Assembly (NCBI RefSeq): GCF_039654945.1
Contig: NW_027361868.1
Span: 11,842,001-11,906,000, forward strand
Reading direction: 5' to 3'
DNA: 64,000 nt
From: Dendrobates tinctorius
Taxonomy: Eukaryota
The position numbers and the translations under genes were made by a program. Shown here in pieces: positions 1 through 64,000 of the stretch (its first letter is position 1; every line of letters begins with the position of its first letter). The notes below the pieces were generated by a model that saw only the letters and a list, made by a program, of their open reading frames with translations, did not search any database and was not told the DNA's origin.

Positions 1-2
1 AT

Positions 3-48
3 AAAGCGACGCGTTTCGATCGCTACATGCGATCTTTATCAAAGCTTT
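3..48 (-). ncRNA. Minimal type I hammerhead-ribozyme-like motif, U3-A8 core variant
   Basis: Minus strand AAAGC-U-UUGAUAA-A-GAUCGC-augua-GCGAUC-GAAAC-GC-GUC-GCUUU: stem I 5 bp, perfect 6-bp stem II, GUC triplet. Confidence 0.65.
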
Positions 49-368
49 GGAAATTTGAATTTCGCTTGGAGCTGGATTTTTTCTCCTTTTCTTCATGGAA
101 ATTGACCACTACAGGATGGTGTTCCACGCTCCTATTGAGTCGGTGAGCTGGCTTTATAACTTTATTTAAATTTAACAATGCAGCCTCCACCTAACAGTAT
201 TTTCCTAAGTGGCCCCCTTTTCCGATGCCACCGAGGCGAAGTAGTCCCTGCTCGCAGCATAATGGGGCTTTCACATGCCGCTTTCCTCCAAGGCCCTACA
301 GGGCTTGCGTCCAAACCTCCAGCAAAGTGGGATTCGGACGTATGCGCTGGCGGGGCCACAGACTATTA

Positions 369-1293
369 GGCTATGTGCACACGTACCGGAACTCTCGCGG
401 AAATTACCGCGAGAATTCCGGAATTCCATTCCGCGGGAAAATCGCATTTTAAATTCCCGCGATTTTCCCGCGGAAAAACTAGCATTTTGCAAGCGTAATT
501 AGCTTGCAAAATGCTAGCGTTTTCCAAGCGATCTGCAGCATCGCTTGGAGAACTGATTGACGGGTTGGTCACACTCGTCAAACATAGTGTTTGACAAGTG
601 TGACCAACTTTTTACTACTGAGGCCGCCTATGCAGCATCAGTAGTAAAAGATAAAATGTAAAAAAAAATAAAAAATGGTGTTATTCTTACCTTCCGACGT
701 CCCGCGCAGCCGTTCCCAGTAATCCTTTGCGAAAATGCCCGCGATGATGTCCGTTCTCGCGGGATCGCGACGTCTCGCAGTAATTCGCGATGACGTCTCG
801 CGAATGACTTCGCGATCCCGCGAGAACGGACGCCATCGCGGGCATTTTTGCAACGGATTACTGGGAACGAGAGCGTGGAGAGAGGCGGGAAGGCTGCGCA
901 GGACGCCGGAAGGTGAGAATAACAATATTTTTTATTTTAAATTATATTTTTTACAGGGATATGGTACCCACAGCCCGGAGGACAGTCTCCTCTCCTCCGG
1001 ACCGTGGGTACCATCCGCAAATGTTCTGCTTACTTTCCGCATGGTGTGCACAGCCACATGCGGGAAGTAAGCGGAACAATGCATTCCTATGGGTGCGGGA
1101 TCGCCGCGATTCCGCAAAATTAATGAGCATGCTGCGGTTTTTACTGCGAAGCGATTCCGCTGCGGTAAAAACCACAGCATTGCGGAATCCCATAGGAATG
1201 CATGGAATGCTTATTTTTCTCGTTTTCGTGGCAAAATCGCGCGGATAAAACCACCGCGGAAACGCGAAAAAAATGTAACGTGTGAACTCAGCC
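369..1293. mobile_element. PIF/Harbinger-like MITE
   Basis: TTA|GGCTATGTGCACACGT ... ACGTGTGAACTCAGCC|TAA; internal inverted segments; CpG-rich. Confidence 0.75.
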
Positions 1294-1392
1294 TAATGGT
1301 GCTGGCAGAGCGAACGTGCGCTCTGACGTACGAAATTTTAGGCGCATGTGCCTACCGGAGGCAGACACTCAGACGTAGTGACATTTGTTTTT

Positions 1393-1438
1393 TTCACTTG
1401 AAAAAAATCGCCGTTATGGCATTGAAACGCGTTGTGAA
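1393..1438 (+). ncRNA. Minimal hammerhead-like motif, U3-A8 variant
   Basis: UUCAC-UUGAAAA-A-AAU(c)GCC-guuau-GGCAUU-GAAAC-GC-GUU-GUGAA, overlapping AATAAA 1437-1442. Confidence 0.6.
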
Positions 1439-4323
1439 TAAAAAGCCCTTTCATCATCATCTTTTCTGAAGAATTGATTCACTCCAGCAGCGCAGCCCAC
1501 CTACGTGTTCATCCAACTTGATACAACTCATACATAGCTTATGGGCATGAATGGCGCCAGTGCCACTTCCGGACAGAAAAGAAAAAAAAAAGGAGCTGCA
1601 AGTAATAGATTATCAGAAAACCACACGTACAACTTCCTGTATGACTGAACACAGTCACAAACACAAAGCCACTGAGTACTATAGATCTGCAGAGCTGTCA
1701 ATCATCGCTCGCCGCCTCACGGATGATTGACGTCCTCACATCCCAAGAATGTATGAAGCATGAATCTGAACCGTATTTCCCAGCCTCGACCCGCTCCCGA
1801 CATCCCTTCGTCTTGGTTGGCAGTGAATGGATGTGATGGGAGAAGGTTATGATTTTGTATTCAGAATAAAATACAATGCAGCCATGATTCATAATTCAGA
1901 ATATGGGGGAGGGGTGGGACAAGTGTATAGAAGAAAGCCGCGCTTGTACGGAATGTTTACCTCGCATTTGAACATTTCCTTTTAGGACGGGATAGTATAA
2001 ACCTGGCCTCCAGCTGTTTCTTTCTTTCCCTTTAGTTTCCCCTGCAATCAAATTCAATTAAACAATCCGTACACCCTTCTCAATGGATGACAATAAAGCC
2101 AATTACGCCGCAATCACACAGTCTTTTCTGCACTTCCACTGTTCCTGCCTATTGTGCTGGGTATTTTTATTCCATGCTGGAGATTTTAACCTACACCTTC
2201 TCTGAGCGGCTCGCCGCGGGCAGTTTCACCATAGCTTAGCAACCAATCACTAACCCACGGCGGACCGCGCAAATGCTGATTCAAAACACTAGTTAGTGCC
2301 ATCCGGCCCCGGAATTAAATGTTCCTCGCTGCTGCCCATTGTACTTCTCTGCGGGCCGCTGGATTATAATGGCAGGGAAGCTGAACAAAATGAGATCCTT
2401 GCATCGGAAGGCTGAATGTGATATCCACGAGGAGGGCGATATGTCTTATTGTGAGCGATTCTTATCCTTAAGAATAGGCGCTGATCCTCAGAGTGCACCA
2501 GGGTATTATTAGAGGAATATTAATATGCCATTGAGTGCTCTTAAAGGGAACTGATCAGCAACATTTGTGATAGGATAGGGCCGTGTGCAACAATTGCAAT
2601 GACACCTTTTTCAATCATGATGCGCGCAAGTGCCCGTTACTCGAGTTTGCCTAGGGTGCTCGAGTATGGCGGGTGCTCGAGACAAGTCACATGTTCGAGT
2701 CCCAGCAAATGCATGTAACGCGGCTGTTAGACAGACACAATACATGTGGGGATTGCCTGACAAACATGGGCAAGCCCCACATGTTGGGTGCCTGTAACAG
2801 CAGCAAACATGCAGCTGCGGGGACTCGGAACATGTCACTCATCTTGAGCACCCACTGTACTCAGTGCATACTCGAGCACTTGCGCTCATCACGATCCTTT
2901 GCAGCAAAATTCATCTTTTTATCCATATGCGCTGGTGGGAGTATCGGTACACGTGCAGGCTATGGCTCCTCTTCTTACTGTCAGCTGCTTGATTGACAGT
3001 GGAGAGTTTCACTGGACAAAATCTTGCATGCGCGCCAACCAACCTATTTTTGACCAGTTCCACTAGAATAGCTACAGGGGTTGCAATCACAACCGGACCC
3101 TGGAGCCCAGGAAGGGGGACCAAAAGATCCCTTCTGTCCATATGAAAAGACTATTGCTAATAAAGGCCTGCGATAGTTTGGGAAAGTGTTGGAGATCTTG
3201 CATTGTGGCATGTGAGCTTTAATTTATGCCACCGAGTACAAGGTTAAGGATTTGGGCGGCACATAGAAGCAATTGCATAGGCTAAAATAAGAACGGCGCA
3301 TGCACGATTTTGGCAAGGAGCAGAGGTAAGGTAATAGAGCAGAGAGTTTGCCTTCACCGTTAATCAAGCATGAAAAGAGTGGAGAAAAGAGAAGAGGAGC
3401 CGTGCCTTGTAACTGTACCTGGTCGTGTGCTCCAATTCACATGCAGAGGAAAAGGAAGACGAATTACGGCGCAACCGATTTTGCCACTGCCTTATCCTGC
3501 ACTGCCTCTGCTTGTGTCATGGAAATGTTGCTGACAGGTCTTGTTTACAGGAATGCTTGCTGGGCAAACCCCTTTAACGACCTCTTTTTCTTTGATCCTA
3601 TTTTGTTTCCTTTTACAATTAAAACTTGATAAATCTATAAAGACATCTGTGTCTCAGGAGGTCAGCCATGTCCCACGTCCTCCTCACCTTCCAGCCTCCA
3701 GCTGTAGGCTGGGGCTACACGGGGACTCGTGTTACCCGACACATTTGGAATCATTTGAGACTCTGCCGCAGGTTGCAACGTGACAAAATAGGAAATCATT
3801 ATATTCAATGTTGCAACATGCCGCCAAATCGTTCTAGTTCAAAACAATGAGCTGCAGCAGGAGCCTCCCCCCTCTGCACTAAGGCAAAAGTTGCTAAGTG
3901 CTACCCCATAGCTAAGTCGGTGGGTCTGCAGACTGACACCAGGCAAAAGATGAAACTGATCAGCGCATTAACCCCTTTGTAATCTGCATAATTTCAGGAT
4001 TGTACAGAAAATTCTGCATTTCAAACTTCAATTTTAAGGTTTCGTTAGTAGAAATTTCCAAGTTTAGATTTCGTTTCCTCTCTACATTCAGATGTGGTAG
4101 GAAATGTTCACTGCTACATGTGAACATGCGCCTAAAATTAGGCTACAACGTTTTTGTAACGTTAAATGTAAATTTACTAACATATTAAATAAAAAAATAA
4201 ACTATAATATGTATAGACACACACACAGTATATTTATATATTTTGTGCATTTACAATTTTTATTAGTGGATTACTGCCAAATGTATAGGGCATTTTTGAA
4301 GGGAGCCACCAGTACATCTTAGT

Positions 4324-4340
4324 CTGCCACCTGGTGGCAG
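4324..4340 (-). promoter_or_regulatory. Candidate CTCF site
   Basis: Minus strand CCACCAGGTGGCAG matches the CTCF core consensus. Confidence 0.45.
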
Positions 4341-4395
4341 GACTTATAAATGACACAGGTATATGATATCAACTAAGTACCGTAATATGTGTATA

Positions 4396-5742
4396 TCTAA
4401 TATATAAAGCTCAATGTCTGTGTGTATGTGTGTATGTCCGGGATTGGCATCCGCACCGTCGCAGCTACAGCCACAAAATTTGGCACAGTCACACGTCTGG
4501 ACCCCGAGAGCGCCATAGGCTATGTTGTGAGGCAAAGTTTTAACCCCGCGCCTTCCAATTCACCAAACAATTTTGACCCTATCTACATAATGGGGAAAAA
4601 GTGAAAGGAAAAGTGTTGGAGGCAAATTGACAGCTGCCAGATGTGTACAAGGGGGACTTAAAGAATGAGAGCGATGGCGCCAAAGAGTATATACCGTGCA
4701 GTTGCTAAGGTGGGGCCCTGACATGGGATACTCACCACACACGGGGATATGAACACACACATAATGCGCCACACACTACCACGTGCTTCCACACATATAC
4801 CACCCTCAGCACACATTTCACCACACATACACCAACCTCGCCACACAAAAGTCGAAACACAAAAGTCGCCACTCAAAACTCGCCACGCTGTCCCAGAGCT
4901 GTTTCAAAGATGAAAAACGAGCTGTGATTGGCTGCTATCAGCAACAGTTTTCTTTGCAGACAGTTGTGGTAACTGAGTCCTATTATTCTTATCATTTCTA
5001 TGGTGTTATCGTCCTTCTGTAAAGCTGGAAATAACACAATTTATTACTGTGCCAACACAGACCACCCTCTGACACAGACTGCAGGGGGAGCCCAGTATCA
5101 CACAGGATAGGATTAGATACACTGCTCAGCAGTCAGTATCACACAGGATAGGATTAGATACACAGCTCAGTAGTCAGTATCACACAGGATAGGAATAGAT
5201 ACATGGCTCAGCAGTCAGTATCACATAGGAGAGGATTAGATACACGGCTCAGCAGTCAGTATCACACAGGAGAGGATTAGATACACGGCTCAGCAGTCAG
5301 TATCACACAGGATAGGATTAGACACGCAGCTCAGCTGTCAGTATCACACAGGATAGGATTAGATACACAGCTCAGCAGTCAGTATCACACAGGAGAGGAT
5401 TAGATACACAGCTCAGCAGTCAGTATCACACAGGATAGGATTAGATACACAGCTCAGCAGTCAGTATCACAGGAGAGGATTAGATACCCAGCTCAGCAGT
5501 CAGTATCACACAGGATAGGATTAGATACACAGCTCAGCAGTCAGTATCACACAGAATAGTATTAGATACACGGCTCAGCAGACAGTATCACACAGGATAG
5601 CATTAGATACACGGCTCAGCAGTCAGTATCACACAGGATAGGATTAGATGCATGGTTTTTATGTGCAATATAATCATTATAATTTGTTATAACTAACCAC
5701 AGTTGGTTACTATGCCCAGGCAACGCGGGGCTCTTCAGCTAG
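4396..5742 (+). mobile_element. Non-autonomous Helitron
   Basis: A|TCTAATATATAAAG 5' end; 3' GC-rich hairpin GCCCAGGCAACGCGGGGC then CTAG|T; inserted between A and T with no TSD. Confidence 0.82.
5093..5650. repeat. 41-bp minisatellite (~13.5 copies) inside the Helitron
   Basis: Unit CAGTATCACACAGGATAGGATTAGATACACAGCTCAGCAGT. Confidence 0.95.
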
Positions 5743-7202
5743 TACTATATAGAACTCAGTGCCTCAAAAGGGATTTGTGTTGAAAGGAGAACCTGTGCAC
5801 ACATTTTTACAAATGGAAGTACTGGTATGAGTTGTAGGCGCTTGTTCCCCAATAAAAACTATACCTTTTTTTGTAGAGATGTGATGTACCAGTGATGAGA
5901 AACCTAGTGCAGAAATATGCAAATTAGGCTTAAAGTGCACTGGGGCGTCAGCAAAAAAAAAAAAAAACTCCAAGTGCACTGACACACCCCAATGCACCTC
6001 CGGTCTGATTTGCAAATGGCTTCAATGCTAGATTTCTCACGATTGGCACATCGGATCTCTACAAAAATAAGATATCCTTTTTATTGGGAGACGAGCACCT
6101 ATAAGTAAGTGGTAACAAAGTTTAATAATTACATGGAAACCTTCAGCTTCTCTACATATAGGAAGTTTGCATACACTGGCGTTATAGAATTTACTGCTTC
6201 CAGGATCACAAAATCACAGCAAACCCAAGGCGCAAAATTTCAAAAAAATAACTTGCAAAAAATGGTAACAGCCAATAAAACTATGGCAAAACCCTGAAGT
6301 ACTATGGAAAAATAAGTTGTATTCAGACATGGTGGATTTGATGCTGAGCAGCCTTCACAATGAAAACTGGCATCAATTTACAGTATACCATCCACGTCTA
6401 GCAAGGGAAAGAAAAATCACCAAGAAAATTGGGAAAAGTCACGTTTTTACCATGGATTTCACCCTTCGCATGGTATGGCAAAAAATGTGGGGTGCATTTG
6501 TGTGGCCGGAGCAGCTCGGTGCCCCCCTCAGCGTGGCCGGAGCAGCTCGGTACACCTGGTTTTCCCTCCATCTCCATCCTCAGACAAGGAAGAGATACCG
6601 TATTTTTCGGTAGGAAAATGGGAGTGTAAAATGCACTGCCGGGACATCCCCTTCCTCCCAGCTCAGGACCTGCTGCATTGCACCATTTCTGCAGCCGTCA
6701 GCTTCCTGCAGCAGCGGCGAATGCCTCCTGTGACCCTGCTCCACCACTGTCACCCCCCAGTAAGCAATCCTAAAATCAGGCTACAAGAGGCACCACCATT
6801 GTATGTATAAAAAGTTTTTTTTTTAATTTTTCCTCCCCAAAATTTGGGGTGCGTCTTATAGTCCGCAAAATATGGTCATTACATGTTTTGCATCTGTCTG
6901 ACCTTGACAAAAGTACACCGAACGTCTTTGCTTGGTATGAACAGTCATTTTGTGCTAACAGACTTCCTTTAAATTTGATGAGCGCTTTCATTGGGGTAAA
7001 TAGCCCCCAAATTATACATGGCATAATTGTTTCATGAGCTCATTATAATTATGGATTGACCTAATTATTACTGTTAATTATAAAAAAAAAACAAAAAAAA
7101 AACCACAGAAAATATTATTAATATTATTAACAGGATATAAGACAGTTCTGTACACAGGCTTGAATATCAGTGAAGCTTTTTGGTGGCTGGGGATGGTTGG
7201 GA

Positions 7203-7449
7203 TCAGTCATTTTCCCCAGTGACAAAGAGGTGCACGTTCTTCTTGGACTGTAACATCTGGGCAGTCCGCTCCGCGCCCACCACGGCAGCCAGTCTCTGAG
7301 CATCGTACTTGGAGTACAGCACGGTGCACGTCCATGTGGCTTCCTCGCCCTTGTTCCATGCGGTCATCATGTTACACACCTCGCTGTAGAAGTGAGCATA
7401 AGTCGGCAGCTCGTAGAAGATCAGGTTCCGGACGCCCTTCAGCATGTAC
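7203..7449 (-). CDS. UTP25: UTP25 last coding exon (12)
   Basis: [15 protein letters not shown]...HLFVTGEND then TGA. Confidence 0.95.
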
Positions 7450-10400
7450 CTAAGAACATAAGAATGAGGATTACCAATCAACGTCAACGCCGATCTTTAG
7501 ATTTTGTGCTGTTGGATTCTATAAAAATCATCCATCTTAAACCCAAACTGCCGGGACCCCCACCGATCCGCAGAAAGAAGGGGGTATACTGCCAGTTAAA
7601 GGGGTTTTCTCAACTTTTACCTTCAGAAGCACACAGTTCCTCTGCTTCCAAAAAAAAGGAGTATGCAGCCATTTTAGCGCAAGTTCATCAGCCTCATCAA
7701 GTCTATAGAGATCTACTATGTAGTGTATGCAGCTTATGTTTCGGAACCCAGTGACAGATTTACTTAAAAGGGTCAGACATGTTGCAGACTTTCAGAAGTG
7801 GAATTGACACTCGTCATCGATGAGCATTGTGTGCCACGAGAGGCATAACCAGCACTGGAAGATCTGGACTGAAAGAGTCAGTGGATGATTGGGCAGTGAT
7901 CTGCGATGGCAGGACAGTTGAGGGGGAAAGTATGATCATTTACTCTTTTAAACCATTTTGTGTGCCTATAAAGAATCAAGAAAAATGGCGGCTGGTCGCT
8001 ACTTTGCAAATTGACTCACAAAAAAAAAAAAAAAGTTATTTGAAAAAAAAAAAAAAATTTTTCTGGAAACTTGTGACGAATATCCTTTTGCTGAGAATCG
8101 ACTGACTCGTCTCAACACTTGGATCCTTGTAAAAATGGCAAAGTGGAGTCATAAATGGTTGTTTTCATCTTTTTGTCCGCATATATATAAGGTATTAGTG
8201 TCATTTCTAGAGGGAGTTTCTGCTTCAGGGAGCAAAGGGCGACCAATATGGCATCGTGTGACACCTGGGCTGCGGCAGTAATGACGCGCACTAATGAGCC
8301 CTCCGGGGAGACCCCCTCCAAGGCTTCACAAACAAGCTCCAATATCCTCACCTCTTATAGAAGTGGAACCTCTCAGTGACCAGAAGGAACTGTCTCTCTC
8401 CTTTCAGGAAGTGCTGCCGTGCCCTGGAGATCCCCGGCTTGTCCGTATACTCGCAGATGTGGGTGAAATTCAGCTCTTCCTTTTTGAAGTAATTTCGGAG
8501 CCGCACGTAATCGAAGTAGGAGGGGATGTAGATCAGGGTGTGCGACATGATGGCGTCTCGATATTGAGGCAGGATCTTGTCAGTGAAAAACTTAAATCTA
8601 AAAAGGAAAGAAAACGCATTAAAAGAAGCGGTTGGTCTGCGGTCGGACCGTATTTCCCGAACATCTGACGCAGCTCTAATACTATAGCGGTCTCATTACA
8701 CAAAAAAAGTCTTATTTTCTGTTTCCATATATGAAGCCGCCTCTTCCGCCATCATCTTTAATCACGCAACTAATTTTCATTTTTGCGCTTTTATTGTCTT
8801 CCTCTCCCTTCTTGCTAAAGGCATAACTTTTTGCATCCATCTGCCATATGGGAACCTGTTTTTGTTTTTTTGTGCGGGATGGAAATATGGAATTTCAGTT
8901 TCCCGTATAACATCGCCATTTACTGATACCCATAAATATTTAAATTTTTCTGTCGCTAAAGATCTCTTATTTTTTTTTGCACCACTTTGGTGTATATCAA
9001 AACATTTTTGACCATTTTTGTGGAAAAGTGGGAAAAAATAGCAAAAACTGAAGAAAAAAAAAAAAAAAGGCAATTAATAAGGTCAATTAATACTTGGACA
9101 ATACTTTCTTACTTGCTATATTCCACCTTTATAAAATGATAGCCTGTGCTAAACTCTGGTGCCAGTGCTGTTCAAGCGACATCGGCGCCTGGTCTCCCGG
9201 GGCTCTCGTGACATTATTGTGCTACATGAGCCCTGCAGCCGATCACCAGTCACTTCACTCTCGCCTCCACTCAGAGGAAGAGAGCGGCAGCTCGCACTTC
9301 TTCCAGGTGTCCGTTTCGTCCGAAGACTTTATAGGTGTTATTAGTGCGAATATTACTGACTGGCAATCCATTGTGTCCCTGGGGATGGCTGTTCCATCGA
9401 AACTGTGCCACTGAATTGCTGCAGTCACACTGACTAGCTAAACAGCAGCGGTCGGAGCCGGTTTCGCTTGCTGCTGTTAGATGCCGGTCACGGCTGTATA
9501 ACGCAGATGGCGCCTGCCTTGTATGAAGTGGATTCCCCTCCTAAGCCGGCACGCACCCTAGGATGCATCAGAGTGCGCTACGAGTGTCATCCAACTTTCT
9601 CATACATGGAAAAAATTAAAATTCCAACTTTTGACTTTCTCCCCATAAAAGTGACTGCATAAGTGTCAGAAAGGAGTCAAATTCATCCAACATCAGTGCC
9701 TTACCGGGCATCAATGACAGAAAGCACGTCGTCTGCCTCCAAGCGCTGGAAGACGTGGGGAAGCTGCACCATGACGTGACTTATGGAGCCTGACGTAGCC
9801 ATGTTTCTCACAGCCACCTGGATAGGAACGAGCAAAAAGCAGAAAGGTGTAAGGTTTCCCCCCATCCTAAGGAATCAGCGAGTTCACACTTTAATCATTT
9901 TTATCCATCTACAGATACAAAGTCCACAGTGCGGACATCTGGGGGGTCGTGCTCACTGCACCTACCTGTCCGCTGTAATTACAGCAGTGCTTATTAAACA
10001 CGGAGTTTATCTGGGGGTCCTGCAAGGCACTAAACAGCAGGGTCTGCCGATAGTACTTGGCCCAGTTACTGAGGTTCCACATACGAACACGAGAGAAGTC
10101 CACGCCGTGGGAGTCCGAGGGCTGCAGGTTCAGATGAGACATCAGGTGCTGAAAGGAGAGGAGCAAACATATCACGGTGTATGGAGACCCCGAGAAGATG
10201 GTCACACACCTGACATTCTTAAAGGGTACGGACACCTTAGAGGGGCATTCCTTTTTATTTCTTCCTTATACATAACGCCGCATAGTTGAATAAAAATCAT
10301 TTTTGCAGTTGGGTTTTACTAAAAATTCTGCACTGTTTGCTTTCTATAGCCTCTTGCAGAATGAGTTAACTGAGAATTCATCATTGAGCTTGTTCTGAAG

Positions 10401-13400
10401 GGACGGTGTAAAACGCTTATCTTACGCTCAGCTGATTTACAGTGGGGAAAAAAAGTATTTAGTCAGTCAGCAATAGTGCAAGTTCCACCACTTAAAAAGA
10501 TGAGAGGCGTCTGTAATTTACATCATAGGTAGACCTCAACTATGGGAGACAAACTGAGAAAAAAAAATCCAGAAAATCACATTGTCTGTTTTTTTTTTCA
10601 TTTTATTTGCATATTATGGTGGAAAATAAGTATTTGGTCAGAAACAAGCAATCAAGATTTCTGGCTCTCACAGACCTGTAACTTCTTCTTTAAGAGTCTC
10701 CTCTTTCCTCCACTCATTACCTGTAGTAATGGCACCTGTTTAAACTTGTTATCAGTATAAAAAGACACCTGTGCACACCCTCAAACAGTCTGACTCCAAA
10801 CTCCACTATGGTGAAGACCAAAGAGCTGTCAAAGGACACCAGAAACAAAATTGTAGCCCTGCACCAGGCTGGGAAGACTGAATCTGCAATAGCCAACCAG
10901 CTTGGAGTGAAGAAATCAACTGTGGGAGCAATAATTAGAAAATGGAAGACATACAAGACCACTGATAATCTCCCTCGATCTGGTGCTCCACGCAAAAACC
11001 CACCCCGTGGGGTCAGAATGATCACAAGAACGGTGAGCAAAAATCCCAGAACCACGCGGGGGGACCTAGTGAATGAACTGCAGAGAGCTGGGACCAATGT
11101 AACAAGGCCTACCATAAGTAACACACTACGCCACCATGGACTCAGATCCTGCAGTGCCAGACGTGTCCCACTGCTTAAGCCTGTACATGTCCGGGCTCGT
11201 CTGAAGTTTGCTAGAGAGCATTTGGATGATCCAGAAAAGTTTTGGGAGAATGTCCTATGGTCTGATGAAACCAAACTGGAACTGTTTGGTAGAAACACAA
11301 CTTGTCGTGTTTGGAGGAAAAAGAATACTGAGTTGCATCCATCAAACACCATACCTACTGTAAAGCATGGTGGTGGAAACATCATGCTTTGGGGCTGTTT
11401 CTCTGCAAAGGGGCCAGGACGACTGATCCGGGTACATGAAAGAATGAATGGGGCCATGTATCGTGAGATTTTGAGTGCAAACCTCCTTCCATCAGCAAGG
11501 GCATTGAAGATGAAACGTGGCTGGGTCTTTCAACATGACAATGATCCAAAGCACAACGCCAGGGCAACGAAGGAGTGGCTTCGTAAGAAGCATTTCAAGG
11601 TCCTGGAGTGGCCTAGCCAGTCTCCAGATCTCAACCCTATAGAAAACCTTTGGAGGGAGTTGAAAGTCCGTGTTGCCAAGCGAAAAGCCAAAAACATCAC
11701 TGCTCTAGAGGAGATCTGCATGGAGGAATGGGCCAACATACCAACAACAGTGTGTGGCAACCTTGTGAAGACTTACAGAAAACGTTTGACCTCTGTCATT
11801 GCCAACAAAGGATATATCACAAAGTATTGAGATGAAATTTTGTTTCTGACCAAATACTTATTTTCCACCATAATATGCAAATAAAATGAAAAAAAAAAAC
11901 AGACAATGTGATTTTCTGGATTTTTTTTTTCTCAGTTTGTCTCCCATAGTTGAGGTCTACCTATGATGTAAATTACAGACGCCTCTCATCTTTTTAAGTG
12001 GTGGAACTTGCACTATTGCTGACTGACTAAATACTTTTTTTCCCCACTGTATGTCCATAAATTTCAGCTCCATAAAATCAGCTGAGTGGAGCTCAGAAGA
12101 AAAAAGGTAACAGTTATAAAAAGTGAAAAGGAGCTCACCGACAGATACTCTGTTAACTCAGTGGTCCATATCCTTTAAAATGTACCAGTCATTTCACCAC
12201 ATAGGATCATGTTTTACTACAGCATCTGTTTTTTTTAATGCCTTAATTCTAAGATCGGGACGTGTCCCAATTTGCACATTTTGTAATTTGCCATCCACAA
12301 CAGGAATGCTGTGGATCTCAACAGTTTAACCCTCTAGATTCCACAGTCAATAGCAACAGAATCTCAGCCAATCAGCACTCCATGACGCAAATGTGGCCTG
12401 GCGATGAATTACCAGGACCATCAGGTCCGCCTGATTAGATCCGGACAGAGGGTAATACAGTCAAACATTAATGCTTTTACATCAAATGATCGCTGCTCCA
12501 GGTCCCTTAGGCTACTTTCACACTAGCGTCGGCCGACGTACGTCGCAATGCGTCGTTTTGGCGAAAAAACGCATCCTGCAAAGTTGCCCGCAGGATGCGT
12601 TTTTTCTCCATAGACTTGCATTAGCGTCGCATTGCGACGTATGGCCACACGACGCATCCATCATGCGACGGATGCGTCGTGTTTTGGCGGCCGCGACGCA
12701 CACAAAAATGCTACATGTAACTTTTTTTGTGCGTCGTGTCCGCCATTTTCGACCGCGCATGTGCGGCCGAAACTCCGCCCCCTGCTCCCCGGACATTACA
12801 ATGGGGCAGCGGATGCATTGAAAAACTTTCACAACGCGCGACGGTACGTTGGGACGACGCAGTGCGAAAGTAGCCTTAGTGGGACACATATAAAAAAAAA
12901 AAAAAAGTAACGACTCTTGAATGTAAGACCAAAAAAAAAAAAAAGAAAAAAAAAAAGGGGGGGGGATAAGTAAATCAATAAAGGAGTTATCCGCCTTTGG
13001 AATTTTTTTTTTTTTTTTTTTTTTTTAACTTAAATGCATGTAATTTGAGGCTAAAAATATTTTTTTTTGCAAAATGGATTTCATTAAAGTTGTTCCACCG
13101 TTTGAGATTTACAGGCTTTGTTTCAACTTTGATGCGGTTCGAGATCAGGAATGAGTTGAGATGAGCTAAGAAAAAGACAGATAAAAGAGAGTTACAAACT
13201 CTCCCGTCATTCAATCTGAATGAGCTCACTGATGGATTCTCAGTTCTACAGAAGAGGCTACAGAAGACTAGAACGGTGATTTTTTTTTTTTTTTTTTTTT
13301 TAAATGAAATACATTTAAAATTTTTAAATAAAATCCCCCAAATAATAACTATTATAACAATTAATTGTATTATAATCATCCATCAGGTGTACTCAACTAG

Positions 13401-14776
13401 AAATTAGGAAAATTGAAAATGTTGCGCACTTACCAGCACGTGCTCCCAGTTTTGCATCAGGTAGATGTCAGTCTGATCCAGGACGAGGATCTCTATAGAA
13501 GAGAGAAAATCAAAATCCCTCTTTTTCTCGCCTTCGGTGCCGATGATGGTCCGCAGCCCCAGGGGAGAAGCGATGATGATGTCAGATGAGTAGAATGGAG
13601 AATACAGCCTCATGCTCTTCTGCATGACGGACACTCCTGTTGGATGGAAACCATGAGACTTAGTCTTCTGCTGATATTGAGGCAGAGGACGCTGTGATGA
13701 CATCAGTCCCGGTCCACTGTCAATATCAGAAGAGGGTCTATCACCCTTTAGTGGAACCCCTGCCACCCAATCTTAGGGAGCAGAGGAGTTGTGACGGCAG
13801 CATAGGCCCCGATGAAGGCCACCTGTGTTCACCCTCTGGCCCTATAATGGGCACTAGCCCTTGTACCAGCAGTCATTGCCCCCAATCTTACCTATCCTAA
13901 AGTGATCATCGATGTTCCCAGCGAACATGGCTTCATAGTCCTCGGGCCTTTTCAGATTGGGAGGTCTATGACCGGGGTCAGAGCCAAACTCTTTCTTGAA
14001 TCTCTTCTTGCTGCTCACTTCTATCTTTTCGCCGGACCCCTCTAGGAGGCTGATTAACAGCTGCACCACTCGCAGGGCAGATTCACGGAACGGCAAGACT
14101 ATGAGGACCTGAACAACAGATTAAAGCCGTTGGGTCGGAATAATGACATAAAGCAGCCAATGTGTTATAGGAATCTCCAAGGAAAAAAGGAAGTCCAGCT
14201 CAACGAATAAAATCCAAGATATTCTGTATTCATTTCATTAAAATACAAGTATGGCTGCTATGATCGTCATTGCAGTTTTTACCCTGGCATGGGATGATCG
14301 CACAGGGAGATGCCCAGGAGGTTCTGAACGCGTTTCGAGCGTTATGCGCTCTTAAACTCCTTGAAACGCGTCCAGAACCTCCTGGGCATCTCCCTGTGCG
14401 GTCATCCCATGCCAGGGTAAAAACCGCAATGACGATCATAGCAGCCATACTTGTATTTTAATGAAACGAATAAAGAATATCTTGCATTTCATTCCTTGAG
14501 CTGGACTTCCCTTTTTCCTTGGAGTATTTCAAGACGTCTGGGTGGAGACGTGTCCTTGCTCGGATTTTGCTGCATTATCAGTGACCAAAGGGGTGAGCTG
14601 AATCTAACCTTTTTTTCCCTTTTGCATTATAGGAATCTATATCCAGGCGTTGAAAATAAGAAACCGAAGCGTCTTATCACCAACGTCGGACATATTAGAT
14701 GGATGTTCTGCAAGGAAATCAAAAGAACAGCAGGGGGTTCCATAACAGCAATATTGAGACATAAAGAATGATTGGA

Positions 14777-14808
<32 letters not shown>

Positions 14809-17800
14809 AAAAAAGGAGTATAACTCTCACCTTGGGTCGGGTGAGACCCTGATCTCGGAGATCATCATCGAGTTCTATCTTCGGATCTTTCGTTCTAGAG
14901 TTGTTGTTGAGCACTTGAGAGTTGGCTTTTAGCACGTGATTGAGAGAGTGGAGACAGTAGACGTGTCTAACCTCTTCCCCCTGAGCGGTTGCCATTCTGG
15001 ATGGATAATATAAGTCTTTGTAAGAGTTCATTATGGTAAACAGTTCTCTCTGTAGGGAGTTGAAGAAGCTCCGCTCGCTCTGGCCTGTGAGAGCCGAGTG
15101 GTTTGCTATGGGCCATGTGGAGTCCAGCGGCTTGTGGAGATAAAGTTTTGTCAAGTCAGTTTCCTTCTCAGATTTTAATGGATGGACCTTTTTAAAGGAC
15201 GACGAAAAGACCAATTGACCCAGTGTTGGCCACTGAAAAGAAAAAAAAAAAAAAAATTTTTAAACTTATTTATATTTGTAAAAATAAGGTGAAAATAAAA
15301 TATATATTTTTTTGCACTTTACTTTTTAGTGCCTTGAACCTGCAATTGTTTGATCACATATACTATATACTGCAGTACCATAATACTGTAGTATATACTG
15401 TACATTGTAGTACCCAAAGTGGAATCGCTACTTGCAGCTGGGACAAGGAATAGTTGGGATGTGTATGTCTGACACGTGGCTCAGATATCACATAAATGCA
15501 GAAGAAAAAAAAACAACTGAACAAATTGGTAATAGTCATCCTCCCGATCGCTAACATCCAACCTCAGCCAATGAGAGATCCAGAGGAGCAAGTGGTAACC
15601 AACACAAAAGGCCCCTTTATCACACCTCAGTTCACCAACATTTTTGCCGAGATCCATCTGATGTGAGATTTACGTGATCACAATGGATTCAGGTTGCACA
15701 TTCAAGACTAGAATTTAAAACAATGATCAAAAGGAATCTAGTGTGCCAACCAACGCTAGGCATGTTCACACTATTACACAGATCTCTTAGACTTCATGAT
15801 GCTGCTGTGTTTACAGGGAACGTGTCATCAGAAAATAACCTATTGTTTAAATCAAGTTGGCATTTTTAAAACTTTATAAACTTTTTACATTTTTAAATTT
15901 TCCATATTAACCCCCCCCATGCCCACGCACACACAATCGTGCAATTTTCAGAGGTCACACACTTCACTTTCACCACATTTTATAAGTGGTCATAAACTTG
16001 TGAATAACTAGTGAAGGAATAAAGTTACTTTAAAACCAAGCACGCCATTGTTTTTCTTGTGAAATTCTCAATAAGTATGATGTGTCACATGACCCTCTTA
16101 CCATTGAAAAAAATAAAGTTGGATCCAAAATGGCCGCCATGGTCACCACCCATCTTGAAAAGTTGGGTGTATCCATATAAATGGCCCACCCTGTACAGTA
16201 AAGGATCCACCATAGGTGATGTCACAGCTCACCTCCTCCCCCTCCTCTACAATGGCTGATAATACCTCTACACAGTGGATAACACAGGATCCAACCATTC
16301 ACAATAGGTGATATCACAGCTCACCTCCTCCCTTCACAGTGACTTTTGGTCTGATTAGAGCATTTCTAGAAAACTCTCCTACACAAGTCAATAATGTCAG
16401 AGCCAGTCTGTTGCTGCCTGTGTCCATGTGGCTGATGTGCAGGCCAGGAAGTAAAAGGCCAATATTAAAATTAGTGGCAAGTATGAAAAGATATAGTAAA
16501 AAACAAAAAAAAAAAATTAAATCACCACTACAAAAATGACTCATGATCATCAAAAAATAAAATGGTTTTACACAACACATTCCCTTAAATATCAGCACAA
16601 AAAAGTTTGAGAGGATATAAAAGCTATTCTGACATAGTTTTTTAATGTAAGTAAACCAGCCTCAACAGGCCTAAGAAATCTATTTAATAGTATATGCGGT
16701 TTGTATTGTGCAATCCGGTGACAGATCCTTTATAGACGGGCTACATGACTCCTGGCTGTGTGAAATAGTAATGTTGGGCTTTACCTTCACGGATGCAGTT
16801 GCTTTAGGGTTGCTTGTGATTTGGGTAATGTTGGCTTCTTCCAGTTCTTGGTCAACATGCTTTTTATATGGATCTTAATAAAAAATAATAACACCAGAGG
16901 AATATTATATATAGTTATTCTTCACTTATACAACAGTCAACTAAAGGAATATTCTCATCTCAGACATTTCTGGCAGATCCTCAGATCTGCAAGTGTGGCC
17001 GCCTCTTCAATCGGCCAGTATGAGGGTCGGGGGGAGATGAGAACCGCATTTATCAGACATTTATGACATATCCTGAGGATGATTTTAACTTTTTATCCCA
17101 AAAGTCTAACGTTAAGGGCAGGATTTCCATATTCAGTGCCAGAGTTAAAGGTGGGATTTTGCCATATATCCAGGGCCGACATCACCATCACACAGTGAAA
17201 CTCTCTCTGGCATCATATAGCTGATAGAAGCGAACATTGCATTTAAAGACAGGTATAATTATATTTTTTTATCTATCATGAAGTGAAATGGAGCTGTGTC
17301 AGTGCACTTGGTTTCTTCCCAAACATACGGACACACCCCAGCGACCTTCCAGCCTGATTTGCAAATGGCTGTCACATCAGAGCCGTACAAAAAAAGGTAT
17401 ATTTATTATTTTTATTGGAGAGCAAGTGACTACACATCCATACCGCTACTTCATACTAATACTGGCTCACTTTAGCTATAGAAATACCTTCAGAATCTAC
17501 GCTGGGCGGTTCTGTAGTCTCAGACTTTTGGCCTTCAGCACCTTCTTCCAAGAAATTAGTCTCTAAACTAAATTTAGACTCGAGTTTACGGTCTGTGAAT
17601 TCCTCTTTGTCTTGCTGGGCCGGATCTCCGGGCTCAATTGGATCTTCATCTTCACCCTGTTGCTCAGCCTCACTGGTTTCATGCTCTGAAACAGTAGAAA
17701 AAAATGTTACTCAGAAGGTAAAAACAAAACACTCACAATATAAATCCTTTTGACTGGAACATCGAGGATTTCTGCTGCTTCAGAAAAGAAAATCCCATTT

Positions 17801-20800
17801 TTAAGGTCATATCTACTTTTTTTTTTAAAAAAAAGCAAGGGAGATGAAATCGCAGGTCATCATTTGGCATATAATTTGCTACCTTCTTGAGCATCATCCT
17901 CCTCTTCAGATTCTTGTTCTTCTTCACTGTCTGCATTAGTGGCCAACTGTTCATTCTCCTGTTCTCCTTCATCATCCTCAACTTCCTCCTCTATTTCATC
18001 ATCATCTTCGTCTTCCTCATCGTCATCAGAAACGTGCTTTAATGAAGCCAGCAGCCGCTGATACACATTGACATTCTCTGGTTCGCTCTCGGTCTCACTA
18101 TCCGAATGTGATTCCTCCTCAGAACTATTGGGCTAGAAAATAAATAAATTTGTCAAGTTATCAAATGGCTTCATGTCTGTTGGAGGAAAAGTCCTAAATG
18201 TGTATCAGATGCAGTGTAGACCGTCCAGACTGAGATCATGATTCAAGGATGCCTGAATTTCGCTTAACTTGCAAATTTGAGTTTCTTAATGCCCTCTGGC
18301 TCATTTCTATAAATTTACATATTTTATTTCCATGTCAGCTTCATTTCCAGTGAAATAAGCTAACCCAATACCTCCCTCCCTTGCTTTAAGGGTTCATTCA
18401 CAAGACAGTATTTCGAGTATGAGTGCCATCTGTTTTTTTTTTTTCACGGATAGCACTCGTACATGATAGTCTATGAGTTTGCTCATATGTTAGATTTTTT
18501 TCCTTGTGCAAAATCACAGAGACATGTACAATATTGATCCAAGTGTTGACAATGCAAGTCTATTAGTTAGGAAGAAAAAAATATATATATATCAATCGGA
18601 CAATATTCAGATGACATCCAGGTGTGGTCCATTTTTCCCTGACTGGAGACGGTGGGAAAACTTACATTAATTTTTTGTCATTAGGAAAAAAATAAATAAA
18701 TAAAAACCTAATGAAACTCGGTCCATTTTTCTTGTGCGAGAAAAATTACTGATGTCTGGATGAGGCCTAAAGCAGATAAATTGAAGTTGCATCCCCCTCC
18801 CTCCTTCTACTGGTAGTTTACATTTGTAGGGGGTTAGAAAGCAAGAAAAGGTTATTGATGGAGTTTGATGAAGACGTGATCTTTCTCTACTGAGATTCCA
18901 ATTTAAATAGTCACATGTGTTGCTGGTACATGTACCTGACCTTTAAAATAAGGGTCCAGGCACCCCTGTTCTCAGACCGTAGGGGTCCCACGCTTGTATT
19001 GCCACTTCCCAATCACACATTTATTCTATATTTAAAGAAGCTTTTTCTTTTTAGAAATGAAAAGAAGGACTTGGGGATCCTAGTTAATGATAAACTTACC
19101 TGGAGCAGCCAGTGCCAGGCAGCGGCTGCCAAGGCAAACAGGATCATGGGGTGCATTAAAAGAGGTCTGGATACACATGATGAGAGCATTATACTGCCTC
19201 TGTACAAATCTCTGGTTAGACCACACATGGAGTACTGTGTACAGCTTTGGGCACCGGTGCTCAGGAAGGATATAATGCAATTAGAGCGGGTACAAAGGAG
19301 GGCAACAAAATTAGTAAAGGGGATGGGGGAACTACAATACCCAGAGAGATTAGCAAAATTAGGATTATTTAGTCTAGAAAAAAGACGACTGAGGGGCGAT
19401 CTAATAACCATGTATAAGTATAAAAGGGGACAATACAAATATCTCTCCGAGGATGTTTATACCAAGGACGGTGAAGGTCACAAGGGGGCATTCTCTGCGT
19501 CTGGAGGAGAAAAGGTTTTTCCACCAACATAGAAGAGGGTTCTTTACTGTTAGGGCAGTGAGAATCTGGAATTCCCTGCCTGAGGAGGCGGTGATGGCGA
19601 ACTCAGTCGAAGGGTTCAAGAGAGGCCTGGATGTCTTCCTGGAGAGTAACAATATTGTATCTTTCAGTTATTGTTAGGTTCTTTAGAAGGACGTAGATCT
19701 GGGGATTTATTCTGACAGAATTTTATAGGCTGAACAGGATGGACTAAAGTCTTTTTTCGGCCTTACTAACTACAGTATGTTACTATGTATGGAATATTTC
19801 TGATGTTTCAGAATCATGGGGGATGCAGCACACATTTTTTTGCCCTCTCCCTTGACCCTGCCACCCAGCCGTACCGAGAAATGCAGGGCAGCACTATTCA
19901 AATGAATGGGATCAGTTATTAATTTCCTGCATTTTAGTCCACCCAGCTGTGCAAGAAAAAAAATTAACAGCGGTCATAGCATTACACCAGCACAGTGCCC
20001 CCTTCTATTTTTTGGGGATCAGTGGGCATTGCAGAGGTCACACCCCATATGGTGATGGCATACTACAGCAATATGGCATCTTCTTAAAAGATACAGAAAC
20101 CACTTTAATCATTTGTGTATACACTGACAATCCCCATTACTGCCACAGCAGCCCGCTCTTTCCTACATTAATATCTGCCTTCTGATGAAGCAAACAGATT
20201 TATCCGAGAAGACAGTAACAGGGCATGTATCCGCTGCAGCCAATGTATTTGTCCTGCGCTGAAATAAAAGTATAAAAACTTTGCAAATAGTTTTGCTGAA
20301 AAAAAACATGACCATTTTGTATCTACAGCTCTCACGCGGACCTATGTCCTTCCATGGTGACAGACTACAAGCAGGCCAAGTGTAGTCTGATCCAGCAGCC
20401 ATACTCCCTTCCATCAGTCGCTGTTAGTCGGGAGGTGCTTTCTGTAACCTGGGGAGCTCAGAAGCTCTAAATATCATCATAGGAACATGGGACGCTCACT
20501 CACCAGCTCCACCACCTGTGTCCTCTCTTCTACACCGGAAACTCTGGAAGAAGAAAACGAGATAAATTACGGATGTTATCCAACTGCTATAAAACAGAAT
20601 TAACATAAGTGACTTAGATTAGGATTCCAACCTTTCCTCAAGAAAAAAAAAACAGAGAAAAATTGTAAAGTGTCAGATAATTATGTAAAGAGTCAAATAA
20701 AACATAAAAAATTAACAACACATTTATTATTTCTAAAAAGTAATAGAACATTTTTATCCCATAAGCTGATGGGATCAGTGATTTCTTTTTAATTATGTTA

Positions 20801-21054
20801 CCCATCATAAAAAAAACAAGATGACTGTATCATCACTCTGTTATTCCTCCTGGAATAATTGGAGCCTAAGGGGTTAATAGCCTTCCAGGGAGCCCCCACC
20901 CCCTACTGGTATAGAACCCAGAATATTGGGTCCCAGTCCTCACTCACTGGTCATAGAAAGGGTGCTGCTCCCCGAACTCCTTCAGGTGTTTCTTCTGCTT
21001 CTTGGTCAGGGAGCTGACACTCTCATCTCTCCGCTGTTTCCTTTTCTTCCCCAT
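7203..21054 (-). CDS. UTP25: UTP25/DIEXF (U3 snoRNA-associated protein 25, digestive organ expansion factor), complete 12-exon CDS, 2295 nt / 764 aa
   Basis: Exons 20948-21054, 20504-20543, 17883-18132, 17488-17685, 16785-16873, 14831-15232, 13892-14108, 13434-13636, 9966-10148, 9705-9817, 8352-8597, 7203-7449 all have GT/AG borders and join in frame with no stop. Recognisable motifs: [18 protein letters not shown], acidic tract, [58 protein letters not shown]. Confidence 0.96.
8352..8597 (-). CDS. UTP25: UTP25 exon 11
   Basis: [36 protein letters not shown]...TERFHFYK; donor GTGAGG. Confidence 0.95.
9705..9817 (-). CDS. UTP25: UTP25 exon 10
   Basis: [25 protein letters not shown]...IDAR; donor GTAAGG. 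Confidence 0.92.
9966..10148 (-). CDS. UTP25: UTP25 exon 9
   Basis: [24 protein letters not shown]...NYSGQ; donor GTAGGT. Confidence 0.94.
10440..12049 (+). mobile_element. Intact Tc1-family DNA transposon (IR/DR type, 1610 bp) in UTP25 intron 8
   Basis: TA|CAGTGGGG...CCCCACTG|TA; ~208-bp near-perfect TIRs (10440-~10647, ~11840-12049) with outer and inner direct repeats AAGTATTT(A/G)GTCA. Confidence 0.97.
10808..11830 (+). CDS. Tc1 transposase, 340 aa, uninterrupted, DD34E
   Basis: Paired-like HTH N-terminus, GAPRK linker, [15 protein letters not shown] and [11 protein letters not shown]; 34 residues counted between the second D and E. Confidence 0.96.
12510..12875. mobile_element. PIF/Harbinger-like MITE
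   Basis: TTA|GGCTACTTTCACACT ... AGTGCGAAAGTAGCC|TTA (3-bp TTA TSD). Confidence 0.85.
13434..13636 (-). CDS. UTP25: UTP25 exon 8
   Basis: [22 protein letters not shown]...MQNWEHVL; donor GTAAGT. Confidence 0.94.
13892..14108 (-). CDS. UTP25: UTP25 exon 7
   Basis: [15 protein letters not shown]...GNIDDHFRI; donor GTAAGA. Confidence 0.94.
14177..14626. mobile_element. Fold-back retro-insertion (Penelope-like, non-autonomous) with 12-bp TSD in UTP25 intron 6
   Basis: Inverted arms 14175-~14337 and ~14362-14524, both starting at GAAACGCGT; TSD TTATAGGAATCT at 14165-14176 and 14627-14638. Confidence 0.75.
14831..15232 (-). CDS. UTP25: UTP25 exon 6
   Basis: [11 protein letters not shown]...[13 protein letters not shown]...RDQGLTRPK; donor GTGAGA. 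Confidence 0.94.
16785..16873 (-). CDS. UTP25: UTP25 exon 5 (89 nt)
   Basis: [13 protein letters not shown]...ASVK; AAG acceptor, donor GTAAAG; phase consistent with neighbours. Confidence 0.87.
17488..17685 (-). CDS. UTP25: UTP25 exon 4
   Basis: tgtttcag acceptor; [21 protein letters not shown]; donor GTATTT. Confidence 0.88.
17883..18132 (-). CDS. UTP25: UTP25 exon 3 (acidic region)
   Basis: ttttctag acceptor; PNSSEEES...YQRLLASLK...EEEDDAQE; donor GTAGCA. Confidence 0.88.
19058..19790 (+). mobile_element. 5'-truncated CR1-clade LINE (ORF2 C-terminus and 3' tail) in UTP25 intron 2
   Basis: [11 protein letters not shown]...[19 protein letters not shown]...[10 protein letters not shown]...[11 protein letters not shown]; frameshift near 19455; short ACTATGT-type tail. 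Confidence 0.92.
20504..20543 (-). CDS. UTP25: UTP25 exon 2 (40 nt)
   Basis: ttcttccag acceptor, GTGAGT donor, restores phase; [13 protein letters not shown]. Confidence 0.88.
20948..21054 (-). CDS. UTP25: UTP25 coding exon 1 (107 nt)
   Basis: ATG at 21054 (GCCATGG); MGKKRKQ...HPFYD; donor GTGAGT. Confidence 0.93.
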
Positions 21055-21233
21055 GGCTGTAAGCGCCACGTGGGTCACCGCGCATGCGTTGTAGGTTTCC
21101 GTCGCTTGCTTGATGACATCAACGAGTTCCCGGAACGCACGTACGGTCACGTGACAAACGTCAGCCGGAAAAGACCGTCAGGACGTGCTTGCCCGTGCGT
21201 CACTAACTTGCGCCCGCCCTCCCTGCTGTCACT
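21055..21233. promoter_or_regulatory. Compact CpG-rich bidirectional promoter and 5' UTRs shared by UTP25 and TBCC
   Basis: 179 bp between divergent ATGs; palindromic motifs CCACGTGG 21066-21073, GCGCATGCG (NRF1-like) 21080-21088, TTCCCGGAA 21127-21135, GTCACGTGAC (E-box) 21146-21155, plus CCGGAA (ETS) 21165-21170. Confidence 0.8.
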
Positions 21234-22199
21234 ATGGAGATGGCTAATTCTGTAGACCGGCCCCGGTTACCCGAGAGGTTACAGCGGAGGGAGGAAGAGA
21301 GGCAGCGGGAGGTGGAGAAGAAGCGGCAAGAGAAGGACGAGCAGGCCGTGCAGGAGGAGAAGAGCGGATTCTTTAACTCCAGCTTCGGCCTGGAGAGAGC
21401 CGCCATTGAGGAGGTGTTGTCCGGGGAGGATGCCGGTGGCGGAGCTGAGGCTCTGGATGAGGTCTCCGGGCGGCTCCAGCGGCTGCAGAAGCTGCTGAAT
21501 GACAGCATGATGTTCCTGCCGTCCTATGACATCCGCCAGGCGCAGGAGCACATCACCCGGCTGCAGGGGGCGCTGGAGGCGCGGAGGCAGCAGCTGCAGC
21601 CCAAGAAGAAATTCGCATTCAAGTCCCGGAAGAAGGAGGCTCCAGCCCGCCCGGCCGCCGCCCCGGTGATACGGGCCAAGGAGACCCCAGCCGAGCCCGC
21701 TGCCCAGTGCGGCCTCCAAGGCCTGAGCGGCCAAGAGCTGTTCATGGAGGCGGAGGAGATCGAGCAGAAGGACGTGCAGCTGAGCCAGCTCCGCGACTGC
21801 ACCGTTACCCTGCCCGGCAGCCCCGCCACCCTGCACGTACGGGAGCTGAGCGGCTGCAAGGTGCTTTGCGGCCCGGTGGTGACCTCCGTGTTTGTGGATA
21901 ACTGCACCAACTGCCTCTTCACCTTCCCGTGCCAACAGCTCCGCACCCACAGCACCAGGGACTGCCACTTCTACCTGCACGTTACCAGCCGCGCCATTAT
22001 CGAGGACTGCAGCGGCCTCCTCTTCGCCCCATTCACTTGGAGTTACCCCAGTATCCAGCAAGACTACGAGCGGGCCGGCCTGGATCAGAACCGCAACAAC
22101 TGGGACCAGGTGGACGACTTCAACTGGTTGGCGATGGACGTCAGGTCTCCAAACTGGAGTATCATCCCCGAGGAGGAGAGGATCACCCACTGGAACTGA
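21234..22199 (+). CDS. TBCC: Tubulin-specific chaperone C (tubulin-folding cofactor C), single exon, 321 aa
   Basis: N-terminal PERLQRREEERQ coiled region, LPSYDIRQAQ, QPKKKFAFKSR, C-CAP/cofactor-C domain with GPVVTSVFVD, CQQLRTH (catalytic Arg position), VTSRAIIEDC, WDQVDDFNWL; intronless as in mammals. Confidence 0.97.
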   Translation: MEMANSVDRPRLPERLQRREEERQREVEKKRQEKDEQAVQEEKSGFFNSSFGLERAAIEEVLSGEDAGGGAEALDEVSGRLQRLQKLLNDSMMFLPSYDIRQAQEHITRLQGALEARRQQLQPKKKFAFKSRKKEAPARPAAAPVIRAKETPAEPAAQCGLQGLSGQELFMEAEEIEQKDVQLSQLRDCTVTLPGSPATLHVRELSGCKVLCGPVVTSVFVDNCTNCLFTFPCQQLRTHSTRDCHFYLHVTSRAIIEDCSGLLFAPFTWSYPSIQQDYERAGLDQNRNNWDQVDDFNWLAMDVRSPNWSIIPEEERITHWN

Positions 22200-22563
22200 G
22201 ACCGCAGCACCATGTACTTGTATCACTGAACAGGGCATGTCAAAACGGGACCAACCGTATATATATATATATATATATACACACCTTGAACAGTAACGGT
22301 ATACATGGAGTCTTATGCTGGCTGACCATATATATGCTTTATATAGTGACTATGCAACAATGGAGACCCACAAATGGGTAATATAGTAACTGCACATTAG
22401 GTCGTTTGGGAACCGAACGTGTGTGTATATATATATATATACTGTAACTGTATACATCCAATTAACACCCACAGTATACATGACTTGTATAGTAACTACA
22501 TCAGGTCATATGGGACTGACCGTATGTACGCCTTGTTTAGCAGCCGTATGTGAACAATGAAGA

Positions 22564-22569
22564 AATAAA
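22564..22569 (+). terminator. Candidate TBCC polyadenylation signal AATAAA
   Basis: First AATAAA seen downstream of the TBCC stop (~365 nt). Confidence 0.45.
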
Positions 22570-22597
22570 TTGTGCAAGCTGCAAAATACAACATTAA

Positions 22598-22897
22598 AGG
22601 GGTTGTCTTATTAAGAATTCTCTTCATTCACGAAAACGGAGTGATTTTTTTATTCTGAAGCATATAGTTTGTTCCCATGGTTACCAGCCATTTCAGATAC
22701 CTATTTCCTAGCACAGTGCTTAGTGACCCTGCACGCCTCCAGCTAGCAGCATCTGTGAGAGCGCAGCATATGGGCCAGCAGCTCGCTCAGCCAGGCCAGC
22801 GGCCCCAACTGTCAATCATCAGGAGCACACTGCCTCCCAACAAGCTGATAGGTAGAGGACCTATGTGTGCCTGAAGATTTAAATTAAGACAACCCTT
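22598..22897. mobile_element. Kolobok/T2-like MITE
   Basis: TTAA|AGGGGTTGTCTT ... AAGACAACCCTT|TTAA. Confidence 0.75.
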
Positions 22898-24974
22898 TTA
22901 AGTATACCAACAAGTAGCCCAATAGAAGAAGCAGCTGAGCAAGAAAAATTGAGTTTATTAATATTTCAGCAAAACATAGACATGAAAATGATCAAGTGAC
23001 TGAAAAGTGTTAAGATTTAATCTTGAATTTTGCAGCAGACACAAATTTCTGTTTCATAGTTCGTATACACTGTTTGGTTGTGAGCGGTTTCATGTACTCT
23101 CATAGGAACGGTTCAAACATTTTTTGCTGTTTTTATACAGCAACCATATACATCAAGACAAAGGGAAACTGACCGTGTATAAGTCCCGTGTGATATCTGT
23201 ATACATCCCTTAGATGGAGACTTCTAGTAAACAGTATATAACAAATGAAGACCACCGTATTTATGCCTTGCATAAAAACCAAATACTTCAGCCCCAGCAT
23301 ATATAAATGGCTTGAATAGTAATTGTATACATGAATAGGATTGTCTCATATTTGCTCTTCAGGAGCGCACTGCCCTACTGCCTCTTGATTTCTTGCTTGC
23401 TGGAGGCAGCGCACTCCTAAAGATTGTTGATTTGGGCCAGTGGCATGGCCTAGAACTTCTGACGCAAACTTCGTGCTCTTCCAATGTTGCTAGGAAAAGG
23501 CTCTGAGGTTGGTCAGATCCAGCTAGTTCCAGAGCAACACTTACGGACTCTATAGCAAATGGTTTGTAAGTGTTTGCTCCTTGACTAGGACATCGGCCAC
23601 TGCTGATACACTGTAGAGGTGTCCGGTAACCTAGGCAATGTGCTGTAAACTATCAAAGGAAAAATCACTCTGGTCTTGAGAACTGAGACAATTTTTAATA
23701 TGAAGTAAATTGCAAAGTTGCTTGTTCTTAAAATCAAATTGCAGTTCTAACCATTTACAATTGAAACAATCCTATCAAGTCAAACGGAGAGCCATCATGT
23801 ATAGGATTTGTACAGTAGCAATGTATATCCAGTCAGAGGGAGCTCGACCGTATCTATGCCTTGTGTATAAATTCTCTGCTGTGCCTTCAGTGATACTGAC
23901 TCCATTCAGTCTATTTATTATTCGTTTACTCAACACCTAATATAATATTGTCAATCGATGGTTCTGTTTATTGCAACGTTTGGTATATCTGGCGACATCT
24001 ACTCCAGTGCCACCTTCAGGTCTCCATCATCGATGCTGCCCAGTGTCACCAGGTCACTTCCCCAACTCACAATACATAGTTTTGATCAATGTGTCTCTTT
24101 TTGTAAAGCTGAATAAATGTTGGAAGATAAAATGGCGCTTTGGAAAAATACCACAATTAATGCTGAGTAACGTTACTTTTCCTGTACGGCTTTTCAGTCA
24201 CATGACATTCAGAAGTGAACTGAGAGATCTTCTGGTTTCTTGTTCGCTGTGGGGTCGCAGGTGCTCACGTTTCTTCAGTGTCTGATTTTACGTCGTGTAA
24301 TAGGAGATTTAGAGGCTGTATATTGCGCGTTATAGAAAAGACTGCGCCACAATCAAGAAATTAAATGGAAAAAAAAGACAAATATATTTCCTTGTTAAAA
24401 ATAAAAAAAACAGTGATACTTTCCCATAAAGCTCACATCGTATAATTGTTCTTCAATGTGAAGATTAAACGAAGTTGATGGTTCTACCCTGTATGGGTGC
24501 AGATTCCAGTACAAAGGTCTGACCTCCAGACTTTTTACATTGGTTCACCGTTTGCATAAAATGTGATCAATGGGAGCAGATTTCCACAGTCATATAAGGG
24601 GAGATGGGATATCTCAATAAGGGCCTCATCCTGACTGATATAACAAGATTTCCCAGAAACCTCTACTGAAAAACATTACATAGGAAAATACAAAGAGGGT
24701 ATTTTCTGTGTGTGACATAGCTGGGTGCTGTCCAGGATGAGAGCCAAGAGCACGGACTAGAAGAACATTATATTTATACCAATATTTTCTGCAGTATCAC
24801 AGTTTTCCTTACTATTCATTGAGAGCAGAGCAGATTTCTAGAGTATTATAAAGGGCTAGTCCAGTACTTGGACAACTGCTTCTTAAATAGAAAAAATACC
24901 CTATACTCACCTCTAGCACCATGTCTCTCGTAACATTGTTATTCTACATAAGACCTGCAGCCAGTAACCACAAA

Positions 24975-25230
24975 TTTTTTTTTATATAGCGCTAATGTAT
25001 TCCGCAGCGCTTTACAGTTTGCACACATTATCCTCAATGTCCCAGATGGGGCTCACAATCTAAATTCCCTATCAGTATGTCTTTGGAATGTGGGAGGAAA
25101 CCGGAGAACCCGGAGGAAACCCACGCAAACATGGGGAGAACAGACAAACTCCTTGCAGATGTTGTCCTTGGTGGGATTTGAACCCAGGACCCCAGCGCTG
25201 CAATGCTATCCACTGAACCACTGTGCTGCC
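24975..25230 (-). mobile_element. tRNA-derived V-SINE
   Basis: Minus strand: A-box-like GTGGTTCAGTGG, B box GGTTCAAATCC, V-domain-like GCGTGGGTTTCCTCCGGGTTCTCCGGTTTCCTCCCACA, tail TGTAAAGCGCTGCGG...GCGCTATATAAAAA. Confidence 0.85.
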
Positions 25231-26254
25231 GGGCTGCAGCGCTTACGCCCCGGACAGCTAAGGAAGTGAGAACACAGCGGCTCAATAGCAGCCACTGACC
25301 GGCTGCAGAGCTTATGACATAATAATGTTACATGAGACCAATATGAGAGGTGAGTACAGGGCATTGGTATGTTACAAGGAGGAATATAGTACTTAAGAAG
25401 GATTTGTTTTAGTAACCCTTTAATACTTCGGAAATTAAGACTTGGCCCCCAATTCATCATTGTCGTGTCTCCAGTTTTCTGAAGTAATTTGCTCTTTATT
25501 TGCAGATTTAGAGGGAACTTGTCACATGAAAAACGCAATTAACCTGCAAATATGGGGTTAATCTGCAAGTTAACCCCATCCCGACATATAACGTAATGTT
25601 ACGTCATGTTTTGCGTTGCGTTCCCACAAATGGATGTACTGGTGGTACGTCATGGCAATCGTGCGGGCCCAGTAGCTGTGCCAGCGCGATCACTGCCAGG
25701 AGCATGGCTTAAGTGATAGCTGAGACCTAGCTGTCATTGCCAGTCCGGGGCTGTTTAATCCTCTAAATTCTGCTATCAATAGTGATCTCAGAATTTAGAA
25801 GGCTCCCTTTCCCGTCCGATTGGCGCCATGGGGGCTAGATGGTTGCCATAACAGCATGAGGTCATATGACAACCTCCTGATCTGTCAGCTACGGAGGCCT
25901 GCCCATGCCAGCAGCAAGATGCTTTTGTCAGTGTAAAACTGACAGGTATAAAAGCATTGTAGTGGTGGTGCATTGCAATATATTGGACCAGTGATCAGTT
26001 ATGAAAGTTGAATTTCCATAGAGGGACTAAGTAAAAAAAAATGTTTAAAATAATTAATTGGGAAAATATTAAAAAAAAATCTAAGATCCAAAAAATGAAA
26101 TATACTGATGAATATGTATAACTAGCTGAAGAGCCCGGCGCTGCCCGGGCATAGTAACTAACTACGGTTAGTTATAACAAATTATAATGAATTTATATAT
26201 ATAAACCTGAGTGTAGAGCCCCACCCACTCCGCATAGCCACATTCACTATAATA

Positions 26255-26715
26255 TGCCACACAATCCCGTCAGCCAGAGCTACCGGACAACAACTCCTAA
26301 TATCCCACATCGTCCCGTCAGAGCCACCAGACTACTAATATCCTACATCATCCCTTCAAAGCCACCGGACTACTACCCCTAATATCCCACATCATCCCGT
26401 CAGCCAGAGGTACCGGACTACTACCCCTAATATCCCACATCATCCCGTCAGCCATAGCCACTGGACAACTTCCACTAATATCCCACATCATCCCGTCACA
26501 GCCGCCGGACTACTACCCCTAATATCCCACATCATCCCGTCAGCCAGAGCCACCGGACTACTACCTCTAATATCCCACATCATCCCGTCAGCCAGAGCCA
26601 CCGGACTACTACCCCTAATATCCCATATCATCCCGTCAGCCAGGGCCACCAGACTACTCCACCTAATATCCCACATCATCCCATCAGCCAGAGCCACCGG
26701 ACTACTACCCCTAAT
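26255..26715. repeat. 48-bp minisatellite (~10 copies)
   Basis: Unit TAATATCCCACATCATCCCGTCAGCCAGAGCCACCGGACTACTACCCC. Confidence 0.92.
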
Positions 26716-28293
26716 CAGTGGCGTAACTACCGGGGTAGCAGCCGAAGCGGTTGCTTTGGGGGCCCGGCCCATATAGGGGCCCGGGTCCCCGGCTCCAATC
26801 GGCGCTACCCGGGTAGTGCAATTAACTACAACTCCTCCCCTAGCAATGCATGTCTCTGTCACTTGCAGCCCCCCGCCGGTGCTTATTCCATCTTCAGTTC
26901 TCTGGTGTTCTTCCTGCTTTCAGCGTCCGCTCATTACCTATGCGCATAAGTAATGAACGGCTCATTACATAGGCGCATATGTAATGAGCGGCACCACGTG
27001 GACACTGAAAGAAGGAAGAACACTGCTAAGATGAGAAGATGGAACAAGCACCGCCCGGGGGCTGCAAGAGAGAGAGGTGACTGAGTATAACGGAGGGAGG
27101 CTCAGGGGCAGGCTGTCTGGCCTGGCGGGCTACCGGGTAAATATATACCAAGTGGTGCTGGGTGCTATATACCATGTGGTGCTGGGTGTTATATACCATG
27201 TGGTGCTGGGCGCTATATATATACCATGTGGTGCTGGGCGCTATATATACCATGTGGTGCTGGGCGCTATATATATACCATGTGGTGCTGGGTGCTATAT
27301 ACCATGTGGTGCTGGGTGTTATATACCATGTGGTGCTGGGCGCTATATACACCATGTGGTGCTGGGTGCTATATACACCATGTGGTGCTGGGTGTTATAT
27401 ACCATGTGGTGCTGGGCGCTATATATATACCATGTGGTGCTGGGTGCTATATACACCATGTGGTGCTGGGTGTTATATACCATGTGGTGCTGGGCGCTAT
27501 ATATACCATGTGGTGCTGGGCGCTATATACACCATGTGGTGCTGGGCGCTATATATACCATGTGGTGCTGGGTGTTATATACACCATGTGGTGCTGGGCG
27601 CTATATACATCATGGGGTGCTGGGTGTTATATACCATGTGGTGCTGGGTGTTATATACCATGTGGTGTTGGGCGCTATATACACCATGTGGTGCTGGGTG
27701 CTATATACACCATGTGGTGCTGGGTGTTATATACCATGTGGTGCTGGGCGCTATATATATACCATGTGGTGCTGGGCGCTATATACACCATGTGGTGCTG
27801 GGTGCTGTATACCATGTGCTGCTGGGTGTTATATACCATGTGGTGCTGGGCGCTATGTACACCATGTGGTGCTGGGTGCAGTATACCATGTGGTGCTGGG
27901 TGTTATATACCATGTGGTGCTGGGCGCTATATACACCATGTGGTGCTGGGTGTTATATGCCATGTGGTGCTGGGCGCTATATGCCAGGTGGTGCTGGGCG
28001 CTATATACCATGTCTTTCTGGGTGCTGGGTGCTGTATACCATGTGGTGTTGGGTCAGAAACTTAAAATATAAAATGATCAATGCTTAACTAATTTGATTG
28101 TATTGACTGAGTTACAGGATTAGGAATAATTGTGTTACATTATTTCTAATTCTGTTACTTAATGTGACTGTAGTATGCATTATCAGTAAGGGGGTGTGTC
28201 TTGAAGGGGGTGTGGTTTTGAGGGGGTGTGTCTTTAAGGGGGCCCCGTTTAAAAGTTTGCTATGGGGCCCAATCAGTTCTAGTTACGCCCCTG
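26716..28293. mobile_element. Non-autonomous hAT transposon with 8-bp TSD
   Basis: TIRs CAGTGGCGTAACTA / TAGTTACGCCCCTG; exact TSD CCCCTAAT at 26708-26715 and 28294-28301. Confidence 0.92.
27141..28055. repeat. ~23-27-bp minisatellite inside the hAT element
   Basis: Unit ACCATGTGGTGCTGGG(C/T)G(C/T)TA(TA)n with variable TA run. Confidence 0.95.
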
Positions 28294-28321
28294 CCCCTAA
28301 TATTCCACATCATCCCTTCAG

Positions 28322-29222
28322 CCTGGGGTCAGAACCAGAGCGCTGAGTGGAATGGCCCTAACTTTCATACCAGGGATCCCTTTAATAGAACCCTGGGGTG
28401 AGAATCAGAGCGCTGAGGGATTTACCCTAACTTCCATACTGGAGATCCCTTTAAGAGGCCCAGGGGTCAGAACCACAGCGCTGAGTGGAACGGTCCTAAC
28501 TTCCATACCGGGGATCCCTTTAAGAGATATCTGGGGTCAAAACCAAAGCGCTGGATGGATTTGCCCTGATTTCCATACCAATGGTCCCTTTAATAGAGGC
28601 CTGGGGTCAGTATCAGAGCATTTGAAGGCAATTGCCCTGACTTCCATACCGGGGATCCCTTTAAGAGAGGCTGGGGTCAGAACCAGAACGCTGAGTGGAA
28701 TTTCCCTCACGTCCATACCTGGGATCCCTTTAAGAGAGGCCTGGGGTCAGTACCATAGCGCTGGATGGATTTTCCCTGACTTCCATACTAATGATCCCTT
28801 TAAGAGAGGCCTGTGGTCAGAATCAGAGCGCTGAGGGATTTGCCCTAACTTCCATACCGGAGATCCCTTTAAGAGAGGCCTGGGGCAGTACTAAAACTCA
28901 GAGTGGATTTGCCCTCACTTCTGTACCGGGGATCCTTTTAAGAGAGGCCTGGGGTCAAAACCAAAGCACTGGATGGATTTGCCCTGACTTCCATACCAAT
29001 GATCCCTTTAATAGAGGCCTGGGGTCAGAACCAGAGCATTTGAAGGCAATTGCCCTGACTTCCATACCGGGGATCCCTTTAAGAGACCCTGGGGTCAGAA
29101 CCAGAGCGCTGAGTGGAACGGTCCTAACTTCCATACCGGGAATCTCTTTAAGAGAGGCCTGGCATCAAACCAAAGCGCTGGATGGATTTTCCCTGACTTC
29201 CATACCAATGATCCCTTTAAGA
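28322..29222. repeat. ~70-bp minisatellite (~13 copies) with higher-order structure
   Basis: Unit CCTGGGGTCAGAACCAGAGCGCTGAGTGGA...CCCTAACTTCCATACCGGGGATCCCTTTAAGAGAGG; starts at about 28322, 28392, 28460, 28530, 28600, 28670, 28740. Confidence 0.93.
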
Positions 29223-29609
29223 GGGAAGATGTGCCTATAAGATGGAGGATGTGTGATGGGTATATGGGCACGGGAGGGGGTGATTCATTTCTGTCATGTG
29301 CTCTCTGCTCCTTTCTGGGGGGCAGACGATGGCTGGAGCTTATGTTCCCGGGGATGCTAGATTTCTCCCACCATGTCACTGTCTGCTGAGGTGTTGTCAT
29401 GCAGTGAGAAAACTGTTGGTCATAGCAACAAATCACACCTCAGCTTCTTTTGAACAGCTCTGGTGAAATGAAAGATGCTTTGAGATTGGTTGATGATACA
29501 CACACACACACACACTCAATTTTATATATAGAGATTATGTAAAAACAAAACCACATCTGGTATCACTAAGTCCGGAACAATCTGATCTATAAAATTGTCA
29601 CATAGTTAA

Positions 29610-30100
29610 AGGGGTTGTCCGGCCAAAACCGATAAGTCTGCAGTCACTCTGCGTGACTGCAGATTCGCCAGTTTCAGACCCGTGACCGGAGGGTATGTAT
29701 GAGTCACACATACCCTCGGCCAGTGGGCACAGTCTCGCAACCTGCCATCTCCAACTACATCTCGATGTTTTACAATAACGCCATTTATTGTTTTAATGTG
29801 ATCAAATAAAGACTTTATTTTAAGCTTGAAGTGGATTTTTAACCTTTTCAAGTCAGTTATCCTCTAGTCTAGCAGAGACTAAATCAGGTGCTTCGCTGAT
29901 GGAATCCAATCCATGTTCCTTTCAAGGTTGATCTGAAACCTCTTTAGTTTCTTTAATAACTCATCCATACCCTCCGGTCCCGCGGCTGAAACCGGCAAAT
30001 CCCCGTAGTGCACAGTGAATGTGCTTGGGGGGGGGGGGTTCATAAGTCTACTGTCACACAGAGTGACGACAGACTTATCGGTTTTGACCGGACAAACCCT
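29610..30100. mobile_element. Kolobok/T2-like MITE with an internal foreign insert
   Basis: TTAA|AGGGGTTGTCCGGCCAAAACCGATAAGTCTG ... CAGACTTATCGGTTTTGACCGGACAAACCCT|TTAA. Confidence 0.82.
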
Positions 30101-32683
30101 TTAATCCACCAAGCGAAAACTGTAAAAAAAAAATAAAGAAATACTTGTCAAAAAACTATGCTTTATCATCAAACAGCTGAAAAAAAGTGGAATAAAAGAC
30201 TGTGAAAAAGACAAATGGAAATAAAAATGGTATAGCTGAAAACGTCATCTTGTCCCGCAAAAATCAAACCATCATACAGCTCCATCAGTGGAGAGATAAA
30301 AAAGTTATAGCTCTCAGAATAAAGCGATGCAAAAATAATTATTTTTTTCTTTATTGTTTTTATTGTATAAAAGCGCCAAAACATACAAAAAATATATAAA
30401 TGTATCGCTGTAATCATACTGACCCGAAGAATATAGCTGCCTTATCAATTTTATCACACGTGGAATGATATTAAAAAATTGTTTTTGTTCATTCTGCCAC
30501 CCAAAAATTGGAATAGAAAGCGACCAAAAAATGTCATGTGCCCAAAAATGATACCTCAGCTCATCCCACAAAAAAACAAGTCATCACGTGACTCTGTCAG
30601 CCAAAATGTAGGAAAATTTTAACTCAAAATATGGCAATGCAAAAACATTTTTTTTGTTAAAAAAAAAAAGCATAAAGTTGTCTAATCACTTTTACCGCAT
30701 GAGGAACGGTGTAAAAAATAAATGCATAAAAGTGCCGTCGGCCACAGTTTTGTGCACTTTTGAAAAGAATGAGACCGCTGAACAGAGGACAGATGGACTC
30801 CAAAGTACTCTGCTGTCTCATTAGAGTGAATGTATCCCGTGGGGGTTTCATCTGAATTATGTATTTCAGATATTTAGATGTAAACCTTGATGTAAGTGCT
30901 CAGCGTAGAGAGCAGGATAAATGTGAACTGATCCAAAATGTTCTCTACCCGAAAATGCCACCAATAAAGGCTTCAACTCAACCCACAATAAAAAAGTTCC
31001 AATTGGGACCATCACCTGTTAACAGATATGTAGGGGTTATCTAAGTTACTGGAAGCAGAAAGGCACTGGAAAAGTGACACGTCTCCCACCAAAATATATC
31101 TGCACTCCCAAATCCAAATGGCCCCCTCCCTTCTGAACCCCACTGTGTGCCTAAACCGCAGTTAGCACCCACGTGCTGGCCATTAATGTAATGAGGAGAG
31201 CCCACTTGATTTATGGGTGCATGGCTCCAGAAGCATGAGCTGGGCACAATGTTTGGGCATTACAATGGCATATTTGCAATTTTCACTTTGCAACTTCCAC
31301 TGCGTGTTTGTTTCTGGAAAACCCCCATAGAGTCAAAATCGTCACTACACCCATAGATAAATGTCCGGGGGGGGGGGGTAAATTTCAATTAGATCACTTG
31401 AGGGAAGTTTCAACTGGCTCATCAGGGGCTCTGCAAATGGAGTACACAAACAAGTCCAGAAAAATCAGCGCTGCAAAAATCAAATAGCGCTCCATCCTTC
31501 CCGTGCCCTGCCGTGTGGCCAAACAGTAATGTACAGTTTTATGTAGGGTATTGCAACATTCACAAGAAGTTGTGCAACAAATTATGGGGCTTTTTTACCC
31601 ATTTCCCACATATAGGATACTGGAAAACTCAGAAAAAATAGGAAACAAATTGTGTTGTCCATTTGGGGTTGAAACGAAATTTTACTGGTAAAAAAAATGT
31701 AATTATTTTTTCTTCATCGCCCAATAGTATAAAATGTTGTGGTGTCAAAATGATCACTGCACCCCTACATGAATTAATTGAAGGGTGTAGTTTGTAATGG
31801 GGTCACCTTTGAGGGGTATCTGCCAATGTGACATGACGTTCGCAAATCGTCCCAGCAAAATCTCTACTCCAATATGGCGCTCCTTCCCTTCTGAGCTTTG
31901 CACTGTGCCTAACAAGTAGTTTCTGACTACATATAGGATATTAGCGTACTCAGGAGAAATTGCACAACAATTTTTGGGGTCCATTTTCTCCTGTTATCCT
32001 TGTGAAAATGAACAGTTTAGAACTAAAGCAACATTTTGAGGTAAAAATTGGATTTTTTTTATCTTCACGGCTCACCACACGTCTAAATAAATACCTTGAG
32101 GGGTGTAGCTTCCAAAATGTGGTCACTTTTGGGGTGTTTTCACTGTTTAGGCACATCAGGGGCTCTGGAAACACGACAAGGCATCCGCTATCTAATCCAG
32201 TCAATTTGGTTTGCCAAAAGTATAATGGCGCTCCTTCCCTTCCAAGCCCTGCAGTGCTCGCAAACAGTAGTTTTCCCCTGCATATGGGGTATCAGTGTGC
32301 TCAGGAGAAATTGCACAACAAATTGAACAGTCCATTTTATCATGTTACCCTTGTGAAAATGAAAAATTTGGTCCTAAAGCAGTGATTTTAGCCATAGAAG
32401 GATATTGCTGAAGTCCTTGTGTATTCAGTCTCCCGTTCACCCAGCCTGACTGACAGCTGCAGCTTGTACTGAGCAGTGTGAGATCTCAGCAGGGAGGAGG
32501 AACACTGAGGAGCTATCAATTAGGCTAGGTGGACAAAGCCTGAGTAGTAGAGCCTTGTTATCAGGATCTTTGGTGTCCCAGCTGTTGGACCCATTCTGTA
32601 CTGCCAAAAAAGGCAATCAAGGAGTACAGGTTTGCAATCTCTACATGTAACCAAGGGTGTTATTTGTAATATTTTTTAAACAC

Positions 32684-32685
<2 letters not shown>

Positions 32686-32733
<48 letters not shown>
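32686..32733. repeat. (TA)n microsatellite
   Basis: Uninterrupted TA run. Confidence 0.95.
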
Positions 32734-32736
<3 letters not shown>

Positions 32737-33108
32737 AAAAATGAAACTCAGACATGTCTCTGCAATTTCCCACAGACCGCTCAGTCCGCAAAATATGAAA
32801 GACGTGAATGGCCCCACAGACTATCACAGGTACGAGTGCAATCTGTAAAAGCCAAGAACATCTGACATCCGAATGAGCCCTTAGACCTATCTAACCAATC
32901 CTGTTTTCCCACTCACATTTCAAAACTAGAGTGTGTCGTAAAATGGCAAAAAATCCTATATTTTGTGCTAAAAAATGAAGTGTTGCAATTAGAAAACTGA
33001 TTGATACATTTCCACTTTAAGTTTTTTAGCAAGCTTTATTGAGATTTTCCTTTTTTTTTTTTTTTTTTTTACTTTGTTACTTAGGCTAATGTGCTAACCA
33101 GGCTATTT

Positions 33109-33122
33109 CCAGCAGATGGCAC
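33109..33122 (+). promoter_or_regulatory. Candidate CTCF site
   Basis: CCAGCAGATGGCAC matches the CTCF core consensus. Confidence 0.4.
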
Positions 33123-33910
33123 TATTCAAGTAAATTACATTCGGACCTTATACACTTATCCTGTTTAGCATTTTTCCAGCAGAAAATAAAATAAAATGTT
33201 GGGTTTTTTTTAAATCAGCCATGAAAGGAACTAAAAAATTCTTGCAAACTGCATAATGAAAGCAGGAGCCGTGATACCTAACTATACGCCGTGCATTGGG
33301 TGTTGCCTCTTTGGCATTAGATTTTTCAGCACAGATGGATACAGTTATTAAAAAGTTTCTTGTAGCAATAAATTGATGAAAAATCCAATCGCTATTAGGT
33401 TAGTTTGTCTGATGTATCGGTTACTTATCTGTCTCCACAATGTCCGCACATACTGTAGAATCTACGCCAGGTCACCGGTTTAGCTGAGGTTAGCTTACCG
33501 GTGTCCTCACTGCAAGGTTTTCATGGACTTAACGCCTCCACTGTTTGCGTGCAATGTTTGTATCCGCCCCGTTCACTGCAGCCACCATGGTGTCTGTTAG
33601 ATTTTCTCTTCTGGTCGATAGAGCTGTACGTGGGCGCCTTGAGTTGATATTTTTTATTGATACCATTTTGAGGTAGATACAATACATTGATCTCTTCTTA
33701 TTGTGAAGTTGCGGAACCCTCCCCCCCAAAAAAAAGCAATATTGACATTTAGATTTTTCTTTTCTCATTATGGCATTTATTGATCAGGTTAATTCATTTT
33801 ATATTTTGAGAGGTTGGAGCTTTACGGATGTGGAGATACCAAATTTGTGTATTTTTTTAATGTTTTTTTTTTTTATTTCTTTGTTTTTAATGGAGGAAAA
33901 GGGTGGCGAT

Positions 33911-34181
33911 TAGTGATGAGCGAGTATACTCGTTGCTCTGGTGTCCTCCAATTATTTTGGCGTGCTCGGAGATTTAGTTTTTGTCGACACAGCTGCATGC
34001 TTTGCGGCTGCTGGACAGGCTGAATACATGTGAGGAATGCCTGCTTGTTAGGGAATACCCTCATGTATTCAGGCTGTCCAGCAGCCGCAAATCATTCAGC
34101 TGAGACAATGAAAACTAAATCTCCGAGCACGTCAAAATACCTGAAGGATACCCGAGCAACGAGTATACTCGCTCATCACTA
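33911..34181. mobile_element. Palindromic hAT MITE with 8-bp TSD
   Basis: TAGTGATGAGCGAGTATACTCGTTGCTC ... GAGCAACGAGTATACTCGCTCATCACTA; TSD GTGGCGAT on both sides; a decayed relative lies at ~2615-2892. Confidence 0.92.
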
Positions 34182-34922
34182 GTGGCGATTCGAATTTTTA
34201 TATATTTAGCATTTTATTTACTTTGTTTTTTAATCCCCTTAGGGGACTTGAACCTTCGATCGTCTGAAAAACCGGAAACGCAAAAACAGAAAATTCAACC
34301 TTAATCCGTTAATGATCACCAATATAACTTTTTACTGGCCTGAGAAATAAGAGACTACATCCCTTATGGTTGAAAATGCAGCGAGTGACAGCTATATACT
34401 GTAACTGACATCTTACTGCATTGGCCAACGATTGGCATCACTCATGGCCATGTAACCCCCTAAATGCTGCTGTCAATAGTGATAGCAGCATCTAGTTGGT
34501 TAACAGCAGGAGTCTCCCTGTTTAACTCACACACTGTGATTGTGATGTGTGATCCCGGTGATTGCCATTGAAATTCAGGGGAATGGAATTCAAGGGGTTG
34601 TCCAATTTTTGGGGTTGTCCAACATATAGGCCCCTTAAAGGGAATCTATCACCATGAAAATGCAGACACCATGTCAAAGAGCAGGGGGAAAGAGGTAGCT
34701 TGATATAGAGTTTTATGAGAAAAGGTCCAGTATAACTTGAGTTTTTGTCATTTAACCCTCTACTCTTTCTGGGATTTTTGGTCCAGTAGGCGGTCCTATG
34801 AGTGATCGACAACTTTCTTTGTATAAGAGTGCATAGAGAGATAGCTGTCAGTCACTGATAGGACCACCCACTGGACCGAAAATGCCAGAAAGAGCGAATG
34901 ATGTATTTGTGTTATGTCTTGT

Positions 34923-34958
34923 TTGAAAAAGGCTTCGGAATTGAAGCTGAAACGAGTC
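34923..34958 (+). ncRNA. Decayed hammerhead-like motif
   Basis: UUGAAAA-A-GGCUUC-ggaauu-GAAGCU-GAAAC-GA-GUC; stem I not recognisable; AATAAA at 34989-34994. Confidence 0.45.
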
Positions 34959-37900
34959 ATTGTATTGAATGTAATGAATTATCCATGGAATAAACTCCAG
35001 AATTGAATGAAATATATGGAGATCGGCTCTCACCTATCTACTCAGCAAAATGAAAACATTTGAAAAATTATGCTGCGTAAAGTAGACACATGGGGAATGT
35101 TTTTTATTAACTTTTTCTGTCTACTATAACGATCTAGCTTAAGAATATAAACATTCAAAGTTAATCGCTAATTTGAAAAAAAATTAAATTTCCATTATTT
35201 TCATATTTTCTTTTAACAAAAAGTACAATGTGTCACAAAAAAAAGTGCAATCTCGGTATTACTGGAATATGACAAAACATTCCAGAATCCTTACCACATG
35301 AAGTGACACAAGTCGGATTTGAAAAGTTTGTCTCGGTCGCTATGAAACTAGGAAATATAAACATTTTCCCCATGCACAAAAGCATGATGTGCCGCAGACA
35401 CCACCCACACACCTGAGGTAGGAGTAGGAGAGTTGAGAAATAGAGCTATACAGCAATGATGGATTATGCACATGTTAGGGACTTGGTCCACCATTGGAAT
35501 TTATTGATTTAATTAGTGTTGGGTAGATCACATTATTCATTTTAAATAATATCTAATTAAAAGGAATCTGTTACCAGGTTTTTGCTACAACCTTCTGAAA
35601 GTAGCATGAGGTAGAGCCAGAAACCCGGATTCCAGCGATGTATCACTTACTAGTATTTTCTCTGCTGTAGATGTAGCAGTTCTCTGAATGCTGAGCTCTG
35701 TATAACCCCGCCCACAGCACTGATTGGCTGCTTACTGTGTACACCGTGCATAAGCAGAAAGCTGCCAATCAGAGATAGGGGCGGTGTTGGACTACATGGC
35801 AGCAGGTTCTTTAGTCCTTTAGTGAATAATCTCCTGCTGATAAAAAGTAATTTTATAAGAACTACAAAATGCAGCCCAGTAAGTGACACTTCGGTGGAAT
35901 CAGCGTCTCTGCTTTTATATTATGCTACTCTAAGATTTGGTAGCAAAAACCAGGTGTCAGATTCCTTTCTCGTGAATGTCTTTCGGTCTTTAGATTCTTT
36001 TACGCCTTCCCCTCTCTATAGACTTTTATAGGCAGCAACTGTAACCTGCTCCCTCAGTGAGCTGAAAGTCTGTCTGCATTAGAGACGGGTTTGAGCAGTA
36101 AGTTCAGGGGCATTGGGGAATACAACATTTTTGTTTAATAATATACACTATGATAATAAATTTAGAATAAGATATGAGAATAATAATAAAGTTTCTTATA
36201 CCCACATGTTCTATTGAATAAAAGAAAAAATGTAACTAGGGTTATTTTTTTAATGTTTTAGATGTGGCCCCATTAAGTAGTCGAAAAGAATTTAGTCATT
36301 TTTTTGTTAGGTTGGAAGTAAAACCTGCAGCTCATTAGATTCAATGCGATTTATGCTAAAAGGTGGTGAAAATATTGTGATGGCCTAAATTTACGGGAAA
36401 TTCTTTAACCCCTTAACCCCTGGAGGTATTTTCGTTTTTGCGTTTTCGTTTTTCGCTCCCCTTCTTCCCAGAGCCATAACTTTTTTATTTGTCCGTCAAT
36501 ATAGTTGTATGAGAGCTTGTTTTTTGCAGGACGAGTTGTACTCTTGAAAGACACCATTGGTTTTACCATGTCGTGTACTAGAAAACGGGAAAAAAATTCC
36601 AAATGCGGTGAATCCCACACTTATTTTTTGTTTGGCTTTTTTACTAGGTTCACTAAATGCTAAAACTGACCCGCCATTATGATTCTCCAGGTCATTATGC
36701 GTTCATAGACACCAAACATGTCTAGGTTCCTTTTTTTTATCCAAGTGGTGAAAAAAAAATTCAAACATTGTTTAAAAAAAAATAAATTTTGCGCCATTTT
36801 CCGATACCCGTAGCATCTCTATTTTTCGTGATCTGGGGTTGGGTGAGGGCTTATTTTTTGAGCGCCGAGCTGACGTTTTTAATGATACCATTTGAGGCAG
36901 ATACGATCTTTTGATCGCCCGTTATTGCATTTTAATGCAATCTCGCGGCACCCAAAAAAAAGTAATTCTTGCTTTTGACTTTGTTTCTCACTACGCCGTT
37001 TAGTGAGCAAGTTAATTCTTTTTTTATTGATAGATTGGGCGATTCTGAACGTGGTGATACCAAATATGTGTATGTGTGATTTTATTTTTATTGTTTTATT
37101 TTGAATGGGGCAAAAAGTGGGTGATTTGCACTTTTATGGGTTTTTTTACATTTTGAAAAACTTTTTTTTTTCACTTTTGGCATGCTTCAATAGCCTTCAT
37201 GGGAGACTAGAAGCTTCCGTAGCCCGATCGGCTCTGCTACATAGAGGCGATGATCAGTTTGCCTGTATGTAGTAGAATTACTCACGTGCTATGAGTGCTG
37301 ACCACCGGGTGGCGCTCACAGCAAGCCGGCACTGACAACCATAGAGGTCTTCAGGAGACCTCCGGTTGTCATGCCAACACATCAATGACCCTTGATCACG
37401 TGAGGTGGGTCACCAGTGGGCGGATTTCCAGCACGATTGTCGGAAGCACTTGTTAAATGCCGCTGTCAGCGTTTGACAGAGGCATTTAACAGGTTAATAG
37501 CCGCGGGTGGATCGCGATTCACCCCGCGACTATTCCGGGCACATGTCAGCTGTTCAAAACAAATAAGCAACTTTGTAATATATCTTATCAGAGAAATCTG
37601 CTTCTTTCTCCTCCTGGACTGAGCTTTCACTCTCACTTCATTGGTAAAATCTGTATTTAGCGTAGACTGAGAACCACATTCCTGAGATAGGAGATGACAG
37701 TTGGGGCATTCTGCTGCAAGTTCTCCTGGAAAGTTTTCTTAAGAACTTTATAAGGAACCAACTGTCATCTCCTCCTATCTCAGTAAGGCCAGAGTGACAC
37801 TATAGTCACACTAGAGAAATAAGGATGAGTGCTATGCGAGAAAAAATCGCATAGCACTCGGACCAATGTTAATCTATGGGGCAGCTCCCAGCTCCGTTTT

Positions 37901-38313
37901 TTTTCTCGGCCGTATTATACGTGTGGGTGAAATCGTAGCATGCTGTGATTTGCACTCGCCAATGCAAGTCTATGGGTGCGAGAAAAAAACGGATTACACA
38001 CGGGCCATGCATGTGACTTGCGAGAAATACGCACCGGTGTCCTTTAGAAAAGCCAGCAATTCAGGGGGATGCACAGTAAAATCACACTGACAGGTTAATA
38101 TAAAATAGATAGAATACATGTATACACATAGTATAGGTATATATATCTATATATATATATAGATAGATATATAAAACAAAAAAAAACAAAAAAAAAAGAC
38201 GACCAGCACCTCCTAATGTGATGTGAACATGTGCAAGCTGCGAAAACTGCACAATATAGGCAAAAAGAATACAGCAGCACATGTGCATAAATCTAGGCCA
38301 TGTGAAAACACAA

Positions 38314-38760
38314 AAACACATTAAAACCATTCAATTTGGATAATAATCCTCAAAATACTTTTTTCAAAAAAAAAATTTTTTTAATCTTACAGTAAGATGA
38401 AAATGAAGGTTCTTAGTGCACAAATTGGCTAATTCATGTAAGCCCATCAACCACGGCAAGGTGACCTCCCCCTGATGGGTCCCTGCCTTGCAGGTGGCCA
38501 AAATCAGCTCTACCTGCCCATAAATTGTAGGCTTAGCCCGGTAGTGACATGTTTGTCCAAATTTGTAGGCTGGTGGCCCAGAAGTGGCTTATGTACGGTT
38601 AAGCAGGGACCCATCAGGGGGAGGTCACCTTGCCATGGTTGATGGGCTTACATGGCCAATTTGTGCACTAAGAACCTTTATTTTCATCTTACTGTAAGTT
38701 TAAACAAAAAAAAAATATTTTTGAGGATTATTATCCAAATTGAATGGTTTTAATGTGTTT
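38314..38760. repeat. Inverted repeat (~165-bp arms, ~115-bp spacer)
   Basis: 38314-38486 is the reverse complement of 38603-38760 with few differences. Confidence 0.88.
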
Positions 38761-39966
38761 CATATCAGTTATATTTCTATATGTCAGTCACTAATAATGT
38801 TAGTAGTGTCTGTGTGTAAAAGTTTGCAGCTGTATGTGTTTAATAAAAGCATTTTTTCACAGAAAAAAACTGGCGTTTTTCTCCGCCAGAGAGGGAAAGC
38901 CAGTGACTGAGGGCAAATATTAATAACCAAGAAAAGGACCATGGTTATTGACCCCCCCGGCTAAAAACATCTGCCCCCAGCCACCCCAGAAAAGGCACAT
39001 CTGTAAGATGCACCAATTCCAGCACTTAGCCTCTCTCTCTTGCCATTGCCCTGTAGCGGGTGGCATATATGGGGTAATAAGGGGTTAATGTCACCTTTGT
39101 ATTGTAAGGTGACATTAAGCCCGGTTAATAATAGAGAGGTGTCAATAAGACACCTATCCATTATTAATCCAATAGTATGAAAGGGTTAAAAAAAGCACAC
39201 ACATTATGAATAAAATATTTTAATGAAATAATTAAAACACACAGGTTTTCCATCTTTATTACACTCCTAATCCAAGCGAAGATACGCCTTTTCTGGGACG
39301 GCTGGGGACAGATGTTTTTTAGCCGGGGGGGGGCAATAACCATGGTCCCTATCTAGGCTATTAATATCTGCCCTTAGTCACTGGCTTTCCCACTCTGGTG
39401 CAGAAAATTGCGCGGGAGCCCACGCCAGTTTTTCCCAGGAATACATTCTTTTAGTAAATACATACAGGTCCCAAATTTTAAACACACATGCTACTAACAC
39501 TATTAGTCACTTACATATATAAATCTAATTGTTCTGCAATGTTTTACTGTATGTAAACCATATCTCCTATCCTGTCGGGTTCTGTAATGATTTTTCAGAA
39601 GCCGACAAATGAATTAACGGTTATTCTGCTATCTAGCTCTTTTTATACGTTATGTGTGACGCCAGCCTAATGGGAAAATCTGGATTTACTGAAGACACAT
39701 ATTACCCGTGTATTGAGAATTTTGAAAATGAATAACTAGTCCCGTAGGAGAAAAAAATAGATGTTTCCAATAAGATATTTTACAAAGTTTCTTAATTCCA
39801 GGCGTTCTATTGACTTATGTGAAAAAAAACTTGAAATCTTGATAAATTAGTGCCTACAGAGTATTTTATGCTGGCCAGGATAGACCTTATATTTATGAAA
39901 AGAGGAAATCTGTAAACCGGGCGCCTATCGACTCATTTTTCATTGCTTTGAAATTTCTTTAACAAT

Positions 39967-42900
39967 ATGGAAGAGGCCAGGAGCCATTTGGTGAGCTGCA
40001 TTTCTTGCTACATGTTCACAGACTTACCAGTGGAAAAGCCAAACTTCACATGCCACAAATGCAAGCTTGTGTCCCTATTGGAGGAAAAGTTGCAAAATCT
40101 CGAAGAGAGGTGAGCTACATTGAAAATCATTAAGGAAGGTGAAGAGTTCTTAGAGCAGAATTATCTCTTCATGTTACAGAAAGAAGAAATTCGAAGTGCA
40201 CCTAAAGAAACAGAGGAATGGAGACATGTGACCCAGAGAAGCAGGAGGATCAGGAGGCAGTCAGCACCCATACTTCTCAGGAACCAGTACCAGGCTCTCA
40301 CGCAGGAAAACGATAAAGAAATACATCAGGACTACTTTTCCCACAAATGACAACCTTGTACACCTTCAGAGTCCTCCTGGATGGAGAAAGAAAAATGTTG
40401 TGAAGAAGAAACGGAGAGTGGTGGTCATGGGGGATTCCCTGTTGAGAGGAACAGAGGCCGCTATCTGCAGACCGGATATAACTTCAAGAGAAATGTGCTG
40501 TCTTCCAGGTGCAAAAATTAAAGATGTGTCTGACAGGATATCAGGACTCTTCAGACCTACAGATGACTACCCATTCCTGCTACTACATGTGGGGACAAAT
40601 AACACCGCAAGAAACGACCTGGAAACCATCTGCAGTGACTTTGAAATCTTAGGTAAGAAAGTAAAAGAACTGGGAGCGCAGGTGGTCTTCTCTTCCATCC
40701 TCCCAGTGGATGGCCATGGACCAAGGAGGTGGAATAAGATTCTGCAGGTGAACAACTGGCTACATCGATGGTGCCGTCAGCAACAATTTGGATTTCTGGA
40801 TCACGGAATGAATTACCTATATGATGGACAACTTGCTAGAGATGGGGTGCACCTTACGAAGACTGGAAAGCATGTATTTGGAAGTCGCCTTGCTACACTT
40901 GTAAGGAGAGCTTTAAACTAGAACAATGTGGGAAGGGAAGCAAAAGGCCAGAAAAAGCCATACACCTGACAAATGCTATTGAGAACTCTGCTATTAGAAA
41001 CGGGAGGAAAGAACAAAGACAAAAAAATCTAAATAATAAAAATATTGGAGAAAGAGAAACCAATCACAAACTAAAATGTTTCTATACTAATGCACAAAGC
41101 ATGGGCAACAAACAAGGAGAACTGGAACTACTAACACAGGAGAAGAAATATGATGTCATTGGAATCACTGAAACTTGGTGGGACAATACACATGATTGGA
41201 ATACAAGACTAGAAGGATACAACTTATTTGCAAGAAACAGACTTGATAAACGAGGAGGAGGTGTCACATTGTATGTTAGAAACGCGTATATCTGCACAGA
41301 GATTGAAGCTTCAGAGACTGGGAGTTCTGTGGAAACTGTTTGGGTAAGAATACAAGGACAGAACAATGGAAAGGACACCATTGTAGGCATTTACTACAGG
41401 CTGCCTGTGCAAGCTGAAGATATGGATGAACTCTTTATGCATCAAATGGCCAAGTTCTCCAAAAAATATGACATAGTTGTCATGGGAGATTTCAACTATC
41501 CAGACATTTGTTGGGAATCTCTCTCAGGCAAAACTAACAGGTCAAGGAAATTCTTATACTCTCTTGCTGACAACTTTATCTTGCAAAAGGTAGGGGAGAA
41601 AACAAGGGGAACTGCTACCTTGGATCTAATCCTTATAAACAGGGAGGAAATGATTGAGGAGGTAAAAGTGGCTGGGACCCTAGGAGGTAGCGACCATGCT
41701 ATTTTAGAATTTTGGATAACTAGAGGAGGAAGACCTGTGAAGACTCAGAAGTCAAGGTTAGATTTCAGAAAGGCAGATTTTAAAGGATTCAGAAAGAGAA
41801 TTGGAGGGATCCAATGGTTGGATATCCTTAAAGACAAAAATGTCCAGGAAGGATGGGAAATCTTGAAAAATGAAATGCTCAAAGCATAATTGTTAACAAT
41901 TCCGAAAAAAGGGAAGAATAGGAAGCGTTTAAGGAAACCAGGATGGATGAACACAGAACTGAAGCACATGTTAAAAAGGAAGAAAGAAATGTTTATAAAA
42001 TGGAAAGAGGGAGGCATATCTAAAGAAGAATATAATGCTGTCTGCAGAACCTGCAGGGCACGAATCAGATTATCTAAAGCTGACAATGAATTGAGGCTTG
42101 CAAGAGACGTCAAAAGCAATAATAAAGGATTTTGGGGATATGTCAAAAGTAAAAGAAAAGTCAAAGATGCTATAGGATTTTTACAGGATGAAAATGATGA
42201 AATGGTAATTCCTATTTTGCATCTGTTTTCTCTCAGAAAGGAAATGTAACATCAACTATTCTTCACTGTCCTATTAAGGGAATAGAAGAATCCAGGATAT
42301 CTATAAACAGAAATATAGTGAGGAAACACTTAGCTAACCTAAATGAATTCAAGTCTCCGGGTCCAGATGAATTACACCCCAGAGTACTGAAGGAGATAGC
42401 AGAAGAAATTTTTGAACCGCTCTCCATAATCTTTGAAAATTCGTGGAGAACAGGAGAAGTCCCAGAAGACTGGAGAAGAGCAAATGTTGTTCCTATCTTC
42501 AAAAAGGGGAAGAAGGTGGACCCAGGCAACTATAGGCCGGTGAGTCTGACTTCTATACCAGGAAAGATCTTTGAACAAATTATTAAACAACATGTGTGTC
42601 AGTACCTGGATAAGAATGAAGTGATTAAACAGAGTCAGCATGGGTTTGTAACTAATAAGTCATGTCAGACTAACTTAATTTCCTTCTATAATGGAATCAC
42701 TGATTGGGAGGATCAGGGAAATGCTGTAGATATAGTATATCTTGACTTCAGCAAAGCATTTGACAAAGTATCTCACACAAGCCTTATTGAAAAAATGACT
42801 AAGTATGGAATGGACAAGGCAACTGTTAGGTAGATTCATAACTGGCTTAGTGATTGGACCCAAAGAGTGGTCGTAAATGGCTGCACATCCAGTTGGAAGA

Positions 42901-43738
42901 ATGTCTCAAGTGGGGTACCACAGGGCTCTGTCCTGGGCCCTGTAGTGTTCAACATCTTTATCAACGATTTAGATGAAGGAATTGAGGGTAAACTGATTAA
43001 ATTTGCTGATGACACAAAGCTAAGAGGGATAGATAATACTAGAGAAGAGAGAGAGAGAAGATTCAAAAATATATAAATAAACTGGAGCAGTGGGCAGCAA
43101 CTAACAGAATGGTTTTTAACAGGGAAAAATGCAAAGTACTACATCTGGGCAATAAAAATGAAAAAAGCATATACAGAATGGGAGGAATAGGGCTAAGCAA
43201 CAGCACATGTGAAAAAGACATGGGTATATTAATAGATCACAGACTGAATGAGTCAACAGTGTGATGCAGCAGCAAAAAAGGCAAATGCAATTCTAGGATG
43301 TATTAACAGAAGCATACAGTCTAGATCACGTGAAGTCATTATTGACCTCTACTCCTCTTTGGTCAGACCTCATCTGGAATGCTGTGTCCAGTTTTGGGGG
43401 CCACATTTTAAAAAATACATCAACAAACTGGAGCAAGTTCAGAAAAGAGCGACCAGAATGGTGACCGATCTGCAAACCCTGTCTTATGAGGAAAGGTTGC
43501 AGGATTTGGGAATGTTTAGCTTGCAAAAGAGGACTGAGAGGAGACTTAATAACTGTCTACAAATATCTCAAGGGCTGTCACATTGCAGAAGGATCATCTT
43601 TATTCTCATTTGCACAAGGAAAGACTAGAAGCAACGAGATGAAACTGAATGGGAGGAGACACAGATTAGATATTAGAAAAAACTTTTTGACAGTTAGAGT
43701 GATCAATGAGTGGAACAGGCTGCCACGAGAGATAGAAG
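39967..43738 (+). mobile_element. Near full-length CR1 LINE, 5' part (ORF1 zinc finger + SGNH/GDSL esterase; ORF2 APE endonuclease + RT), inactivated
   Basis: CxxC..CxxC after ATG 39967; VVVMGDSLLRG, LLHVGTNN, DGVHL; YTNAQS, GITETWW, MGDFNYPDI, GSDH; [38 protein letters not shown]; several stops and frameshifts; resumes at 49564. Confidence 0.95.
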
Positions 43739-44557
43739 TGTTGTGAGCTCATCTGTTCATTCACCTTTTGTGTCCGAGGATCTCCCTCTTCTGGTGAAGG
43801 AAGGTAGTGAGGCTGATTTGGATGAAAGAAACCAAACACCTGATCAGGTGGATTGTGACTGGGTAACGGGAACTTCAGACTGGATATAAGGCAGCCGACA
43901 CCCTTCTGAGTGGCTGGTGATTTCTCTGCTGGATTCTTGGAGACCAGTCTGATTCCTGCTTCCCAAATATAAGTTTTTGCTCTGCTATTGAACTTATTAG
44001 TTTTGGTTTTGTTTACCTTGTTTTTTGAGTTCAGCCATCCCCGGCCGGGGGTGTGCTGGATTCTTATTCCTTGATCAGTGTTCTCTTTTGCTCTGCTTTC
44101 AGAATATTCTGAGTGCTGATATAGGGTTTGAAGTCTAGTGACTTCAGGGTCCTTTTTGCTTATCAGCTGTGTTGGTAATATTTTTAGCAGGGTTTTCTCG
44201 GATTGCAGACAGCAGCTTTTCTGTCCTGTCCTTTTTAGTTAGCTTGGGCTCCATCGTTTGCTCAACCTTTCTATCTGTGTTAGTGTTTTCATCTTATTTC
44301 ACCGTCATTATATGTTGGGGGATGCCTATTGCTTTGGGGTCTGCTCTGGGGCAGTCAGTTTTTCCCTTTTCTCTCTTTAGGCTTATTTAGATCTCCGGCT
44401 GTGACGAGGTGTCTAGGATCACTGTAGGAACACTCCACGGCTACTACTAGTTGTGTGATAGGATTAGGGGTCTGCAATCCGCTAGTTTCCAACCTCTCTG
44501 ATTTTCTCGGCTGAGCTTGTGTTTTGTTTTTTCCTCCTCGGTGACTCAATCATAACA
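43739..44557 (+). repeat. 5' LTR (819 bp)
   Basis: TGTTGTGAG...ATCATAACA; TATAA at 43885-43889; direct repeat of 48749-49563 with roughly 15 substitutions and a few small indels counted by eye. Confidence 0.95.
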
Positions 44558-44698
44558 GAATCAACAGCCATACCGCAGATTCTAGGGTACTCAAAAGCAG
44601 GAAAGAATTGTTAAAAAAAAAAGTGTCAGAATTTTTTTTTGTGTATATTTTTTCCACTTTTTCTCTGAGGCCGTAGGAGAAATATATATTTTTTTCTG

Positions 44699-47600
44699 AT
44701 GGAGTTTAAGCAATTGTCTGATCGTGTGGAGCAGCTTGCTGCTGAAGTGCGAGGAATTTCCGCCTATCTTGCTCATTCACACACTGCTGAACCAAAAATT
44801 CCCACTCCTGATGTGTTTTTTGGGGATCGGTCTAAATTTTTGAATTTTAAGAATAATTGTAAATTATTTCTTCCCTTGAAGCCTAACTCATCGGGGAGCT
44901 CTGCGCAGCAGGTTAAAATTGTCATCTCCTTGCTGCGCGGCGATCCCCAGGATTGGGCGTTTTCTTTAGTACCAGATGATCCTATTCTAACTAATGTGGA
45001 CGCATTTTTTCAGGCCTTGGGGTTGTTGTATGATGAACCTAATGCGATTGATCAAGCTGAAAAGACCCTGTTGGCATTGAGCCAGGGTCAAAATTCTGCA
45101 GAACTGTACTGTCAAAAATTCCAAAAGTGGGCGGTCCTCACCACTTGCAATGATGGTGCCTTGGCAGCGCTCTTTCGGAAGGGTTTGTCAGAAGCCGTAA
45201 AGGATACTATGGTGGGATTTCCTGCTCCCTCTGGTCTTGACGATTCTGTCATTAGCCATTCAAGTTGATCGGCGTTTACGTGAACGTAAAATTACACTGG
45301 AAATGCTGCCACCTGTTGAACAAATGTCTGAACCTATGCAATGTGATAGAGTTTTGTATAGGGCGCAACGTCAGGAGTTTAGAAGGCGTAATAAGCTATG
45401 TTTTTTCTGTTGAGATGCCTCTCATACTATTTCTGTCTGCCCTAAACGAGAGAAACGTTTTGCACACACATTTGCTGTAGGTGGTGTACAACCTAAGTTT
45501 CTTCTGGCAATTACTCTGATCTGCTCCCTGTCCACATTTTCTGCTAAAGCCTTTGTGGATTCAGGAGCGGCCTTGCACCTAATGGATTTAGATTTTGCTA
45601 AACGTTGGGGTTTCCCTATGACACCCCTGCGGATGCCTATTCCTTTGAGGAGTATTGATGCTACTCCTTTGGCGAAGAATAAATCTCAATTTTGGACCCA
45701 GGTGGTAATGCGGGTCTCCCCAGACCATCAAGAAAATTGCAGATTTTTGGTGTTGCATAATTTGCATGATACCATCGTGCTGGGGTTCCCCTGGTTGCAA
45801 ATCCATAATCCAGTTTTGGATTGGAAATGTGTCTGTGGTGTGTTGGGGTTGTCGGTGTGCTCTTACTGACTCTCCTGTTTTCTCCACCTCTCCCCAGTCG
45901 CATGAGGTTCCTGACTATTTGGCTGATTTTTATGATGTGTTTAGTGAGAGTAAGTCTGCGTCTTTGCCTCCTCATAGGAGTTATGACTGTGCAACTGAGC
46001 TGAGTCCGGGGTGTAAATTTCCCAAGGGTCGACTTTTTAATTTATCTGTACCCGAACATGAGGCTATGCGTTCTTATATTAAGGAGTCATTGGAGAAGGG
46101 TCATATTAGACCATCCTCTTCACCCTTGGGTGCTGGGTTTTTTTTGTGGCCAAGAAGGATGGTTCATTAAGGCCCTGTGTTGACTATCACTCCCTTAACA
46201 AAATTACTGTTAAATATCAGTATCTGTTACCCCTGATTTCTGACCTATTTTCTAGAGTTGAAGGTGCTTGCTGGTTTACCAAGCTTGACCTCAGGGGGGC
46301 GTATAATCTTATTCGCATTAAGCATGGGGATGAATGGAAGACAGCGTTTAATATTCCGGAGGGACATTTTGAGTACCTGGTGATGCCTTTTGGGCTCACT
46401 AACGCCCCTTCTGTCTTCCAGTGCTTCATGAATGATATTTTCCGGGACTTTGTGGATAAGTTTCTGATCATCTATTTGGATGATATTTTGATCTTTTCCA
46501 GGGATTGGAACTCTCATGTGGAACATGTTCGGACTGTGTTCCGGATTTTGAGGGAAAACTCCCTGTATGTTAAGGGATCGAAATGTCTTTTTGGTGTACA
46601 GAGGATTTCATTTTTGGGATTTATTTTGTCTCCGTCAACTATTGAAATGGACCCGGCCAAGGTACAGGCCATTTATGATTGGGTGCAGCCCACTTCTTTG
46701 AAGGCTCTCCAGAAGTTTTTGGGTTTTGCTAATTTGTATCGTAAGTTTATAGCCAATTTTTCTGTTATTGCCAAACCATTAACTGATTTGACTAAGAAGG
46801 GCGCTGATTTGCTGAATTGGTCTCCAGAGGCTGTTTCTTCTTTTCAGGAGCTGAAGCGGAGGTTCACTTCTTCTCCGGTTTTGCAACAACCCGATGTCTC
46901 ACTTCCATTTCAGGTGGAGGTGGATGCTTCAGAGACTGGTGCAGGAGCTGTTTTGTCCCAAAAAGATCCTGTAACATCTAAAATGAACCCCTGTGCCATC
47001 TTTTCCCGAAAGTTCTCTCCTTCGGAACGCAACTATGATGTGGGGAATCGAGAACTGTTGGCCATGAAGTGGGCATTTGAGGAGTGGAGACATTGGTTGG
47101 AGGGAGCTAGACATCAAGTTGTGGTCCTCACTGACCACAAGAATTTGATCTACCTTGAGTCGGCTAAACGCTTGAATCCGAGACAGGCCAGGTGGGCATT
47201 GTTTTTCACACGTTTTGATTTTGTGGTCTCCTTTCTTCCGGGCACTAAGAACGTTAAGGCTGATGCCCTCTCTAGGAGTTTTTAGGCTGATTCTCCTATT
47301 GTGACAAAGCCTGCTACCATCTTACGTGAGGGGGTGGTTCTTTCTGCCATCTCGCCTGATTTGAGACGTGCTCTGGAGAAGTTTCAGGAGGATAAGCCTG
47401 AGCGTTGTCCCAGTGGTAGGTTGTATGTTCCTGACCAGTGTAGGAGGAAAGTGATGTCTGAGGTTCATTGCTCCGCGTTGGCTGGTCATCCAGGTATTTT
47501 TGGTACTAGAGATTTGGTGAGTCGGTCTTTTTGGTGGCCTGCTTTGTCTCGTGATGTCAGAAATTTTGTGCAGTCCTGTGGGACTTGCTCCCGATCTAAG

Positions 47601-48899
47601 CCTTGTTCTCGTTCTAGTGGGTTGTTGATGCCTTTGCCGGTGCCCAGGAGGCCATGGACCCATATTTCAATGGATTTTATTTCTGATCTGCCTGTCTCTC
47701 AGAGGATGACTGTTATCTGGGTGATTTGTGATAGATTCTCTAAGATGGTTCATCTTGTACCACTCCCTAAGTTGCCATCTTCCTCAGAGTTGGTGCCCTT
47801 GTTTTTGCAACAGGTGGTTCGCTTGCACGGGATTCCAGAGAACATTGTATCGGACAGAGGAGTTCAGTTTGTCTCTAGATTCTGGAGGATCTTTTGTTCC
47901 AAGTTGGGAATTCAGTTGTCCTTCTCCTCTGCATTTCACCCTCAGACCAATGGGCAGACGGAGAGAACAAACCAGACTTTGGAGGCTTATTTGAGATGTT
48001 TTATATCTGCTGATCAGGATGATTGGGTCTCATTTTTACCCTTGGCCGAATTTGCTTTAAATAATAGAGCTAGTTCTGTCACTTTGATGTCACCCTTTTT
48101 CTGTAACTTTGGGTTTCATCCTCGATTTTCTTCAGGGCAGGTGGAGTCTTCTGCCTGTCCAGGGGTTGACACTGTGGTGGAAAGAATGCAGCAGATTTGG
48201 GACCAAGTGGTGGATAAGTTGTCTCTTTCCCAGGAAAAGGCCCAGCGGTTTTCTAACCGGCATAGGACCATTGGTCCCCGGTTTAAGGTGGGTGATATGG
48301 TCTGGTTGTCATCAAAGAATATCTCTATGAAAGTGGCTTCTCCAAAGTTTAAACTTAGATTTTTTGGACCTTACAAGATTTTGGAAATTATTAATCCGGT
48401 CTCTTTTCGGTTGGCTCTTCCTGTCACATTTAAGATTCATAATGTGTTTCATAAGTCCTTGTTGAAGAGGCTTGTTGAACCAGTGGTTCCTATGGCGGCA
48501 CCTCCTGACCCTGTGTTGGTTGAAGGTAACATGGAATATGAGGTAGAGAAGATACTGGATTCCCGTCTGGCTAGACGGAGACTCCAGTATTTGGTTAAGT
48601 GGAAGGGTTATGGTCAGGAGGATAATTCCTGGGTCTCTGCCTCTGATATTCATGCTGAAAGATTGGTGCGTGCTTTTCATCGGGCTCATCCTGATCGGCC
48701 TGGTGGCTTGGATGAGGGTTCGGTGACCCCTCCTCAAGGGGGAGGTACTGTTGTGAGCTCATCTGTTCATTCACCTTTTGTGTCCGAGGATCTCCCTCGT
48801 CTGGTGAAGGAAGGTAGTGAGGCTGATTTGGATGAAAGAAACCAAACACCTGATCAGGTGGATTGTGACTGGGTAACGGGAACTTCAGACTGGATATAA
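44699..48899 (+). pseudogene. Disrupted gag-pol of the Gypsy element (Gag, CCHC knuckle, aspartic protease, RT, RNase H, integrase, chromodomain)
   Basis: PDVFFGDRSKF/LRGDPQDWA gag; CFFC*DASHTISVC; VDSGA; [28 protein letters not shown]; VDASETG, TDHKNL; HPG..C..C, SMDFI, SDRGVQF, HPQTNGQTER, GPY; YEVEKILDSR..QYLVKWKGY..NSW. Frameshifts and an in-frame TAG at 47283-47285. Confidence 0.94.
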
Positions 48900-49563
48900 G
48901 GCAGCCGACACCCTTCTGAGTGGCTGGTGATTTCTCTGCTGGATTCTAGGAGACCAGTATGATTCCTGCTTCCCAAAGATAAGTTTTTGCTCTGCTATTG
49001 AACTTATTAGTTTTGGTTTTGTTTACCTTGTTTTTTGAGTTCAGCCATCCCCAGCTGGCGGTGTGCTGGATTCTTATTCCTTGATCAGTGTTCTCTTTTG
49101 CTCTGCTTTCAGAATATTCTGAGTGCTGATATAGGGTTTGAAGTCTAGTGACTTCAGGGTCCTTTTTGCTTATCAGTTGTGTTGGTAATATTTTTAGCAG
49201 GGTTTTTCCTCGGATTGCAGACAGCAGCTTTTCTGTCCTGTCCTTTTTAGTTAGCTTGGGCCCCATCGTTTGCTCAACCTATCTTTATATCTGTGTTAGT
49301 GTTTTCATCGTCATTATATGTTGGGGGCTGCCTATTGCTTTGGGGTCTGCTCTGGGGCAGTCAGTTTTTCCCTTTTCTCTCTTTAGGCTTATTTAGATCT
49401 CCGGCTGTGACAAGGTGTCTAGGATCACCGTAGGAACACTCCACGGCTACTATTAGTTGTGTGATAGGATTAGGGGTCTGCAATCCGCTAGTTTCCAACC
49501 TCTCTGATTTTCTGGGCTGAGCTTGTGTTTTGTTTTTTCCTCCTCGGTGACTCAATCATAACA
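48749..49563 (+). repeat. 3' LTR (815 bp)
   Basis: Direct repeat of the 5' LTR; TATAA at 48895-48899. Confidence 0.95.
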
Positions 49564-49690
49564 TAGAAGTCTTCAAACAGAAGCTGGACAGATATCTGTC
49601 TGGGATGATTTAGCGAATCCTGCTTTGAGCAGGAGGTTGGACCAGATGGCCCAGGAGGTCCCTTCCAACTCTACGATTCTATGATTCTAT
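49564..49690 (+). mobile_element. 3' end of the CR1 interrupted by the LTR element
   Basis: Continues the CR1 sequence after the TAGAAG duplication; ends GGTCCCTTCCAACTC...ATTCTATGATTCTAT (CR1 tail repeat). Confidence 0.9.
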
Positions 49691-49695
49691 TTTTT

Positions 49696-50004
49696 ATGGA
49701 ACAGGCCGCCACGAGAGCTGGTGAGTTCTCCTTCAATGGAAGTCTTCAAACAGAGGCTGTACAGACATCTGTCTGAGATGGTTTAGTGGATCCTGCTTTG
49801 AGCAGGGGGTTGGACATGAACTTGGAGGTCCCTTCCAACTCTAACATTCTGTTATTCTATGGTGCTTTCTCCTTCAGTGGAAGTCTTCAAACAGAGGCTG
49901 GATAGACATCTGTCTGAGATGGTTTAGTGAATCCTGCAATGAGCAGGGGGTTGGACACGATGACGCTGGAGATCCCTTCCAACTCTAACATTCTAGGATT
50001 CTAT
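49696..50004 (+). mobile_element. Two further 5'-truncated CR1 3' ends in tandem (49696-49860, 49861-50004)
   Basis: Each has GAAGTCTTCAAACAGAGGCTG...CCCTTCCAACTCTAAC and an ATTCT..ATTCTAT tail. Confidence 0.9.
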
Positions 50005-50268
50005 TATCAACCCAAACAAACCCTAAACTCTTGTGTACCGATTACCATGACCTGAAGTCATAATTGAGGTCCTTTTGATGTTTACCTTGGTTCTCTCACT
50101 TTTTTTTACATGAACCAAGTTACATATTTATGTCTTAACACTTCTCTATACCCAATGGTTGAAAACTTTTTTAAGTGTTTTTTTTCCATTTATTATAGAA
50201 TAGTAGCTGCCAGACTGTGAAGTGCATCATACTATGTGGAAGGAGAAATCCAGTAACCAGTATAACTA

Positions 50269-50369
50269 GGATTATTTCTGCTGATTATCAGGTTGGCAGA
50301 GATTCTTACAAATGGGATGAAGGGGATTAGAGGTATTTAGGTGACGTACAGCACTTGTAGATTTAATCA
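50269..50369 (+). promoter_or_regulatory. Candidate photoreceptor promoter module of PRPH2 (CRX/OTX and NRL-like sites)
   Basis: GGATTA 50269-50274, TGCTGA 50279-50284 overlapping TGATTA 50282-50287, GGATTAG 50324-50330, TAATCA 50364-50369; ~270-370 bp upstream of the ATG. Confidence 0.6.
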
Positions 50370-50634
50370 TCTGAAACTTTCAGCCATCTCCGTCGGTGGG
50401 AACTAGGCCACCAGATATAGCTGTAGATCCTCTCGATAACATTTCAGAATCGCATTTAAGTCTTGTAGAAAAAGGCATTTTCTCCCTCTATTTTTAGGGG
50501 TAGGGTGGTCAATATGAAAGAACCAAACCCTGTGCCGCCATTTATGGACTGACGGCAACCTCAAAATCGATTTATTCATCCACTGTAAGAACGATTGAAG
50601 ATTTAAGCAAAGCCCCGATCTTCACTTGGTCAAC

Positions 50635-51215
50635 ATGGCGATGATGAAAATGAAGTTTAACCTGCGGAAACGTGTCAAATTGGCTCAAGGGATATGGCTG
50701 TTGAACTGGTGCAGTGTTCTAGCTGGCATTGCTCTGTTTGCCATGGGATTGTTTCTTAAAATTGAGCTGAGGAAGAGAAGTGAAGTGATGGATAATGCAG
50801 AAAGCCATTTTGTGCCCAATTCCCTCATCGTTATGGGGGTACTGGTCTGTTCCCTTAATGCGTTTGCTGGTAAAATCTGTTACGATTCTCTGGATCCTGC
50901 AAAATTTGCAAAATGGAGGCCAATGCTGAAACCTTACCTGTTCATCTGTATGATCTTCAACATCTTCATTTTCTTCATTGCCGTATTGTGTTTGGTGACT
51001 CGGGGGTCTTTGGAGAGCACCCTGGCACATGGGCTAAAGAGCGGGATGCGTTATTACAAGGATACAGACACCCCAGGGAGATGCTTCATGAAGAAGACCA
51101 TAGATCTGCTCCAGATTGAGTTCAAATGCTGTGGGAACAATGGCTACAGAGATTGGTTTGAGCTTCAATGGGTCAGCAACCGATACCTGGACTTCAGTTC
51201 CAAGGAGGTGAAAGA
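50635..51215 (+). CDS. PRPH2: Peripherin-2 (RDS) coding exon 1, 581 nt; later exons not seen in the window
   Basis: [25 protein letters not shown]...[10 protein letters not shown]...[16 protein letters not shown]...[31 protein letters not shown]...[15 protein letters not shown]; phase-2 donor GA|GTAAGT; AACATGG Kozak context. Confidence 0.96.
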
Positions 51216-53376
51216 GTAAGTAGACACTAGTCACGTACAACGCATTGGGATACTGTCATGTTCTTTCTATACTCCGCAGGAATCTCTGATATTGTGCAGA
51301 TCACATACTAATACCATCCATATTTATACCCATTTGCGCATTGTAAAAATCATTATGATCTAATATTCACAGAGTTTCTATAAATCCATTAGGGCATAAA
51401 TTGGCTTTCCAAAATCTATAAGTCCTTAAAGATGTGATGTTTGTGGACAATACATATATTTGCAGTCCTATGTAAGGCTAAGATATCACAAATGTAATAA
51501 ATCCACAAACTAGCCACTTAATCTATGTCTACTTCAGTAGGACCGTAGGGTGGAGAGATCTATGGAGGGCGGTCACGTGCCATTTATATTACAGGTGTCT
51601 TATAGGGTTTTGATCACCCTCAGACACCCATGCGCCCATGTAAAACTGCTATCTCTGTGCTCCCTGTATCTATGCCCTTTACGTATAGGTATGTCTTAGT
51701 CATATGTGTATTCTTAGGGCTGTTTCTCTTCACTGCAGATCTGGACTAGAGTCCTTGATTGGATTATCTGCAGAATCTGGGTCATGCTGTCCATAGACAC
51801 AAGGGCAATGACCAGATAAATACTTACGTGCGACATACATGCATCGTTCCATTTGAGTTGTAATTAGCTAGTAGGCTAGAAATGTGGCAATAAGATCGAA
51901 TATGAGGACAGTCAACCCTTAGTGTCCACGTTAACCATATTGCGCACACAACTGTTCCAACCTCTTAATGCTTGACTTGATTCTCCATGTGGCCACCTAA
52001 CCTATGCCAACCGTCTTCCATCATCCTCCCTTGTAGTGTGCAAGGTCCCTGTTCTTCATCCCCCTCTTTATAGTGTTTTCTTTAACTGGTCATGGTGGCA
52101 TCTGCGTGAAAACAAACAGTTGCATTGTCTGATTGGAGATTGGGATGTGTTTTTGACCATGGAACAGAGCATGGCTTCCGTGAAATGAGGCTGGACATTT
52201 TGCATTTACATGTGATGGGTCTATCTGTCGATGTTGTCAGTTGGCTTTGGAGCGAGTAACTTTTAGGAAATGTTTTTAACTCCAAATTATTGAATTTGGA
52301 TTAAACAAAAACTTCAAGTTTGGCGCTTTTACATGGTTTTGTTTGTAACATGAAGGGAATATTCACAGGCGGCATATCAGCTTCAGACAATTCAGCGATT
52401 GTTCCATTGTTCTGAAATCCATGTGCTCGTCACCAAAAACTACATTTACTTGAGTGGAGCTGATTTTCCATAGCAGAAACGTCTTCAACTACTGTCGAGT
52501 GCGAAAGTGGGAAGAGATTTCCTATTAGTCCTTCATTTTGGGAATGAGGTAAGGCAGAAATGCACCCAATTGTAGATTGAGGGTGCCAAATTATTATTAA
52601 GGGCACATGAGGGAAATGTCAATGAATCTAGGGACCTAAATCAAATCAGAATCCACATTGAGGGATGCAAGGTCCATGGGTGTTCTGGAGATCAAACAGG
52701 TCCAGACCTTCTCCAAATCTTTTGTGGATGAAGAACTTAGAAAACTGTTGGGTTTTGTGACTCATCAGGACTCATTGTCTTAAATGGGGCATGGCTGCCA
52801 ATCCCACCTTTGTTCTATCAAATATATATGATAAAGTAATGGCATTCATGTAAAAAAATATTTTCCAGTAGCCCATTTGCCCTCTTACCTACAATACCTT
52901 ACAAGAGGCCAGACAGTTCCCTCCTGTACAAAATGAGGGAGTGGAAATAATGATGTTGAAGCTGTCACTTGATTTCTACACCGCCACTTTATATTCCTTT
53001 GTAAACTTTGTTATCGTACACACAGGGCATATCAATAAGATTTAGGGGTTTTCATGAATCATCCCACAGGAAATAGAGCTTAGTGGCAAAGGGTCCATTA
53101 TCTGGTTGACTGTTAAGGCCTGCTACTGCATCAGTCGCTTGGCCCATCAGAAGATGCTATGGTGGTCAATGTGATTCTGCAAGGATGCACTAATTATCCT
53201 CATGATTCGTATTATGTCCATGACCAACTTATGAAGTTATTTCAGATTCATGGAAAACTTTGTTGGTTAGGCTACCTCTGTTTTTAACTCAGTTTTCAGT
53301 TGCATACAAATTCTTGTACCGAGTTTGGTCATATTCAATGTAACTTGGGTGGGGGAGAGGTACGGTAAATGTAATA

Positions 53377-53610
53377 ATTTTTATTTATTTTAAACACTTA
53401 CGGTATCTCATCGCTGTCCACATCAGGGCTCACAATCAAAATTTCCTATCAGTATGTCTTTGGAGTGTGGAAGCAAACCGGAGAACTCGGAGGAAACCCA
53501 CGAAAACACGGGGAGAACGTACAAACTCCTTGAAGATGTTGTTCTTGGTGGAATTAGAACCCAGCGCTAAAATGCAACAGTGCTAACCACTGAGCCAATG
53601 TGCTGCCCAC
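53377..53610 (-). mobile_element. Second V-SINE copy
   Basis: Aligns by eye with 25035-25230 (GGGCTCACAATC...TATCAGTATGTCTTTGGA...GGAGGAAACCCACG). Confidence 0.82.
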
Positions 53611-53902
53611 TGTACAGTGCTAACCACTGAGCCAGTGTCCTGCCCACTGTACAGTGCTAACCAATGAGCCAATGTGCTGCCCACTGTACAGTGCTAACCA
53701 CTGAGCCAATGTCCTGCCCACTGTACAGTGCTAACCACTGAGCCAATGTGCTGCCCACTGTACAGTGCTAACCACTGAGCCAAAGTCCTGCCCACTGTAC
53801 AGTGCTAACCACTGAGCCAATGTGCTGCCCACTGTACAGTGCTAACCACTGAGCCAATGTGCTGCCCACTGTACAGTGCTAACCACTGAGCCAATGTGCT
53901 GC
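53577..53902. repeat. 37-bp minisatellite (~9 copies) derived from the SINE 5' head
   Basis: Unit ACAGTGCTAACCACTGAGCCAATGTGCTGCCCACTGT. Confidence 0.95.
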
Positions 53903-55253
53903 ATACTGACTTTATATGTATTAATTATGATGCATTATTATCTGTTACCACTTGATAGTTCTGATGTAGAAGTGTTGAAGGGAAGGTTATATCAAGAAGC
54001 TGCTTGCAGCAAGTGAATTGGAGGCAGACATCCCCAGTTGCCAAGGAGAGAAAAGAACAAGGCTGGAGGGAGATAGTGGTGCTGAAAAAAAGGGTCCGAC
54101 AAAGGGGAGCCTCAAAGGAGACTGGAAAGAGAACTAAATCTGCAGAGAGAGATATGTTTGCAACAAAGTGGCGCAACAGACCCCAACCCAGCCACTTTGG
54201 AACTTAACATCAATTACGTGAGGTCATGGTACATGATGGCCCCACCATGCCTGGTCAGAGCAATTGAGTGATGGACCTTGGCATAGATGTAAGTTTTGTG
54301 GCACTGTATAGCTGTGCCACAATGCTGTTGGAAAGGGACAATGTGAAGTTGTTAAAAACAGTTTTGGCACCAGAGGTTAGAAGCGGAGTGCTGTCTTATC
54401 ATGTGAAGTGGCTGGAGCACCGATTGTTGGCCTATGTAGTCGTTGGGTCTGGGCTTGTCTATAGTCTTAGCGTTATTGAGCTGGATGCTGGAACAAGAGT
54501 GCCTGTGTAAAAGCTGGGTGGTTGGTCAACTGCTTGTGAAGTGCCAGAGCAGTACGGTGCAACAAGATCCATGTAATGTCATTGAGAAGTAGGTGAAGAG
54601 TCGGGTGGTAGAATGTGTGTCTCGTCTGTGTGACATCTCATTCAGATTGTTGTCTATGCTAAGAGTCTGTGTGGACTGTTGATAACTTTTGTTCGGTAGT
54701 ACTCTGTGAGTTGTGTATGAGCTTCAGTTGTGTGGCAAACCATAGTGATGTCAGAGTGGACTGCAGGGGTGTAACTGTAATGAGTGTGGGGGTTGCAATC
54801 ACACCCAGGCCCTGGAGCCCGGGGGTGGGGTCCCAAAGGGTCCTCTTGGCCCATATGAGAAGACCAATGCTATTAAAGATGTTGACTTTGATAGCTGAGA
54901 GTCTTGTCGTAGACCTTGCATTAGGGTCCCCAATTTTTAAGTTACGACACTGGTGGAGTATGTGAAAAAAGGAGCAAGTGGCCTTCACATTGTTAGTCTT
55001 ATGGTCTGAATGTGTTGCTATCCTTTCAGCGAGTGGACTGGCTAAGAATGATGGGACATGATAACTGGATCCCTGTAAAAGTGGGGTTAAAGAAGAAACC
55101 CTTCTCTTGTGTACAGAGTAAGTACAACTAGTGTTCTGTATGTAGCAAGGTCTGTTGATATTGTGCTTTGGCGGGTTAGTCACCCCGTGTATAGTACTGT
55201 TATACGGGTACTGAATTAAAAGTTATTTAAGAATTGCTATATTATTCAACTTA

Positions 55254-55396
55254 CAGTGGGAAAGAAAGTATTTAGTCAGCCACCAATTGTGCAAGTTCTC
55301 CCACTTAAAAAGATGACAGAGGCCTGTAATTGACATCGTAGGTAGATCACAACTATGAGAGTCAAAATGAGAAAACAAATTCAGAAAATCACCTTG
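55254..55396. mobile_element. Isolated TIR fragment of a Tc1 related to the 10440..12049 element
   Basis: TA|CAGTGGGAAAGAAAGTATTTAGTCAG...GTGCAAGTT...CACTTAAAAAGATGA aligns by eye with 10440-10585. Confidence 0.85.
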
Positions 55397-55704
55397 TACT
55401 ATTTAAAGATAACATTTGAAAGGTGATCTGATCTTTAGCTACAGGCTCCAGTGCCGGGTCCCAGCAGGTCCAGTTTGTGCCCAACACAAGAAAGTGTTCC
55501 CTGTTTCAGCATTTGATCAGAGTTGTGTATGAGCCCCCTTCTCTGTCTGTTCATCAGCTGTGACTATGTAACGGGCTGACTTAGGAAATGAAATTAGTAT
55601 TGTGCCATGTCGTGACTTGGTGCAGACACATAAAAGAAAGGCTGACAGCACTCACTAAGTATGAACGCCCGCTCTCGATCGAAGGAACCCACTTGAAGAA
55701 GTAG

Positions 55705-55959
55705 CAACAGTCAGGGTAAATGAGATCAGTGTCCAATCTAGATGTAGAAATTCAAATGCAAAGGAACTTTATTCCGCCATATGAAGCATACAGAGCATAC
55801 AACGTTTTGACCTCCAGCAGGTCTTTGTCAAGTAGATACTTGACAAAGACCTGGTGGAGTCGAAATGTTGTATGCTCTGTATGCTTCATATGGCGGAATA
55901 AAGTTCCTTTGAATTTCTACACCTGGATTGGACGCTGTTCTCATTTACCCTGAATGTTG
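55705..55959. mobile_element. Fold-back element with back-to-back hammerhead-like motifs (Penelope-like, non-autonomous)
   Basis: ~125-bp inverted arms centred near 55835; each arm reads (A)UAC-UUGACAA-A-GAC(C)..(G)GUC-[G/A]AAA[C/U]-GUU-GUAU followed by AATAAA. Confidence 0.7.
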
Positions 55960-56040
55960 TGACTTGGTGGTCACAGGACGTCTGGAGGTGCTGGCCAACA
56001 CGATTGGGAAAGACTGGTGCAACTCCACAGGTAGCACTTA

Positions 56041-56495
56041 AGGGAAGTTGTCCACTACTTGGTCAACTCCTTCTCATACCCCACACTTGGCCCCCCAAAA
56101 ATAATAAAGCTTATACTCACCTCCTGTGCTGGTGCCGTTCCCGCAGTGTTGGCACTCTGTCTCACGGGGCTCCCGTGCTGTTGTGACACGTGACGCTAGC
56201 GCCAAAACAGTGCGGGCCTCACTGTCTCTTGTCAAATTGAACAGAAAGAAGAAGTCCGAGATCAGCTGCAGCCTGGACTTCCTCTTCATGATCAATTTGT
56301 CCGAAAGCGGGAACAGTGACTTCAGCGTTGATTGGGCGCCGACATCACACTTTGCAATAGCCGCATGAGCCCCCGAACCGCGAGTGCCGACACAGCTGGG
56401 ACGGTGCCTGCACGGGAGGTGAGTATAGGCTTTATTATATTATGGGGCCAAATATTTTGATCCAGAAGGGGTTGTCCTAGTAGTGGACAACCCCT
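56041..56495. mobile_element. Kolobok/T2-like MITE
   Basis: TTAA-flanked; GTTGTCCACTACT / AGTAGTGGACAACCCCT termini; internal TATACTCACCTCC / GGAGGTGAGTATA. Confidence 0.8.
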
Positions 56496-56995
56496 TTAAG
56501 TGGGCAGGCTGTGGGTAGGGAATATCAGTTTGAAGATCATCTAATCAAACCCTGGACACAACCCAACTTTCAGTGGACAAGTGAAGTATTGGACAGACCA
56601 CAGCATTAGTGAGGGTCAGCTCAGAAAGAAACTAGGAAATTAAATTTAGCAACATTCAAGTAATTACCTAGTTCTAGTAAGAGTAATCTGCAACCACCGA
56701 GCTTATTGTGCTTCTCTGTGTGTTTGCAACCATCAAGCGTAAAAACATCTGATAACTGCTACCAGGATATTGGGGCACTTGAGCCCTGGTGGCTGTGAGT
56801 GCCCATTGTCCTCTTTCCCACATAAGAAGTCACTGGTATTGTAAATGGCACTTGGTAAATTGGGGCGATGTTGCAGATTATGCATTTTGGATCAAGAACT
56901 TAAAGTTCCGCCTCTGATTGCTACAAACTGCAGTAATTTTATAAGTTGATCACTATAACAACTTCATACATATAAATGTCCTGTGCTCTAATATA

Positions 56996-58763
56996 CATTT
57001 GATTATAAAAAGTCTACACACCCCTGTCAAAATGCCAGGTTTTTGTTATGTAAAAAATTCATACCGAGAAGAATTATTTCAGAATTTTTTCCACCTTTAA
57101 TGTCACCCATAATCTGCACAATTCAAGCAAACTATAAACTGAAATCTTTTCAAGTGGAAAGGAAAAAAAAGAACTAAAATAATGTGGTTCCATAAATATG
57201 CACACCCTTAAACTAATACTTTGTAGAAGTCCCCTTTAATTTTATCACAGCATTCACTCTTTATTGGGTAGGATTCTATAAGCATGGTACATATAGAATT
57301 GGCAATCTCTTCCCACTCTTCCTTGCAGTAGCCCTAGATGTCAGATTGTGGGGGCATCTCCTGTGTACAGCGATATCTTCGGGTCAGGCATAGATTTTCA
57401 ACTGGATTCAGGTCTGGGCTTTGGCTGGGCTATTCCAAAACTTTGATCTTCTTTTGGTGAAGTCAATCTTTTGTTGATTTAGAGGTATGCTTAAGTTTGT
57501 TGTCATGCTGAGAGGTGAATTTCCTATTCCTATTTGGCTTTTTAGCAGAGATCTGAAGGTTTTGTTGCAAAATCGACTGATATTTGGAACTGTTCATAAT
57601 CCCATCTACCTTGGCTTAAGCTCCAGTTCCAGCAGTTGAAAAATAGTCCCGAAACAATATGCTGCTTCCACCATGCTTCACTGTGGGTATGGTATTCCTT
57701 TGGTGATGCGCAGTGTTGACTTTGCGCGAAACATACTTTTTAGAATTATGGCCAAAAAGTTCAAACTTGGTCTCATCAGACCATAACACATTTTCCCATG
57801 TGCTTTTGGCAGTTTTGATGTAGGTTTTGGCAAAACAGAAGCAAGCTTGGATATTTGTCTTTGTAAGAAAAGGCTTCCGTCTTGCCACCCTAGCCCACAG
57901 GCCAGACATATGATGAACATGGAGATTATCACATGCAGGACACATCCGGTACTTGCCACAAATTCCTGCAGTTCCTCTAATGTTGCTGTAGGCTTCATGG
58001 CAGCCTCCTGGACCAATTTCCTTTTTGTATTTTCATCAATCTTCGAGGGACGTCCAGTTCTAGGTAATGTCAATATTGGGACAAATATAAGTCACTTCTT
58101 TTTGAGTGTCTTCACCATGTTCTATGGTATATCTAATGCCTTGAAAAAAAATTTTGTACCCTTCTCCAGACTGATAACTTTTAAAAATGAAATCCCTTTG
58201 CTGTGTTGTAAGCTGTTTATGCAACTAATAAAGTTGCTGTAAAAACCTACTATCCTTTATTTGAAGTTAATCAGAATCACAGTAAATGATGGCAGCTGTG
58301 TACTGACTACTATGCAACATGAGAGCAAGGCCGGGGTCACACATGCGAGAAACTCACACGATTCTTGTGCGAATCTCTCGCATCAACATCCGGCACTGTA
58401 TAGAAATACATGCAGCCGCATGCTCCGGTCCGAGTGACGGCGGCAGTGCCGGGTGTTGATGCGAGAGACTCGCACGAGAATCATGCAGCTTTCTCGCATG
58501 TGTGACCCCGGCCTAAATGTGATTGGTTCATTGTGATTACAACCACATCCCCAATTATAATCACACTTATGCAACTGCATTATTTTAGTTTTGTTATTTT
58601 TTTTCCCCCAAAATGATTTTAGTTTGTTTAGCAATGGATTTGTACATATTCTAAATGATATTAAGGGTGGAAAACGTTCTGAAATGATTCTTCTTGGTTT
58701 GATATTTTACATGACAAAAACCTGACATTTTAACAGGAACGTGTAGAGTTTTTATATCCACTG
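56996..58763 (-). mobile_element. Degenerate Tc1-family transposon (second family)
   Basis: TA-flanked inverted termini (TATAAAAAGTCTACAC / GTGTAGAGTTTTTATA); frameshifted transposase pieces LPRTGRPSKI and [16 protein letters not shown]...IPTVKHGG on the minus strand. Confidence 0.9.
58329..58513. mobile_element. PIF/Harbinger-like MITE nested in the degenerate Tc1
   Basis: GGCCGGGGTCACACATGCGAGAAA ... TTTCTCGCATGTGTGACCCCGGCC. Confidence 0.85.
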
Positions 58764-61700
58764 TATTAAGCTTTAGTTATATATAATGTGTTGAGATGAG
58801 TGTTATACAGTCATATACTATGTATGTACAGTGTTATCTGTATCCATATGTTCACATTTTTGGCCATTTGCTTGCCTGCTGGATATTACAAAGTCTTGCT
58901 ATGTAAATAGGGGTATGACAATCCGAGGCTTGAGAAGACGCCGGTGATGATACGCTGCGTTAGCAGAAGACATGCTTCCAGGTTATATATAACCCAGAGC
59001 TGGCTTATTAGCTCACTATTATCCATGGTTAAGGATTGGAACCCTGCAGGTTAATCTATCAGAAAAAAACCACTCTCCATCTAAGCACAGCAACCAGATA
59101 ATGGAGAGGAAAGCCTTAGCGCCATACCAGCAGTTCTGTGTTGCTGCGTGCTCCATAAAACTAATATCCAAACTATTATGTCCTTTTTACCTGGCCATAG
59201 ATAAGGAGATTTTTCCCTTGAGGCATACATTGATTAATCTGTCTAATTTTGGTCCGTGCATTGTGGTCCTTGCTCGGACCGAGTTTCACAGACGTCTGCA
59301 TGGGCCCTAAGCTGGGTGAACACAGGGAGTGTCTTTTACTTACGCAGCTATTTGCTATCATGTAAGAAACAACTAAATTTATAGACAGAATATCTATAGT
59401 CACGAGGAGTATAAAAAAAAGAACACTCCTTTAAACATTGGAGATTTCTGCAAATCACAAACTTTGCATCTCTTATTCTCACCCGCCGTAAAATGAATGC
59501 TAAAAACTTTTCAGCTGGAGTTACTTCTCAAATAATGCCCAAAGAGTGGCGTTATGCAGGATCAGTAAATGTTGGCGTACATTTTATTTCAGAGTATTGG
59601 AAAGCATCATGAAATAGAGGGACCCAGTAAAGAAACCTATACTGTGCAGAATACTTGTTTTTACAATGAAAATCAATGGCCAACATATGCGTATAGCGGA
59701 CGAGCAGCATATACAGGGAATACTCGCAATCTTTACCTAGGAGAACAGTGTAAAATGAAATCCTAGCTTGGCACGATCATCTTGTTTATTTGGTTCACAC
59801 TTCTCGATATGTGGTTTGCATTTGTCATGTGACTATTTAGTGATATTTTAATAAAGTTTGCTTTTTTAGTTATGCTTAAAGCCTTGATTCTGTGACAAAA
59901 CAATAGCTGCTGTTTCTTTCTAAGCCCATGTGATACAACATACAATTACTTTTAATTCACCATTTTCCATCATTTCCATGGTGTTGTCATTTGGATCATT
60001 TTTTGCATTTCAGCAGGGAGGCCGCCGGTAGGGTTCCTCATGACAGTATTGGGCTGATTGTGGGATGCAGCAAGTAAAGGCGTTGTTGTGTATAGGTGAG
60101 CACACAGGATTAGTCAGGTTTGGGAAAAACAAACTCACAGGCTTATGTAAAAATTAAGAGAGGAGAGCGAAAACCAAGTGACAAAACCAGGAATGAGACA
60201 TAAGGTAGATAAGGTCAAAGATAATCCAAGTCAAGATCTAAAGGAGCCCATATGACTGACACACTGTAGCTGTTGGGTGCCCTGCTCTGTCCATTATGGG
60301 AGAAGGAGGCCCGGATTGTCTGTTGATAGGGCCCTCAGCTCCCTGGTAAACAGCAAGATGCAGTGATCAGGGAAGGTCCTCAATCCCGATCACTGCAAAA
60401 ACCATTATGTGCAACTCCTGTAAAGGTTGTGGTGGCCCACCGGAGGATCCACCGATTCTAAGATAGACCAGTCCAAGCCTGATTACAACAGTAGACTAGA
60501 GGGGACACAGCAGGGGGCCCTCTGTGCCTGGGGGCCCTGGGCAAGTGCCCACTCTGCCCTCATCGCCCCATAACGCAGGCCCTGGATCTATCCCTCGTGA
60601 CTTCCCCCTACACTTGAACACTCAGGTCATATGAGCAGGGTATGGATTATTAAAGGCTACAGTAGAACGGATGTTAGTTTTAAAGAAGAGTCAAAAGTCC
60701 TTAACATTCTGCAATGTATGAGTCTCACTGATAAAGGACTCGTCGCTTGCTGTTAATATCTATTTTTTACCTGGTGTAAATGTCGGTGTTCTCCTGAATC
60801 CGGCGTTTTTATTTCGTTCCTGTGCCTCTTTGTTTCTGAGATATGGTCTCCTCTTTTCTGTATGTAGATATCATTTGGTAAGCCAAGTAGGAGTGATCTT
60901 CAACCCTTCTTTGTGGTGCCTGGCTGCACTATGTATGGTTTTCATTGGATTTTAGTAACTTCATAATTGTAGTACTGATGGCTTAAAATGTTCCCTGCCC
61001 TCCTTTTTCTTCCCATAACTTGATGTTTTATTGGACATTATAATAATATACTCTATGATATATTGATGCTGATATTGTCCGTTAGTATTTTTTTTTTTTT
61101 TGCTTATTTTGTATTTGTGTACGTGAAAATTTAACCTTTCAATAAAAATTGAATTTTGATAAAGAGGAGCCAAAGTGAGTGGAAAGAATATGGACTGTGT
61201 ATTTATATGACGCTTTAATGACTGTAAGTAATAAATCCATAACTACCAAGTGTCTCAGTGACATGTTTGCCGATCGGAGGTCACACAGGACCATTTACAC
61301 AGGCTGATTGTGCTTATGATACACACAGGATGCTCAGCAATAGGCCACTAAGTGTGCACAGGCTTGTATTGTCCTCGGCAGCACGTTCTGTTAACTCAGA
61401 ATGATGTGCTGCTGAGAACGATGATTATTTTAAGCAAGCCAAAAGATCCTTTCAGTCTGACGAACAAGTGTTTTGATCTTTTGTTGGGTGATACGCAGCC
61501 GTTTCACAAGGCACGATTATCAGGATACATTCTTAAGAATGTTCCTTCCCGATACCGTGTGAATGCACCCATTCTAAGATTCTTTGGGGAATGCTGAGGT
61601 TTCTTGATATCACCCTGGTGCCAGGTTACTTCTACCCTCGTTCTAACTATGTACCAGGTTACTTTTTATTTTGTTCACTTAGCCACTTCATTACTAGTTT

Positions 61701-61793
61701 TCAGATATGCCAGAGCTATTAATGCCCAGTTCAATCACAACTCGGAAATATGCCAAAAATCTTAATCCTCTGCAAGCCTTGTATGCCAGATTA

Positions 61794-62291
61794 GGCCGGT
61801 TTCACATTAGCGCTTTTTAAGCGCACGCACGGCCGGGGGTAGCTCCGCCCCCGAGCCGGCTCTCTGCCCGGCGTGCCCGCCCCTTGCTTGTAGCGCCGCC
61901 TCCTAGCGCACAGCGGCGCCTGCGATCGGCGCACCCTATCTTTAGCATAGGGTGCGCAGATCGTGCGCAGGCCGTGCGCTAGTTGCGCTTTGACCTGCGC
62001 TGCGCACTTTTGACGGTGCGCCGTGCGTGCCAAAATCCGAAAAGTTTGATTTTGGCGCGCACGGCGCACCGTCAAAAGTGCGCAGCGCAGGTCAAAGCGC
62101 AACTAGCGCACGGCCTGCGCACGATCTGTGCACCCTATGCTAAAGATAGGGTGCGCCGATCGCAGGCGCTGCTGTGCGCTAGGAGGCGGCGCTACAAGCA
62201 AGGGGCGGGCACGCCGGGCAGAGAGCCGGCTCGGGGGTGGAGCTACCCCCGGCCGTGCGTGCGCTTAAAAAGCGCTAATGTGAAACCGGCC
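61794..62291. mobile_element. Fully palindromic 498-bp PIF/Harbinger-like MITE in PRPH2 intron 1
   Basis: TTA|GGCCGGTTTCACATTAGCG ... CGCTAATGTGAAACCGGCC|TTA; arms pair over the whole length around a ~10-nt loop near 62038-62047. Confidence 0.92.
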
Positions 62292-63644
62292 TTAGTTTAC
62301 AAATTCTCATTTTGACTCCAGTCTAGATAAACACCCAGAAAACAGACCCAGAAAATTACACCCGATCACCGGCAGTTCAGGCATTAGGACACTCTGATTA
62401 CCGTCCAGCCGGTCACAACAGTTGTAATGGGTCTGTCAGCATAAAATGACTGTTCAAACCAAGCACAGTCGCTCGGTGCACCCTTGGCAGAGCCAAGCAG
62501 TTTATTTATTTCCACCTCCTCTTCCTTGATTCACAGCATCGGCTTAAAGGAGACAGAGGAAGGAGGAGACATTCTGTATGTCAGAGATTAATCTAGGCTT
62601 TCCGACATTGGTGGCAAAAACTTCATGTTGGACCTACCCTCCTGTACACAGTTCAAGCGGTTAGAGAAGTCACCTTGTGACCGCTCATATGTGATTTGCA
62701 TACGGTCATGAGACCACGAGCTGCTCTTCCTAACTCTAGGAGTGTTCAGTGAAACACTACAGTTACTGTTTCATTGAGAGAAGCTGGAAGAGAAGATAGT
62801 TCGTATATGACCATAATTATGAAAATCGCATGAGTGGTCACGTGATGACCTCTCGAATCGGCAAACAGAGCTGAATTCTGACAGTGAGTATATTACATAC
62901 TGTTACGGTTTGGCATGTTACACGACCTAATTTTATAATTCATACTCCTAATATAAATGCAGATGAAGTAACCCTTAACTTGGCAGACTGCACAATACTT
63001 TAACATAGCTATGGGTCACGTTATCTGACAGGTTATGGATTGCTACATGTGCGCAGGATCAGAACCAATAACAATACATGAATACATCACCATAATCAAA
63101 ATCAGTACATTCATCACCTGAGCCACCATAAGTACAGGAGTACAAAACAAGAACCATCACCAGTGATCGGAGACAGGAAAGAAAACAATACAGACAAATG
63201 TGCACATACAGAGGTACAGGGCAATGAATTGTATTAAACACCATATACACTAACTCCACAATTAAAAACAATTAAAACCATGACAAGCAGTGGCATCCCG
63301 CCAATGGCAGCAGGCCAGGCGGTTGCTGTGGGCCCGTGAGCCAAGGAGGGCTGGTGCCAGTGCCGTCTACAGGCTCCCCTCCTGTCATTGCAAATCCAAA
63401 TGTATTGGCATCATGGATACTGATACAGTTGAAAGAAATGCTGAAACAGGGAGTTTTAGCTGACGCTCCTTCCTCCATCACTCGTCCTTGGCGTACATTC
63501 TTCCTCACCGCAGCGGGCACAATGACACTACATGGTGTCCGCTTGCTGAGAAGTGCTACACTTCAGAATTCTAGTTGTAGAGATAGGAGCAGTGGGGGAA
63601 CGAGGAGGCGAGATGAGTATTGTATTTTTTTTATTGTGGTGGCC

Positions 63645-63980
63645 ATAATACTGTATGGAGGACTATGAATTGCAATATACTATATGAGGACTATAGGGAG
63701 GGCATTATATTGTATGGAAGACTATAGTGTGCATTATACTATATGGAGGACTATGGGGAGTGCATTATACTAAATAGCGGCCTATGGATCGCATTATACT
63801 GTATGGAGGACTATGGGGAGTGTATTATACTGTATGGAGGACTATGGGGTGCATTAAATTATAAGGAGAACTAAGAGGGTGCAATATGGAGGACTATGTG
63901 GGGGCTATTATATATAGAGGGCTATGTGGGGGCCATTATAATATTTTGAGGGCTATGTGGGGGCCATTATACTGTATGCA
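63645..63980. repeat. Degenerate ~30-bp minisatellite, probably inside a hAT-like element starting near 63288
   Basis: Recurrent GGAGGACTATGGGGAGTGCATTATACT(A/G)TAT; CAGTGGC terminus-like sequence at 63288. Confidence 0.7.
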
Positions 63981-64000
63981 AGAAATTATAAAGTGTGAAG

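What the first reader, a model, noticed from the sequence alone, without database searches (positions are those of the whole stretch)
3..55873. Dispersed family of variant minimal hammerhead-ribozyme motifs marking small non-coding Penelope-like elements
Seen: five loci (3-48 minus, 1393-1438 plus, ~14323-14372 both strands and partial, 34923-34958 plus, 55797-55873 both strands) share one architecture: [stem I]-UUGAnAA-A-[stem II hairpin]-GAAAC-(GC)-GUH-[stem I']. The stem II sequences are unrelated (GAUCGC/GCGAUC, AAUcGCC/GGCAUU, GAGCG/CGCUC, GGCUUC/GAAGCU, GACC/GGUC) yet each pairs, and stem I also co-varies (AAAGC/GCUUU, UUCAC/GUGAA, AUAC/GUAU). Stem III is reduced to a palindrome (ACGCGU or AACGUU). 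An AATAAA usually follows, and several of the host sequences end in GGTGAGCTG or GTGCTG plus a T-tract. Established: the hammerhead core is CUGAnGA...GAAA...NUH with a C3-G8 pair, and Penelope-like elements and retrozymes carry minimal type I hammerheads thought to cleave as dimers through palindromic stem III. Inference: UUGAnAA is the compensatory U3-A8 form, and these are several distinct families of short ORF-less ribozyme retroelements at roughly one per 13 kb, which a canonical-core search would miss.
Basis: partly seen in the sequence, partly recalled or inferred. Interest (0 to 1): 0.85.

Follow-up and report, generated by a model that had tools for sequence, protein, structure and literature searches.

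The report
Variant hammerhead ribozymes in Penelope fragments
The window really does hold several short, non-coding retrotransposon fragments of the Penelope type. Each carries a minimal hammerhead ribozyme motif with a swapped (U3-A8) core pair, but this motif and its link to Penelope elements were already published, so these are new examples of a known thing.

Summary
Observation confirmed. A structural descriptor finds complete motifs only with the U3/A8 core: 2 strict hits, 3 with a 2-bp stem I, and 4 when one core mismatch or a 1-nt bulge is allowed. The other 15 N3/N8 combinations, canonical C3/G8 included, give 0. Shuffled windows give 0.04-0.12.

L1 and L2 are intact. L5 has two copies, each with its own damaging change. 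L3 has two 5'-truncated copies. L4 is weak.

L3 and L5 are fold-back insertions flanked by target-site duplications, with one unpaired tail, as described for Penelope-like elements (PLEs). L1 is an inversion junction of the same type. L1 and L2 belong to repeat families of tens to hundreds of copies.

Natural U3-A8 covariation was reported in 2011. In 2014 the PLE minimal hammerhead was described with this core, the extra nucleotide after A9, a palindromic helix III and about 9,000 dispersed motifs in Xenopus. Vertebrate HHR repeats were tied to PLE ends in 2026.

It is undecided whether these are separate ORF-less families or terminal by-products of autonomous PLEs. Cleavage could not be tested because only contigs were available, no raw reads. 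This scan had already noted U3-A8 hammerheads on other DNA of this genome (25 notes).

The parts
3..48 (-). L1: complete U3-A8 minimal hammerhead motif. Stem I is at 48-44 and 7-3, with a bulged U at 43. The core UUGAUAA is at 42-36 and the extra A at 35. Stem II is at 34-29 and 23-18. GAAA is at 17-14 and CGCG at 13-10. UC is at 9-8, so the predicted cut lies between 8 and 7. The rest of this inverted copy runs off the left edge of the window.
49..185 (+). L1 partner: a 5'-truncated 3' module of a related element in the opposite orientation, with TTGAATTTC...GGAGCTGGA and GGTGAGCTG at 142-150. The right end is approximate, taken from the drop in repeat depth after about 180.
   Evidence: similar to the L3 right arm, z 3.4
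1379..1527 (+). L2 repeat unit (about 148 nt) as delimited by paralogous contigs. It may extend upstream, because 301-365 plus 1294-1378 is also repeated about 20-fold.
   Evidence: pieces start at 1378-1388 and end at 1522-1527, about 86% identity
1393..1438 (+). L2: complete U3-A8 minimal hammerhead motif with a perfect 5-bp stem I. Stem II has a bulged C at 1409, and one letter at 1408/1409 is left out in about a third of the paralogous contigs. The AACGCGUU palindrome is present. The predicted cut follows U1433.
14165..14176 (.). L3 target-site duplication, left copy (TTATAGGAATCT)
14177..14339 (-). L3 left (inverted) arm. Its 5' end keeps hammerhead stem II (GAGCG/CGCUC) plus GAAACGCGUU (14356-14324). 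It lacks an intact core and the 5' strand of stem I.
14360..14626 (+). L3 right arm. It keeps only GAAACGCGUC (14363-14372) of the motif. It runs 103 nt further than the left arm as an unpaired tail, ending GGTGAGCTG (14592-14600) followed by T-rich sequence.
14627..14638 (.). L3 target-site duplication, right copy
34921..34960 (+). L4: motif-like copy, probably decayed. The U3-A8 core, the extra A, a 6-bp stem II and GAAAC are present. Helix III is ACGAGU and stem I has 2 bp. No target duplication or repeat family was found.
55607..55622 (.). L5 target-site duplication, left copy (16 bp, 1 mismatch to the right copy)
55623..55835 (-). L5 left (inverted) arm with 96 nt (55623-55718) that have no partner in the right arm. 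The motif at 55834-55798 has AAAA in place of GAAA.
55836..55953 (+). L5 right arm. The motif at 55836-55873 has helix III AUGU and a 1-nt loss in the 3' strand of stem II.
55954..55969 (.). L5 target-site duplication, right copy

Best explanation
The five loci are old, short, non-coding insertions made by Penelope-like-element (PLE) machinery in a frog genome. Each carries the PLE minimal type-I hammerhead in its U3-A8 core form.

Shown:
- The motif architecture, and its enrichment over shuffles and over all other core pairs.
- Unrelated but pairing stems in different families.
- Fold-back or inverted structure with one unpaired tail and 12-16 bp target duplications.
- Membership of L1 and L2 in repeat families.

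Inferred:
- The pieces are the hammerhead-bearing terminal part of PLE transcripts. PLE reverse transcriptase initiates internally, 90-270 nt downstream of the hammerhead cut site, and copies back to about the 5' edge of the motif.
- Where both target strands primed synthesis, or the cDNA snapped back, two copies meet head to head at the motif. This gives the palindromes at L3 and L5 and the junction at L1.
- As RNA, the motif could cleave only as a dimer through the palindromic ACGCGU/ACGU helix III, with U3-A8 replacing the C3-G8 pair isosterically.
- In this window only L1 and L2 still have an intact motif. As isolated monomers they are probably inert.
For: - Descriptor, 16-core control and shuffles.
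- Sequence readings.
- Predicted folds: monomers form stems I and II. L1 and L2 homodimers gain about 6 and 9 kcal/mol through an intermolecular ACGCGU helix.
- Target duplications, arm identities (90.7% and 92.5%) and unpaired tails.
- Shared downstream block (GAAUAAAG...UUGAAUUUC...GGAGCUGGA...GGUGAGCUG) among L1, L3 and L5.
- Repeat families: a 5'-to-3' rise in depth across L2, and one letter at 1408/1409 of L2 (the bulged C is 1409) left out in about a third of the paralogous contigs covering it.
- Literature. PMC4209133 describes min-HHRs in PLE pLTRs with U3-A8 covariation, an extra nucleotide between 9 and 10.1, palindromic 15.2-16.2, mostly single dispersed motifs taken as truncated PLEs, dual motifs on opposite strands, and about 9,000 motifs in Xenopus tropicalis. 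PMC8557442 describes an inverted 5'-truncated copy at the 5' end and a tail at one end. PMC11167929 shows internal RT initiation at two sites with both target strands cut and extended. PMC3088659 reports that U3-A8 is natural and active in vitro.
Against: - No autonomous PLE ORF lies in the window, so the link to a coding partner rests on architecture and literature, not on sequence identity to a full element.
- The unpaired tails are 96-103 nt, longer than the 30-40 bp described for PLE tails.
- No target duplication was found for L2 or L4.
- L2 and L4 share no significant flank similarity with the others.
- There is no RNA evidence. The contigs of runs guessed to be RNA (not shown to be) barely cover L1 and L2, and contigs cannot show RNA ends.
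- L1 has a bulged U next to the core. L2 has A-U and L4 has G-U in place of the usual G10.1-C11.1.
Confidence: 0.72

Rival explanations
1. The loci belong to several dedicated ORF-less, retrozyme-like families. These have their own unit-length (about 150-450 nt) RNAs, processed by the hammerhead from tandem or circular forms and mobilised in trans by PLE enzymes.
For: - All eight longest paralogous contigs of the L2 family start at 1378-1388 and end at 1522-1527, which suggests a defined unit of about 148 nt.
- The 12 nt just upstream of that unit (1367-1378) match its last 12 nt (1516-1527) at 10 of 12 positions, as a slightly more-than-unit copy of a circular or tandem template would (sequence; my own inspection).
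- In three inversion junctions, the 5' ends of the copies coincide with the edge of the hammerhead.
- bioRxiv 10.64898/2026.07.22.740005 reports dispersed monomers of HHR repeats in all seven amphibians sampled and relates them to PLE pLTRs.
Against: - No tandem copy of any of these units occurs in the window.
- The depth gradient across L2 (about 20x upstream, 50x at the motif, 180x downstream) looks like ordinary 5' truncation of a longer element.
- The same architecture is produced by autonomous PLEs (PMC8557442).
- The 10-of-12 match is weak evidence.
Confidence: 0.25
2. The conserved motif is kept for a reason other than RNA self-cleavage. It could be a structured recognition or stop element for the PLE reverse transcriptase. 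Alternatively, its hairpin and palindrome could let two cDNA ends pair or snap back at the DNA level, which would explain why inversion points sit at the motif.
For: - The inversion point lies within or a few nucleotides from the 5' edge of the motif in L1, L3 and L5.
- Metazoan min-HHRs cleave poorly in vitro (PMC4209133).
- Catalytic mutants of the anole PLE hammerhead do not affect insertion in vitro, and no RNA-seq reads end at its cut site (PMC11167929).
Against: - The letters that are kept are exactly the hammerhead catalytic ones (U4 G5 A6, A9, G12 A13 A14, A15.1-U16.1, H17).
- Positions 3 and 8 occur only as the paired U/A combination. That points to selection on the ribozyme fold rather than on a generic hairpin.
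- Only three junctions were seen.
Confidence: 0.12
3. The motif matches are chance products of an A/T-rich core pattern and abundant hairpins or palindromes in a repeat-rich genome.
For: - The core UUGAnAA is low in information and A/U-rich.
- The window holds many unrelated fold-backs.
- L4 alone is within reach of chance, with 0.12 expected per window at its stringency.
Against: - 0.04 hits are expected against 2 strict hits, and 4 to 5 with relaxed rules.
- The other core pairs give no hits.
- GAAACGCGT is concentrated in the loci.
- The loci have repeat-family membership and target duplications.
Confidence: 0.03

Closest known systems
Minimal hammerhead ribozymes of Penelope-like elements (min-HHR; Cervera & De la Pena 2014, PMC4209133), including the U3-A8 core variant found in Schistosoma mansoni Cercyon-related copies
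   Same: - Type-I topology and the same catalytic boxes.
- U3-A8 in place of C3-G8.
- One extra nucleotide between A9 and 10.1.
- A long (4-6 bp) helix II and a short helix I.
- Helix III reduced to a palindrome, so that only a dimer can form it.
- Mostly single dispersed motifs, some as pairs on opposite strands.
- Very variable stems between families.
   Different: - The published U3-A8 set is from a trematode, whereas these copies are in a frog.
- In this window the U3-A8 form is the only one present.
- G10.1-C11.1 is kept in only 3 of 5 families.
- L1 has a bulged U between helix I and the core.
PLE insertion architecture (Craig et al. 2021, PMC8557442; Frangieh et al. 2024, PMC11167929)
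   Same: Heavy 5' truncation, an inverted 5'-truncated copy joined head to head, an extension (tail) at only one end, and a hammerhead near the 3' end of the inserted unit.
   Different: - The tails here are 96-103 nt rather than 30-40 bp.
- No ORF or pLTR tandem is present.
- The inversion point sits at the hammerhead itself in three of three junctions.
Animal non-LTR retrozymes (Cervera & de la Pena 2020, PMC7229834; Li, Clavereau & Pollet 2026, bioRxiv 10.64898/2026.07.22.740005)
   Same: Short non-coding units carrying a type-I hammerhead that needs a dimer in amphibians. They are related to PLE pLTRs, and their monomers are dispersed along chromosomes.
   Different: Retrozymes are defined by tandem repeats with canonical HHRs and circular RNAs. 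Here there are no tandems, no RNA evidence, and a min-HHR with a variant core.
Natural U3-A8 hammerhead core variants (Perreault et al. 2011, PMC3088659)
   Same: The same compensatory exchange of the C3-G8 core pair, which that paper states to be active in vitro.
   Different: Those examples are full three-helix hammerheads from various genomes, not PLE minimal motifs.

Membership tests
PLE minimal hammerhead (min-HHR) | Catalytic boxes: N3-U-G-A-N-N8-A with N3/N8 able to pair (C-G or U-A), G12-A13-A14, the A15.1-U16.1 pair, and H17 not G | tested here: met
   L1, L2, L4 and the L5 plus arm have all boxes with U3/A8. The L5 minus arm has A12. The L3 copies are truncated.
PLE minimal hammerhead (min-HHR) | One nucleotide inserted between A9 and 10.1 | tested here: met
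   There is an extra A in L1, L2, L4 and both L5 copies.
PLE minimal hammerhead (min-HHR) | Helix III absent or palindromic (15.2-16.2 and loop 3), so the fold is competent only as a dimer | tested here: met
   ACGCGU is present in L1, L2 and both L3 copies, and ACGU in the L5 minus arm. L4 (ACGAGU) and the L5 plus arm (AUGU) each have one mismatch. Predicted homodimers of L1 and L2 use this helix.
PLE minimal hammerhead (min-HHR) | Conserved G10.1-C11.1 pair | tested here: inconclusive
   G-C in L1, L3 and L5. A-U in L2 and G-U in L4.
PLE minimal hammerhead (min-HHR) | Compensatory variation of helices I and II between and within families | tested here: met
   Five unrelated stem II sequences and three unrelated stem I sequences all pair. 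Within the L2 family, one letter at 1408/1409 (the bulged C is 1409) is left out in many copies. Formal covariation statistics are not possible with this few sequences.
PLE minimal hammerhead (min-HHR) | Self-cleavage 3' of H17 | not testable with these tools
   Only assembled contigs were available, with no raw RNA reads.
Penelope-like element insertion | Inverted 5'-truncated copy joined head to head, a tail at one end only, and a target-site duplication | tested here: met
   L3 has a 12-bp duplication, arms 90.7% identical and a 103-nt tail. L5 has a 16-bp duplication with 1 mismatch, arms 92.5% identical and 96 unpaired nt in the longer arm. L1 is an inversion junction.
Penelope-like element insertion | Sequence continuity with an element encoding RT and a GIY-YIG endonuclease | tested here: not met
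   No such ORF was found among the 20 largest ORFs of the window. The RVT_1 hits belong to a CR1-like LINE and a Ty3/gypsy element. The rest of the genome could not be searched.
Non-LTR retrozyme | Tandem repeats with a complete hammerhead in at least two consecutive units | tested here: not met
   There are no tandem copies of any of the host sequences in the window.
Rfam hammerhead families | Match to a hammerhead covariance model | tested here: not met
   No hammerhead hit at gathering score or at E<=10. This is expected for a motif without helix III and with a variant core.

The most novel reading that the evidence does not exclude
In this frog lineage the U3-A8 pair may have replaced C3-G8 as the standard core across several otherwise unrelated PLE families. 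In addition, the motif may systematically mark the 5' boundary and inversion point of the short insertions. That would mean the hammerhead region helps to define or join cDNA ends during PLE integration, through its hairpin and palindrome or through an RNA end next to it, rather than acting only as an RNA-processing ribozyme.
Probability: 0.15. Interest if true: 0.55.

Novelty: new member of a known kind. Interest (0 to 1): 0.25.

Why it matters
The practical point holds. Surveys that use canonical CUGANGA cores or the Rfam models will not see these copies. In this window that means all of them, so hammerhead and PLE-fragment counts in frog genomes may be substantial underestimates. The exclusive pairing of U3 with A8, with no single-change forms among the 16 combinations, is a neat natural confirmation of the C3-G8 tertiary pair. 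Beyond that, the loci are ordinary decayed retroelement fragments.

Tried and rejected
- Rfam at gathering score and at E<=10 gave no hammerhead hit, only spurious microRNA-like hits on the palindromes.
- blastn of each locus against the window found no cross-matches between loci at E<=1e-3.
- Smith-Waterman comparison with shuffles gave only weak similarity among the L1, L3 and L5 flanks, and none for L2 or L4.
- A covariance model was not built. MAFFT put the L1 core out of register with L2 and L4, alignments cannot be edited, and six sequences would give no usable covariation statistics.
- RNA test of cleavage: every run offered was kept as contigs, which cannot show RNA ends. The contigs of runs guessed to be RNA hardly cover L1 or L2. 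This says nothing about expression.
- The other large fold-backs in the window (33906-34186 and 61793-62292) were checked for an apical hammerhead and have none.
- A search for target duplications around L2 and L4 gave nothing convincing.
- No full-length PLE of this genome could be fetched, because the window encodes no PLE protein to use as a query.
Full report
**What is there**

- **L1** (minus strand, 48->3) is AAAGC-U-UUGAUAA-A-GAUCGC-AUGUA-GCGAUC-GAAA-CGCG-UC-GCUUU.
- **L2** (plus, 1393-1438) is UUCAC-UUGAAAA-A-AAUcGCC-GUUAU-GGCAUU-GAAA-CGCG-UU-GUGAA. It has a perfect 5-bp stem I and one bulged C in stem II.
- **L4** (34921-34960) has the core, the extra A, a 6-bp stem II and GAAAC. Its stem I is only 2 bp and its helix III (ACGAGU) is not palindromic.
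- **L5** carries one motif on each arm of a palindrome. The plus arm has GAAAUGUU and has lost one letter of the 3' strand of stem II. The minus arm has AAAACGUU, so G12 is changed.
- **L3** carries two truncated motifs. The minus arm keeps stem II and GAAACGCGUU. The plus arm keeps only GAAACGCGUC.

**Is it more than chance?**

I wrote a descriptor with these requirements: N3-UGA-N-N8-A, an optional extra nucleotide, stem II of at least 4 bp, GAAA, an even palindromic spacer, UH, and stem I of at least 3 bp. I ran it with all 16 N3/N8 pairs.

- Only U3/A8 gave hits: 2 strict, or 3 with a 2-bp stem I.
- Canonical C3/G8 and the 14 other pairs gave none.
- 300 dinucleotide-preserving shuffles gave means of 0.04 and 0.12, and none of them reached the observed count.
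- Allowing one core mismatch or a 1-nt bulge recovered L1 and the second L5 copy and nothing else.
- GAAACGCGT occurs five times in the window, four of them in these loci.
- Rfam finds no hammerhead, even at E<=10.

The absence of U3/G8 or C3/A8 forms argues against two independent decay mutations and for a paired change.

**Fold**

ViennaRNA folds the L1 and L2 monomers into stems I and II. Their homodimers gain about 6 and 9 kcal/mol by forming an intermolecular ACGCGU helix with exchanged stem I strands, which is the classical double-hammerhead topology.

**Host sequences**

L3 is a 450-bp insertion (14177-14626) between 12-bp target duplications (TTATAGGAATCT). L5 is a 331-bp insertion (55623-55953) between 16-bp duplications with one mismatch.

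Both are fold-backs, with arms 90.7% and 92.5% identical. One arm is longer: 103 unpaired nt in L3 and 96 nt in L5. The longer arm ends in GGTGAGCTG or GTGAGTGCTG followed by T-rich sequence.

L1 is the same kind of junction. A complete inverted motif abuts a 5'-truncated 3' module in the other orientation. That module resembles the L3 arm (z 3.4 against shuffles) and ends with GGTGAGCTG at 142-150.

In all three junctions the inversion point lies inside the motif or a few nucleotides from its 5' edge. Two other large fold-backs in the window have no hammerhead.

**Repeat families**

Contigs from public runs were laid at 80% likeness. They show the following.

- Positions 366-1293 are a very high-copy element that inserted later. 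An empty-site joint is seen in the same species and in a related one. L1 and L2 were therefore originally about 415 nt apart, on opposite strands.
- L2 belongs to a family whose longest contigs cover 1378/1388 to 1522/1527 at about 86% identity.
- Depth across L2 rises from about 20-fold upstream, to about 50-fold over the motif, to about 180-fold downstream. This is what 5'-truncated retroelement copies produce.
- One letter at 1408/1409 of L2 (the bulged C is 1409) is left out in roughly a third of the contigs covering it. Those copies would then have a perfect 6-bp stem II.
- L1 lies in a family of roughly 40-150 copies.
- The flank-to-element junctions of L2 are present in the related species, so that insertion is old.

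**Coding partners**

The 20 largest ORFs include no PLE RT or GIY-YIG endonuclease. The reverse transcriptases belong to a CR1-like LINE and a Ty3/gypsy element.

**Comparison with what is known**

- Perreault et al. 2011 (PMC3088659) report that C3 and G8 covary to U3 and A8 in natural hammerheads, and that such cores were already known to be active in vitro.
- Cervera & De la Pena 2014 (PMC4209133) define the PLE min-HHR. They report a U3-A8 covariant with about 1,300 hits in Schistosoma, a conserved nucleotide between 9 and 10.1, palindromic 15.2-16.2, and extreme stem variability with compensatory changes. Most motifs are single and are taken as truncated PLEs, some occur as pairs on opposite strands, and there are about 9,000 min-HHRs in Xenopus tropicalis. 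Self-cleavage is low and seen only for dimers.
- Craig et al. 2021 (PMC8557442) describe the inverted 5'-truncated copy and the one-sided tail.
- Frangieh et al. 2024 (PMC11167929) show that a PLE enzyme cuts and extends both target strands and starts reverse transcription at two internal RNA sites about 100 nt downstream of the hammerhead. They also show that hammerhead catalysis is not needed for insertion in vitro.
- Li, Clavereau & Pollet 2026 (bioRxiv 10.64898/2026.07.22.740005) relate vertebrate hammerhead repeats and their dispersed monomers to PLE pLTRs.

**Most likely mechanism (inferred)**

PLE reverse transcriptase starts at its internal site downstream of the hammerhead and copies back to about the motif. 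Priming from both target strands, or snap-back of the cDNA, would give the head-to-head pairs. The result is short, ORF-less, hammerhead-bearing insertions. They may be by-products of autonomous PLEs or trans-mobilised short RNAs. The data here lean to the former but cannot decide.

Only L1 and L2 keep an intact motif. Both are isolated monomers of a dimer-dependent ribozyme, so they are probably inactive where they lie.

**What the scan had already noted**

The scan's notes list 25 other notes on U3-A8 hammerheads, and many PLE palindromes, on other DNA of this genome. They describe the genome as a poison-frog genome. I treated these as leads. I re-tested only the three that concern this window: the L3 duplication, the two different changes in L5, and the L1 junction. 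All three hold.

**Verdict**

These are new members of a known kind.

Noticed in passing
window 366-1293: A 928-bp very high-copy element. It has terminal inverted repeats (TTAGGCT...CACAC) and an apparent TTA/TAA target duplication, so it looks like a Harbinger-type MITE with internal palindromes. It is inserted between L1 and L2. Contigs joining 365 directly to 1294 occur in a run of the same species and in a related species, so the insertion is young and possibly still polymorphic.
   Followed up: partly
window 1367-1378 and 1516-1527: The 12 nt just upstream of the L2 repeat unit match the unit's last 12 nt at 10 of 12 positions (ACTCAGACGTAG versus ACTCATACATAG). This could be a trace of a more-than-unit-length copy from a tandem or circular template, a decayed target duplication, or chance.
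   Followed up: partly
window 55699-55718 and 55954-55965: The part of the L5 target duplication next to the short arm (ATGTTGTGACTT) resembles the sequence at the same position inside the long arm (CTGTTGCTACTT). This may reflect microhomology between the target and the RNA at the site where reverse transcription began.
   Followed up: no
window 21234-22199 (+): An intact-looking single-exon ORF of 321 aa with TBCC_N and TBCC domains (tubulin-folding cofactor C).
   Followed up: no
window 40400-43628 (+) and 43739-49563: A CR1-like LINE remnant (GDSL esterase, endonuclease, RVT_1) is followed by a Ty3/gypsy element. Its long terminal repeats are 98-99% identical and 5 kb apart, and it has RT, RNase H, integrase and chromodomain ORFs.
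   Followed up: no
window 14627-15214 (-): An ORF with a UTP25 NTPase-like domain (probably an exon around 14815-15020). The L3 fold-back insertion lies directly beside it, presumably in the adjoining intron.
   Followed up: no
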